Source: Stegostoma tigrinum (lineage: Eukaryota). Taken from it: a stretch of 64,000 nt of DNA. Location of the stretch: the NCBI RefSeq assembly GCF_030684315.1, contig NC_081374.1, positions 38,972,630 through 39,036,629 on the forward strand, given 5' to 3'. Positions 1-64,000 of the stretch are shown one piece after another. A program made the position numbers and the translations under genes. Below the pieces are notes generated by a model. The model saw nothing but the letters and a program-made list of their open reading frames with translations. It was not told where the DNA came from and made no database searches. Within the stretch, counting starts at the first letter, position 1. Each line of letters starts with the position of its first letter.

Positions 1-2212
1 AAAGAACTCAATAAGGTTTGTGCGGCACGACCTTCCCTTCACAAAACCGTGCTGACTGTCCCTAATCAATTTATTCTTTTCTGGATGATTATAAATCCTA
101 TCCCTTATAACCTTTTCCAACACTTTACCAACAACTGAAGTAAGGCTCACTAGTCTATAATTACCAGGGTTGTCTCTACTCCCCTTCTTGAACAGGGGAA
201 CCACATTTGCGATCCTCCAGTCGTCTGGCACTATTCTTGTAGACAATGATGAGTTAAAGATCAATGCCAAAGGCTCAGCAATCTCCTCCCTGGCTTCCCA
301 GAGGATCCTAGGATAAATCCCATCCAGCCCAGGGGACTTATCTATCTTCACCCTCTGTAGGATTTCTAATACCTCTTCCTTGTGAACTTCAATCCCACCT
401 AGTTTAGTAGCCTGTATCTCAGTATTCTCCTCGACAACATTGTCGTTTTCTAGAGTGAATACTGTTGAAAAATATTCATTTCGTGCTTCCCCTATCTCCT
501 CTGACTCCACACACAACTTCCCACTAATATCCTTGATTGGACCTAATCTTACTTTCGTCATTCTTTTATTCCTTAAATACCTATAGAAAGCCTTAGGATT
601 TACCCTGATCCTATCCGCCAACAACTTGTCATGTCTCCTCCTGGTTCTTTTGAGCTCTCTCTTTAGGTCTTTCCTGGCTACCTCGTAGCCCACAAGCGCC
701 CTAACTGAGCCTTCACATCTCATCCTAACATAAGCCTTCTTCTTCCTCTTGACCAGAGATTCCACCTCCTTCGTAAAACACGGCTCCCGTGCTCTACAGC
801 TTCCTCCCTGCCTGACAGGTACATTTTTATCTAGGACACACAGGAGCTTTTTCTTGAATAGGCTCCACATTTCTAATGTGCCCATCCCCTGCAGTTTCCT
901 TCCCCATTCTATGCTCCCTAAATCTAGTCTAATCTCATCGTGATTGCCTTTCCCCCAGCTATAATTCTTGCCCAGTGGTATACACCTATCCCTTTCCATC
1001 ACTAAAGTAAATATAACAGAATTGTCATCACTATCACCAAAGTGCTCACCTACTTCCAAATCTAACACCTGGCCATGCTCATTACCCTGTACCAAATCTA
1101 ATGTGGCTTTGCCCCTAAATTGGCTTATCTACATACTGTGTCAGGAAGCCCTCCTGCACACTCTGGACAATAACTGACCCGTCTATAGTACTCGAACTAT
1201 AGTGTTCCCAGTCAATATTTGGAAAGTTGAAGCCCCCCCATGACAACTACCCTGTCTCTCTCACTCCTATCGAGAATCATCTTTGCTATCCATTCCTCTA
1301 CATCTCTGGAACTATTTGGAGGCCCTTAGAAAACTCCCAACAGGGTGACCTCTCCTTTCCTGTTTCTAACCTCAGCCCATACTACCTCAGCTGACGAGTC
1401 CCCAAACATCCTTTCTGCAACTGTAATACTGCCCTTGACCAACAATGCCACACCTCCGCCCCTTTTACCATCTTCTCTGTTCTTACTGAAAGATCTAAAT
1501 CCCGGAACCTGCAACAACCATTCCTGTCCCTGCTCTATCCATGTCTCCGAAATGGCCACAACATCAAAGTCCCAGGTACTAACCCATGCTGCAAGTTCAC
1601 CCACCTTATTCCGGACGCTCCTGGCATTGAAGTAGACACACTTCAATCCAACTTCTTACTTGCCGGTGCCATCTTGCTTCCCTGAAACTTTATTTCAGAC
1701 CACCCTACTCCCAACCTTTTCTATAGTTGAACTACAATTTTGGTGCCCATCCCCCTGCTGAATTAATTTAAACCCACCCGAATCGCCTTAGCAAATATCC
1801 CCCCCAGGATATCGGTACCCCTCTGGTTCAGGTGAAGACCAGATGAAGGGTCTAGGCCCGAAACGTCAGCTTTTGTGCTCCTGAGATGCTGCTTGGCCTG
1901 CTGTGTTCATCCAGCCTCACATTTTATTATATTGCTTGTAGAGGTCCCACCTACCCCAGAAAGAGCCCCAATTATCCAAGAATCCAAAACCCTCCCTCCT
2001 GCACCATCCCTGTAGCCATGTGTTCAACTCCTCTCTCTCCCTATTCCTTGCCTCACTAGCACGTGGCATGGGCAACAAACCAGAGACAACAACTCTGTTC
2101 GTCCTAGCTCTCAGCTTCCATCCCAGCTCCCTGAATTTCTGCCTTAAATCTCCATCTCTCTTCCTACCTATGTCGTTGGTGCCAATGTGGACCATGACTT
2201 GGGGCTGCTCCT
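1..2212 (-). mobile_element. CR1-clade LINE, 5'-truncated and degenerate: ORF1 esterase part, ORF2 APE endonuclease, start of RT (runs off the window's left edge)
   Basis: Minus-strand translations: VHIGTNDIGRKR...RVVVSGLLP (SGNH/GDSL-like ORF1, 1917-2195); KCVYFNARSVRNKV...VVAISETW...RGGGVALLV (endonuclease, 1326-1646); LIRDSQHGFVKGRSCRTNLIEFF (RT start, about 1-70). Frames are interrupted. Confidence 0.92.
1841..1932 (+). mobile_element. Single-arm Penelope-derived short element inserted in the CR1 ORF1
   Basis: GATGAAGGGTCTAGGCCCGAAACGTCAGCTTTTGTGCTCCTGAGATGCTG...CACATTTTATTAT matches the Penelope 3' end at 29758-29843. Confidence 0.85.
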
Positions 2213-2896
2213 AAACCTCAACAAATACCAATCTGTCTCTTTGCAGTGGTGATGATGTGAGTCAATGAAGAGAAGCCATAAGCTGCAGGAGATGCAGCAG
2301 ACAGATACCCCTCCCTCAAGATAAAAACCTTACTAGTGTGTTCTTTAAGCGTGTCATCCAAACTGGAAGATCTGCAATATATGTGTGAAAAAATAATCTG
2401 GAGTTTGGGAGAAGCACCAGATACCAATCCCCTTGAGAACAGCTTCTTAAGGAGAGATGGAGAAGATTAAAACTGGGATCATGAACAACCTGTTTTGTTT
2501 TCTCAACAGAATGACCACATTGTCGGCTAGTTACAGTAAATGGCTTTTTAAGATAATGTAATAAGGCTGCAACTGTACTGACAGATAGCCTAAACACTGA
2601 GCTTGCAAGCACAACGGGAGTCGACTGCTGTTAATGGTATAGTAAGCTGCCTGTTGAGTAGGACATCAGAACTACTCTGAAACTTACCCCAGTTAAACAA
2701 TAGTGGTCATTTGAGTCTGATGATTGAGACTGACTAACACTACAGGAGCAGCAGGACCCCTCATCTGCAGGAGCAGAGATGATGAAAATTAAAAATAAAT
2801 ATCGAAATAAAGAGCACACTGCAGCAATATACTCAGCAGGAACAGGTTTACACATCATTTCCTAGCTGGGAAAGCTTATATTTTTTTTAAAAAATT

Positions 2897-3120
2897 CATT
2901 CATGGGGTGTGGGCATCACTGGTCAGACAAGTATTTATTGCCCATCCCTAATTGCCCTGAGGGCAGTTAAAACTCAATCACATTGCTGTGGGTCTGGAGT
3001 TACATGTGGGCCAGACCAGGTATGGATGGCAGATTTCCTTCCATAGACGGCATTAGTGAACCAGATAAATTTTTCTTGACATTTTTCTGAGTCCCTGGAT
3101 TAATAGTCGAGCAATAAGGC
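2897..3120 (-). mobile_element. SINE sharing its 3' tail with the LINE at 40735-41540
   Basis: Tail TTCATTCATGGGGTGTGGGCATC...TATTGCCCATCCCTAATTGCCC resembles 40738-40805. The body (GGAGTTACATGT...CATTAGTGAACCAG) recurs at about 34300 and 39280. Confidence 0.65.
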
Positions 3121-3752
3121 CACCGTCCCCTCACCTACCTATGTGGTGGAAACAATCGCTCCTCTCATGGATATGAATGATATGGGAAAGTCAGCTTGTA
3201 GCGGGCTGTGCCTAACACTCAGCTACAACTTACTTTGAAGTTTGGCAGTGTGTACACATTGATGATGGTCTGGTGTAAAAGTTTATCCCTGGACATTTAC
3301 TCACCTAGTACAAATTTTTTCTACTTTCCACATCCTCATCACTGAAATCCAACTCACCACAGTGTAAGCTCCTTAGCTGATAAATGCGGGGGAATTTGGG
3401 AGCTGTCTCTGCCTTGGTAACTCACCAATAACTAGGTGATGGGTTACGGTGCATTTCAATCCCTCAAACACATTACTCAACCCCTACATTTTGACCTGAA
3501 GATTTACTCTTAGAAGGATCACTTTCCCATGACAATCTATGCTGTCACTAGAACAGTCTGTCCTGAGAGGTCATTCATTTGTTGCGAAACTGTTGATGTG
3601 AAAAGGCACTATAGAAATGGTAATTTGCCTTTGCTCCACTTGCACAGTGTCATGATTGACAGAAGAGGACAGCACTGAGTTATCCTACAGTGATTGGATT
3701 AACAAACCATAGAATGACCGATTAACACAAGAAGTAGTCACCATTGATAACA

Positions 3753-3886
3753 AGATAACAAAATGTGAAGCTGGATGAATACAGCAGGCCAAGCAGCATC
3801 TGATGCTGCTTGGCCTGCTGTGTTCATCCAGCTTCACATTTTGTTATCTCGGATTCTCCAGCATCTGCAGTTCCCATTATCTCTGA
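3753..3886. mobile_element. Penelope-derived fold-back element with a shortened centre and a 15-bp TSD
   Basis: Palindrome centred near 3800 followed by the unpaired tail. TCACCATTGATAACA is duplicated at 3738-3752 and 3887-3901. Confidence 0.85.
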
Positions 3887-5577
3887 TCACCATTGATAAC
3901 AGTTGCAGCTGCACCACGTGTTATAATTTGGAAACTTGTAAAATTAATAAATTGCAAATATCTAACATTCATATTCTAACTCATTTGCTAGTTCATTGAC
4001 CCCCAGATGATTTTGAGGGTTGAGCTTCAGTATATGGCCCAGTGCTTGCCCTTGGCCTGGCATTGGATACTTAGGTGATGAGAGATTGCATACAGGTAGA
4101 TCTTGTGGCTGTGATAATTCAGATAGTTCAGGGAAACCAAGCTGCTGGAGCATCATGCATTGTTCTCCTGCGGCTTCAAGCTAGTATGCCTCTCTGAGTC
4201 ATTGTGAAACTCGAGCCTGTTAATTCTAGATAACAAAATGTGAGGCTGGATGAACACAGCAGGCCCAGCAGCATCTCAGGAGCACAAAAGCTGACGTTTC
4301 GGGCCTAGACCCTTCATCAGATCTGATGAAGGGTCTAGGCCCGAAACGTCAGCTTTTGTGCTCCTGAGATGCTGCTGGGCCTGCTGTGTTCATCCAACTT
4401 CGCATTTTATTATCTTGGATTCTCCAGCATCTGCAGTTCCCATTATCTCTGATCACCATTGATAACAGTTGCAGCTGCACCACGTGTTATAACTTGGAAA
4501 CTTGTAAAATTAATAAATTGCAAATATCTAACATTCATATTCTAACTCATTTGCTAGTTCATTGACCCCAGATGATTTTGAGGGTTGAGCTTCAGTATAT
4601 GGCCCAGTGCTTGCCCTTGGCCTGGCATTGGATACTTAGGTGATGAGAGATTGCATACAGGTAGATCTTGTGGCTGTGATAATTCAGATAGTTCAGGGAA
4701 ACCAAGCTGCTGGAGCATCATGCATTGTTCTCCTGCGGCTTCAAGCTAGTATGCCTCTCTGAGTCATTGTGAAACTCGAGCCTGTTAATTCTAGATAACA
4801 AAATGTGAGGCTGGATGAACACAGCAGGCCCAGCAGCATCTCAGGAGCACAAAAGCTGACGTTTCGGGCCTAGACCCTTCATCAGATCTGATGAAGGGTC
4901 TAGGCCCGAAACGTCAGCTTTTGTGCTCCTGAGATGCTGCTGGGCCTGCTGTGTTCATCCAACTTCGCATTTTATTATCTTGGATTCTCCAGCATCTGCA
5001 GTTCCCATTATCTCTGATCACCATTGATAACAGTTGCAGCTGCACCACGTGTTATAACTTGGAAACTTGTAAAATTAATAAATTGCAAATATCTAACATT
5101 CATATTCTAACTCATTTGCTAGTTCATTGACCCCAGATGATTTTGAGGGTTGAGCTTCAGTATATGGCCCAGTGCTTGCCCTTGGCCTGGCATTGGATAC
5201 TTAGGTGATGAGAGATTGCATACAGGTAGATCTTGTGGCTGTGATAATTCAGATAGTTCAGGGAAACCAAGCTGCTGGAGCATCATGCATTGTTCTCCTG
5301 CGGCTTCAAGCTAGTATGCCTCTCTGAGTCATTGTGAAACTCGAGCCTGTTAATTCTAGATAACAAAATGTGAGGCTGGATGAACACAGCAGGCCCAGCA
5401 GCATCTCAGGAGCACAAAAGCTGACGTTTCGGGCCTAGACCCTTCATAAGATCTGATGAAGGGTCTAGGCCCGAAACGTCAGCTTTTGTGCTCCTGAGAT
5501 GCTGCTGGGCCTGCTGTGTTCATCCAGCCTCACATTTTATTATCTTGGATTCTCCAGCATCTGCAGTTCCCATTATC
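3885..5577. repeat. Tandem triplication of a 565-566 bp unit (about 345 bp spacer plus about 220 bp fold-back element)
   Basis: GATCACCATTGATAACAGTTGCAGC starts at 3885, 4451 and 5016. The units differ by only a few bases. Confidence 0.95.
4293..4350. ncRNA. Back-to-back minimal type I hammerhead ribozyme motifs (+ 4323-4350, - 4320-4293); further + copies at 4888-4915 and 5453-5480
   Basis: CTGATGA-A-GGG(TCTAGG)CCC-GAAAC-GTC contains the hammerhead core boxes, a stem II, a palindromic ACGU helix III and a GUC cleavage triplet. Activity is untested and stem I is weak. Confidence 0.7.
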
Positions 5578-6898
5578 CCTGTTAATTCTACATTGTTATC
5601 GCTCTGTCTGACCTTCTGACTAGCTATGCTACACATTCTCTCCTTTCCTTGCAGCATCTTCTTTCTATACCATTGTTTCATACCGTATGCCCACTTCAAG
5701 TTGCATGTCTTCCAAAACTGAAACCAATCAGTGCTGCCAATCCTCATCACTAGGAGTACTCACTCGTGTGTACGCCTATCAGTCCAATTCACTCTGAAAA
5801 TCCTTCAGAAATATCAAAGTTCAAAAGACCAGATCTTTATTCTGTCCACTTCCTTTATGGTTTGATATGAATGGAAGTAGGAAACACCAATATTTAACAC
5901 TTTCCTAATAGATTTAGGATGGATAAATTTCAAGGGATGTGATCCCGTAAAAACAAGTGATCAGGAGCCCATTGGAACAGAATAAAATGTGGTTGGGACC
6001 AATATATGCCAGAAGCTGGCTGTAATGTGTACTCCTACAGGGACATCAATATAAGGATATGGGGTCTGAACCCAAAATATTCAGTCTGTTTTGTACAGAA
6101 TGCAGAAACCCGTGCCCTGATTAAGCAGAAACGTTGGATTACCAAGCAGTTTGGGGAATATGAGATTCCCAGCACAGGATCTTGATAGTCCCATGCATAC
6201 AAAATGCCCTCCCTTGTCCCATTTACTCTGGTTGGGCAGGAAGATGGGGAAGGGGGGGCACTAATGTCGAATTCAAATCAAGCTCATATGCATTTGACTC
6301 TGACTTCAGCATTTTAACCTTGCCTGTTTTCAATCTGCGCATTTCAGTTCAAATGTTGTTTAATTTGAGTTATTTGAAATGTGGAGAGAGAAACAGAGTT
6401 AACATTTCAAGTCTAATTTGACTTCTTCAGAAATCTCTCTCACAATTTCTGATTTTATTTTATCGTTGACATCCACCGTTCTATTTCAAATTTGATTATT
6501 TTAGTACTAAGTTCCCACTTTGCCATTATTTACATCTTATAATTTAGGTTATTCAATAATGTACACTTTCAAAGTACAGTAAAACAGCTTTGCCCCATTA
6601 GAGTGGACTGCATGTGACAATCGTCATTGTAACTCTTTGATCAGTAAACATGTGATTCAAATTACTCATTATTGGAACTAATTAGACATTTTCTCTAAGG
6701 GAATGAGTCTGTTGGTTCATTGCCCAAGTGATGAAGATAAAAATTACCTACTTTTCCATTTGTCACAGACATCTTAATTGGCTGTCCAGATGGTCCAATT
6801 TGTACAGTTATCATCCCTACAGTGATAGGGATAGAAAAAAGGAAGTTTGCAGCAGCTGCCTCTTATATATTCACCAATATTCAGACCCTATGTTATGG

Positions 6899-7330
6899 TT
6901 CTTGTGGCACAGAGATAGTGTCGCTAACCCTGAGCTAGGAGACCTGGGTTGAAGTCCTCCTTGCACCAGAAGTGTGTAACAACATCTCCGAACAGGTTGA
7001 TTAGAAAATAGTCATCGAGTTGCATGGCATGGAAACAGACCCTTTGGTCTATCTCATCCATGCTGATCAGATATCCTGCGTTAATCTAGTCCCATTTGCC
7101 AGCATTTGGCTCATATCCCTCTAAAACCTTCCTATCTGTGTACTTGTCCAGATGCTTTTTAAATATTGTAATTGTACCAGCATTCACCACGTTAGGTCCA
7201 ATGTTAGGACTCTTGTGGTGCAGTGGTAATGCCGTTATCTCTAAGCCGGGTTGGGGGGGTGGGTGCAGGTTCGAGGCTCAGCTATTCCAGAAGTGTGTAG
7301 TAACATCGCTGAACAGGTTGATTTTAAAAA
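6899..7330 (+). mobile_element. Two short tRNA-derived SINE copies (6899-7010, 7208-7330) around a minus-strand CR1 3' fragment
   Basis: A/B-box-like head (TGTGG..CAG.GGTA...GGTTC.AG) followed by ...GTGTGTAA.AACATC.CTGAACAGGTTGATT. Related copies lie at about 17758-17870 and 55358-55470. Confidence 0.6.
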
Positions 7331-7932
7331 AGTATCTCAGATTCAACATTTTCAAGAAAACGAAATTTCAGCCATGTTTACAATTGTCAGCTATTGCAAC
7401 TATGTCTAATCTCCCTTTCTTTGTCTCTCCAGATAACTTGTCAGAACTACTCCTAACACATAATTCGTCTTGATTCTTGTTCAGATTTTTCTGGGCTATC
7501 CTTTGTTTGAGGCCAATTCTTTTTCTTTCTTTTAATGTTTTTAAGTTGGCTGTTCCTCCAATGAGGAGATAAGACAGTCAGTACAATCCTGACCCAGTTA
7601 AGAATCTGTGGTTAACTTCTCTGTGTGTGAACCCTCTCACAGCATCACAACAGAGCTATAGTGACATGAGTTTTTACCACCACCTGAGTATTACACTGGA
7701 GACAGACCTGAGAAATCCAGCAGCACAGCATCACATTCCAGAAGACATGGACCACTACAGGCATATCACAGAAATGCGATGGCACTGCTAAGAGATGGAG
7801 TTTCAATAGGAGTCACAAGCACAAACAACGAGACGCAAATAAATCTGAACATTATTGAGGGGTGTCTCCCCTACAGAGTAAGTGGAGATTGGGACTGTTT
7901 TATGAAGGTATTTCCCCTGTCATATCAATAGG

Positions 7933-8134
7933 AGATAACAAAGTGTGGAGCTGGATGAACACAGCAGGCCAAGCAGCATCTCAGCAGCACAAAAGCTGAC
8001 GTTTCCGGCCTAGAACCTTAGGTCCGAAACGTCAGTTTTTGTGCTCCTGAGATGCTGCTTGGCCTGCTGTGTTCATCCAGCTCCATACTTTGTTATTTTG
8101 GATTCTCCAGCATCTGCAGTTCCCATTATCTCTG
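7933..8134. mobile_element. Penelope-derived fold-back element with TSD
   Basis: About 80-bp inverted arms plus the tail. ATATCAATAGG(AGAT) occurs at 7922 and 8135. Confidence 0.85.
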
Positions 8135-9029
8135 ATATCAATAGGAGATCTGTTTTAATAGCAGACAGAAATGCTGCAGCTCCCCACGATACTGAGCCAA
8201 TACAAACTGTTTAATTCTACTAAGCTGCGATTTTTTTTTGCCTGAAACAGTTGAGTGTATAAAATTGCATAACATTTATGATATATAATGCTATATTTAT
8301 AAATATAATTGTATAAGATCTGACTCACGTGAGCAGAGATATCAAGTATCTGAATGTTGTCACCTCTCCCTCGTTCACTGATATTGCTCCCCAGACTCCC
8401 TATCCTGCAGTAACTCACAAGTTCTGGCTACTCCCCTTTGTCTTTACCGAGCTCCTCATTGTTCTCTTCACCTGCTTGCCCAGTTACCAGTAAGTGTTGA
8501 GGCAGCATTGGGTAAGCACTATTCCTCACCAGTATAAAGCTGGGGTTTCAAAACTGAGAATCCTGAGATTATACAGCTGTTCTGAAGTTCCTGGACATGG
8601 GAACATAATTTTCAGAACTACCAAACTATTACCTCCCACCCACTGTGTGCTTTATTCATTCAGAATGTCATCTGGGAAAGTCTGAGAGACACTTAAGCTC
8701 TTAACCTATCTACCTGGGACAGATGAAGCAACTGTGGTGGAAGTGAGGGTTATTGTATAGATTAGAGCACTGATGGGAAATACGGTGTGCTCTAACAGCA
8801 TTGCAGTTTACAGACTTCCTGATGTGGCTTTTGACCTGTAGCCACAGAATTTCTCACTGCAACCGTGCATGAATGAGAATCATATCTGTACAGTAGGTGC
8901 ACTGGAAGCGTCCTAACCAGCAAATAATCTTGTTTTTCATTGTCAGGCACCGAAGTCCATGTCAAATTTGTGCTTCTTTCATTTAAGCTGCTTTATCTTT
9001 CTGGCCACTAGGGGGCAAACTCCTCTCTC

Positions 9030-9403
9030 CAATGGTCGCAAGGTGGACTTTACTAGTTTCAAAATCTTCCCACCCCCACCTCATCCCGTGACCAACCCTC
9101 CCTCTCATCCCTGCCTCCTTGAACTGCCCATCTTCTCTTCCACCTATCCGCTTCTCCCACCTCACTGACCTATCCCCACCACTGCCTACCTGCACTCACC
9201 TATCACCATCCCAACTACCCACACCAGCCCCACCCCTCCTCTGTATTTATTTCTGAGCTCCCTTCCCTCACCCACTTTGTGAAGAAGAGTCCTGATGTAT
9301 AACATCAGCTTTCCTACTCCTCTGATGCTACCTGCTCTGCTGTGTTCTTCTACCTCTATGCTGTTATTTCTGACTCCAGCATTGGCAGTTCTTATGATCT
9401 CCT
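9030..9403 (+). mobile_element. Old Penelope-like 3' fragment
   Basis: GTGGACTTTACTAGTTTCAAAATC (end of GIY-YIG ORF, compare 29375-29400), a C-rich 3'UTR and a decayed hammerhead region at about 9280. Confidence 0.7.
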
Positions 9404-12400
9404 CTCTCCAGTGAATGGTTCAGGTTTTGCTGTTGCAGGGCATCTGTAACAGCACATGTGAAAGGGTTTTTTTTTGTGTGCTGTGTTGTTAAAAATGTGG
9501 GCTCCTACCAGAGAAAGACTTGCATCAGGGACCTGGGTGAACAGGGGACCTCCTTAATTGGGGAAGCAGAGATGATGGATCACTTCAAAATGGGCACTTG
9601 AGAAAAATAGACCCACAAGGGCAGTGGGAACAGAGCAGGAGATTGGGATCAATTAGATTGCTTTACATAGAGCTAGTATGTTCTGATGGGCTGAACACCA
9701 TAATTGCTGAATGCTGGGTAAAGACCACAATACTTCTGGATCCCCAGTCCCAAGCTGCATTGTTCCTGTAATGTTATTTTTAAATGCAAATGGTGAAGTT
9801 GCTAGGAAGCTAGTGTGGTGCACATTTATAGATGCCAGTCACCCCCAGAGTCAGGATGTATGAGGGGGATATGGTGGCTTGATGGAACACCAGCTTGGCT
9901 GGACAGTTGGGACCCAGTCAAGTTGCTGATTGGGGTTGACTGCAGGCTGGGTGTTGGAGTGGGCTCAGACAGATTGGATCTGGAGGGTGTGTTGGGACTA
10001 TCAGGGAGGATGTTGGTGTATGTTTATTGATGAGTTAGTGAAGGGGTTATGTCAGATTCATACTTACCCAGGAGTTAAAGTGGGTTTAATTCCTCCAATG
10101 GCTTTCTGGGAAACTAACCCAGAACCTGAGTCAGAACCTCTGAGATCTCATAGTCTAACTCAGAGTTGGAGACTTTATTGGAGTGTTCCAGAACAAGGTA
10201 ATTGCACATCAGGTGATCAAACCTGCTGGGCAGATTTTGCAGTGGGGCTCTTGGATCCATCTTTCAGAGAATGTCCCTGCATTGATGACCTTCCAATTGG
10301 AAGAGTAAGCTGATGTTTGCAGCCATAGGGGAGTTTCAAGCTGTGGGGTACAATTTAAAAATAAGGGGATTTCTGATTACAACAGAAATGAACGGGCCTG
10401 GGGTTTCTTCTTTCAGCTGGTCATTAGTCTTTGGAATTCTCTTCCACAGTACAGTGCAGGCTGTGTCATTGATCATATTCAAAGCTGTGTTAAACAAGAG
10501 AGCCAAAGGTTATGGGGTGCAGGCAAAAAGTGGAGTTTGGGGTCACAGTTAGGTCACTTTTTTATTGAATGGTTGAGCTGATTGGCCCACTTCTGTACCT
10601 ACTGTGTTCTTATGATCATGTTGGATTTTTGTCAGACTTCTATCTAGGATAGTATGTTGCTCCCTGATGGCATTGGAGGTTTCCCTGAACTCTGCTCCCT
10701 TTAAGACCCCGAAGCTTCATTCTCAGCTGTCGCTTGAAAATTCTTAGACACGGAACAACTGTAGGACTGTAAAATCACAATATATCTCGGTGTCTAGCAA
10801 CCATCTAAAAAGGGAAGATGATCTTGTGTGGTGGTTACAGTAGAAATAGATGTGGGTATTTATAGGAAGGGAGATTGATATGTATGGAATAACATAGTGC
10901 GTCTCTGCTGTTCTCCATTTCATTGTAAAGAGAAAACCTGCTCCATTCTGTAGATCTGAGCCAAACTCAGTTGGGTGTGGTGCAACTTGTACGACTTGAT
11001 ACTCTGCAGTGAGATGATTCACCTCATCGAAACTTAGCAAAAGGTCAAAGTAGAAGCCTGTGGAAACATATCGTGAAAGATCCAGTAAACAGCAATAAGC
11101 AAGCACCACAGTATTAATGCAGGGGTCACAAATGTGCTGAGTACTGGCTGCTCTGTCAATTGAGTATTATGTATAGTCACAAAGCACCAGGCCACTTAGT
11201 GCGTTCAGAGGAATTGGGTTGTTTCAGTGGACACTGTCCAATTGAACAGCCATACCATCTGGTGAACGTATTTCATTTGTAAGTTGGTGTTTGTGACTGC
11301 AGTGAGATCAGGGTCTGGTGTTACTGGAGGCCATTTTTTGAGTATATTATGAATTTTATGGATATATGCTTGATAAGGGATGCCCAACCTATGGCCCACC
11401 AAAGTCGCAACATTTGCTCGCCAACCCTCCCCTACCTAAGGAAAAGAAAAATGCTTCCTATGTGGAAAGATTGGACAATCCAATGCTAGATTAACAAGTT
11501 AAATCATTTACTGATTTTTGACCATTGGATGAGCTGCAAATGTACAATTCAATAGGAGTTCCTTAGAACAAACGGCAGTCTCCCATTAAACCACCAGTGA
11601 CCTATCGCTCCCTACACCATGCTTAGGTTCTCATTTAAACAGTCAGGAAAACAAGGTGTCAATGATGCCATCCTGATAGAGGGCACCACACTGTTATCAC
11701 AACATTATAGTTTTTTAAAATTCCCGTTCCTGTGTACCCAGGTCTCAGTGGATTTCATCATCAGCTCTGATTACTGAACGCATTGTTCCTTTCTCATTTG
11801 TACTGGAATGACGCAAAAAAATCTATGGCTGGATTAGGAAATCACCATCAGGATAGCAGATAGCTTTCATTTGGTGTGACTAATCCACAGCGCCTCCTGT
11901 CAACCTGACAATGTTTAGACGGATGATCAGAAAAAGTTAAGACTTGGTACAGAATTAAACCTGCTACGGTCTGAATTATTTTTGGAATAGTCGAGATTTT
12001 TTTATTAAGATAGTGAGTTCAGACCATTTAGAAATATTGGTTACCCCGAGCTTGGCTTGTGTATGACATAGCACTTATCTCAGGGAATTAATAGATTGCC
12101 TAATTCTGAGGTGGTAAACCATGTAGCTGTTTAATGATTCACTTTAGGCTTTGAGAGTGCGCAGCTTGTGTTGTTAGTAATCATCCAGTGGGCAGTATTT
12201 TGTACAGCATCTCTCTGCATTAATGATTCAGGCACAATTGGCTGTGATTCCTTTGTCTAGAGTGGGTGAAAAGAGAATATTTCTAACCAAGGGACTGAGA
12301 CCTTCCTCACTGTTTGTGAAGGCTGTCAACGTTCCATGAAGGGAGAGGCTTGTGAACAAATATTCTGTGTGCCCCCACATGAGATATAGCTAGGACTGTT

Positions 12401-12896
12401 TGAGGCTTTCTTTACACAAACTATCCATTAAACTCACTAGGCCTAAGTGAAAGCTAAGGCAGATGATTTGTCCCAAGCCCTCTGGAACACTCACTTTAAA
12501 TTGCAGTGCAAATATTAGGCTGAATATTTTGTACATCGTCCCTGCCAAAATGGTGGGACCATTTATAGGGTCAGGTTCTGTGGTATTATGTCTCACAGTC
12601 TGTATGTCAGCATTATTTTAAGAGACACGCTGATGATATCATCTCTGTATCTCATTGTATAATTCGAGGGTAAAAGATCTCATACTTGACCTTACCTCAA
12701 ATCACCTGAAGCATGATACTTTACTGGAAGCATGTTCCTCTGTTGCAAACTAATAGCTTAACTGTAGCCCAAACACACTTGTGGCTGAGGAATATATTAC
12801 ATTTGTATATATTGTGGTAATGACTGTTTGCTGGTTCCTTCAATACCATAGTATCCATACCCAGTTTCTTATGTTATGGGAGACAAGATAAGCATT

Positions 12897-14773
12897 GTCA
12901 TGAGACAGGCTAGCTAGTAATATTAGAAATGATAGTAAAAGCTTCTTTTAATACATAAGAAACAAACGAGAGGCAAAAGTAGACATTGGGCCGCTCCAAA
13001 TTGATGCTGGAAGGCTAGCGATGGGAGATAAGGAAATAGCTGAAGAACCTAATAAGTACTTTGCGTCAGTCTTCACAGTTGAAGACATGAGTAGTATCCC
13101 AACAATTAAGGAGAGCCAGGGGGCAGAGTTGAGTACAGTAGGCATTACGAAAGAGAAAGTGCTTGAAAAGCTAAAGGGTCTAAAAATTGATAAATCTCCT
13201 GGCCCCGAGGGGCTACATCCTAGAGTTCTGATGTAGGACGCTGAGGAAATAGCGGAGGCTTTCGTTGTGATCTTTCAAAACTCACTGGAGTCTGGGAAAG
13301 TCCCAGATGATTGGAAAATTGCTGTTGTAACCCCCTTGTTTAAGAAAGGATCAAGACAAAAGATGGAAAATTATAGGCTGATTAGCCTAACCTCGGTAGT
13401 TGGTAAAATTCTAGAATCCATTGTCAAGGATGAGATTTCTAAATTCCTGGAAGTGCAGGGTCAGATTAGAATAAATCAGCATGGATTTAGTAAGGGGAGG
13501 TCGTGCCTGACAAACCCGTTAGAATTCTTTGAAGAGGTAACAAGTATGTTAGACCAGGGAAACCCAGTAGATATTATCTGTCTAGACTTCCAAAAGGCCT
13601 TTGATAGGGTGCCTCACAGGAGGATGCTGAGCAAGGTGAGGGCCTTTGGTGTTCAAGGTGAGCTACTGGTTTGGATTGAGGATTGGCTGTCTGATAGAAG
13701 GCAGAGAGTTGGGATAAAAGGCTCTTTTTCAGAATGGCAACCGGTGATGACTGGTGACCCGCAGGGTTCAGTGTTGGGGCCGCAGCTGTTCAATTTATAT
13801 ATTAATGTTCTGGATGAATGGACCGGGGGCATTCTGGCGAAGTTTGCCAATGATACGAAGATAGGTGGACAGGCAGGTAGTACTGAGGAGGTGGGGAAGC
13901 TGCAGAAAGATTTAGACAGTTTAGGAGAGTGGTCCAGGAAATGGCTGATGAAATTCAACTTGAGCAAATGCAAGGTTTTGCACTTTGGAAAAAAGAATAC
14001 AGGCATGGACTATTTTCTAAACGGTGACAAAATTCATAAAGCAGAAGTACAAAGGGATCTGGGAGTGTTGGCCCAGAATCCTCTAAAAGTTAACTTGCGG
14101 GTAGAGTCGGTGATTAAGAAAGCGAATGTAATGTTGTTTATCTCAAGGGGGTTGGAATATAAAAGCAGTGATGTGCTTCTGAGACTTTATAAAGCTCTAG
14201 TTAGGTCCCATTTAGAATACTGCATCCAATTTTGGGCCCCACACCTCACGAAGGACATACTGGCCCTGGAGCGTGTCCAGCGAAGATTCACACGGATGAT
14301 CCCTAGAATGGTAGGTTTAATGTATGATGAACGGCTAAGGATCCTGGGATTGTATTCATTAGAGGTTAGGAGGTTAGGAGGTTGAGGGGAGATCTAGTAG
14401 AAACTTACAAGATAATGTATGGCTTGGAAAGGGTGGACACTGGGAAGTTGTTTCTGTTAGGCGGGGAGACTGGGACCCCTGGGCACAGCCTTAGAATTAG
14501 AGGGGGTAAATTTAAAACGGAAATGAAGAGACATTTCTTCAGCCAGTGAGTGGTGGGCTTGTGGAATTCATTGCCATGGAGCGCAGTGGGGGCCAGGACG
14601 TTGGATGCCTTCAAGGCAGAGATCGATAATTTTTTAATCTCACAAGGAATCAAGGGCTACAGGGAGAGTGCAGGGAAGTGGAGTTGAAATGCCCATCAGC
14701 CATGATTTAAATGGCAGAGTGGACTCGATGGGCTGAATGGCCTTACTTCCACTCCTATGTCTTATGGTCTTAT
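12897..14773 (+). mobile_element. CR1-clade LINE, 5'-truncated, RT region and 3'UTR
   Basis: ORF 13267-14385: VPDDWKIAVVTPLFKKG, QHGFSKGRSCLTN, LDFQKAFD, PQGSVLGP, and FAND (mutated FADD). It ends in a CTTATGGTCTTATG tail. Confidence 0.95.
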
Positions 14774-15743
14774 GAGAGGTAAAACATTTTGTTGGAGGCA
14801 AACCCACGTGATATTAGCAGTAGTGGCCATATAGAAAAGTTTTTAACATTTTGGTGGCAGATACAGGGAAAACTAATTGAAGACCAACTTGGCAACAGCT
14901 TTGGACAAGAGAATCTGGATAAAGGGAGAATCATCATCTTAAGCAGAATCATTTTCTCTAAGTACAATCAGTTGCACAAATCTATAGACAGATTATTAAC
15001 CACCAAGAATTTAGAGCTGGCTTCTGTTTTGACTAGAATACATTTTCCTTAAATGCATTTCTCAGAAACCCATAATTAAAAGAAATTTAATAAAATAAAA
15101 AGGTTGCAGTGCACTTTTGAGCTGCAAATCAAAGCTGGAAGAATGCTCCGGTTTTGTGGTCACTACAGACGCAATTTTTTTTTAAACCAGCTGCTAAAAA
15201 GTCTGTCGTCTTAAAGAAATAGTAGCTTCTAATCTACAGACGATCCTGAAAAGTCATACCATCACTGCATCATCAATGCACAAAAGGTCTAGCAGACTGA
15301 ATGGCATGTACTATCAAATCAGTGATCATTAAGGGTTGAGCAACTGAGCAAGGCTTTAGGTGTTGTAATGCTGCATTTCTCCACAACACCAATAGAGAAG
15401 AGTTTACCATTACCTATACTCGGAAGGCAAGTCTGAATGATGTTACCCAGCAGTCAATTCTCTCACCATTCTGAGATACATGACATCCTTCTTCACGGAT
15501 GGAGGAGAATGGAAGAGGTATATGTTACGTGACTAGATAGAGAACTACCAAAAGTGTGCACTGAGCAGAATGTGAGAGTTTTACATTCAAATCCAAATAC
15601 TTGGATACCAGCAAAGGCTTCTAAAATGTGCAACCATCTCAGCTCGTGCAACTATTGCTGATGATGGTACTATATTACAAAGCAGCAGAAGCCAGGTCAG
15701 ACTGCACAGTATTCATGTACCACAACAGTGAGGTAGGACACTC

Positions 15744-15783
15744 TGATGATGATAATGATGATGATGATGATGATGATAATGAT
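15744..15783. repeat. Imperfect (GAT)n microsatellite
   Basis: TGATGATGATAATGATGATGATGATGATGATGATAATGAT. Confidence 0.9.
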
Positions 15784-16985
15784 TGGGCAGTAGTGATGAG
15801 TGACAGCAACCAGTGGTAAGACAAACAAGTTGGGCATCTTTCCTGGTGAGTACCTGATCACCAGATCTGAATGTGTTGTCAAACCAACTCTTGCCCTGCA
15901 CGCTCCCCCCCTCCCTCCCGCCAAAAGCATCACATTGAAGATTGAATGTATTAGTCCCAGAACCTCTGTTTTATCTGTTTCTACAACTGACAAGACATGT
16001 CTATGTAAAACCTTGCATATTGGCTCGAAACATAATTTTTCATCTAAGGAAAAAGGGCATGTTGCATTATGTCTCATGGACAGTATGTTAGTGTGTCGTT
16101 CAGAGGTAAGGATGAACAAGGGTAGGCTGGGCCCCAGGGGAAAGGTTGACATATTTGAATCAAATTATAAAGAATTGAGCTCAATTGGCTAAGTGACTGA
16201 TATAAGACTTGGGATATCGGCCAATTCCCAATTCAGCCATCGTAGTCTTGCAACATTCCCCCTTCCTTGCCCTGAGAGTGGAAGACCAAGGAAAACCACC
16301 ACTGACCAACAATTCCAGGAAAACAGCTCAGTACAAAGCATCAACAGACAGTGAGCCAATGATCAATTTTGCTACAGAGCATTCATACAATGCTGTGCAG
16401 CACAGACTAAAGGCCTGACATATCTACATGACATTTGAAATTTCTTCCTACCTACTTTGTGTCACACTATCAACACATTTCTTTCTCCCTCGTGTGCTAA
16501 TCCAGCTTCTTCTTTAATGCATCTATATTATTTGCTTCATCCACAATAGTGAGTCATACATTCCCATCACCTTTGAGGAGAGAGGATTTTCTTGAATTCC
16601 TTTTTGGAATTGTTAGTGACTATCTTATATTTATGGCCATTTCTCCCTACCTGTGAAAGATGTTTTATCAACACCAATGAATTTTTTCATGAGTTTAAGA
16701 ATATCTCTGAAGATACCCCTTGGTCTTTTTTGCCTTGACAGTTTGACCCTTTCACTTCTGTAAACATTTTTCACACTTTCTTAGTGCTGTTCTATTCTAT
16801 TGTCTGATTTCCGCACTGACACATTTTCCAGAAGGAATGAGTTGAAGTAGAAGCAGGATATCTGGTTAGATCTTCTTCAAAACTCATTGTGAGAATCTAT
16901 CAGTCACATTTGGATCTTTCACACTGCATAGGTATTGAACCTGAAATCTTGGGAATTTTTTTTGGGATAGTGATTCCTTCAGACA

Positions 16986-17497
16986 TGACAGAATCGGCCA
17001 AGGCAAGACTCTTGTGCTGAAGCATTGGTTTGGCCTGAGCTTAGTGTGAAATTATTGTGTCCTGATCTTTTTTTCAAGAGAGATTTTAAGGCAGAGGTAA
17101 TGAGTTGTCTGCTTGAAAAGCCAGTAAACAGCTTGTGAGGCCTTGGTTTACTAAAGTTGGAACAATTGAAGCAACCTGGCTGGGTGTGGCCAGCTCTCAC
17201 AGATCAGGATTTCTAGTGGTTTTTTTAAGGTTTAGCTTTAAGCAGTTGGTGTTGGTGTCTCAGCAGGGCAGAAGCTGCTGGAGATTTGAAGAAATAGAAG
17301 CCATCTTTTCCCTCCCTGGCTTACAGCTAGAGGCTGGGGTTTCTCTCTGTTGCTGGGTTACCTGACAGACAAATTTATTTTTCTGAATTTGCCTTTTTGT
17401 CATGGAGCATGTTTATGGGTTGTCACTATATTGGAAAAGTTAAGGTCCAGGCTACCCTCTTAAAATATTTTGAGGGTGTCTAGTCTGGCTCATAACA
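16986..17497. mobile_element. Possible solo LTR or other interspersed repeat
   Basis: A block of about 510 bp with TG...CA-like ends (TGACAG...CATAACA). No clear TSD was found. Confidence 0.25.
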
Positions 17498-18087
17498 TTA
17501 GCCTAAGACACTATCTTGGTAAAATAATTGAAAAGCAGGAATCATCTCCTAGATGATTGTTGACTATTTAATTTGTTTGTTAATACTCATTAAGAAGGTG
17601 CATAGCAGTTAGATGGATGGTGCTTGAATTAATTGGTGCCCTTTCCAAACAGAGATCAGGAATAACCAAGAGAAGAACAAATTATTGCTATGGATTTTAG
17701 GTGCTACTTAAATACATACTCACCTAACTGTTCATTTGCGACTGAATCCTTGAAAAGAGCTTATGGCACAGCGGTAGGGTTCCTACGCCTGGACTGGGAA
17801 GCCCTAGTTCAAGTCCCACCTGTTGCAGAGGTGTGTAATAACATCGCTGAACAAGTTGATTACTAAAATTCTTTTGAAACTCTTAGGGAGACTTCCTGAT
17901 ACCCTTTGTCAAAAGGAGATAGCAAGAACTGCAGGCACTGTGTTGATTCTTTGTCAAAGCTTCAACAACACTCCAGTGACATTTCTTATATAAATCTTCT
18001 GACAACTACACTTAAGTGGTTAAGTGTTGTATTACTCGAGAATATTGTACAATTTATGAGACTCACTAGGAGTAAGCAAGTGTTTAA

Positions 18088-18273
18088 TTAAAGGTCACTA
18101 GCCAGGGAGCTTGAGGAGAAATTGAAACATGATCTGAGGAAACATACAGAAGCACTGCTGCAGGGACAGAAGGTTGAGGTAGCTTCTTTCTCCCACTCTG
18201 GTAACAGTGTATCCCTCCTCCTCTGGCCCTCTATCACCTCCAGTGCTACTTCTAAGAACTCTGCACCCGGCAT
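18088..18273 (-). mobile_element. Degenerate Myb/SANT-like coding remnant (Harbinger-type accessory gene)
   Basis: PGAEFLEVALEVIEGQRRRDTLLP resembles the F..LEVL.....RR..L.P start of MSANTD-type domains. Confidence 0.35.
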
Positions 18274-19289
18274 ATATTACCTGAACCATCCTGAACCCAT
18301 TGCTTTGTGTCTGACAGTTTACTTCAAAACCTCTATGGGTGCATGAAACTCACGTAAGCTGCTCCACAAATACCACTTCCAATGAGTGACTGCTGACATT
18401 GTAAGTGTCTGTTTTAGCTCATCCAGGCAATTTCAAGGTACAATAATCAGCAAATTGAGTGCACAAAACAAATTTTTAACAAGTATCTTCTTAGTGTAGA
18501 GCTCATTAATTGCACAATTTCACCCTTTCCTTAAAATAATTGCACTTCTGCTTTTAAATGGATTCAGTGCTGTCGCTAATCTCTTTACAGTTCTACCAAC
18601 TGTAGAAGGATTCCTGGTTTACACTACGAAGTCACATTTCAATGATGAAGCAGATCAGAACTGGTCCTTGATAGGGTTTCACTGGCAATGTAATTTTATG
18701 GCTCAGACTCTGCCACTGACTGATCTAATTGCTGGAGACAGCGTTTCTAAAAATGGAACTGGACCACTAGTCTAAAATAGGAAAGGAGAGCACAATCAGA
18801 TATATTGACACAGTGATGGCTCACATCATTATGGTCAGAATTAAAGTGCAGCAACAAAATAGCAGCTCAGTTAGCCCATTAGAAATCTTCTGTTTCTTAT
18901 AATAAACAGCACCATTGTTTGCATTTTGACTTCCCGGTTTCTCAGTCAGCTTGCTGGGAAATGGTTTGAAAATATCAAACATCCTTCAGCACCTTTCGTG
19001 GCGACATTTTTCACCTGAACTTTGAGAATCATTGCTTGTAACACAGCTCAGTTATGGTTCTCCCATCGTATCCGTGGAAAATCCACTTATTATTGGATTA
19101 TTATCAGGAATGAGACCTGGATTGTTCCTTCCTTGTTTCAAATTGTGTTCTTCTTACTGACCCCATTGGAATTGACCCCAAACTCCGCACTGACTGCTAA
19201 AAAAAATTTGTTCCTGTAATGGCCTTCAGCAAGAAGAAGACAGATTGTTTGCCCAGAACTTTTACAAACCCAGCGGCAATCAGGAAACA

Positions 19290-19730
19290 AAGTCTTCACC
19301 AGGACATTGCCTGGGATGAAAACTCTCAGTTATGAGGAGAGACTGGATATACTGGACTTGTTTCCCTTGGAACAGAGGAAGCTGAGGGGCAATCTGATCA
19401 ATTATACAAAATGATAAGTGGTATAGATAAAGCAGATTGTGATAATCTTTTCCCCCATAGCCAATGTTTCTAGGACCAGAAGACATAAGTTTCAGGTGAG
19501 GACCAAGTTGGTTGGAGAAGATCTAGAAAAGGTTTTTCACCCAGAGGGTGGTAGAAATATGGAATGTGCTGCCTGAGAGGGTAGTGGAGACAGGATGGGC
19601 ACTTAAAATGCCAGGGCATAGTAAGTTAAGAGAAGCAGGGGTAAATGGGATTCGTGTAATTTGTTGCATGTTGGTTAGCATAGACACGATGGGCTGAAGG
19701 GCCTGTTTCTATGCTGTACGACTCTCTATA
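19290..19730 (+). mobile_element. Old CR1 3' fragment
   Basis: TTCACCAGGACATTGCCTGGGATG...TTATGAGGAGAGACTGG and the tail GGGCTGAAGGGCCTGTTTCTATGCTGTACGACTCTAT. Confidence 0.8.
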
Positions 19731-20369
19731 ACTCATTGACTTCTTCTCATTTCACAAGCCAAAGACTAATGATCTTTCATTGGTGTTTGTCCATCGTGTG
19801 AATTTATAGAGAACCACCCCACTCCTTGGCAGGTATTCAAAGTTAAGCAGATCACAATATTAAATTAAATTATTCTGTATTATAACAAACGATTTGCCAC
19901 AAAACTCTTCCAGCACTTTTCATATTATGAAACCTCTCTAAGGCTTGTACAGTGAAAGATTCGCTACATAAAAATATAGTAGAAGAGACACTCAATGAAT
20001 CATTCTCTGCAACACATTGGTCAAAACTTCCATTTTTCAGTTTGTATTTCCAAATAAAAATAAATCATCTTACACATCTACTATCCATGTTTGCTCTTCA
20101 GCTTGACTTGGGACTGCTGCTGCAGATTTGTCAGTACCAGATGCAAACTTCCTTGGTATGACCAGTTCTCAACTCCCTATAGTTCCTACCTCTTGCTCAC
20201 TCACTGCTGTGAGTCTATCAGGTCCTAAACATTTTTCACCATCACCTGTGGATTCTACCTTGTTGAATATTGTCACAGGATTCTCCTTGTCACAGGGATC
20301 TTGAAGGTTCGTCTCTTTCCGTTGTTGTCTATTTGGACGAACAGCCACATTACAGCTGTCTCTGGCGTA

Positions 20370-21056
20370 TTTGACTTGATTTGATTTATTATTTTCACAT
20401 GTACCTAGGTACAGTCAAAACTTTTATTTTGCATGCAGTACAGGCAGATCATACCGTACCAGTTCATTTAGGTAATAGAGCAGAGCAAAGAATATAATAT
20501 TACAGCTACAGAGAAAGTGCACAGAAAGTAAGATCAATATTAAAGTTAAATTTGTGAGGTCCATTCGGAAGACTTATCAAGTGGGGAAGAAGCTGTTCTT
20601 GAATCTATTTGTACATGCATACAAACCAGGATGGGAGGGATGTTTGGGATTATGTTGATTGCTTTCCTGAGGTAGTGAGAAGTACAGATGGAGTCAAAGG
20701 TTAGAAGATTAGTTTGGTACTGGGTTGTGTTCATGACTCTGTAGTTTCTTAAAGACTTGGGAAAAGCAGCTGCCAAATCACACCATGATGCATCCAGATA
20801 GAATGCTGTGTCTATAAAATTTGGTAAGATTTCTTGTGGATGTGCCAAATTTCCTTAGCCTGCTGAGGAAGTAGAGATGTTGTTGTGCTTTTGTGACCAT
20901 TAGGTCGACATGTGTAGCCCAGGACAGACTGTTGATGATCATTTCTCTTAGAAACTTGATGTTCTTGACCAACACCTCAGCACCATTGATGCAGATAGGG
21001 GCATACCCTCTACTCCACCTCCTGAAGTCAATGACCAGCTCCTTTGTTTTGTTGAA
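20370..21056 (-). mobile_element. Rex1/Babar-like LINE 3' fragment
   Basis: Translation KFL...LSWATHVD...TKAQQHLYFLSRLRKFG...FYRHSILSGCIMV is typical of the Rex-Babar RT C-terminus. The tail is ATCAA-like. Confidence 0.75.
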
Positions 21057-22409
21057 GTTCTTCAGACATCCAACACTTACTGTCTAATAGCATAGTACAG
21101 CAACATTTACTATTCACACCATGTAATAAGAAGAATCCTCAATACTGCTCATTACATTGTACGGGCTGTCTAGTGGGTTTGCTGTCATGATCGTCTTTCC
21201 TGATAGAAATCCACAGAGGCTCCTTGTTTTGGTGTGGTACAGCAAAACCACTTGGCCATCTAATAAGAAGGGGTTTATGTCTTCTACAAATTGTATTTTA
21301 TCACGTTATAGCGACTAGCTACAGATTGTATTGGTATGATGGACATTGTTACAAGATTGAGGGTCACCTCAACGACAGGTCTTCGTCCTTCGCAGTCTGA
21401 AACTGTCGGTCTCACTTACGGCATCATCGTCACATTGCGTGGTGCTTAATGCAATTCCTGGCATTAATTATTCTAGACTTGTACACCCTGATGCAACATT
21501 CATTTGGGAGGTGGGCCCACAGAGCTGCAGCAGCTTTCCTTTTCGTTTGTGCACTTGACCAATTACAAAAAACAAACTGCCACTAAAATCATCTGTATAA
21601 GCTGAATATTAGGCTGCGCAGTGAATGCCAGCATGCAGGTACAGAATGTACTGCCATGCAGTCAATCTGTTTTCATGGTGACACACAGCACTGGCCGAAA
21701 CACCCATCTTGACTTGCCAGTTGGATTTTGCACAGAAAAGGCAGCTGTTGGTGGATTAAAACTGCACTTAGCAAATAGTGTAATTGTTTGCTCAACTGTA
21801 ACCATAGATAATAAACAAGGGAAAGAAGCTGGTGCGGGGATAAAGTATTTAAAGAAAGAAAAGAAATATACGGCAAAAAATTAGAACCAAAAGAGGAAAC
21901 AGAAATAAAGTAGAGAGAGAGAGGGAAATGTTCCTGAATAGGTCACACAGTAAACACAGTCCCACATGGTATTGGACTAGTAAGTGCACAGTTAGGTTCT
22001 AGCCCAATCTGAGTCCATTACTTCCAGACAGGGCGATAATATGAGGATCCCAGTGCTGTTGAAACATTTAGACTCGGGAGAGGGAAGATCATCTCAGAAG
22101 GCAAATTCCAGATCCCGATTGCTATCCATTGACACCTGTTATAAATGGTCAATGTTGGATAAATGCATGGCACAGCTTGATCAAATTCACCTAAAAAAGA
22201 ATTATCCATAACATTTGTAAAGGTACATAACACTGCGGTTTAAATTTGGTACTGCATGAAGTGAAGTGCAGTTTATTATTTTTCAATACAGTGCCTCACT
22301 AGATTTACAATTACAGATTATATTTACCACTTTCATTTTCATGTCACATTCTCTGGTTCTTGTAGCAAGGAGTTTTCTACAGCTCTAGACCTTCATTGTG
22401 AGTGGCCCT

Positions 22410-22560
22410 TAGTTAGTGGGCTTTCCCCATTGATCGCCTTGACATTGGGCCCCCAAGCTTTAGTTTCTCTCTTAGCACGTAGTCCTGCACCTTGGAATGT
22501 GTCAGTTGGCAATGAGGAGTCATGGACAGTTCTTTACACTGGAAAGATTTTGGTGAAAAG
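22410..22560 (-). mobile_element. L1/Tx1-type LINE, ORF2 C-terminal fragment
   Basis: FQCKELS..HCQLTHSKVQDYVLREKLKLG resembles the Tx1-like ORF2 terminus. Confidence 0.55.
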
Positions 22561-22896
22561 CTCTCTTGGTTGGATGACCTAAAGATGGTCGTTGTCCAGA
22601 ATGTTCTGCTGAAGGGTCTCACTGAAACCTTACTTTCTCTTGAGACGCTAGCTGAACTGTATGGACATTCCCAACGGCAACATTCTCTTTTTAGTTGGGG
22701 ATCTTGAGAATAAATATGGATGCTGAAGGGGAAAGTGTCCAGAATAGGAGACTTGATAGCCTGCTTTCTTTCTTTAACCTGGGTCTTGAATGGGTCCTGA
22801 AACGTTTTTTAACAAGAGTTTCTGCAAAAAGATTTCCAAATAAAACAGAGAACTCCCGCATCCTCAGGATGTCACAAAGCACTTTAGAATTAATGA

Positions 22897-23117
22897 GATA
22901 ACAAGGTGTAGAGCTAGACGAATACAGCAGGCCAAGCAGCATCAGAGGAATAGAAAAGCTGACGTTTCAGGTCTAGATCCTTCTTCATTCTCTGAAGAAG
23001 GGTCTAGACCTGAAATGTTAGCTTTCCTGCTCCTCTGCAGCTTAGCCTGCTGTGTTCATCCAACTCTACACCTTGTTATCTCAGTTTCTGTCGCATCAGT
23101 AGTTCCCATTGACTCTG
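22897..23117. mobile_element. Penelope-derived fold-back element with a 13-bp TSD
   Basis: Inverted arms around about 22990 with a decayed core CTGAAGAAGGGTCTAGACCTGAAATGTT. TTAGAATTAATGA occurs at 22884-22896 and 23118-23130. Confidence 0.85.
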
Positions 23118-24689
23118 TTAGAATTAATGATGTACTTTTTAATTGAAGTTTCTGTTGTGATTCAAAAAAAGTAGTTAAGTGGTACATTATTGACCAGGGT
23201 TTTGGGAGGGGTCTGGTAGTTTTCTGAATATAGTGCCATGCATCAATAGATGGAGTCTTATTTATCTCTCTTGAAAGCCAGCAACTCTGACAATGCAACA
23301 ATCTCATAACGCTGTCCTAGCCTATTGTCAGTGAACTCACAAGCTTCTGACTTAGAGTTGATTATGTGATCTACTGAATCATAGCTGACACTTGTAAGTA
23401 CTGTGACAGAGAAATCAGCGCTTGGTGTTGTGCTTTTTTAAATCTAAATCTGTATGTCCAACTAGCCAAGCAAGTTACAACACAATTGTCCTTTTCCAGA
23501 GATAATGGGAACTGCACATGCTGGAGAATCCAAGATAATAAAGTGTGAACCTGGATGAACACAGCAGGCCGAGCAGCATCTCAGGAGCACAAGTGGTCAG
23601 TATTTATGCATACATCCTGATATCAAGGGTCAATCAGCTATCTATTGTACAGGATATCTTCAGTTAGCTTCGACCGAGTCCTCATCCCTTATTTGCACAT
23701 TTACTTTTTCAGTAGAGATCACAGCTTAGCAATCAGGAGTTAAAATTGTTTGCTCAATGTGGGACTCTGACTGTAGCATTGTCAAACCTCCACCATCTTA
23801 TAACTAAAGTGAACCGGACATTCCTAAGAGCCACTACTCAGTGGAGATGGCGGCACTTATGCTATTAGAATGGAGAAAGTCATTGACCTTCTTCCTACAC
23901 CATTAGATCTCTGAGAGATGGCTGAATCAGTGGCTTTCCTGAGACCAGGCTGGCATAGTCTGGTGCCATGGTCTCCACTGCTAATCCTGGGGGAAGAGCT
24001 TGACCACAAGTTGTCTTGACGGCAGTTATGGTACTGGAATCAAATAAGGGGCAAGTTATGAGGTGAATTTGGTAAGATATGGCGAGAGAACCTGCTATCT
24101 TGTAGCAAAAAAACCTCCAAAAAACCCTACATGACTCACACTTAGCCAAAGAAATGGAAGAGTTAATCTATGGATTTCAAGCTTCTGTGTATAATTTAGT
24201 GATCATAAGTAAGTTTTGTGGTGTCATTATTGGAACATAGGAAAACCACAGCAACAAGAATAGGCCTCAAATCTGCTGTTCAATTAGATCATGACTGAAC
24301 TGTAACTTTACTTTCTACCCACCTTAGCTCCTTATCCTTGATATTCATACTTCATAAGTTTTGCCCTTTTCAATTGACCCCCAGTCTTTGAAATATTAGA
24401 TTTTCAGATTTTTGCTGCCCATTATGCGAAGAAGTGCTTTCGGATATCACTGAAATCAAAACAAAATACTATAGATGCTGGACATTTGAATAAAAACAAA
24501 GTGCCAGAAGAAATATGTAATGGTACGGAGTCATTTTGGACTTAAAGCATTAACTTTTCTTTTCTCTCTCCACAGCTGCTGCCAGACTTCCTGTGTTTCT
24601 CCTGCATTTTCTGTTTTCTTCCGGAAATCACCCCTGACTGACCTACTTTGCTGTTAAGTTTTGATTCTCCATAACATTTGAAAATGCTC

Positions 24690-25045
24690 TTATTCACTCA
24701 TGGCATTTATTGCCTTCCCTAATTGCCATGGAGAAGCGGGGGGTCCGGGGTGGGGTGTGATCTGCTGGCTTAAATGACTGTAATTTTTGCGCGCAGGAAA
24801 ATCCATTGGACTGCAAGGGTGGGCGTTCCATGATCATGACCCAGGGACAATGAAGGAACAACAATATCGTTCCAAGTCAGGACGTTGTGTGTCTTGGAGG
24901 GAAACTTGTTGATTGTGGTGTTCCCATGCATCTACTGCCCTTGACATTCTTGGTGGTAGAGACCATGGGTTTGGAAAGCGCTGTCATGGAGTCTTGGTGA
25001 GTTACGCTGGTGCATCTTTGTAGATGGAACACACCGGTGCCACTT
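24690..25045 (-). mobile_element. Old LINE 3' fragment of the same family as 40735-41540
   Basis: Colinear similarity with 40785-41100 (TTCCAAGTCAGGA..., GGTGTTCCCAT..., GGGTTTGGAA). Confidence 0.65.
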
Positions 25046-25649
25046 GTAAGAACTCAATATGAGTTGGGACACGATGTGTCTTAGAGTCAGCATTGATAAA
25101 CAAATGGAGGAAGTTCACCAATTGGAAGAAGTTAGGGGCATCTCGATTGGCCTCAGCAACTGCACTCTAGCGAGGGAATGAATAAACCAGGATTCCTGCT
25201 TCTGATCACTATTCAGATATTTCCCCCTGAGAGTGCATGGAAACTAAATCAGAACAGCATCCACTGGGGATGTAATGCCATCTGTGACTGAATAGGTTAT
25301 ATGCCCTTATTGCCAAACCCTGCCTTAGAAGAAGGGTCACTTGGGAGAGATGGAGCTGTACCCCACACCAAGCCAAACTAAAGAAATGAGATGATGAAAA
25401 GAAGACGGTTCTTTAAAAAGAAACATACATTTATCAAAAACCTAACATTAGAATCAGCAGCATCATTGTTTTCTTTTCCTTTCTTCTCTCTTTGTAAAAT
25501 ATTCAAAGATTAATAACAAAAGAGGATTAAACCATGAAAGGTAAGAGGAAATGTGTCGGAAAGAACATATTGAATCCGATGGGAAGAATGTTTGGATGAG
25601 GAAGAGCTGCTTGTGATTGATGGATCTGGTGACACTGACAATGATTTGA

Positions 25650-25725
25650 TGGCAGTTTATTTTGGGCTGGGAGATCTCTCCTCCTCCTCTGTTCCCTTAT
25701 TTAGTGTGTGAGGCATTAATACGAC
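25650..25725 (+). promoter_or_regulatory. Candidate APOBEC2 proximal promoter with MEF2/CArG-like A/T boxes
   Basis: GTTTATTTTGGG (25655-25666), CCTTATTTAG (25695-25704) and ATTAATA (about 25715) lie 90-150 bp upstream of the ATG. All are imperfect matches. APOBEC2 is muscle/heart-expressed in other vertebrates. Confidence 0.3.
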
Positions 25726-25803
25726 AGGGACCTCCCTCTTGTTCAGTATAGACTTGCTGTCATCCTGTTCGCACCGTACTGATCCATCAGGCTTCAGTCT
25801 GCA

Positions 25804-25937
25804 ATGGCTGAAAAGGAGACCAAAAAAAAGAACAAAACAGTTGGCAATGAAAAAAATGTAGAGGGCGAAGCAGATGGAGAGACTGCAACAGAGAATTTGG
25901 AATTTCCTGAGCTGGGGCCTTTTGAAACAATTACAGG
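25804..25937 (+). CDS. APOBEC2: APOBEC2 coding exon 1
   Basis: GCAATGG start; MAEKETKKKNKTVGNEKNVEGEADGETATENLEFPELGPFETITG (human exon 1 ends ELPPFEIVTG). The GG|GTGAGT donor is phase 2 and matches the exon 2 acceptor. Confidence 0.9.
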
Positions 25938-27559
25938 GTGAGTATCAAATCTCTCTCTATTCTATGATGCCAGGGAAGAAAAGTGAGGTCGATATTTGGT
26001 TAACTATTGTTAAACATACTTCAACTCTGAGTAAAACATGCTATTCACCGTGCTGTGCACTTCACAGAACAAACTTTTATCGATGACCAAGACGTTCTAA
26101 GGTTTAATTTTGACAAGCATGGTAAGAAATATCTTGTCAGAAAGAAAGCAGCTCATTGAATGTAAACTGGAGTGTAAGTTATGAACATTGGCGTGCATCG
26201 TATTTCAGTATATTGGTCAATGAACGTGTTTTTATTTACGTGTTATTCCCGTGCTGGATTTAAATGGCTGGACAATGGAATTCCTAAACAGATGTTGCAA
26301 GGACGGCTTTGTGCTGGTTTCATGGATGCACTTACATGGTACTGAGTGCTCACCTCTTAGGAGTTCATATCAAAAAATTACAGGAACATTACCCGATAAT
26401 TTGCCAGTCTGTGATGAGTAACTTACTTGGAATGTTCTGGCTAAAATGAACACAGGTGTTTATACATATTGTGCATAATGCATAGTTATGAATGTATTTC
26501 CTAAAAACCAATTCATTTAATCTTAAGTGCTTTGAGACAAGAAAAGATATAGCATTTCTTCTTTATACAGCTTGTAATGTGCAACCTGCGCAAAGTATAT
26601 GTATCTAAAAGTCTACCAGAAGGCTACCATTGTTAATTGTATTTAATTCTATATGATAGGCATTAACTGCAGACAGACTTCTACTCTTATAAGCACAAAT
26701 GGATCAAAACTCTGTTTTAGTAGATGGAAAGGTGTCTGTTCATAATGTATATGTGTTAATAAGTGCTCATAAAAGTAACTGAAGACAGAATCCAGATCTA
26801 TCCTTCTCTAGTTGGATTTTGGGAGTAGACCATTCATTTGTGATACACTGGGTTTTTGACTAAATTCATTTACAATAGGGGAATTTCATTGATCCCAAGC
26901 TTGCTTAACTGAAATGCACATCATATAATCATTACTATTACTGAGTAACCCGTTCACTGATGCGCAATCTGAGAGCAAGTCTCCCCACTTTGTGTTTAGA
27001 AGTTCATCTGTCAGTGTATTCAGATGTACAAACAGACTACTCATACTAAGAAAACCTAGTTCTAGTCTTAAAAAAAATTCTACCTATGATATTTATCAGG
27101 GTTGTTATCTCCTTAAATTTGCTGAAGAGCCTGACCATCTACATGTAGAAATGGAGGTACAGGTAGCCTGAGCACCTAGTTAGTTAAGGGTGGAGGTGAA
27201 GGAACTGTGAATATGCTGACTGTAGTGTACATATTAATAGGCATTGTTCCACCTGGAAACACTTAGGACTAAACCATATGTTTGGCTAAATGTTAGTCTC
27301 TGTAGGGTTGCTGTCTTGTGAGGCTGAGTGAGTTTCCTCACTGCATCTTTCCAAGCTTGCCTCATTAATTACTAATCCAGTGCCTGTGGCACCCTTCTTG
27401 ACAAATTCTAGCCCCATGATCATGCTTGCCACTGTTGCAGTGTCCCAGAATAGACTGGCACTGGTGCCATTTTTAAAGGCCATTGTGCATATGGGCAAGA
27501 ACCCCATCCAGAGCTGCCCCACACAGTTCCTCACATTTTTCCCAGACATGACAGTGAAG

Positions 27560-27775
27560 GGAAAATTGGTGCCCCTCTTTGTGTGCAGGCTCTGGAGATC
27601 CAAGCGGGTGGGGTGGTGTAGCAGGTCCCCTTTGCCAGGATCGGCAGTGGACATCATGACAACAGACTATGCCAGCCTTTTTCAAGACTGTTATTGCAGA
27701 TCAGTGCAGTCTCAGCCAACTGGAGGAATCCTCAACAATGTAGGAAGAAGGTCAATGGCTTCCACTCTGTCAGCA
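27560..27775 (+). mobile_element. Degenerate Myb/SANT-like remnant (Harbinger-type)
   Basis: 27703-27762 reads SAVSANWRNPQQCRKKVNGF, matching the R..QC.KK.N motif of MSANTD-type domains. Confidence 0.45.
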
Positions 27776-27948
27776 TTAGTGATCCATCTTATCCTCAATA
27801 CCTTATACTCAGCCTACCACTGCACCTGGACCTTCCTCCCACCAAGGCTCATATTCTATGACTCCCACTGTTAACTGCTACATCTCCCCTCACTCACTCT
27901 CATCCTTCTTAATCCATAACACCTCTAACCCTACATGCCCTATGTGTT

Positions 27949-29843
27949 AGAGATAATGGGAACTGCAGATGCTGGAGATTCCAAGATAATAAAATGTGAG
28001 GCTGGATGAACACAGCAGGCCAAGCAGCATCTCAGGAGCACAAAAGCTGACGTTTCGGGCCTAGACACTTCATCAGAGAGGGGGATGGGGGGAGGGAACT
28101 GGAATAAATAGGGAGAGAGGGGGAGGTAGACCGAAGATGGAGAGTAAAGAAGATAGGTGGAGAGAGTGTAGGTGGGGAGGTAGGGAGGGGATAGGTCAGT
28201 CCAGGGAAGACGGACAGGTCAAGGAGGTGGGATGAGGTTAGTAGGTAGCTGGGGGTGCGGCTTGGGGTGGGAGGAAGGGATGGGTGAGAGGAAGAGCCGG
28301 TTAGGGAGGCAGAGACAGGTTGGACTGGTTTTGGGATGCAGTGGGTGGGGGGGAAGAGCTGGGCTGGTTGTGTGGTGCAGTGGGGGGAGGGGATGAACTG
28401 GGCTGGTTTAGGGATGCAGTAGGGGAAGGGGAGATTTTGAAACTGGTGAAGTCCACATTGATACCATATGGCTGCAGGGTTCCCAGGCGGAATATGAGTT
28501 GCTGTTCCTGCAACCTTCGGGTGGCATCATTGTGGCAGTGCAGGAGGCCCATGATGGACATGTCATCAAGAGAATGGGAGGGGGAGTGGAAATGGTTTGC
28601 GACTGGGAGGTGCAGTTGTTTGTTGCGAACTGAGCGGAGGTGTTCTGCAAAGCGGTCCCCAAGCCTCCGCTTGGTTTCCCCAATGTAGAGGAAGCCGCAC
28701 CGGGTACAGTGGATGCAGTATACCACATTGGCAGATGTGCAGGTGAACCTCTGCTTAATGTGGAATGTCATCTTGGGGCCTGGGATGGGGGTGAGGGAGG
28801 AGGTGTGGGGACAAGTGTAGCATTTCCTGCGGTTGCAGGGGAAGGTGCCGGGTGTGGTGGGGTTGGAGGGCAGTGTGGAGCGAACAAGGGAGTCACGGAG
28901 AGAGTGGTCTCTCCGGAAAGCAGACAGGGGAGGGGATGGAAAAATGTCTTGGGTGGTGGGGTCGGATTGTAAATGGTGGAAGTGTCAGAGGATAATGCGT
29001 TGTATCCGGAGGTTGGTAGGGTGGTGTGTGAGAACAAGGGGGATCCTCTTGGGGCGGTTGTGGCGGGGGCGGGGTGTGAGGGATGTGTCGCGGGAAATGC
29101 GGGAGACGCGGTCAAGGGCGTTCTCGATCACCGTGGGGGGAAAGTTGCGGTCCTTAAGGAACTTGGACATCTGGGATGTGCGGGAGTGGAATGTCTTATC
29201 GTGGGAGCAGATGCGGCGGAGGCGGAGGAATTGGGAATGGGGGATGGAATTTTTGCAGGAGGGTGGGTGGGAGGAGGTGTATTCTAGGTAGCACTGCCAC
29301 AATGATGCCACCCGAAGGTTGCAGGAACAGCAACTCATATTCCGCCTGGGAACCCTGCAGCCATATGGTATCAATGTGGACTTCACCAGTTTCAAAATCT
29401 CCCCTTCCCCTACTGCATCCCTAAACCAGCCCAGTTCATCCCCTCCCCCCACTGCACCACACAACCAGCCCAGCTCTTCCCCCCCACCCACTGCATCCCA
29501 AAACCAGTCCAACCTGTCTCTGCCTCCCTAACCGGTTCTTCCTCTCACCCATCCCTTCCTCCCACCCCAAGCCGCACCCCCAGCTACCTACTAACCTCAT
29601 CCCACCTCCTTGACCTGTCCGTCTTCCCTGGACTGACCTATCCCCTCCCTACCTCCCCACCTACACTCTCTCCACCTATCTTCTTTACTCTCCATCTTCG
29701 GTCCGCCTCCCCCTCCCTCCCTATTTATTCCAGTTCCCTCCCCCCATCCCCCTCTCTGATGAAGGGTCTAGGCCCGAAACGTCAGCTTTTGTGCTCCTGA
29801 GATGCTGCTTGGCCTGCTGTGTTCATCCAGCCTCACATTTTAT
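27949..29843 (-). mobile_element. Penelope-like retroelement (Neptune-like), 5'-truncated with an inverted terminal copy, in APOBEC2 intron 1
   Basis: Minus frame 29290-28301: RT C-terminus (YLEYTSSHP...SQFLRLRRICS), one in-frame TGA at 28987-28985, a Cys linker PCNRRKCYTCPH, then GIY-YIG (NVVYCIHCTRCGFLYIGETKRRLGDRFAEH). 29291-29843 is an inverted copy of 27989-28541. TSD TGCCCTATGTGTT at 27936-27948 and 29844-29856. Confidence 0.93.
29754..29785 (+). ncRNA. Minimal hammerhead ribozyme motif in the Penelope terminal repeat, sense to APOBEC2 pre-mRNA
   Basis: CT-CTGATGA-AGGGTCTAGGCCC-GAAAC-GTC-AG. The mirror copy is on - at 28076-28049. Confidence 0.7.
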
Positions 29844-31719
29844 TGCCCTATGTGTTGCCTATTCACTGGGTTGGGACAGCTCCCTTTCTGCACCAGTGGT
29901 AAGAGCTGTGATAGTCAATTTCATTGCATTTAGTATCTGTCGCTTTCTCATTCCAGAAAAAAAAGCCAACAATAGGGCAGAAAGAGTCAAGAGAGGTGCT
30001 GAGCTGCCTATTATTCTGCTCTTCACCCCTTATGAGGAGAATATCCTAACTCTGACCATTCTGATTAGCTGACTAACTATGTCCAAGCCCCTGGTTGGTA
30101 CTGGATGCTGTCCTTGACTATCTGTGCCAGGACTTCCTCACTGAAGGCTATCTCCATTGACTTGCCTGAGGGTATGCTGACATCCATGGTAAGCCTCCTG
30201 GCTTTGTGTCTACGTTAAATAACAAAGCAATACAGCAATGCTGTGTGCATGGTACCTCTGGCTGAGAGGGCAAAGTGTGAAAAGACAATGCAAGGCAGGA
30301 AAGCTGTGACCATTCAGGTGTGCACAAAGAGGGTGAGCTTGCAAAGAACATGCAAACAGGCCATGGGTGCAGGCCTCTCCATCCCTGAGTCCACTGACTC
30401 TGTGAGGCATTACAATGATTGTTGCTGATGCAGTCTGGGGTGCACCATTGAATGACATAGGTGTCCTGTAAGTGGCTGGGAGACATGCCATTAGATTTCC
30501 TAGACAATGACACATGTCAAGTGCTAATGTAAGTGGACATGGGGTTGACATTGAGTGTACCCTGGGATGATGAAGACTGTTTGGAAGCAGCTCTGACTTG
30601 CATGTCAAGTATTCTTGTTGTCTAGTTTACTCATGGTGGGTGGTCCTATAGAAAACAACATATTAATGATGTGAGATCTGAAGCTCATTAGGTCATTGAC
30701 AATTAATAATACTCGTTTCATAGGTAACTCACTGCTCCCAGGCAAAAATTTCATCTCAACACGAAGAACTTAGTTAATACATGCAGCAAACTGTTCCCAA
30801 TATCAAGGTAGGATTAGCTGAACTTTTCATCTGATTCTGTCACATTTCTCACCATAGTCTAGTGTGATCAGGTTCCACAATAAGATTCCACCACAAAATA
30901 AATTGAACCTCCTTTTGAAAAGTGTTATGTCATTGTTTATAGTAAGATAGGATGGTTGCTGCTGTATTGTGGAAATGGTGTTTAAATGGTGAGATAAGAT
31001 GACTGTGTAACTGGTGACAAACGAGTCGATTTATGAATTGTGAGGTAAGCATGAGGTTGTGTGTTATAACTATGACTTTTCTAATACACATGTGAACAGC
31101 CTTCTCCTAAAATAAAAAAAACATAATTTTAAATTCATTAAAACAAACTAAATATGTGACAATGAGAATTTAGATTTAAAGTACAAATAAGGCAAGTTAT
31201 GGTTTTTACCCAATGCTGGGCTGTTTAACAGCTTCTACTCAACCCATTCAGAGATGTTATTACACACTACTGAAGCAGGTGGGACTTGAACCCAGGCCTC
31301 ATGGCTCAAAGTCGGTGACAACACAAGGGACTCAGGTTTCATGCTTTGAATTCTAAGGCTCAACACTGGCCCCAGCTATGTGTTTCAATGTGAAGTGGGA
31401 GTACTTTGGATGAAATTTTGCTGCAACGGAAGAGCTGAATCCACTCCTACCCGTTTTGCAGCCACATGTTTCTCCAGTTCCGAAGAAAGGTCACTAGACT
31501 CGAAATGTTAACTCTGCTTTCTGTCTCCAGATGCTGCCTGATCTGCTGAGTTTCTCCAACAATTTCTGTTTTTGTGTGTTTCTCCTATCTTTGTGGATCT
31601 GTCTTGTGCTGATGATCCTTTTTCCAAATCGGTCCTTCATAAAAACAAAAGGTAGACTGCATTCCTCTGATTATTAAAATTATCTTCATAAATAAAGCTG
31701 ATGATGCAAATGTTAAATT

Positions 31720-33070
31720 GAATCGATGAAGATGGTTATTGGTAGGATACTAATAGAGTTTAGTAGTTAAACTTTGCTGAGTCACTTGGTCGAGATAAAA
31801 TGAACCTGTTGCTAAAATAAGCAAGGGTATAAATAGCGGAGGCATTGATCCAAATTTTTCAATTCTTATTGAATTGAAGAATACTGAGGAGGATTGGAGG
31901 ATGACTAATGTTATAGAACTTGCCAAAAAGGTGGGGAACATAACAATGGGAAAGTATGGACCAGGCGGTCTCACATTGGTAGTGGAGAGGTTGTTGAAAG
32001 CCATTAGTAGGTTCCGGGAATCTGTTGTATAAAGTAGAAAATAAGGATATGAATGCAGTCTTACATTAGCTAGAGGACATACAGAATGGTGATGAATGAG
32101 TGATTTTCACAATGAGGTGTCTCCTCATGTTGCTCCTCAAGGGTCAGTTTTGTCTTTATTACCTGTCCCAAATTTGACAGATTAGATTCACATGTAGGGA
32201 CCAGCATTGTAAGGTTTGTAGACAACACAAACCTTTACAAATTTAGAGGATAATGATGGAAATATCTGTAGACTTCATGAGATAAAAGTATGATGGTCAA
32301 ATGGATGGAAGTGCAGTGTACGTAGTTCAATGTGGAAAGATGTGAAATTATATACATTGGAAAATAGTATGCTGGTTATTACACAATTTGAAAAGTTTAA
32401 ATGAGCAGAGAGACCTTTGTGTTTATAAACAGAAGTCTTTAAATGTGGCAAGGCAAACTGATAAATTCATTTAAAATGAAGTAGTTGATTTACTCGGATT
32501 TATAGAGGAATAGAACATATGTGCAAACTGTCAATACTAGAAACTTATAGATCACTGGAATGCTATGGACAATTTTGTGAAGTACACTTCAGGAGAAATG
32601 TAAAGGCCTGAGAAAGGATGTGTAGGAAGTTCACCGAGACGTTATAAAGGAGAGGAACTTCAATCATGATATGAGTTGAAACTGTTCCCCTTGAAACAAA
32701 GGCTAGAGTGGGCCTGACTGTGTTTATTAAGGTGTTTAAAGATTTTATTAAAAATGGATTGAGAAAAATTATTCAAATTGACAAGTCTGTCAATCACTAG
32801 TTGTGATAGATTTCAAATCAGTGGCAAAACAATCTAGAGGAGAGATGAGAGAAATTGTTGGGAATTTGGAACACTCTTCCCAAAGATAGGATGGAAGTTG
32901 ATGTCATAAATAATTATATAAAGGGAACTAAACAGGTACTTACAAATGAGAAATTTACAGGGTTAAAAAAAGAAAAGGATGACATGGATGAAGCAATTTT
33001 GGTTTATTGATAAACTAGCAGAGAAACAGTGGGCTTGCTGGCTTCCTCCTGTGTGATATGGTTTATGATT
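31720..33070 (+). mobile_element. Highly decayed CR1 LINE
   Basis: Remnants GAGGATTGGAGGATGACTAATGTT, CCTCAAGGGTCAGT, TTTGTAGACAACACAAA and TTCAATGTGGAAAGATGTGAAATT, with many stops. Confidence 0.7.
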
Positions 33071-34597
33071 CTGTAATTCTAATACTTGGCCACTGATGCT
33101 GTTATATGAAGCTAGTACACTGAAAGGATCAAATGAAGTGCACCATTAAAGGACACGGGCCACTGAATTGGTCTTGTGTCTGAGAGAATAACCGAGCTAT
33201 ATTCCTCCTTCAATACTGCCTTTCACTCGACAGTGAAATGCTAATCCTCTAGTGTCTCTTCCTGCCAGCACAGCTGAGATAAGGAAAGTTAAAAATAAAT
33301 ATGAAATTCCATTGATTGAGATACTGTAAAAGCTAGAACAATGTGTCCCAGGCTTTATTAGAGAATGTAATGTGTGACAGAATAAAAACCTAAAATCCCA
33401 AGCAGAAGGTCTGCTGTAAGGTTCAGATGGGAGTTGAGTTGGTGGGCACATTTCAAATATCTTTTTAATACGGTAACTTTACCATATCACCTGAACTGTG
33501 ACATTAGAAAAATGCCTCCAAGCGCAGAGTGGTATTTTATTGCTCATAATACTCAGGAGGGACTGACTTTTAATTTTAAACTGATTTAATTATTGTTACA
33601 GTACAATGTGAATGTTTTGATCACATTTTGTGAGACAATTTAATTGCATACAATAAAACCCCTGATTTGATAGAGACTTTTTGTCAATTCTGCAAAGCAA
33701 ATTTCACAGACCATGAATTGCTTTTTACTTACTCTCACGTACAGAGAGATTTTTTTGACAATTATCCTATACATAACTGTATAACATTAATACTGATTAG
33801 ATAATGGATAGTTAATCAGTTTCAAAGTGATTCTGATGGAGGTGTAATGGTTGCTCAGTTTTTCTTTCGATATTGCCACGAGGAGGCCAACAGCTACAAG
33901 GTAGTAAGTTACTTTTGCTTCTGAGTCAGAGGTTTAAGTTCAAAAGACTGACAACCTGCTCTAGCTCTGCACCTTATACTGTAGACAAGCACTCCAATGT
34001 GATATTGAAGGAATGCTGCTATGTTAGAGGTGCCAATCTTCAGGTGTTGATCTTTCACTGAGGCACTTGCTGCCTTTTCAAATGAAGATCTTGTCCCAAG
34101 CTTCAACCTTCAATAAACATCTCTGGTTGTTATCTGTGGGACTTAGTGTTGAAATGGATTCTTTCATTTATCATATAATGATTCCATGCTTCAAAAGTCA
34201 TTTCAGAGATTTTCCTTTCTTTTATGAAATAGCGAGCTGTTTCTTGCAAGGCCAACATTTGTTTTCTATAAGCTATGGGCTCACTAGGCCATCTTAAGTC
34301 CATGAATCTAGAGTCACATGTAGGTCAGACCTGGTTAGAATCCACATTGCCTTCTCTCAAGGGTATTAGTGAAAGCAAACAGTATGGCCTGACCATTGGC
34401 ATTGACTATATAGTCATGGTTATGAAGAATAATTTATAATTCCAAATTTATTAAATTTAAATCCCACCACCTGCCATGGTAGGATTTGAACCCATGGCCC
34501 ACACCTTTAGTCTAGGCCTCTGGTTTACTAGTCTGGTGACAATATCAGTACACCTCCCCCTTAGCAGTAACAATACACGATATCAATATACTATATT

Positions 34598-35043
34598 AGC
34601 ATATGATGAACGGCCAAGGATCCTGGGATTGTACTCATTAGAGTTTAGAAGGTTGAGGAGAGATCTAATAGAAACTTACAAGATAATGTATGGTTTAGAA
34701 GGGGTGGACGCTAGGAAGGTGTTTCCGTTAGGCGGGGAGATTAGGGCCCATGGGCACAGGCTTAGAATTAGAGGGGGTAAATTTAAAACGGAAAAGAGAC
34801 GACATTTCTTCAGCCAGACAGTGGTGGGCTTGTGGAATTCATTGCCACGGATGCGGTGGAGGCTGGGACGTTGGATGCCTTCAAGGCAGAGATCGACAAA
34901 TTCTTGATCTCAGAAGGAATCAAGAGCTACGGGGAGAGTGCAGGGAAGTGGAGTTGAAATGCCCATCAGCCATGATTTAAATGGCGGAGTGGACTTGGTG
35001 GGCCGAATGGCCTTACTTCCACTCCTATGTCTTATGGTCTTAT
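34598..35043 (+). mobile_element. CR1 3' fragment of the same young subfamily as 12897-14773
   Basis: Near-identical to 14322-14773. Confidence 0.92.
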
Positions 35044-35491
35044 CAATTCAAGACAATATCCACAAAGAACACAAAGCTACGGCCTTTGTTTATTCTCTCA
35101 TCTGGACAATAATACTTGTCTCTATGAAACTTCCTTATTATCTCATTGGAGTCAGACTAATTTACGCATTCAGCCTTCAAGAAAGAATCAAATTACTCAG
35201 AGGTCAGGAAGTTACATTCTGGCTGAGGCTGACACACAGATTCAAACAAGAATTAGATGTTAGAAAACAGGTCATTTGGTATGTATTAGATGGAAATCAC
35301 TTTGAGCAGTAGAACTGATAACCTGTAACACTTTCAGCCCTGAGACCACTAATGAGGTAACTTACAACTTTTACCTCTTATTTGGAGCTAACTTAGATCA
35401 GGAGTATATCCCTGATAACTTCTTTCTGTTGAGTTCAAATGAGCCAATTCCACAAAAAATATAGATTTTGGCATGAAAGATGTAAATAACC

Positions 35492-35830
35492 GTGGTTATT
35501 TAGTGGTTAGCACTACTGCCACACAGCACTAGGGTCCCAGATTCAATTCCAGCCTCAGATGACTGACTGTGTGGAGTTTGCACATTCTCAGTGTCTGCAT
35601 GGGTTTCCTCTGGGTGGTCTGGTTCCCTCCCACAGTCCAAAGAGGTACAGGTTAGGTAGATTGGCCATGCTAAATTGCCCATAGTGTCCAGGGATGTGCA
35701 GGCTAAATGGATTAGCTATAGAAAATGTGGGGTTACAGGGATAGGTTGGGTCTGGTTGGGATGCTCTTTGGAGGGTCAGTATGGACTTGATGGCCCAAAT
35801 GGCCTGCTTCCACACTGTAGGGATTGTATG
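35492..35830 (+). mobile_element. HE1-type V-SINE (tRNA-derived)
   Basis: tRNA head (AGTGGTTAGCAC...ATTCAATTCC), V domain (GTGGAGTTTGCACATTCT...GGGTTTCCTC...CTCCCACAGTCCAAAGA) and a CR1-like tail. Partial copies lie at about 58440-58550, 59083-59222 and 62296-62455(-). Confidence 0.85.
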
Positions 35831-36779
35831 ATCCTGCTGTCTAAGAATGTTACTTTTCTCCAAGTAACCTGCTTAATTTTAACAAGCCTGAGCTCTAAAA
35901 TGTCCCAGATATATTAAGGCTCCAGGATTTCTCTCTTCAGTAAATACATTTCTCCACTTAAAGCAAAGTATAAAATATTGAAGTTCATTACGGTTGTAAT
36001 GATAAAACTTAGATGATTTACAAATTTTACAATTTTATTAACAGAAATTAACAAGCAACACAATTTAAACATTCATGAATACTTGAATCTTACATAATCT
36101 TGGACAGCTATAAATAACATCAACCTAGATTGTCTTCACCTTAGTTTTGCATCTTTTGATAGATTTTTTTTGGCACAACAGTGTACTAGTCCTAGATTAT
36201 CTAAGATTAGAAATCATCCATGAACATTTAAAGTTTTACCTTAAAACTCTCAGCAAGTGAAATATCTTCTCTTGGTGGGAGAAAATTTTGAGAAGTAGTC
36301 TCTGAGGGCTTCTAAAACTCCTGACATTTTAGTTAAATGGGTTCTATTTTTATGTTATTTTGACCCCCCTTGCTTTTATAAATGGTGGCATTAACCCTCT
36401 GTTTACTTTCCTTCTACTTTTATGTATCATTTAGCAACATTTCTTACTTTTTCAGCGAAGGTTCTTTTATGAAGCCAATTATCTAGTCAATTTGGTTGAG
36501 GTGTTTTATACTCATCTTTAGATATTTCTTTCATCTCTCCTTTTTTTCTTCCAATTTAAAAGAATCCTTCATTAAAGGTTTATCAGTAAAAATGTTTCAT
36601 TTCTTTGTCATTATGAGTTTTGGCTTATTCTGGATTCTAAAGGTATTCAGATGATAAGAAGCATTGCAATTCCCATCTGTTGGATGGCTCCAATAATCTT
36701 CTCTTACAGCCTGTCCTCTTTCTCCTACCCCCACTCCAATGGGACTGTCTGTGATTTCCAGCTTGGTAGTTAGATGCAC

Positions 36780-36965
36780 TTTTTTTCTGCCGTTCTCCCA
36801 TTCTGATCACTGCCAACATCCTTTCTCCCCCAGCATTCCCACTTCCCCACTATTGCAGAAGTGCGCATCCCTCCACACTTCATGTTAGCTCTGATGAAGA
36901 GTCATCTAGACTCAAAACATCAGCTTGATCTATCTCCATGGACGCTGCATGACCTTTTGTTTCCA
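36780..36965 (+). mobile_element. Penelope-like 3' fragment with a CpG-decayed hammerhead
   Basis: AGCT-CTGATGA-AGAGTC(ATCTA)GACTC-AAAACATC-AGCT at 36887-36925. Confidence 0.6.
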
Positions 36966-37214
36966 GACATTAACAACTTACTTTCATGACCAAGAGTAAT
37001 ATTGGCGTGTGTCTTTCCAGCCTGTTTAGTATTGTTCATTTTACGTTGTCTGTGCTGAGCATTAGCAATGAATAGAATCTAAGTATCATCTCCATAACCA
37101 CTTCTATGCTTTTTTTTGCTAGTTGTGACAAAATTTTTCATTGTTATCTCCCACATGAATCTTAGTCTTTAAATGTTTTTAATATTTATTGTGTCTTACC
37201 TAATTAATGTTCAA

Positions 37215-38045
37215 TCCGGGCAATGGAGTTCAATCCGTGCAAATGCGAGGTGATGCATTTTGGAAGATCAAATTCAAGGGTAAACTATACAGTAAATGGA
37301 AAAGTCCTGGGGAAAATTGATGAACAGAGAGATCTGGGTGTTCAGGTCCATTGTTCCCTGAAGGTGACAACGCAGGTCAATAGGGTGGTCAAAAAGGCAT
37401 ACGGCATGTTTTCCTTCATTGGGCGGGGTATTGAGTGCAAGAGTTGGCAGGTCATGTTGCAGTTGTATAGGACTTTGGTTTGGCCACATTTGGAGTACTG
37501 TGTGCAGTTCTGGTCGCCACATTACCAAAAGGATGTGGATGCTTTGGAGACAGTGCAGAGGAGGTTCACCAGGATGTTGCCTGGTATGGAGGGTGCTAGC
37601 TATGAAGAGAGCTTGAGTAGATTAGGATTATTTTCATTAGAAAGATGGAGATTGAGGGGGGACCTGATTGAGGTCTACAAAATAATAAGGGGTATAGACA
37701 AGGTGGATAGCAAAAAGCTTTTTCCCAGCGTGGGGGACTCAATTACTAGGGGTCATGAGTTCAAAGTGAGAGGAGGAAAGTTTAAGGGAGATATGCGTGG
37801 AAAGTTCTTTACACAGAGGGTGGTGGGTGCCTGGAACGCGTTGCCAGCGGAGGTGGTAGACACAGGCACGTTAACGTCTTTTAAGATATATTTGGACAGG
37901 TGCATGGATGGGCAGGGAGCAAATGGACACAGACTGTTAGAAAATAGATGACAGGTTAGACAGAGGATCTCGATTGGCGCAGGCTTGGAGGGCCGAAGGG
38001 CCTGTTCCTGTGCTGTAGGTTTCTTTGTTCTTTGCTTTTGTTCTA
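37215..38045 (+). mobile_element. CR1 LINE 3' fragment (second subfamily)
   Basis: ORF 37223-37951: MEFNPCKCEVMHFG...PHLEYCVQFWSPH...RLRGDLIEVYKI...FFTQRVVGAWNALP. Confidence 0.93.
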
Positions 38046-38552
38046 ATTAATTATGATTACTGCTCAATGAAACCAAATTTCTAACTAAAAGAGAAATTGC
38101 TGGAAAAGCTCAGAAGGTCTTGCTGCATTTGTGGAGAGAAGTCAGAGTTAACGTTTTGGGTTCCAGCGACCCTTCTTCAGAACATCTAACCAGATATTGC
38201 TATGTGTGCTCCTTCATTTCTGGCCTCTTGTTTTTCTCCATTCCTGGCCGTGGTACCTCATATCTGCCTAAATTCTAAGTTGTGCAATTCTCTTCCCAAA
38301 CCTCATCTCTGCCTCTTGCTTCTCATTTTAAAATGCTCCTTAAAATGACCTCTGACCGTGCTTTAGTCCAGCCGGTTTACTATTTCCTTCTGTGACTATA
38401 CTTCTTTGATGGGAACACTGCTTTGGGATATTTTAATGCAGCAAATGCATTCTTTGTGTGAAACAAGATATTTCAAAATTCTTTCAGATGTTTTTCTGAT
38501 GCATGTATACTTGTTATAAATGAGGCTGAATACTTGTTTCTTTCTTTTCCAG

Positions 38553-39087
38553 GCAACGCATGCCATCCGCTTTCTTCAAATTCCATTTCAAAAACGTAGA
38601 ATATTCTTCAGGGCGGCACAAAACCTTTTTGTGCTACTCAGTAGAGAAACAGGGCAAGGAATGTGAGAGGTCAGAGGGCTACGTGGAGGATGAGCATGCA
38701 GGCACACATGCAGAAAAAGCCTTCTTCACAGATATCTTCACAGAGTGTGATGGGAGCCTGAGCTACTCTATTATTTGGTACGTGTCCTCCAGCCCTTGCA
38801 CGGTGTGTGCTGCCAAAATCGCTGAGTACCTCAGCAAGTGCCCCAACGTGGAGCTCACCATCTTCATGGCACGCTTGTTCATGTGGGAAGAGGCTGAAAT
38901 CCATCAGGGCCTGCGGCAACTCCAAGCCGCTGGCTGCCGATTGAGGATCATGAAGGGTCCAGAGTATAATTACTGCTGGAACACCTATGTCGACAACGAG
39001 GGGGAGGCTTTCACACCTTGGGAAGACCTTCAAGACAGCTGCATGTTCTATGAAGAAAAACTACACGACATTCTACAACATGCCTAG
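38553..39087 (+). CDS. APOBEC2: APOBEC2 coding exon 2 (cytidine-deaminase fold)
   Basis: TTTCTTTTCCAG acceptor; (G)QRMPSAFFKFHFKNVEYSSGRHKTFLCY...HAEKAFF...WYVSSSPCTVC...RLFMWEE...PWEDLQ...YEEKLHDILQHA*. The HxE and PCxxC zinc motifs are intact. An AAG|GTGAGG donor follows 3 nt after the stop. Confidence 0.97.
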
Positions 39088-39164
39088 AAGGTGAGGACTT
39101 TGACAGAATCTTGGGTTGTTGCCTTGCTGATGGTTTTCATTTTATCTCTTTTCCTCATGCATTG

Positions 39165-39520
39165 GCGCATATTCCTGACAAGGGCTGCATTTATCTCCCA
39201 CCCCCAGTAGCCTTTAAATGGATCGCTAGGCTATTTCTGAGGGCCGCAAAGTGTCAACTGTATTGCCTTGGGTCAGGAGTTACATGTAGGCTAGATTAGG
39301 AAAGGACTGCAGATTTCCCTCCCAAAAGCATATTAATGAACCAGGTGGGTTTTTACAACAAAAACAAATAGTTATCACAACAGAGACTACCTTCATATTC
39401 TGGATTTATTTGTTTAATTTAAATTACATTAATGTTGAGGGAGATTTGAACCCATTTGCTCAGGGCATTAGCCTAAATCTTATGGATTACTAGGCCAGCG
39501 ACATTAATACCATGCCAACC
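39165..39520 (-). mobile_element. tRNA-derived SINE of the same family as 2897-3120
   Basis: GGAGTTACATGTAGGCTAGA...TTAATGAACCAGGTGGGTTTTTACAAC...GATTTGAACCC (reverse B box). Confidence 0.6.
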
Positions 39521-40734
39521 TCTTCTCTCAGCACACTCATCTATTGTTATTGATTAACAAAAGGTAGGGAAAGGTAAAAATGCCAACACTACTGGTTTGG
39601 TTAATGTTCCATTGACTTTTGTACCAGTATGTCAAGATAAAGAGTTTGACCTCTAATCCAGACAATCCTGGTGAACTGGAGAACGCAGCTCCAACTCTGA
39701 ACCATATTTAATAAGTACTGGTGACACCTTACCTCGACTTATATTGTGCAAGTCCATAACACTGTCCTGCTGTGCAAACTGTAAATATAAACTGATAAAA
39801 AGATTGTAACCATTGAAGGAGGTTTATACTGTGGCCCATTAGACTGGTAATTAGCTTGCAACTTCATCTAAGACTTCTCACTGTTGTCTGTGAGAAGAAT
39901 GTAAGAGTAGAAAGCAACATTAGGAATTGATATAAAATTAGTGTGTAAAAACTAGAAGCAGGAATAGATAATAGAATCCCTCCATTTGATATATTGTCCT
40001 GACTGACCTCCACTTTCCCATATCCCTTCATTCCTTGAAAGATAAAAGATGTAGTGATTCCAGCATTGAATATACACAACAATCGAACGTCCAAAACCCC
40101 CTGTGTTAGAAAGTTCCAAAGATTTACAATCTTTTTTGATGTAATTTTGCCCCCTTAGTCTAAATGGATAAGGCCTTGTATCTTGAGACTATGCCCCTGA
40201 GTCCCAGATTCGCCAACCAGGAAGAACAACTTTTCTGTGTCTATTTAATTTTTAAGCTTCTTCAGAATCTTGTATATTTAAATCCCATCCCTCTTCATCT
40301 AAACTACAGAGAGTACAGACCCATTTTACTGACCATCTTCCCATCAACTGACCATCTTCCCATCATAGCATGACCTGCTACCTCAGGAACCAATCTAGTA
40401 AACCTCTGGAATACTTTCTTATTTTCTCTCAATGGAAATAGTATAAGTAAATACAGCATTGGAGGCACATTCTAAATTTCCCTTGCTCTTGGCTCCAGGA
40501 CAAATGAATCCTTTCTAAGATCTAAATACCAAAATTGTACTGTACTTCAGGATTTTGAGTTTAGCGAAGCCCTTCTCAACCTCACAACTGTTCTTATTCT
40601 TGTATTCCAATTCTCTTACACTAAAGACCAATATGTAATCTTCCTTCTTAGCTGCTTAGTGTTTCTATAAGCCAAATTTCAGCATTGAATTTTCTCTACA
40701 CGATACACATGTAGACTTGTCACCTTGTTTTTTT

Positions 40735-41540
40735 TCCATTCATTTTTTGTGGGATGTGTGCGTCGCTAGCTAGCCAGCATTTTTTGCCCATCCTTAGTTG
40801 CCCTTGAGAAGGTGGTGGTGAGCTGCCTTCTTGAACTGCTGCATTCCTCCTCCTGTGGGTTGACCCACAATGCTATTAGGGAGGGAATTCCAGGATTTTG
40901 ACCCAGTGACAGTGAAGGAATGGCAATATATTTCCAAGTCAGGAGAGTGAGTGACTTGGAGAGGAACTTGGAGGTGGTTGTGTTCCCATTTACCTGCTGC
41001 CCTTGTCCTTCTAGGTGGAAGTGGTCATGGGTTTGGAAGGTGCTGTCTGAGGATCTTTGGTGAATTTCTGTGGAGCATCTTGTAGATAGTACACACTGCT
41101 GCTACTGAGCATCAGTGGTGGAGAGAATGGATGCTTGTGGATGTAGTGCCAATCAAGCAGGCTGCTTTGTCCTGGATGGTGTCAAGCTTCTTGAGTGTTG
41201 TTGGGGTTGCACTTGTCCAGGCAAGGGGGGATTATTCCATCACACTCCTGACTTGTGCCTTGAAGATGGTGGACAGGCTTTGAGGAGTCAGGAGATTAAT
41301 TACTCACTGAAGTATTCCCAGCTTCTGGCCTGTTCTTGTAGCCAATGTGTTTATGTGGTGAGTCCAGTAGAGCTTCTGATTCAATGGTAACCCCCAGGAT
41401 GTTGATAGTGGGGGATTCAGTGATGGTAACACCATTGAATGTCAAGGGGCAGTGGTTAGATTGTCTCTTATTGGTGATGATCATAGCCTGGCATTTGTGT
41501 GGCATGAATGTCACTTGCCACTTGTCAGCCCATTGTTGCC
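40735..41540 (-). mobile_element. LINE 3' fragment nested in an older minus-strand CR1 (about 39950-42140)
   Basis: Translation QQWADKWQVTFMPHKCQAMII...INILGVTI. The flanks on both sides resemble decayed CR1. Confidence 0.8.
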
Positions 41541-43244
41541 AATTCATTTCACCTGCCTTTTTCTCTTTGTAGTCTATTTGTGTCCTCCTCAGAGCTTAAA
41601 TTCCTACCTGGCATTGTATCATCAGGAATGCTTGGTCTCTTGTCCAAGTCATTAACATAGATTGTGAGGTCAGATTGTTGAGGCAATTATACCCTGCCAA
41701 TTTGAAATGTTCTCATTTATCCCTAGTATCTGCTTCTCATCTGTTAACTAATGTTCAATTCATGCTAATGTTTTACTCCCAATGTGATGAGACCTTACCT
41801 TGCTTATTATCTTTGTATGAGGTGTCTCATTGAAAGCTTCTGAAATCCAAGTATACTAGTTACTGCCTTTATCTAACCTACCAATGACATCTTAAAAACT
41901 TGAATAAATTCTTCAAATATGGTTTCCCTTTGTAAAACACTGTTGATAATGTCTGACTGTACTATGATTTATAAATTGATTAAAATGGTCCTTAATATCA
42001 GACTCAATGTCATGCTAACTGACCTGAGGTTCCCAGTTTCTGCTCTTCCTCATTTCCTGTATTGCAGTGTCAGAGTTGCTACATACCAATTTAAAGAGGC
42101 CATTCCAGAATCTAGGGAATTTTGGAAAATCAGAACTGATGCTATACCACTTTTTTCATTTCCCTCCTTGTGCAAACTTTGCAGAGTAAAACAACAGGGC
42201 AAAATCAGCAAACTGCTCATCAGACTGGAAGTGTTTGCAATACAGCTTATACACAGCCAGTATGAAGGGACACATCTTCCGTCATATTCACTGTGAGAAC
42301 AGTGGCATTTTTATGTCTTTTGTGATTTTTACTCTCAATTACTCTTCTGTGGCCTTGTTCGTGGTTAGTCAAAATAAATAGTTAATTTAAGGTTTTGGAA
42401 TAGATCTGCTGGTCAGATTGTGGGTGTTGAGCTCAACAAGCCAACCAGCCTCAAATAGATAATTGTTGATAGGCTATAATGGCAGCAAGCAGAGGTTTTG
42501 TGGTACAATTGTAGTAGTTTTAGCTCTGGACGTGAAGCTCTGGGTTCAAGGCCTGATCCAGGACTTGTTGGCCAAGAGGATGTGTTCACGACATGGCCAA
42601 GCAAATTGATTATCAGGCCTATAAGTTGTTCCAGTGTGGCAGGTGATAAACGTGGGAGAGCTTCCTGGTCAGCTGAACAGACAACAGTAAACCACTGAGG
42701 TCCTTCATCCATTAGCATGGAAAATTAAATCATGTTCTTCCAAGTTACATTAAACCTCACTAGAGCACTCCAGCAGACCCGACTCTTTCATATCCGTTAT
42801 GTCAATTTACTTCTTATTTCCACCAACTACTCCATTCGCCTTCACCTACTATGCCAATTCATTGACTATCTAGAATGAGTGGAACTCCACCAACACTCAA
42901 GTAGTTCAACATCATTCAGGTCAAAGCAGCCCGCTTGATTGGCACCCTTTCTATCTAAGCCATCCACTGTCTATTTAAACTAATTTTACACTTGCTTAAT
43001 TTTAAGTCATCCAACATGTTTTCCTGTCATATTTGAAGGGAACAAATTGATTTTGTCATTTAATATTTGACGTATCTCAATGACATCCCATCATTTATTC
43101 ACTCTATATATTTAGTGTCTCCAAACTTTCCCAATCCCTTTTGCAATGCAAAACAGTAAGATGATTTTCACCGTACTAAAGTAAACAGAGCAATAGTTGA
43201 TCCAGTCCTCTCTCTATCCATGAACCTAGCAGCAAATATTGGCT

Positions 43245-43995
43245 ACAAAAATAAAGTTGCTGGAAAAGGCTAGCAGGTCTGGCAGCATCTGTGGAGGAGA
43301 AAACAGAGTTAACATTTCGTGTCTGGTGACCCTTCCTCAGAACTGATGGTGACTGGGAAAACATCAGTTTATATGCAGAAAACAGGGAGGTGGGTGGGGT
43401 AGGGAGTAAACGATAGGATAGAGCCCAAAGAGAGAGAGAGACAGTTGGACAGACAAAGGAGTTGCTAATGATCAGGCTGGGACGGTGAATTGTTAATGGG
43501 GACTGTTAGTGAGTGGCAACGGCGGGTGTGGAGTGGCAGTCTGTGTGGTAACAAGGCCTGGTGTGTGGGGTGGGGGGGCTGGGACATGGGAGAGTTTAGG
43601 CCCTAACATTATTGAACTCAATATTGAATCCAGAAGGCTGGAGGGTCCCCAAGTGGAAAATGAGGTGTTGTCCCTCCAGCTTGCGTTGGGCTTCACTGGA
43701 ACACTGTAGCAAACCAGAGACAGAGATGTTGGCCAGGGAGCAAGATGGTGCATTGAAGTGGCAGGCAACAGGGAGTTCAGGGTCTTTTTTGCGAACCTTG
43801 TATAAACAAAGTTGCTGGAAAAGCTCGGCCGGTCTGGCAGCATCTGTGAAGGATAAAAGAGTTCTGAGGAAGGGTCACCAGACCTGAAACGTTAACTCTG
43901 TTTTCTCCTTCACAGATGCTGCCAGACCTGCTGATCTTTTCCAGAAACTTTGTTCTTGTTCCTGATTTACAGCATCTGCAGTTCTTTTGTTTTTT
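43245..43995. mobile_element. Second Penelope-like family: minus-strand GIY-YIG 3' fragment plus a fold-back terminus
   Basis: Minus frame about 43610-43775 reads PVACHFNAPSCSLANISVSGLLQC...QHLIFHLGTLQPSGFNIEFNN. A hairpin spans 43805-43955. Confidence 0.8.
43858..43899 (+). ncRNA. Minimal hammerhead motif with a full 6-bp stem I
   Basis: AGAGTT-CTGAGGA-AGGGTC(ACCA)GACCT-GAAAC-GTT-AACTCT. Confidence 0.65.
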
Positions 43996-44784
43996 TTAGT
44001 AAATATGAGTTGATTCTTTTTCTCCTCCAAGTCAAATTCTCTGACCTACTACAACCTGGCTCAGAGCAACTTTACCTGCTCTGTCCCAATCTCATTTTTA
44101 TTGAGCTTGAACCTGGCAAAAGCAGCCTAACATCATCAGGAACATTACAAGAAACTATCATTTAGGATAAGATGACAGGACATTTTGAAAAGTGTCTGCT
44201 GCTCAGAGAAAACCTGTGGGGATTTATAGAGGAGAGACTGTTCCTAATAAACTTGCTTGAATTTTTTGAAATGGTGGATAGGATATGCATGTTATTTATT
44301 TTAACTGACAAAACACACTGATAATGTCCCTCATATTGGATGTTAAATTAGGTTGAATATTATGGAATTGAAGGCAAATTGCTGATCTGGTTAGAACATG
44401 TGGCTGAGTTTGGATAATGGATAGGCACTCTCCTTGGCAGAATATAACTAATGCTATTTAGAAAGATCTGTGTGGAGCTTCAATTATTCATCATATTTAT
44501 TAACAATTTAGATGATGGTAGAGAAAGCCACACATTCAAGCTGACAGTTGTACAAAGATTAGAAGCTGTGTTGATGAAAAAAAGAGAGATTGAAAAATTA
44601 AGTGAATTGCAAAACTCTAGTAAATGAATTTCACTATACCTAAATGCAAGGTCATCCATTTTGGCCCTTAAGAGGAGAGATCACTATCCAAATGGTGACA
44701 CAATGAGACCTATAGAAACTTAGGTGCCCATGTGCACAGATTGTGAAAATGTAATGGATAGCCAGAGGTAGTGGTCAAAGGCTA

Positions 44785-46829
44785 AAAAAAAAGCGTCGAC
44801 CAGAGGCCTACAGGTGGGTGAGTCTCTGCTTTAAAGATTAGCAAACAGCTACCTTGACCGTCGGAGCCCTCCATTCCTGTTCCAGCAGCAGATAGAGCGG
44901 GAGCTCTAACCATGAAGGACTCTCGTATGTTGATGAGGTAAGGCTTTTCAATTTATATCCTTGTGTATTGTGTAATTTATTAAAAGTTTAATTGCTTAAT
45001 TGAAAAAGAGTGTAGCAGAGAAGTACTAGAAAGCATTTAATACATAAGTTGTAAAAGTTAACTAAATAAGTAGTAACGGCTGGACAGGTGATGTGTTGTA
45101 GCTGTATGATGTGGGAGCTGGCTGATCCCATTGTGAACGGCAGCGACCACATCTGCAGCAAGTGTTAGTTGCTGGAAGAACTCCGGATCAGAGTAAATGA
45201 TCTGGAATCTGAGCTTCAAACTCTGCGGCACATCCGGGAGAGGGAGAGTTACCTGGACACTTTGTTTCAGGAGGCAGTCACACCCGGTAGATTAAATAAC
45301 TCAAATTCAGAAAGTGTTCAGGGACAAGGTATGACTGTAAGTGAGGCAGGTTGGGGGATTCAGAGTTCAGGAGTGCAGGAGCCTCAGCCCTTGACCTTGA
45401 CCAACAGGTATGAGATTCTTGCTCCCTGTACGGTTGAGGAAAAGGACTGTGGGCAGGATGAGCCAGCTGACCATGGCACCGTGGCACAGAAGGTCATTCA
45501 AGAGGGGGGAGCAAAAGGCAGGTAGTTGTTACAGGGGATTCTATAATTAGAGGGACAGATAGTATCCGATACAAGCCGGATCGGGAGTCCCGCATGGTGT
45601 GTTGCCTGCCCGGTACCAGGGTGTGGGACATCTCCGAACGGGTTGAAAGGATATTGGAGCGGGAGGGGGAGGATCCAGTTGTTGTGGTCCATGTTGGGAC
45701 TAACAACACAGGAAAAGCTAGGGAAGAGGAGCTGTTCAGGGAAAGATAAGCAACAGGATAGCATGTGTACAGGTGGATTTAAGCTCGAGGCAGACTAAGA
45801 ATACAGCAAAAAGGAAGGATAACTTAAGACATCTTGGGATTTCCAACTTCTCTAATAATGATAAGAAAGCTAGCATTAAGACACTTTATCTAAATGCTCG
45901 TAGTATTCGCAACAAAGTAGATGAATTAACAGCAGAAATCCTCTTGAATGATTATGATGTGGTAGGCATCACAGAGACATGGTTGCAGGGAGCTCAGGAC
46001 TGGTCCAGGAAATGGCTGATGAAATTCAATGTGAGTAAATGTGAGGTTTTGCACTTTGGATAAAAGAATACAGGCATGGACTATTTTCTAAACGGTGAGA
46101 AAATTTGCAAATCAGAAGTGCAAAGGGACCTGGGAGTATTGGTCCAAGATTCTCTGAAAGTTAACTGTAATTAAGAAAGCTAATGTAATGTTGTCGTTTA
46201 TCTCAAGAGGGTTGGAATATAAAAGCAGCGATGTGCTTCTGAGGCTTTATAAGGCTCTAGTTAGGCCCCATTTAGAATACTGTGTCCAATTTTGGGCCCC
46301 ACACCTCAGGAAGGACATACTAGCCCTGGAGCGTGTCCAGCGGAGATTCACACGGACGATCCCTGGAATGGTATGTTTATGATGAACGGCTAAGGATCCT
46401 GGGATTGTACTCATTAGCGTTTAGAAGGCTGAAGGGAGATCTAATAGAAACTTAGAAGATAATGTATGGTTTAGAAGGGATGGACGCTAGGAAGTTGTTT
46501 CCGTTAGGCGGGGAGACTAGGACCCGTGGGCACAGCCTTAAAATTAGAGGGGGTAAATTTAAAACTGAAATGAGATGACATTTCTTCAGCCAGAGAGTGG
46601 TGGGCTTGTGGAATTCATTGCTGCAGAGTGCAGTGGAGGCCGGGACGTTGGATGCCTTCAAGGCAAAGATCGACAAATTCTTGATCTCAAAAGGAATCAA
46701 GGGCTACGGGGAGAGTGCAGGGAAGTGGTGTTGAAATGCCCATCAGCCATGATTTAAATGGCGGAGTGGACTTGATGGGCCAAATGGCCTTACTTCCACC
46801 CCTATGTCTTATGGTTTTATGGTCTTATG
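44785..46829 (+). mobile_element. Internally deleted CR1 retaining 5' region and 3' end, nested in an older CR1 (about 44160-47350)
   Basis: ORF1 (LEELRIRVNDLESEL..., VVVHVGTNN), then the endonuclease start (LYLNARSIRNK...GITETWLQGAQDW) fused directly to the RT C-terminus (SRKWLMKFNVSKCEVLHFG), then the CR1 tail. The host reads AAGGCTA|ATGGAATACTAGC across the insertion. Confidence 0.88.
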
Positions 46830-47589
46830 GAATACTAGCTATTAAGTCTGACAAAATAGAATGAAAGCAGCAAATGGGGTGGGGGGGGGGGGGCATTGGT
46901 AGTTGGAGGGTTAAAAATAAACTATAAAAGGTCCTGGTGACCTGGAATACTATGGACAATTCAGGACATCTCACGTAAGAAGTGTATATCGGCTTTGGAG
47001 GGAGTGCAGTATGCATTAACCAGAAACATATGCAGACTCCAGCTGTTAAATGGTGATGGGATATTAAACTAGGGCTGTATGTTCTGGAATTTAAAAGTTA
47101 GTGGCTGATGTGATCAAAATTTTCAGGACATTAAGCACTCTAGATGGTTTGTCTCTACCTAGGGATGTAGGAGACATGGTCTAAGGAATAGTCAACTATT
47201 CCTTTCAGGAGTGAAGTGAGAAAACAGTTCTACACACAGATAGTAGAAGTTGGGAGTTTTCTCTTCTGCAAAAAGTAATTGACTAGAGATCAATTATAAA
47301 TGATAAAATGAGATTAATAGGTTTATATTGGTCAATGGGAAATGAATTTTGTGAATTGCAGAACAGGAAATCTACACTTTTTCCTAAATTCTGGGACTGA
47401 CAGTAGGCATTGATAGAAAATGGGACCTCTTTTCTGTGGCACTTTAATGCGATACAACCAAATGCTAGAAATTGACAGAGGACCCAGTCAAACCTACAAA
47501 GAAAAGGTGGCTTTAGCATTTTGTGTGAAAACATTTTATCAACACCAAGATAATTTGCAGTTCTGACAAGTGAGACTCATTATACCCTG

Positions 47590-47936
47590 AGATAGTAAGA
47601 ACTGCAGATGCTGGAGTCAGATATAACACAGTGTGGAGCTGGAGGAACACAGCAGGTCAAGCAACATCAGAGGATTAACTTAAGGAGCTGCAGAGAAAAC
47701 TGTTTTTGGACGATCTGGATGTTGTGCATGTAGAAGTTATTGTGGTCAGGTCCAAATTGGGATGGCCTGAATGTAGATTGGAGTCCAATGGTGATGATCC
47801 AGTTCCATAGGCAAGTACCGAGGAAGTACCTGCAGGTACTTCTCTGAAGAAGAGTCTCGATCCGAAACGTCTACTTTCTTGCTCCTCTGATGCTGCCTGG
47901 CCTGCTGTGTTCCTCCAGATCCATACTGTGTTATCT
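47590..47936. mobile_element. Fold-back Penelope-derived element enclosing about 165 bp of unrelated sequence
   Basis: Arms at 47590-47675 and 47843-47936. TSD TCATTATACCCTG (47577-47589) versus TCATTACGCCCTG (47937-47949). Confidence 0.75.
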
Positions 47937-48344
47937 TCATTACGCCCTGGCTTGCTAATAAGCACAATTGGGTAAGGTTAAAGATAGCAGAACCTGTTCA
48001 TCAGCTTAATAAAAGGCAAGATACTGTGGCTGCTGGAAATCTGAAACAGCATCTCTTGGGAGAGAAACAGAGTTAATGTTTCAAGTCCAATGTGACTCCT
48101 CCCCAGAACTTTTTTCTGCCAATTAGTTGGAATATAATTGGAACTGTCAAGCTGTAACCAGAACATTCCCAAAGATGTTGCTGAATGTGGCATGCACATT
48201 AAATCTAGATAGGCGCACATAATTGAATGAAAGATCAGAATGCAGTTCGCTTGTAAACCATAGATTGTCCTTTGAGACTGGTCACATTTCAATTAGTCTT
48301 CTGGCTTATGAGATTTTCATTTCCATTTCCATAAATTGAATAAA

Positions 48345-48815
48345 TTAGGACCATACATAATAGGCCATTTGGTCCCCATTATTGAATAAGATCACAGCTG
48401 ATTTGTTTGTATTTTGAATTCCACATTCCCACCTATTTTTGATAACCTTTGGCACCCTTGTCTAACCACCCTTGTCTCAAAAATATTTAATGGAACTGCC
48501 TCTGCCACCTTCTTGAGGCAATGTTCCAACATCACACATCTGAGAAAAAATATCTCCTGATCCCTGTCCTGCAAGGAACACCTCTAATTTAAAACAGTCC
48601 CTGCTATCCCTGAACCACCCAACAAGACAAAACATCTTCTCCACATTCCATTTGTCAAGACCTTTCAAGCTCTTATACGTTGCAATCAAGTGACTCCTTG
48701 CTCTTCTAAACTCCAATGGAAATAAGCCTAGCTAGTCCAACCTGCCCTCATAACACAACCCATTCATTCCAGGTATCAATCTAGAAAAGCTCCTCTGAAT
48801 TGTCTTCAATGCCAT
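48345..48815 (-). mobile_element. Old CR1 3' fragment
   Basis: Minus translation EFRRARSHLIATYKSLKGLDKWNVEKMF. Confidence 0.75.
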
Positions 48816-48916
48816 TTACAAATAATTACAGGGTGCATATTTCTAAATTTATTCAGATGCCAGAAATTAAATTAATTGGCTACAATCAAGCTTTCCTCAC
48901 TAAGTATGACTGTTTC

Positions 48917-49155
48917 AGAGATAGTAAGCACTGCAGATGCTGGAGAATTTGAGATAACAAGCTGTAGAGCTGGATGAACACAGCAGGCCCAGCAGCATCA
49001 GAGGAGCAGGAAAACTGACATTTCTGGCCTCGACCCTGCTTCAGAAAAATGAAGGGTTTTTTCTGAAGAAGAGTCTAGGCCCGAACTGTCAGCTTTCCTG
49101 CTCCTTTGATGCTGCTTGGCCTGCTGTGTTCATCCAGCTCTACACCTTGTTTAAC
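48917..49155. mobile_element. Penelope-derived fold-back element (tail on the left)
   Basis: Inverted arms around about 49050 with a decayed core CTGAAGAAGAGTCTAGGCCCGAAC at 49063. Confidence 0.8.
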
Positions 49156-49629
49156 TCAGTAGGACTCTCATTTTAGTTATTTTGGTCATACTGGGAAACA
49201 CCCAAACTCAGTTTTAGACTAACTCTATCCCGTAGTGCCTTACTTATTGTTGCATTGTTATATGTCATGTGAGGCTCTCGCGTATCTTTGTATAATTCCA
49301 GCTGTCTCGTTAGGTATTTATAGTTCAGCCAGTCTAAGGGAGGATACGCCAAAGACCAGGGTAATCCAGTCAGAACTACAATGAGGATGGAAACTTTTCC
49401 AACTATGGGATGGTGATGAATTGGCTGCTGCCAGCAGTAATAATGATCTTTTCATCTACTCTATATATGGTTTTCTGGTCAGCAATGCAGTACAAATACG
49501 TATCCAGCTTGTAACAGCTTGAAGCCTGTCTGCTTGTGATAGGTGCAGCCTGAAATAAACAGGAATTGCGAAGCAGTGCAGCATCCGTGTAGTCTTGCAA
49601 GCAATCCGAGCACATTGATTCTTAGTGGT

Positions 49630-50037
49630 CATCTTAGCTCAACAGTGGCACTTTTTTTTACAAGTTGAATGTTCAAGCCACATTCTAAAAATATTAGCAG
49701 ACAATCTCTGCTGCTCACTCAGTACAGTGCTGAGGGAATTGCTGCATTGTCCAAAGCTGACTTTCGTATGCGATATCTAATCAAAGATTTGCCTTTCGTG
49801 AATGCAAAATGATTCATGGAAGAGTAAAGTTGTTCTTTGGTGCATCAGCCAGCATTAATTCCTTAACCAAAAGTGAATAAAATAAATCTCCATGCTGCTG
49901 TTCATGTATCCTTACTGTGTGCAAATAGTCTGTTGTATTACCCTGCATTACAATGGTAAATACACTCCTAAAGTACCCCATTGGCTGTAAAGTATTTTGT
50001 AACATCCAGAAAGTTACTTTGTAAATGCAAGCTTCTT
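49630..50037 (+). mobile_element. Deu-domain (SacSINE1/AmnSINE-like) SINE, decayed
   Basis: CAGTACAGTGCTGAGGGAATTGCTGCATTGTC...CTGTGTGCAAAT...CATTGGCTGTAAAG...TAAATGCAAG. Confidence 0.55.
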
Positions 50038-53000
50038 AAAAGAAATCTAATATCCTACATGCAGCTGCAGTGAAAAAAAGCTCCAACAAGTAAATTCTGT
50101 TAGAAGTGCACCTGAAGTGATTTGTGGACTGTTCAAATTGAGTGTTGTTAAGTGTTTTTAAAAAAATAGATGGGAAGAGGAATGGTGCCTTGGCCATCAT
50201 CACATAAATATATGTCTGAAATATGTTTCTGCTTATTATTGTTATTCATTCATGGAATGTCAACATTACTGTTAGCTTGTTCGGGGACAGATAAGACACA
50301 ACCAAACTGTCAGTCTGAAACTGTGTATAGGTCAGTCCACTTAAAACTGGATTGTTTTTCCTGAAGGACATTAGTAAATAAGATGGAGTTTCACAACTTT
50401 ATGGTTGTTTTAAGAAGACCATTACTGAGGACAGCTTTTCATTTCCAGATTTATAACAGGAAATGAATTTAAGTACCCCTAACTGCCAAGATAGGATTCA
50501 AACATATCTTCAGATCACCAGTCCAAACTTTGAATTACTGTGCGACTGTAACCAATGACTTGAGTATTTGTTTAAGGAAAACACATTTGTTTCAAAATAA
50601 AAACCCAAAAATTAGCATGCAGAAGTTTCCAATGCTCTGCATTTGCTGCTATTCAAACAATAATTGTATACTTTTCTTTATTATAGAATATGGGTGCTGT
50701 ATGCCAATCACTTCAGTAGCCCAACAGGATGCAGTGGGACATCTGGGAAGAAGCAAAAGTCATTTATTGTATTTCACTTGGACTGAACCGAAACGATTTT
50801 CTTTAACATCTCATACAATGTAACTTAAGATTGTTGCCTCCAATTTTAGTTCATTGCAAGTAGTCCCTGTACCGTAGGAAAAATGTTTTAGATGTGCTGA
50901 TGCACTGTTAGTTCAATATAGGTCTGCCTCAAGTCTGTATGTATGTTCAAGTAGGTTAGAATTTGGTAATAAAATATTATTTCACATATTGAGCATCAAT
51001 CATGTAGCAGATATTACAGCTGCCAATATATACAGCTGCCATTCAATATTTAAAATATGTTAGTCATCATTGACACTGTGTTTTACAATAAAATATTGAC
51101 TGTCTACCTTTGTGCTTCTCAATTCTTTCATAATATGGCGAAGTCATCTATTCCCTAGATATCAACTGACACTGTCTTTAAATGATTCTTCTCCAGGAAT
51201 AAAACAATGTGTTCATTAGGGAGTAATACACATGAGATTGAGGACAGAGCTCTAAGAGATTCCTGCAAGGATTTCGTTTTCATCCTAAACATAACTTAAA
51301 CTCATGAATTTCAAACCTTTCTCAAAAAAGTTCAATCAATGTTATTTAATGATCAGAGTGGAATTCCTGTCAATAAAGAGCAATTACAGTTTTAAAAAGC
51401 ACATCAGACAGCAATAACTACTCTTCAATTGACCAATACACTTATGACACCAAATGTGGGGTTTAATGATTCCTCACTATTGAAATGGTTACTTTTCTCT
51501 ATATGTTGTTATATGTAACATGGATTTTTGTTTAGACAGGGGCTACCTTCCAAAATGTTGTAATACATTGTTGCTGTGCACCAAGTCTGAAGTTCATTGT
51601 GTGGTCTGTGTTGATTTTACCAGTGTTCTGCAGGGAAAACAGCTGACAAATTCTTACTGGTATGCACTCTTGTACTGGCAGGGAGGGGTGTAAAATGGGG
51701 TCAAATTTTCCAAAATTCACGCTCATTTGTCGAGTCTCCAAATTCTGGAATCATCTTCTTTCGTTTCTCCATCTCTCTGATTTGCTTTACGTTCTTCTTT
51801 AAAACCCAAATTTTTACCTGAGTTTTAGGTCATCTGCTCTAATATTTCCTTAAAGTTCACTATCAAATATTCTCAAGGAATACCTTGGGATAATTTACTG
51901 TGTTAAATGTGCTTTTATAAATACAAGTTGTTGTGCAATAAGTTAGAGATGATTGAACTAAACTTAGCCCTAATGATAAGGGCAAATTACTTCAGATGTC
52001 AGAAATCTGAACGACAAACAGAAATTCTGTTGCAACTGTAGAAGGAGAATGAGTTAACATTTCAGAGCCAATATCCTTCCAATTTGCAGTATTTTGTTTT
52101 GAACCAGTTAATAGAGCAATATTGAAAAACAGATTGTTACTTTTAGGATGATATTTTTCAATGGGTAATGCAACAGAGTTACCGAGTTGTTTGATGCCTC
52201 TAGTAAGAAACAGAATGAACAGCAAAAGTGGTAATGCAAAGCATCAGATGGTTAACACATGGTCAAACTACACACAAAGATTATGGTAAAGAGGACCAAG
52301 ACAGGATTTTGAGATATCCAAGGTCTTTATTTTCATTAAAACTGGGAAACTCACCATTGCATTGAGAAGAATGATTAGCTAAAGCTTAGAAAAGCAAAGT
52401 TAGATAGAATGATCTTGTTTACTCTAAATACATAGAATGTATGAATGACTGGAATGAGCCTTAAGAAATCATCAAAACTATTTAACGTAGAATCGTAAAA
52501 CAGGGACAGGCATTTAGTATGAAATCAATTCAGAATGACAGGCAATGAACTTTGCATCCTGTGCTGGGTCATCCAAACAGAAACCAAACAAAACATTTTA
52601 CTTTATCTCCTTGTCGTATCAAGTAATGGTAACACGCAGTTATACTTTGCTTGTGGGTGATAGCTTCCATATTACAGCCTACACAGGTCATCAAAATAAA
52701 GAAAAAATTTAAATGCTCATATTTTGTGTAACTAAGTTTAATAAAATGGTTGGACACTTTGAAATAAGGGGATGGGTAATGCTTCACCTAAAGTCAGTGA
52801 GTTAACTGAGTATACTTGCTTCACCCAGGAGAACGTATTTATAAGTTTATGGTTTCTCTGTGACATATTCCGACCCTATTGAAGTGGTATAATATCTATA
52901 GGATACCAGGAGCAAGCGCGACTGCACCAGCCTAAATTGGGTTATAAATGGAATATCATAAAATTTTTAAGAAGCATTGGTAGCTTACGAAGTGGATCAG

Positions 53001-56000
53001 ATGTTATAAAGATACTGTACTGAACTAACAGAACTTGGTGTTCCTATGCATAAAGGATCAGTAGATAGAAGCATTATGCCACAATTATACATGGGCATAC
53101 TTTGGAATGTGCTTGATGTTCCTGACATTACTGCATAAGAGCTTAAATGGGAGATGCTGAGAAATCAGATTCTTCTAATTATTATTAACCTTTCCAGAAT
53201 GGACCCATGCGCAGCTTACGTGAGATGCACAAGTATGTGCATTTACAAGCATGGAACTGAAGCAGAAAGGAGTGTATACATGATATAGAAAGGTGCAGGA
53301 TTTGCCACCTGCTTTCTTAGTAAGCAGACAAAACTCAACTCAAAATTACCATTTCACTGCTTATTTAACATTATTTGCAACAGACGTCACAGAACCGAAA
53401 CAGCAGAAATAACAAATGATAGCGTGCTCAAATGAATTTACTTTACAACCTTCACAAAGGAGAAAATGGAAATCCCAGATTCTAAACCTAGCAATCTAGA
53501 GGCAGAATAATCAAATTTGCAATATCATTTATTTAGGTAATATTTGTCTCCCACTAGCCCAATTATTAAAACTTATATCAGTAAAGTTACATCTTCAAGA
53601 CTCCAGGTCGACACAGTGTTGGATAGTTGTCATTCCTGTATCCTAGAGTAATCTTGATGCAGATTGCTCCAGAGCTAATCGGGAAATTGGGAAGTATTGA
53701 GTTGTAAAGGCAAGAAAAACTTAGTCTATCATTTTCTTCCAAAATTTGCGGAGTTCTTCTATATTTTCCTCTCTTGAAGAATCGTTCCAACTGGGCTTCG
53801 ATATCCAGTTCTTGCGCATTGATTCAACATTTCCAAGGTAGGACTGTAATTCCTTGCAACAACATTCCCCTTTACCATTTTCAACAGAAAATGCACTGTA
53901 TCTTCAAAAATACATCTTATTATAATGCAGTACACACAATCATTTACTTAACTAAAATGATTAAAAACAGTGCAACAGTTAAGTGTGTCAGGAGTACACT
54001 AAATTTTCAGCTTTCAATGTGCCCATATTTTCCTTTCACATGAAGCGAATATGGAAAAGCAGGGACAGACTGAAATGAATCTTCTCGTTGTTCTATGTCA
54101 GCAACAGCTCACCATTTTTCAAATTTGCTCCAGCTGAGCAAACCAGCAGATCATTTCAGGATAGGAACAGGTTTGCTGTTACCCCGCCGCCGCAGTCAAA
54201 AATTTGACAAGACTTGCAGTTTTAAGGCGGCTTCAGGAATAGTACAAATTTATGTGTGTTTCATGAGCATGTTTTGTACATGTCAATTTCTAAATACTAT
54301 AGAAACTTGTGGAGGACCAATGTCTTCAGTGATCGCAAATGCAAAAGACGTTTGTGTTAATAGTAGCTTTTGAAAAGGATTAAAATTCACAAACAGATTC
54401 CCAAATAAACTGATAAATTGATAGCACTTCAGCTAAGAAGGATTAGTTCAGCTACACTACAGAAGATCATGTCCAGATAAATGTAATGCAGCACCACCAG
54501 AACTAGAATGACACACCAGTGAAGGGTTATGCATATGCAGCATTGTAGAAAACATCACAAACTAAGCTTATAAATAAACAATTTAGAAATCATGGGCCAT
54601 CTTCCAATTTAAAATCAGCACAGCAAAAATATATGATGCTAATCTGCTGCAAAACTACTTTAAATGATTATACAGTTTTCATTTACACTTCTAATCCATT
54701 CTTTTGTTTACTCACTCATCCTAATGTCCCTTTAGCTTGTCACTCTTATTCTCCATCCTAGAACATATGTTCCTCTTAGTATTTGCTTGCCTACCTGACT
54801 CTGAATTTGTATGGACTGTTAAATCTGCGACAGTTTTTTCAATTCAGTTGACCAGTCATGACCTGAAACATTAACACTCATTTCTTCTCTCCACAGGTAC
54901 TGCCGGACCTGCTGAAAACTTTCATCCTTTTCTGCTTTCCAGTTCACAATTACACTCCTGGCAGTTCCTGATGAGTGGATTCCTCATAAGTTACATTCAT
55001 TATAATCCTGTAGGATTCTGAACCACAGCCTAATACTGTGCTGCTGCCAGGTTTTGCAGATTAGTTTTATGTAGTTTGAACTGATGGTATAGACAGTGCT
55101 GCTCTGGAAGGTTAAAGGAGTCAATTATGCACTGTAAGACTCAAGTCATCTAGGGCTTATTACAAACATTATCAGTTTACTGAGGAGTAGCTGGCATCAT
55201 TTTCAAGCCAGCAACATAATGTCAACAATGTTTTAAATGGAAATTGGAGCCCATGGGATTAAAAGGGACATTGGTTTCTGGACATGAAATCGCAAAGAGA
55301 CTGCAATTATGAACAGCTGTTTTCCAGACTGAAGGAACTATTCAGTGGCATCTAAAGGCTCTTGTGATATAGTGATAGTATTCCCTACCTCTAAACCAGG
55401 GAGACCTTGATTTCAGCCCTACCTATTGCAGACATGTGTAATAACAGATGTTATATTTCTGAACAGGTAGATCGGGAAGCTATGTGCAGCGGTGCCTCCC
55501 AGTGCTCAGCTCTGGGACCACTGTTCTTTTGCAGCTAATGTGAAAAATGAATGTAGCAAACAGTGGGAATGCCTAAAGATAGGGAGAACATGGTGAAATA
55601 GCACAGACATACAGTAGGTGAGAGTTAAAGCCTGATTCATTTATTTTTAAATCGGAAAAAAAAACACGAGTGGGAACACAAACTAAATGATACATTTGTA
55701 AAGTGGGTGCAGAAACAGAGGCGCAAGGGAAGATTTGTTTTAAGCTCTTGCTGGGACCAGGCACTAGCACTTAAACGCTTTCCAGGTTCCATCTCAGTCC
55801 TGGATCATTTGTCCCAGAGGTGGATTGAGGTTACAGCAGGGTCATTGGCCCGTATACTACAGGTAGCTAATTAAACTTGTAATACAGCACAAGAAGGGGA
55901 TGACCCATCCTGCTATCAATCTTGCCCCATAAACTTTACAGGAGACATTTTGACTTGCATGAGACAAAGAAGGGTCAAAAGGGAGATTAAGTTGACCAGC

Positions 56001-57212
56001 CATTAGTGGTAGTACAGGTAAAGGAAAGGCAGTGTCTTGATTTGAGTGAGTAGCACATGGTTTTAAATATGATACCCAAAATGTGAATGCTGGAGGGTTC
56101 TGGCAACACCTCTTCTGACTACAGGACCAGTTGAGAGTGGACTGTGGAAGCAGGATGTACAGTCAGTGAGACAAGCAGTGGTAAACTGCACAAGAAAAGT
56201 CACCAAAGGCTTAAGTACTGAATCTCCTCAAAACTGATATCTAACCCTTTGTGTCAAAGCATTTTAGGCAGGTATGCACATCGGAGAAGGTCAAATTTTC
56301 TTACAATCTAGTTTGACAAGATGAAAGTAGAGCATGCAAAGGAGAACTGGGGAGGTGATTTTGTGTATTGGTAGATAAACACATCAGATTTTAATTGTAT
56401 TTCCTCTGCATTGCAATTAATACAAGTTCTCCCTAGTGTGTGGACCACTGCCTAGGTTCCATGTTGAACTCCATTAAAGCAATGATTAATACCCAAGTTG
56501 AAAATACCTAAACCGATCCTTACGATAGGTCTCCTTAACAGCAACATTGCTCGGTGCGTAGCTAGAGTGCAATTATATTGACAAGATTTAACTGGGTATT
56601 TTTAAGATGAACAATTTCTCCGCAGGTACAAGTGCCAGATCTTTTGGGACATCCTGTTTGGTACATTAATGTTAAAATTGTTCTCTGGTTTATTACATTC
56701 ATCTTATTACTGAGAAAATTTGTAAAGCAGGCATGTGTCTACACTTTAGCAGAACTTGCATCAAAGGCCACGCAGTTATTACAAATGAAGGTAGAAAACG
56801 TAATAGGCTTGGGCCTGCAACTCAAACTTCTCCCTGTGGAAGTAATAGACATAGGCCTACCACATTCTACGGCATTAGACACCATTGATACTTCCACAAT
56901 CTCGGACCGTATGCAATCCGTGTTAGCTGGAGTCATCAACATCTAATGCACTTCCCATCTCTGATGTTACAAGATGCTAGTTTCCAGGTAGTGCACTGTG
57001 GACTGTGCACTGCACCAATGTTAAGGACAGCAGTGGTCAAAAAGATTTTACCCAGCTTTTAAACTAAGCTCAAGCAGGGCAAAACAGAAAAAAAAAAGGA
57101 CTACTTTTGTGGAAAATAGCATTAATGTCAATGCTTAAGGTACAAATCAATGTTGAACAGTGGCAATGCCACTGGCCTAATAACAAAACCAAGCTAATGC
57201 TCTGGGCATAAA

Positions 57213-57388
57213 GATAACACAGCATGGAACTGGAGGAACACAGCAGGCTGGGCAGCATCAGAGGAGCAGGCAAGTTGACATTTTGGGGTCTTCAAAAAGA
57301 GTCCTGGCCCAAAACTTCATTTTTCTTGCTCCTCTGCTGCTACCTAGCCTGCTGCTGTGTTCCTTCAGCGCCACACTGTGTTATCTCT
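57213..57388. mobile_element. Penelope-derived fold-back element
   Basis: Inverted arms, with CTCTGGGCA repeated on both sides. Confidence 0.75.
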
Positions 57389-57985
57389 GGACTCTGGGCA
57401 CATGGATTCAAATCTCTCAACTGGTTGTTAGTGAAATTTAAAAATTTAATTGATAATTCTGAAATATGAAACAAATCTGTAATGATGCCCCTGAAATCTT
57501 ATCAATAGTGTAAAAACTTCACCCATTGCCTTCAAGGACCACTACACTACCATTCCTGTGGCCCCCCCCCCCCACCTGTGAAATCCTCCCAGCCATCATT
57601 TATTACTACTTGTGGATTTGGTCATTACACAATCTTGAGTCTCTCAAAAACAAAAGGCACTCCAACAGCTCCCGCCACATATCCAAGGGAAGCCTGGAAG
57701 CTCTCAGCAGGGTCCTGATTCTGGAGAAGGTCCAGTAGTTTCTCAAATGCCCAGTGGGTTCAGCAGGTCTTTTCCAGAGGAAGTAATCTTTCTGACATGC
57801 TGCCTAGCAGGTGAGAACAATCCTGAGAATATTTTTTAAACCAAACATTAAACAATCACTCACAAGTAAATTCACCTACATAAGTTATTTTTGCCAAATC
57901 TGAGGCTACTTGAAATCCAAAGTAGTTAACGCACTAAGAATTCAAATACCCATCTTCACATTCTATTTACTATTAATGTATGCTG

Positions 57986-58121
57986 TCATTTGGCATAGGT
58001 GGAACATTTAGCAGGTGTTTCCAAAGAGTAGACATTGACGATGATATCAGTGTTCTTAAAAACCTCTTGAATTATTTCAGAAACTCTCTCCCACTTCAGC
58101 TGGTCCAGTCCACATCCAATC
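57986..58121 (-). CDS. OARD1: OARD1 (TARG1/C6orf130) last coding exon
   Basis: TTTGCTCTCCAG acceptor, phase 2; (R)[44 protein letters not shown] (human [22 protein letters not shown]). Confidence 0.93.
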
Positions 58122-59824
58122 CTGGAGAGCAAACAAAACTGATTTTAGCCCAGAGTTAGTGGTGATGCAGAATATGAAGACTGCAAAATCCTAAAGCCCA
58201 GAATATTTTAGCAGTTTAACACCCAAATATATACAAGATAGTAAACTGTAGAACCTCTTCCACCACTGAGGATGATCGTGGCTGATGTTACTTCAATTCT
58301 CCAGTTACCCACTTGCTGTCATATCCCTTAATTCGCTGAAACAAAGTCCTTAGTTTTAATTTATTCAGCAATGGAGCATTCACAATTTTCAGATAGGATA
58401 ATGTTTTGGAAGTCACCCAAGTGAAAAAGTTTCTCACTCTTGCACATCTGTGCAAACTCCACAATCTCCCAGTGTCTGCATGAATTTCCTCTCAGTGTTC
58501 TAGTTTCCTCCCACAGTCCAAAGATCTGCAGGTGAGGTGGAGTGGACATGATAGATAGATTGGACACGGTGAAATCAATGCTGAAGATAAAGCACAGGCC
58601 TCCCAACAGCCTGTGGGAGATAGAGGGAAGAATATATAGACAGATTTTAGGAAAGAAGTGAAAACTGCAGGTTGTTGCGGTGAGTGATTTTAACTTTCCC
58701 TATATTGACTCGGATTCACTACATGCAAGGGACTCGGATGGGGCAGAGTTTGTAAGAACCATTTCGGAGGGATTCTTGATTCTTACATGTAAAACACTCC
58801 AAACAGGGAAGAGGTAAAATTGGGATAGCAAGAACTGCAGATGCTGGAATCAGAGACGACAAAAAGTGTGGAGCTGGAGGAACCGAGCAGGCCAGACAGC
58901 ATCAGGGGAACGGGAAAGCTGATGCTTCGGGTTGGGGCCCTTCTTCATATACATGAACAGGAAGGGAACAGAAGGATACAGACCTGGAAGTGAAAACAGT
59001 TTTAGTATGGAAGGGGAAAACGTAGTGGCATAGGCTTAGAGGGCCAAAGGACCTGGTCCTGTGTTGGATTGTTCTTTGTTCTGAATTGCCTGCAGTGTCT
59101 AGGTGTGTGCAGGCTCGGTGGATTAGCCATGGGAAATGTAGGTTACAGGGGCAGGGTAGGGGAGGTGGGATGCTCTTTGGAGGGTCAGCGTGGACTTGAT
59201 CCACACTGCAGGGATTCTATGATTTAGGATTTTAAAAAAAAGTATATTCACTATGGAGACCACTTAAAGCTGCAATGTTGGCTATTAACTGGAGGAGATC
59301 TGCTGGGCTTTGGGTTACCTTCAATTTCTCGTATTTAAATGGTACCTTCCATTGCAGGGAGAAAAAAAATTCTGCAATTTCTTTATTTTCATGATAATAC
59401 CTTCTGTCTGTTTCTAAGGGACCAATTCTCCTCCTTTGCATTTCCTTGCAATTTTTCATATTCCCGGTTAAATCACATGCACATTTTTTAAACCTCTTTT
59501 CCAGCATTTTGACAGCTCTTTACTGCTTTTCAAAACTTTTAGGTCAACAAGCTGACGACGATTTTCTAAAACTCCCTTTCAATCGAATACAATATTTACA
59601 TTCCTTATTAAGCCATTTTAAATCTTTGGTCCCGAATTTTTTTTCTCAATTATGTTTCTTTTTGTACATTTTGAATAATTTCTTTCAACATTTTGTTATT
59701 GCTCACTTGAGTGCTGAAAAAAAAAATCAAGTCATACTATTCCCAGAGTTGTGACAAAAAAGGTTTTGAAAAGTACACAAAATTCTGCAATTTGTCTTAT
59801 ATAACCAGGTTAACAAAGCATGGA

Positions 59825-59931
59825 TAATAAAATGTGAGGCTGGATGAACACAGCAGGCCCAGCAGCATCTCAGGAGCACAAAAGCTGACATTTCGGGCCT
59901 AGACCCTTCATCAGAGAGTTCCCATTATCAC
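59825..59931 (-). mobile_element. Single-arm Penelope-derived element with a 14-bp TSD
   Basis: TAACAAAGCATGGA at 59811-59824 and 59932-59945. A hammerhead-like core lies on - at about 59914-59887. Confidence 0.8.
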
Positions 59932-60794
59932 TAACAAAGCATGGAACCAGTTTCAGTATTTAAGAACACAGTACTAAACTGATGGAATGGAGAAAATAAA
60001 AATACATGGATGTTACAGGTAGAGGGAAAGATGGAGAATTTTCCAGGGATCTCTCCCCATTGTGTTTACTGAGATGTTTCTTGGGCTGATCATAATCCTG
60101 CTTCTTGATCTTCCTTCTCTGGACACTTTCACTTGTTTGTAGAAAGCATAAGGTCACTGGTTCACACTTAAGTCCAACATTTTTCAAATTATGTTTTACT
60201 TCAACTGAAGGAGAAAGAAACTAGTTTTGTTCAGGCTTGTGTTTTTTTTTTGTTAATTGCAGAGAATGGAGAAAATTCTTTGGCTAGCAGAGATTTAATG
60301 GGTTTTCAATCCTGAGAGACTATCACAATTGGTCGGCAGACAGAAGGCCTTGTCATTGGTAAATGATCACTAGTCCACAGACCAGATACTTGTCAGTTGA
60401 ATACAGATTTGTGCACAACCCTTAGCTCTTGCTCATCTACAGACTGTTTAGTACTGCTTGAACTAGCAGCTGTGTAAACAATGAGTGTCAGGCTACCCTG
60501 TTTCCAAATCACTACAGCAATCCCTCAGGGTTTTATTTGAAAAAATATTTTCCTGTTTCAGTCTACAACTCATAATAGAAAAATAATGTAGATTTTACAA
60601 CTTGTTTGTTAACAGTCACACTTTTAAGATCATACGATAAAGGGCTGAATGGCCTAATTCTGCTTGAGCCTATTCCACCATTTGATCAGGGCTGATCTCA
60701 AACCCATTCTCTTGCCTTTTCTCTGTAAAGGGTGATCTATTTCTTCAGTTCAGCCAACCTTCTCTTGTTTAAACAAAGCCAATTGTGTGCCTAA

Positions 60795-61395
60795 GAACAA
60801 TTCAGCAACAGAACAGGCTGTTTGGCCCTCCAAGCCTATGCCACTACATTTTGTCCATCCATACTAAAGCTGTCTTCACTTACAACATCTGTATTCTTTT
60901 ATTCCCTTCCTGTTCATGTATTTGTCCAGTTGCTTTTTGAATGCTACTATGGTGTCTGTTGCCACCACCCTCTCTGGCAATACATTCCGAGCACTCACCA
61001 CATTGAAAAACTTCCCTCGCAGATCTCTTTCAAACGTTTCTCCCCGGCCCTTGCACCATGAACACGTGTCCTCAAGTAACTGACACCTCCACCCCGGGAA
61101 AAAGCCTCATGCTTTCCAAACCATTCGCAATCTTTTAAACTTCTATTAGGATATCCCTTTCTCTCCTGAATTCCAGTGCAAACAAATCTAGTCTATCCAA
61201 CCTTTCTTCATAGTTAAAATCCCCCATACCAGGCAACATCCTGGTAAACCTTGTCTGTACCCTTTCCAAAGCATCCACGTCATTCTGGTAGTGTGGTAAC
61301 CAGAACTGTAGTGTTATTCCAAATGTAGTCTAACTAAAATTGTACAAAGCTGCAGCAAAACTTCCACATCCTTATACTCAATTTCTCTTCCAAAA
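60795..61395 (-). mobile_element. CR1 3' fragment in an OARD1 intron
   Basis: The reverse complement reads CAGTTCTGGTTACCACACTACCAGAATGACGTGGATGCTTTGGAAAGGGTACAG and ends in a CR1 tail. Confidence 0.8.
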
Positions 61396-62516
61396 GACTC
61401 TTGTTTTAGACTGAAACGAGTCACTTTCAAATTTAATTTAGAATTCAGCTGTTTTACGGGCACTTCTCCCTACCATCTCCCCTTGAGGATCCATTACTTT
61501 GAGGTTCATTGGTTCCACAATTGTTATTTGTTTCAAAATAATGCTCCAGATACCCTTTAAAATTGTGCAATTGACAAGATTGAAGTCCCTTATAATTATT
61601 ACATTACTTTTATTACAAGCTCCAAACATTCCTTGTTTTGTCCTCTGTCAAAGGCCGTTGGAGTGAAGAGGAGAGGGAACTATAAATTACCCTACCTCCA
61701 TCTGAGCTTGATAAATTAGACACTGGGATTAACTGATTTCATGACATGATCTGAGACAAGATCTTTTCTGCAACTGTTCTCCCACCCCTCATCCTCTAGC
61801 ATTCTGCTTATGTTTGAAATGCTTGTATCGCACAATATTCATATACAATATTAATCCCTTTGCAAATCATATCTCTGAAGTGGTGATTAGATTCAAACTA
61901 TTTCTGTCTGTCTATTTGTGCCACTAGTTTATACATTTTAAGAATGCTTTACACAGATCAAGGGGATTTTTTTTTTAAACAAAGCTACTTGTTGCATTGA
62001 CCTTATTAATTGACAAACTGCGTCCTTTGTCTCAACTTTTACCTTCAGATTTCTAAAATTGCAAATTACCTGACCTGGCCTCACTCCGTTTCAAACTCTC
62101 TCCTGCAATCAGCATAATTTGCCACTACATGCAGCAATTATATTAATGGCTAACTTATTTGCATGATGTGATCAGGCCAATCTTGAGAGTGTTAGACATT
62201 AAATACAACAACAATCTAACAGAACTTCCCTTCAGCCGTATGATTAGACGTTGTTGTCATCTACAACATCATATCTTTATACAAAGTTACTAAGATCATA
62301 GAATCCCTGTAGTATGGAAGCAGGCCATTAGGCCCATCGAATCCACACCAACCCTCCATACACAAAACCCACCTCCCTAATGTATCCCTGAAACCTTGCA
62401 TTTCCCATGGCACATCCACCTAACTTACGCACATCTTTGGTCTGTGGGAGGAACACATGAACACACAATTATGATAAAATAAATGTGCTTGATGAAAGCA
62501 AAACTTTAAATCTTAC

Positions 62517-62629
62517 CTGGGCATCGAGATCCGTGAGATTCCATTTACCAGGCAATGTGTCTTCATGGCCTCCAAGCTGCTCTGCAGATCATCATAAGTT
62601 GGCTTTTGATAGGCCTTCTTTTTTGTAAT
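62517..62629 (-). CDS. OARD1: OARD1 internal coding exon (113 nt)
   Basis: TATTTACAG acceptor; [38 protein letters not shown]; AG|GTAAGA donor. It includes the Lys equivalent to catalytic human K84. Confidence 0.95.
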
Positions 62630-63042
62630 CTGTAAATACAAAACCACTTAATATCCAACCAAGCATTCAAAATCTCAGTCATCCTTGTAATTCTGACATG
62701 CTGTGAGCTATGCAATGATGGCATTATTAAATATTTGGTTTAAAAAGACAGAAGTATTGAGACTAATTGACTAAATGGGAAATGCACAAGAGCATAAATG
62801 TCAAAGGCTGGAAATTTCATTAAAAAAGGTAAAAAAAAATCTTTTGGCATTCTCAACATTAGAAATCAAAAACAGAAATAAAGGTAAATAAAAGTGATGG
62901 GACTATACAATGTTTTGTATGGACAAATGTCAGACAGCTGTGCCCAAAACACATTTAAAGGCTTTATATACGTGGCACATGCTGTGAATTTTACATTCAA
63001 ACGATCAAGTCTGGCAGTCAAATCATTAAAATAGTTCATTAC

Positions 63043-63101
63043 CAAATAGTAGACGTATCTGTCTTTTGTCTTCAACACTGCCACATCCCCAACTTTCTTT
63101 T
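63043..63101 (-). CDS. OARD1: OARD1 internal coding exon (59 nt); upstream exons lie beyond the window
   Basis: TTCTTCACAG acceptor; KKVGDVAVLKTKDRYVYYL (human KKSGEVAVLKRDGRYIYYL); TTG|GTAATG donor, phase 0 into the next exon. Confidence 0.92.
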
Positions 63102-64000
63102 CTGTGAAGAAAATCATCCATGTTTAAAATAAAAATTAGATTTAGCAAAAGATAACATCATTGCAATGCATTTACATCGGGTGGCCAAGGCAGGATACAT
63201 TCAGATACTGTTACACTTGTTAAATGTAATCCAATGTATTTAGAGTGAAGAAAAATCAGATTAACATCCAGCTGGAACAAAGTTAAAATAATAAACAGAA
63301 GTTTCAATACATACATAAAGGGGTTTTTACAATTCCACCTATATTCCAATTTGTTAAGTTCTGGACGGCGGAGGTTCAATCAGATTTGGGGATCCACAGA
63401 TAGATCAAGATGTCAAGAACAGATAATAAAAAAAAAACTTCCCTTTATACATAAACTAGAAAACAAATGGGGTGAAGTCATTATTCAGTTGTACAAATCC
63501 CAGGTGAGACCACATCTATTGATTGAACACTCATGGATACCCTGGAAAGGTTGAAATTTTGGGACTGTGCAGCATAGATTTACCAGCATGATATCTGTAC
63601 TCAAATAGTTAGGGCAAGTTACACAAAACAGTGTAGAAATACCTGCGTTATAGAAGGTTAAAGATTAGATTAAAGTTTTCATTCAGCTTTGTCTGGTCAG
63701 CAAACTTGTAGCTTTAAGTTCCTCATCTAAATCATTACTAAATATTGTGATTAGCTTGGATTGAAAACATTGGTCCCCATGATATCCCATTAGACATTGG
63801 GAGTAACTTGCAACATTGTGCACATCTCTTGGGCTTCAAGGCAGAGTTTCTTCGATTGCAGTGGCAAGTTGCCCATCAATAGGGACTATTTGTTCACCCA
63901 TCTTATTAAGTGCACATTTCACCTCATTATTGTGTCAATTCCTAACTTACCAAACATGCTGAAAAATGCTAGATGCTGAGATTTCTTAATACTGAAGTCA

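Follow-up and report, generated by a model that had tools for sequence, protein, structure and literature searches.

Inner ends of short fold-back insertions from the 3′ end of a Neptune-type Penelope-like element cluster at the 5′ edge of a hammerhead motif

The 64-kb stretch of Stegostoma tigrinum DNA analysed here (the window) contains a long, 5′-truncated Penelope-like element (PLE) of a family that we call A, short insertions that match its 3′ end, and copies of a sister family, B (Table 1). The long element has the layout of EN+ PLE insertions, with an inverted 5′-truncated copy, a one-sided tail and a TSD of 13 bp. The cysteine motif in its ORF falls within the CX2-5CXXC linker that precedes the endonuclease in Neptune-type elements, a feature described as common to Nematis too (PMC8557442). 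A Pfam match to PF01541 in the same ORF (E 5e-4) lies below the curated cut-off, and many homologues of the ORF carry PF01541; its named relatives, 51–64% alike, come from rays, skates and a shark. Judged by the predicted linker and GIY-YIG domain, the long element is a Neptune-type PLE, truncated in the window before the RT core.

Table 1. Features of families A and B in the window. Signed numbers are positions relative to C3 of the hammerhead core.
Feature	Positions	Strand	Details
Family A Neptune-type PLE, 5′-truncated	27949..29844	-	sense copy with tail on minus strand
Inverted arm of long family A element, 554 bp	29291-29844
C-terminal ORF piece, 227 aa	28301..28984	-	CX4CXXC linker and GIY-YIG endonuclease
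Tail, ~35 nt	27949..27983	-	missing from inverted arms; loose-end places 27949 and 27984
Minimal type I hammerhead core	28049..28077	-	C3 = 28076; predicted cut 28049/28048; hot spot 28077
Predicted TATA-like box TATTTAT	28104..28110	-	34 nt upstream of C3, ~30 nt upstream of 28077
Single arm without tail	1842..1934	+	starts at C3+2
Hairpin, 48-bp arms	3753..3884	+	fold at C3+44/45; no hammerhead; exact 15-bp TSD
Local duplicate, chimeric flanks	4229..4450	+	no independent insertion
Local duplicate, chimeric flanks	4794..5015	+	no independent insertion
Hairpin, 93-94-bp arms and tail	5359..5580	+	loop-less fold, both arms at C3-1; 13-bp TSD
Hairpin folding within stem II (+7/+13)	7933..8133	+	CUGAUGA lost; 15-bp TSD
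Older, longer 5′-truncated copy, no inversion	9032..9401	+	15-bp TSD, 1 mismatch
Older hairpin, ends +1/-4	22896..23117	+	13-bp TSD
Tail and 60 nt, no inversion	23498..23592	-	end at +33
Older inverted pair, ends +39 and -4	47590..47937	-	~165 bp other DNA between arms
Older hairpin, both ends ~-5	48917..49157	-	8-nt apex insert; no clear TSD
Decayed hairpin, no clear tail	57213..57392		ends +6/+2; 11-bp TSD, 1 mismatch
Old single copy with tail	58825..58947	-	end at +1
Inverted arm (end ~-4) joined to short tail stub	59824..59932	+	13-14-bp TSD
Family B longer copy	43245..43800	-	ORF C-terminal remnant; TATAAA at -33; initiator-like TCAGTTC, A at -4 from C3
Family B fold-back	43804..43990	+	predicted fold is a minimal type I hammerhead on long helix I

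All the short insertions listed in the original prediction match the 3′ end of 27949–29844, at 70–98% identity. They are real 3′ ends of a Neptune-type PLE in the known layout of inverted arm, 35-nt tail and TSD, and the claim that they are retrotransposition products is supported; the unpaired tail, put at 35–40 nt, measures ~35 nt. We count 11 independent short family A insertions in the window. Six of these (3753, 5359, 7933, 22897, 48917 and 57213) are simple hairpins with arms of 45–94 bp and the other five are not, so that the description of most copies as near-perfect palindromes with 50–90-bp arms holds only in part. The TSDs claimed at 3753, 5359, 7933, 22897 and 59825 are present, but at 47590–47937 a 13-bp TSD appears only when the pair is read as one element, and then with 2 mismatches; in a control, 9 of 5000 random site pairs have a common exact 13-mer. 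Two of the listed insertions, 4229 and 4794, lie inside a local 565-bp tandem duplication (3802–5016 vs 4368–5581, 99.0%); their flanks are chimeric, the left one being that of 5359 and the right one that of 3753. The CAGA/TCTG fold ascribed to the youngest copies therefore exists, but as one event in the window and not three. Junctions differ among all independent hairpins in the window.

The recurring pattern is an inverted arm, a sense copy, a 35-nt tail and a TSD of 11–15 bp, with outer ends fixed at 27949 and 27984 and a preferred inner end at 28077. An arm ends within −6 to +2 of C3 in 8 of the 11 independent family A insertions (7 without the decayed 57213), for which P is ~1e-5 or less if uniform ends are assumed, the interval having been picked after the data were seen. 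The inner ends are thus not random truncations, as had been proposed, and they do cluster at the ribozyme, but at the 5′ edge of its core: the hot spot lies 29 nt from the GUC cut site, at which (+28) none of the 11 ends. Since the hot spot is upstream of the cleavage site, copies that end there came from uncut RNA.

In the public run X1, possibly the window's own sample, the three best-supported loose-end places among those listed are 27949 (669 contigs), 27984 (938) and 28077 (632). Agreement among the loose letters is 0.37–0.38 at all three, as unrelated flanks would give, and the end at 28077 indeed occurs in copies with unrelated flanks instead of an inverted arm. Contig depth drops 3.6-, 6.3- and 7.2-fold across 28067/28068 in three organisms. 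The raw bisulfite reads X22, with 15 of 744 joints and 24 of 4135 loose-end rows listed and with joints blurred by conversion, give as top listed strand-switch joints 28059/28065–28075 (335 + 224 reads), followed by 28056/28057–28059 (117 + 118 reads); these two junction classes thus recur in the reads, whereas the window junctions are all different. Plus-strand depth in X22 does not fall at 28067/28068 but rises from 14,626 to 20,272, which counts against the run-off model set out below; we put this down to a candidate bisulfite bias (non-CpG C 0.22 vs 0.09). A short-to-long ratio from bisulfite depth was dropped, as this depth tracks C and G content. Three other sources of the end at 28077 were rejected: a splice acceptor, because no AG precedes it; an antisense AATAAA near 28104, because cleavage would fall on its far side and family B has no AATAAA; and divergent subfamily 3′ UTRs, because agreement is 0.37 there vs 0.72–0.80 at 28162–28248.

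The hot spot has a possible promoter beside it in both families. TATTTAT is non-canonical as a TATA-like box, but family A has no other TAT[AT][AT]A in its 223-nt 3′ UTR, and the same motif stands at −35 in the old copy 9032–9401. Family B, ~65% like family A and different in sequence just upstream of the hot spot, has a single TAT[AT][AT]A in 236 nt, 29 nt before the initiator-like A at −4; of the 7 short family B copies, 5 start at −2 to −5. The minis come from the PLE 3′ end (pLTR), and from this pattern we consider, at a probability of roughly 55%, that their common inner end is the 5′ end of the element RNA; the putative promoter is suggested by motif spacing. The likely route is run-off reverse transcription primed from both target strands, followed by end-joining. 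Transcription would start at the hammerhead 5′ edge in the upstream pLTR. With an enzyme starting only 94–129 nt from the RNA 5′ end, the two cDNAs would then terminate by run-off at one and the same base, and their joining would leave a loop-less palindrome with a tail on one side. The other folds could come from stops before that base, or from short self-complementary words (GGCC, helix I) that anneal. The Anolis carolinensis element provides precedents in vitro (Frangieh et al. 2024 PMC11167929): as reported there, its protein nicks and extends both target strands, two internal RNA start sites delimit the tail, and a 5′-shortened RNA gives shorter products. The mapped D. virilis promoter is TATA-less, and its start lies 46 nt ahead of an intron of 75 nt whose end is at helix I, so a TATA-based start would not be general. 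The best X1 strand-switch joints (27945–27952 with 27984–27986) connect the tail to the arm start, for which run-off gives no direct explanation.

The rival that survives best, although we regard it as unlikely, is ordinary 5′ truncation at a place where the reverse transcriptase pauses, between the protein-bound structured end and the upstream C-rich tract. Upstream of 28077 the sequence does switch abruptly to a C-rich composition, PLEs typically show variable 5′ truncation as well as inverted truncated copies, and pausing predicts the same dead-on-arrival products and interleaved tree. It leaves unpredicted, however, why TATA/initiator spacing occurs at the same point in two families ~65% alike, and a single-base peak with a symmetric blunt fold fits a template end better.

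The minis had also been proposed to be a self-propagating, non-autonomous ribozyme-hairpin family, in which fold-backs are transcribed and re-copied in trans, the junction being kept because the apex-crossing cDNA is complementary to the second cDNA. Non-autonomous PLEs exist, in Adineta pLTR sequences are enough for mobilisation in trans, the minis retain the tail and start sites, and two junction classes recur in many reads. Those recurrent junctions have simpler causes, namely the template end and a GGCC palindrome. The minis have no TATA-like box, each independent hairpin in the window has its own junction, and the 28077 end is found with unrelated flanks and in joints of arm plus tail only. 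Short copies form no clade of their own, as the prediction would have had it, but are interleaved with long ones: no branch sets them apart from the long copies in any of 200 bootstrap trees (0%), and the short/long label changes 4 times vs 3.9 when shuffled, in an alignment of 26 rows with 4 long rows only and weak resolution (2 of 23 branches strong). We therefore hold self-propagation to be improbable; most likely the copies are dead on arrival.

The hammerhead itself was found by pattern search and reading. It has the CUGANGA and GAAA cores, G10.1-C11.1, an extra base after A9 and a palindromic 15.2-16.2, as in the minimal type I hammerheads of PLEs (Cervera and De la Pena 2014 PMC4209133). 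Helix I of family A has 2 bp in the long pLTR, as in D. virilis vs 4–5 bp in Schistosoma families (PMC4209133), and 1 bp at the AGA/TCT fold. No hammerhead is among the 21 Rfam matches at E up to 1, all of which are below the gathering score and most hairpin artefacts, and pattern matching against metagenome and viral contigs gave 0 loci. The core, said to lie on both strands of the youngest copies, is intact on both in no copies but 4229 and 4794; in 5359 it is confined to the plus strand, and 3753, 7933 and 23498 have no CUGAUGA half. By folding, freeing the core costs 17.6–22.0 kcal/mol in family A hairpins, where GAA is unpaired with a probability of 0.001, vs 2.0 in the long pLTR. The hammerhead is thus predicted to be a passenger, inactive inside the family A hairpin, which together with the lost half ribozymes and the interleaved tree speaks against a ribozyme-hairpin family.

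Family B folds differently. Its helix I has 4 bp in the longer copy and is extended in 43804–43990, where the folding penalty for freeing the core is 0. One tentative reading, to which we give little credence, is that hairpins are made by run-off and that some are re-copied with the junction intact, the ~55-bp helix I of 43804–43990 perhaps allowing cleavage as a dimer; if so, re-copied hairpins would be a self-perpetuating non-autonomous Neptune class.

Self-priming on an antisense template, in which the 3′ end of an antisense RNA or DNA strand would fold onto the strand itself and prime synthesis of a head-to-head repeat, is very doubtful. It was proposed for Adineta Penelope palindromes at inverted junctions (Arkhipova et al. 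2013 PMC3846280), and it could yield the looped junctions of 7933, 22897 and 48917. The zero-loop AGA/TCT junction offers no stem or loop for priming, and single-arm copies ending at the same base are left unexplained. The model is also older than the report that both target strands receive copies of the sense RNA (PMC11167929). Among the 12 of 326 X1 rows listed, two (depth 187 and 125) have their break at 28048, one base past the cut, and an arm of the family B fold-back likewise ends one base past its own predicted cut, so some ends may be cleavage-made. As the general cause of mini ends cleavage is hardly credible, and the ribozyme does not appear to set the fold: the main hot spot retains the whole core and recurs with unrelated flanks, family A has a 2-bp helix I, annealing at helix I explains the family B junction equally well, and in Anolis cleavage is dispensable, with no reads ending at the cut in the account given (PMC11167929).

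Like the MITEs of DNA transposons, the minis are short, palindromic and high in copy number. MITEs have symmetric terminal inverted repeats and short fixed TSDs, whereas the minis have a one-sided tail, variable TSDs of 11–15 bp, a variable apex and direct homology to a retroelement end. The likeness is a warning for annotation, as Rfam also gives the hairpins sub-threshold scores as microRNA precursors. Non-LTR retrozymes (Li et al. 2026 bioRxiv 10.64898/2026.07.22.740005) are likewise non-coding, hammerhead-bearing and pLTR-derived, but in retrozymes the units, each with its hammerhead, are repeated head to tail, and the minis are head-to-head single insertions with TSDs. Head-to-tail units each with a hammerhead are absent from the window, whose only repeat of this kind is the 565-bp duplication including host flank, and TRF (period limit 500) found no head-to-tail array there. 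Single motifs in truncated copies and opposite-strand pairs 100–700 bp apart are already known for PLE hammerheads (PMC4209133), in contrast to which the core in family A hairpins is paired to its own antisense. In Anolis Poseidon, the tail is bounded by two start sites to which the two fixed outer ends seen here correspond, and both target strands are likewise extended without need for hammerhead cleavage; this element belongs to another clade (Penelope/Poseidon), and the main text describes neither fold-back products nor a transcript start (PMC11167929). How PLE inverted pLTRs originate, and whether their template is sense or antisense, had not been settled in 2013, and the later steps were still unvalidated in 2024. 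Among the papers listed on Penelope twin priming, vertebrate palindromic Penelopes and shark Penelope hairpins, none describes the family in its title or abstract. The closest parallel is with EN+ PLE complex insertions, described as a pLTR with an adjacent inverted 5′-truncated copy and a 30–40-bp tail (PMC3846280; Craig et al. 2021 PMC8557442). Shared with these accounts are the tail-less inverted arm, the ~35-nt tail, the long TSD, the palindromic junction, the hammerhead core in the pLTR and a long copy with a GIY-YIG ORF and CX4CXXC linker; the units here differ in being only 90–220 bp long and in their strong preference for one base, next to a TATA-like box, as the inner end. The layout is thus already known and the fixed inner end is the useful point: should it prove to be where the transcript starts, a run-off intermediate is recorded in thousands of genomic copies.

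Every short place named in the original prediction is a real match to family A, that is, to the Neptune-type Penelope-like element (PLE) or its short copies (minis, designated here by start coordinate). Two of them, 4229 and 4794, do not stand as insertions: both lie inside a 565-bp, 99% identical tandem duplication (3802-5581) between two nearby minis; each combines the left-hand flank of 5359 with the right-hand flank of 3753, and they arose either by unequal exchange within the locus or in the assembly. If real, this duplication has the minis serving as recombination substrates. With 47590 and 47841-47937 as one element, and 1841 and 58832 included, the window holds 11 independent short family A insertions. 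The description of most as palindromes holds for six simple hairpins; the others are three single arms, an arm with a tail stub and an interrupted pair. The proposed TSDs of 13-15 bp are present at 3753, 5359, 7933, 22897 and 59825, that of 47590 only with two mismatches; 57213 has an 11-bp TSD with one mismatch, and no clear TSD was found in the flanks of 1841, 23498, 48917 and 58832. As a control, random site pairs had an exact 13-mer in common in 9 of 5000 trials.

Inner ends, the arm ends on the fold side, were delimited by eye in the sequence and read from the alignment with hammerhead C3 (28076) as 0; the predicted cut falls after +27. The expected relation of breakpoints to the hammerhead is seen at its 5' edge, where 8 of the 11 insertions have an inner end within -6 to +2, and not at the cut site, since +28, immediately past the cut, is the inner end of none of the 11 in the window. 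Binomial probabilities for the clustering are 5e-7 (8/11) and 1e-5 (7/11), indicative only, because the interval was picked after seeing the data.

Features in the window and inner ends of family A minis relative to C3
Feature	Position	Strand	Inner end(s)	Remark
Mini	1841		+2	
Mini	3753		+44/+45	
Mini	5359		-1/-1	
Mini	7933		+7/+13	
Mini	22897		+1/-4	
Mini	23498		+33	
Mini	47590		+39/-4	
Mini	48917		-5/-5	
Mini	57213		+6/+2	decayed
Mini	58832		+1	
Mini	59825		about -4	
Parent PLE	27949-29844	-		5'-truncated
Frame opened by ATG	27949-28002	-		through tail to element end
Short family B copies	6380-6436, 24539-24593, 31475-31575, 38084-38183, 48047-48115, 54860-54915			additional to original prediction
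Family B compound insertion	43245-43990			longer inverted copy, then fold-back 43804-43990
APOBEC2-type deaminase exon	38530-39087	+		Pfam APOBEC2, E 6e-60
LINE reverse transcriptase fragments	13237-14385, 37208-37951, others			several; presumably CR1-like, from their translations

The arms of the 47590-47937 element are separated by ~165 bp of unrelated DNA (47675-47842), closed by a perfect 20-bp palindrome (47823-47842) that adjoins the hammerhead edge; no second copy of this DNA was found within the window. At the apex of the 48917 hairpin, an 8-nt insert (49050-49057) looks like part of the stem II region in sense orientation and perhaps reflects a brief template switch.

The preferred inner end has a promoter-like context. 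In family A, the sole TATA-like word in the 223-nt 3' UTR starts 34 nt upstream of C3, and an old copy at 9032-9401 has the identical word at -35. The Neptune-like sister family B, ~65% alike in the arm, has in its longer copy a sole TATAAA in 236 nt at -33 and an initiator-like TCAGTTC whose A, at -4, lies 29 nt downstream of TATAAA and is the first base of helix I; this promoter reading draws on the general TATA spacing rule and initiator consensus. Five of seven short family B copies (four of the six additional ones) start 2-5 nt before C3, and two decayed ones align from stem II only (48115 by eye). For the family B compound insertion, no clear TSD was found in the flanks. The left arm of its fold-back ends at the first base past the predicted cut, and prediction gives as the lowest-energy fold a minimal hammerhead with a GUU site, seated on a long helix I; one copy only shows this, and the junction is accounted for equally well by annealing at helix I.

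Four public runs were aligned to 27930-29290, and the best 15 of 744 joints, 12 of 326 between-letter rows and 24 of 4135 loose-end rows were considered. In X1, a set of contigs with saturated counts that is possibly the window's own sample, the largest loose-end places among the matches listed are 27949 (669 contigs), 27984 (938) and 28077 (632), where the loose letters agree at 0.37-0.38, the level that unrelated flanks would give. Of these, 27949 and 27984 correspond to the known boundaries of the tail; 28077, one base before C3, is a preferred 5' end. Just beyond it, contig depth falls 3.6-, 6.3- and 7.2-fold in X1, X9 and X14, from three organisms. In X22, covering 1,938 Mb of raw bisulfite reads, the strand switches with most support among the joints listed are 28059/28065-28075 (559 reads), which we take to be the AGA|TCT fold shortened by bisulfite conversion, and 28056/28057-28059 (235 reads), interpreted as folding at the GGCC palindrome with half the ribozyme lost. 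With one strand covered about 2 x 10^4 deep, the copy number should be very high.

These ends suggest that RNA would start at 28077. With start sites in the 5' pLTR used, cDNAs of about 94 and 129 nt would run off the template at the same base, and their joining would yield a loop-less palindrome with a one-sided tail and a TSD. One cDNA alone would give single copies ending at 28077; other folds would come from earlier stops or from annealing at short self-complementary words. Three observations run contrary to run-off. Plus-strand depth in X22 shows no fall at 28077, where C content differs. Two X1 rows (among the best 12 of 326) break directly past the cut site, at 28048, and resume at 27949, possibly marking cleavage-defined tandem units. 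The strongest X1 strand switches among the joints listed (27945-27986) link a tail end to the start of an arm, which implies that some units are chained. Where the core is kept, a copy cannot be the 3' product of cleavage.

Self-propagation of the short copies fares less well. In a tree of 26 arms from families A and B (the left arm of 3753, <80 nt, omitted), they do not form a clade of their own: long and short copies group together within each family, and short copies occupy one side of a branch in 0 of 200 bootstrap trees, with only 2 of 23 branches strong. The junction differs in every independent hairpin of the window. Re-copying of hairpins is possible because cDNA crossing the apex would anneal to a second cDNA. 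The minis are genuine and of a known kind: most likely they are PLE insertions that were dead on arrival, their ribozyme buried. Among the literature titles and abstracts covered, none described the family or a fixed inner end. What is new and testable is the preference for one inner end, together with the promoter-like context of that end.

The DNA around the parent PLE is that of a vertebrate and includes LINE fragments and an APOBEC2-type exon. The element's ORF piece (227 aa) has a CX4CXXC motif and matches GIY-YIG weakly, and its named relatives are chiefly from rays, skates and a shark, which suggests a cartilaginous fish as host; the motif fits the Neptune/Nematis linker described in PMC8557442. 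The frame opened downstream of the hammerhead probably begins the next ORF of a tandem, an arrangement found in other PLEs. On its 5' side the parent carries a 554-bp inverted copy (29291-29844 matching 27988-28541 at 99.1%, last bases missing) and a 13-bp TSD frames the whole, so the layout claimed for the minis already exists in the long element, with longer arms. An inverted truncated copy, a 30-40-bp tail and a palindromic junction are PLE features described in PMC3846280 and PMC8557442. PLE transcription starts in the upstream pLTR; an Adineta pLTR has a putative TATA and initiator (PMC3846280), and the mapped D. virilis promoter is without TATA and further upstream. PMC11167929 shows both target strands nicked and extended, two internal start sites delimiting the tail, and 5'-shortened RNA giving shorter products.

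Family A has a helix I of 2 bp in the long pLTR, reduced to 1 bp at the fold. Within the hairpins, GAA is predicted to be unpaired with a probability of 0.001, and freeing the core would cost 17.6-22.0 kcal/mol, as against 2.0 for the long pLTR. Whichever strand is transcribed, the antisense arm comes first, which would leave no kinetic window for ribozyme folding. Family A shares with the minimal PLE hammerhead of PMC4209133 the core, the extra base after A9, the G-C closing pair and the palindromic CG; in the Anolis element, according to PMC11167929, insertion proceeds without need of cleavage and uncut RNA is the main substrate.
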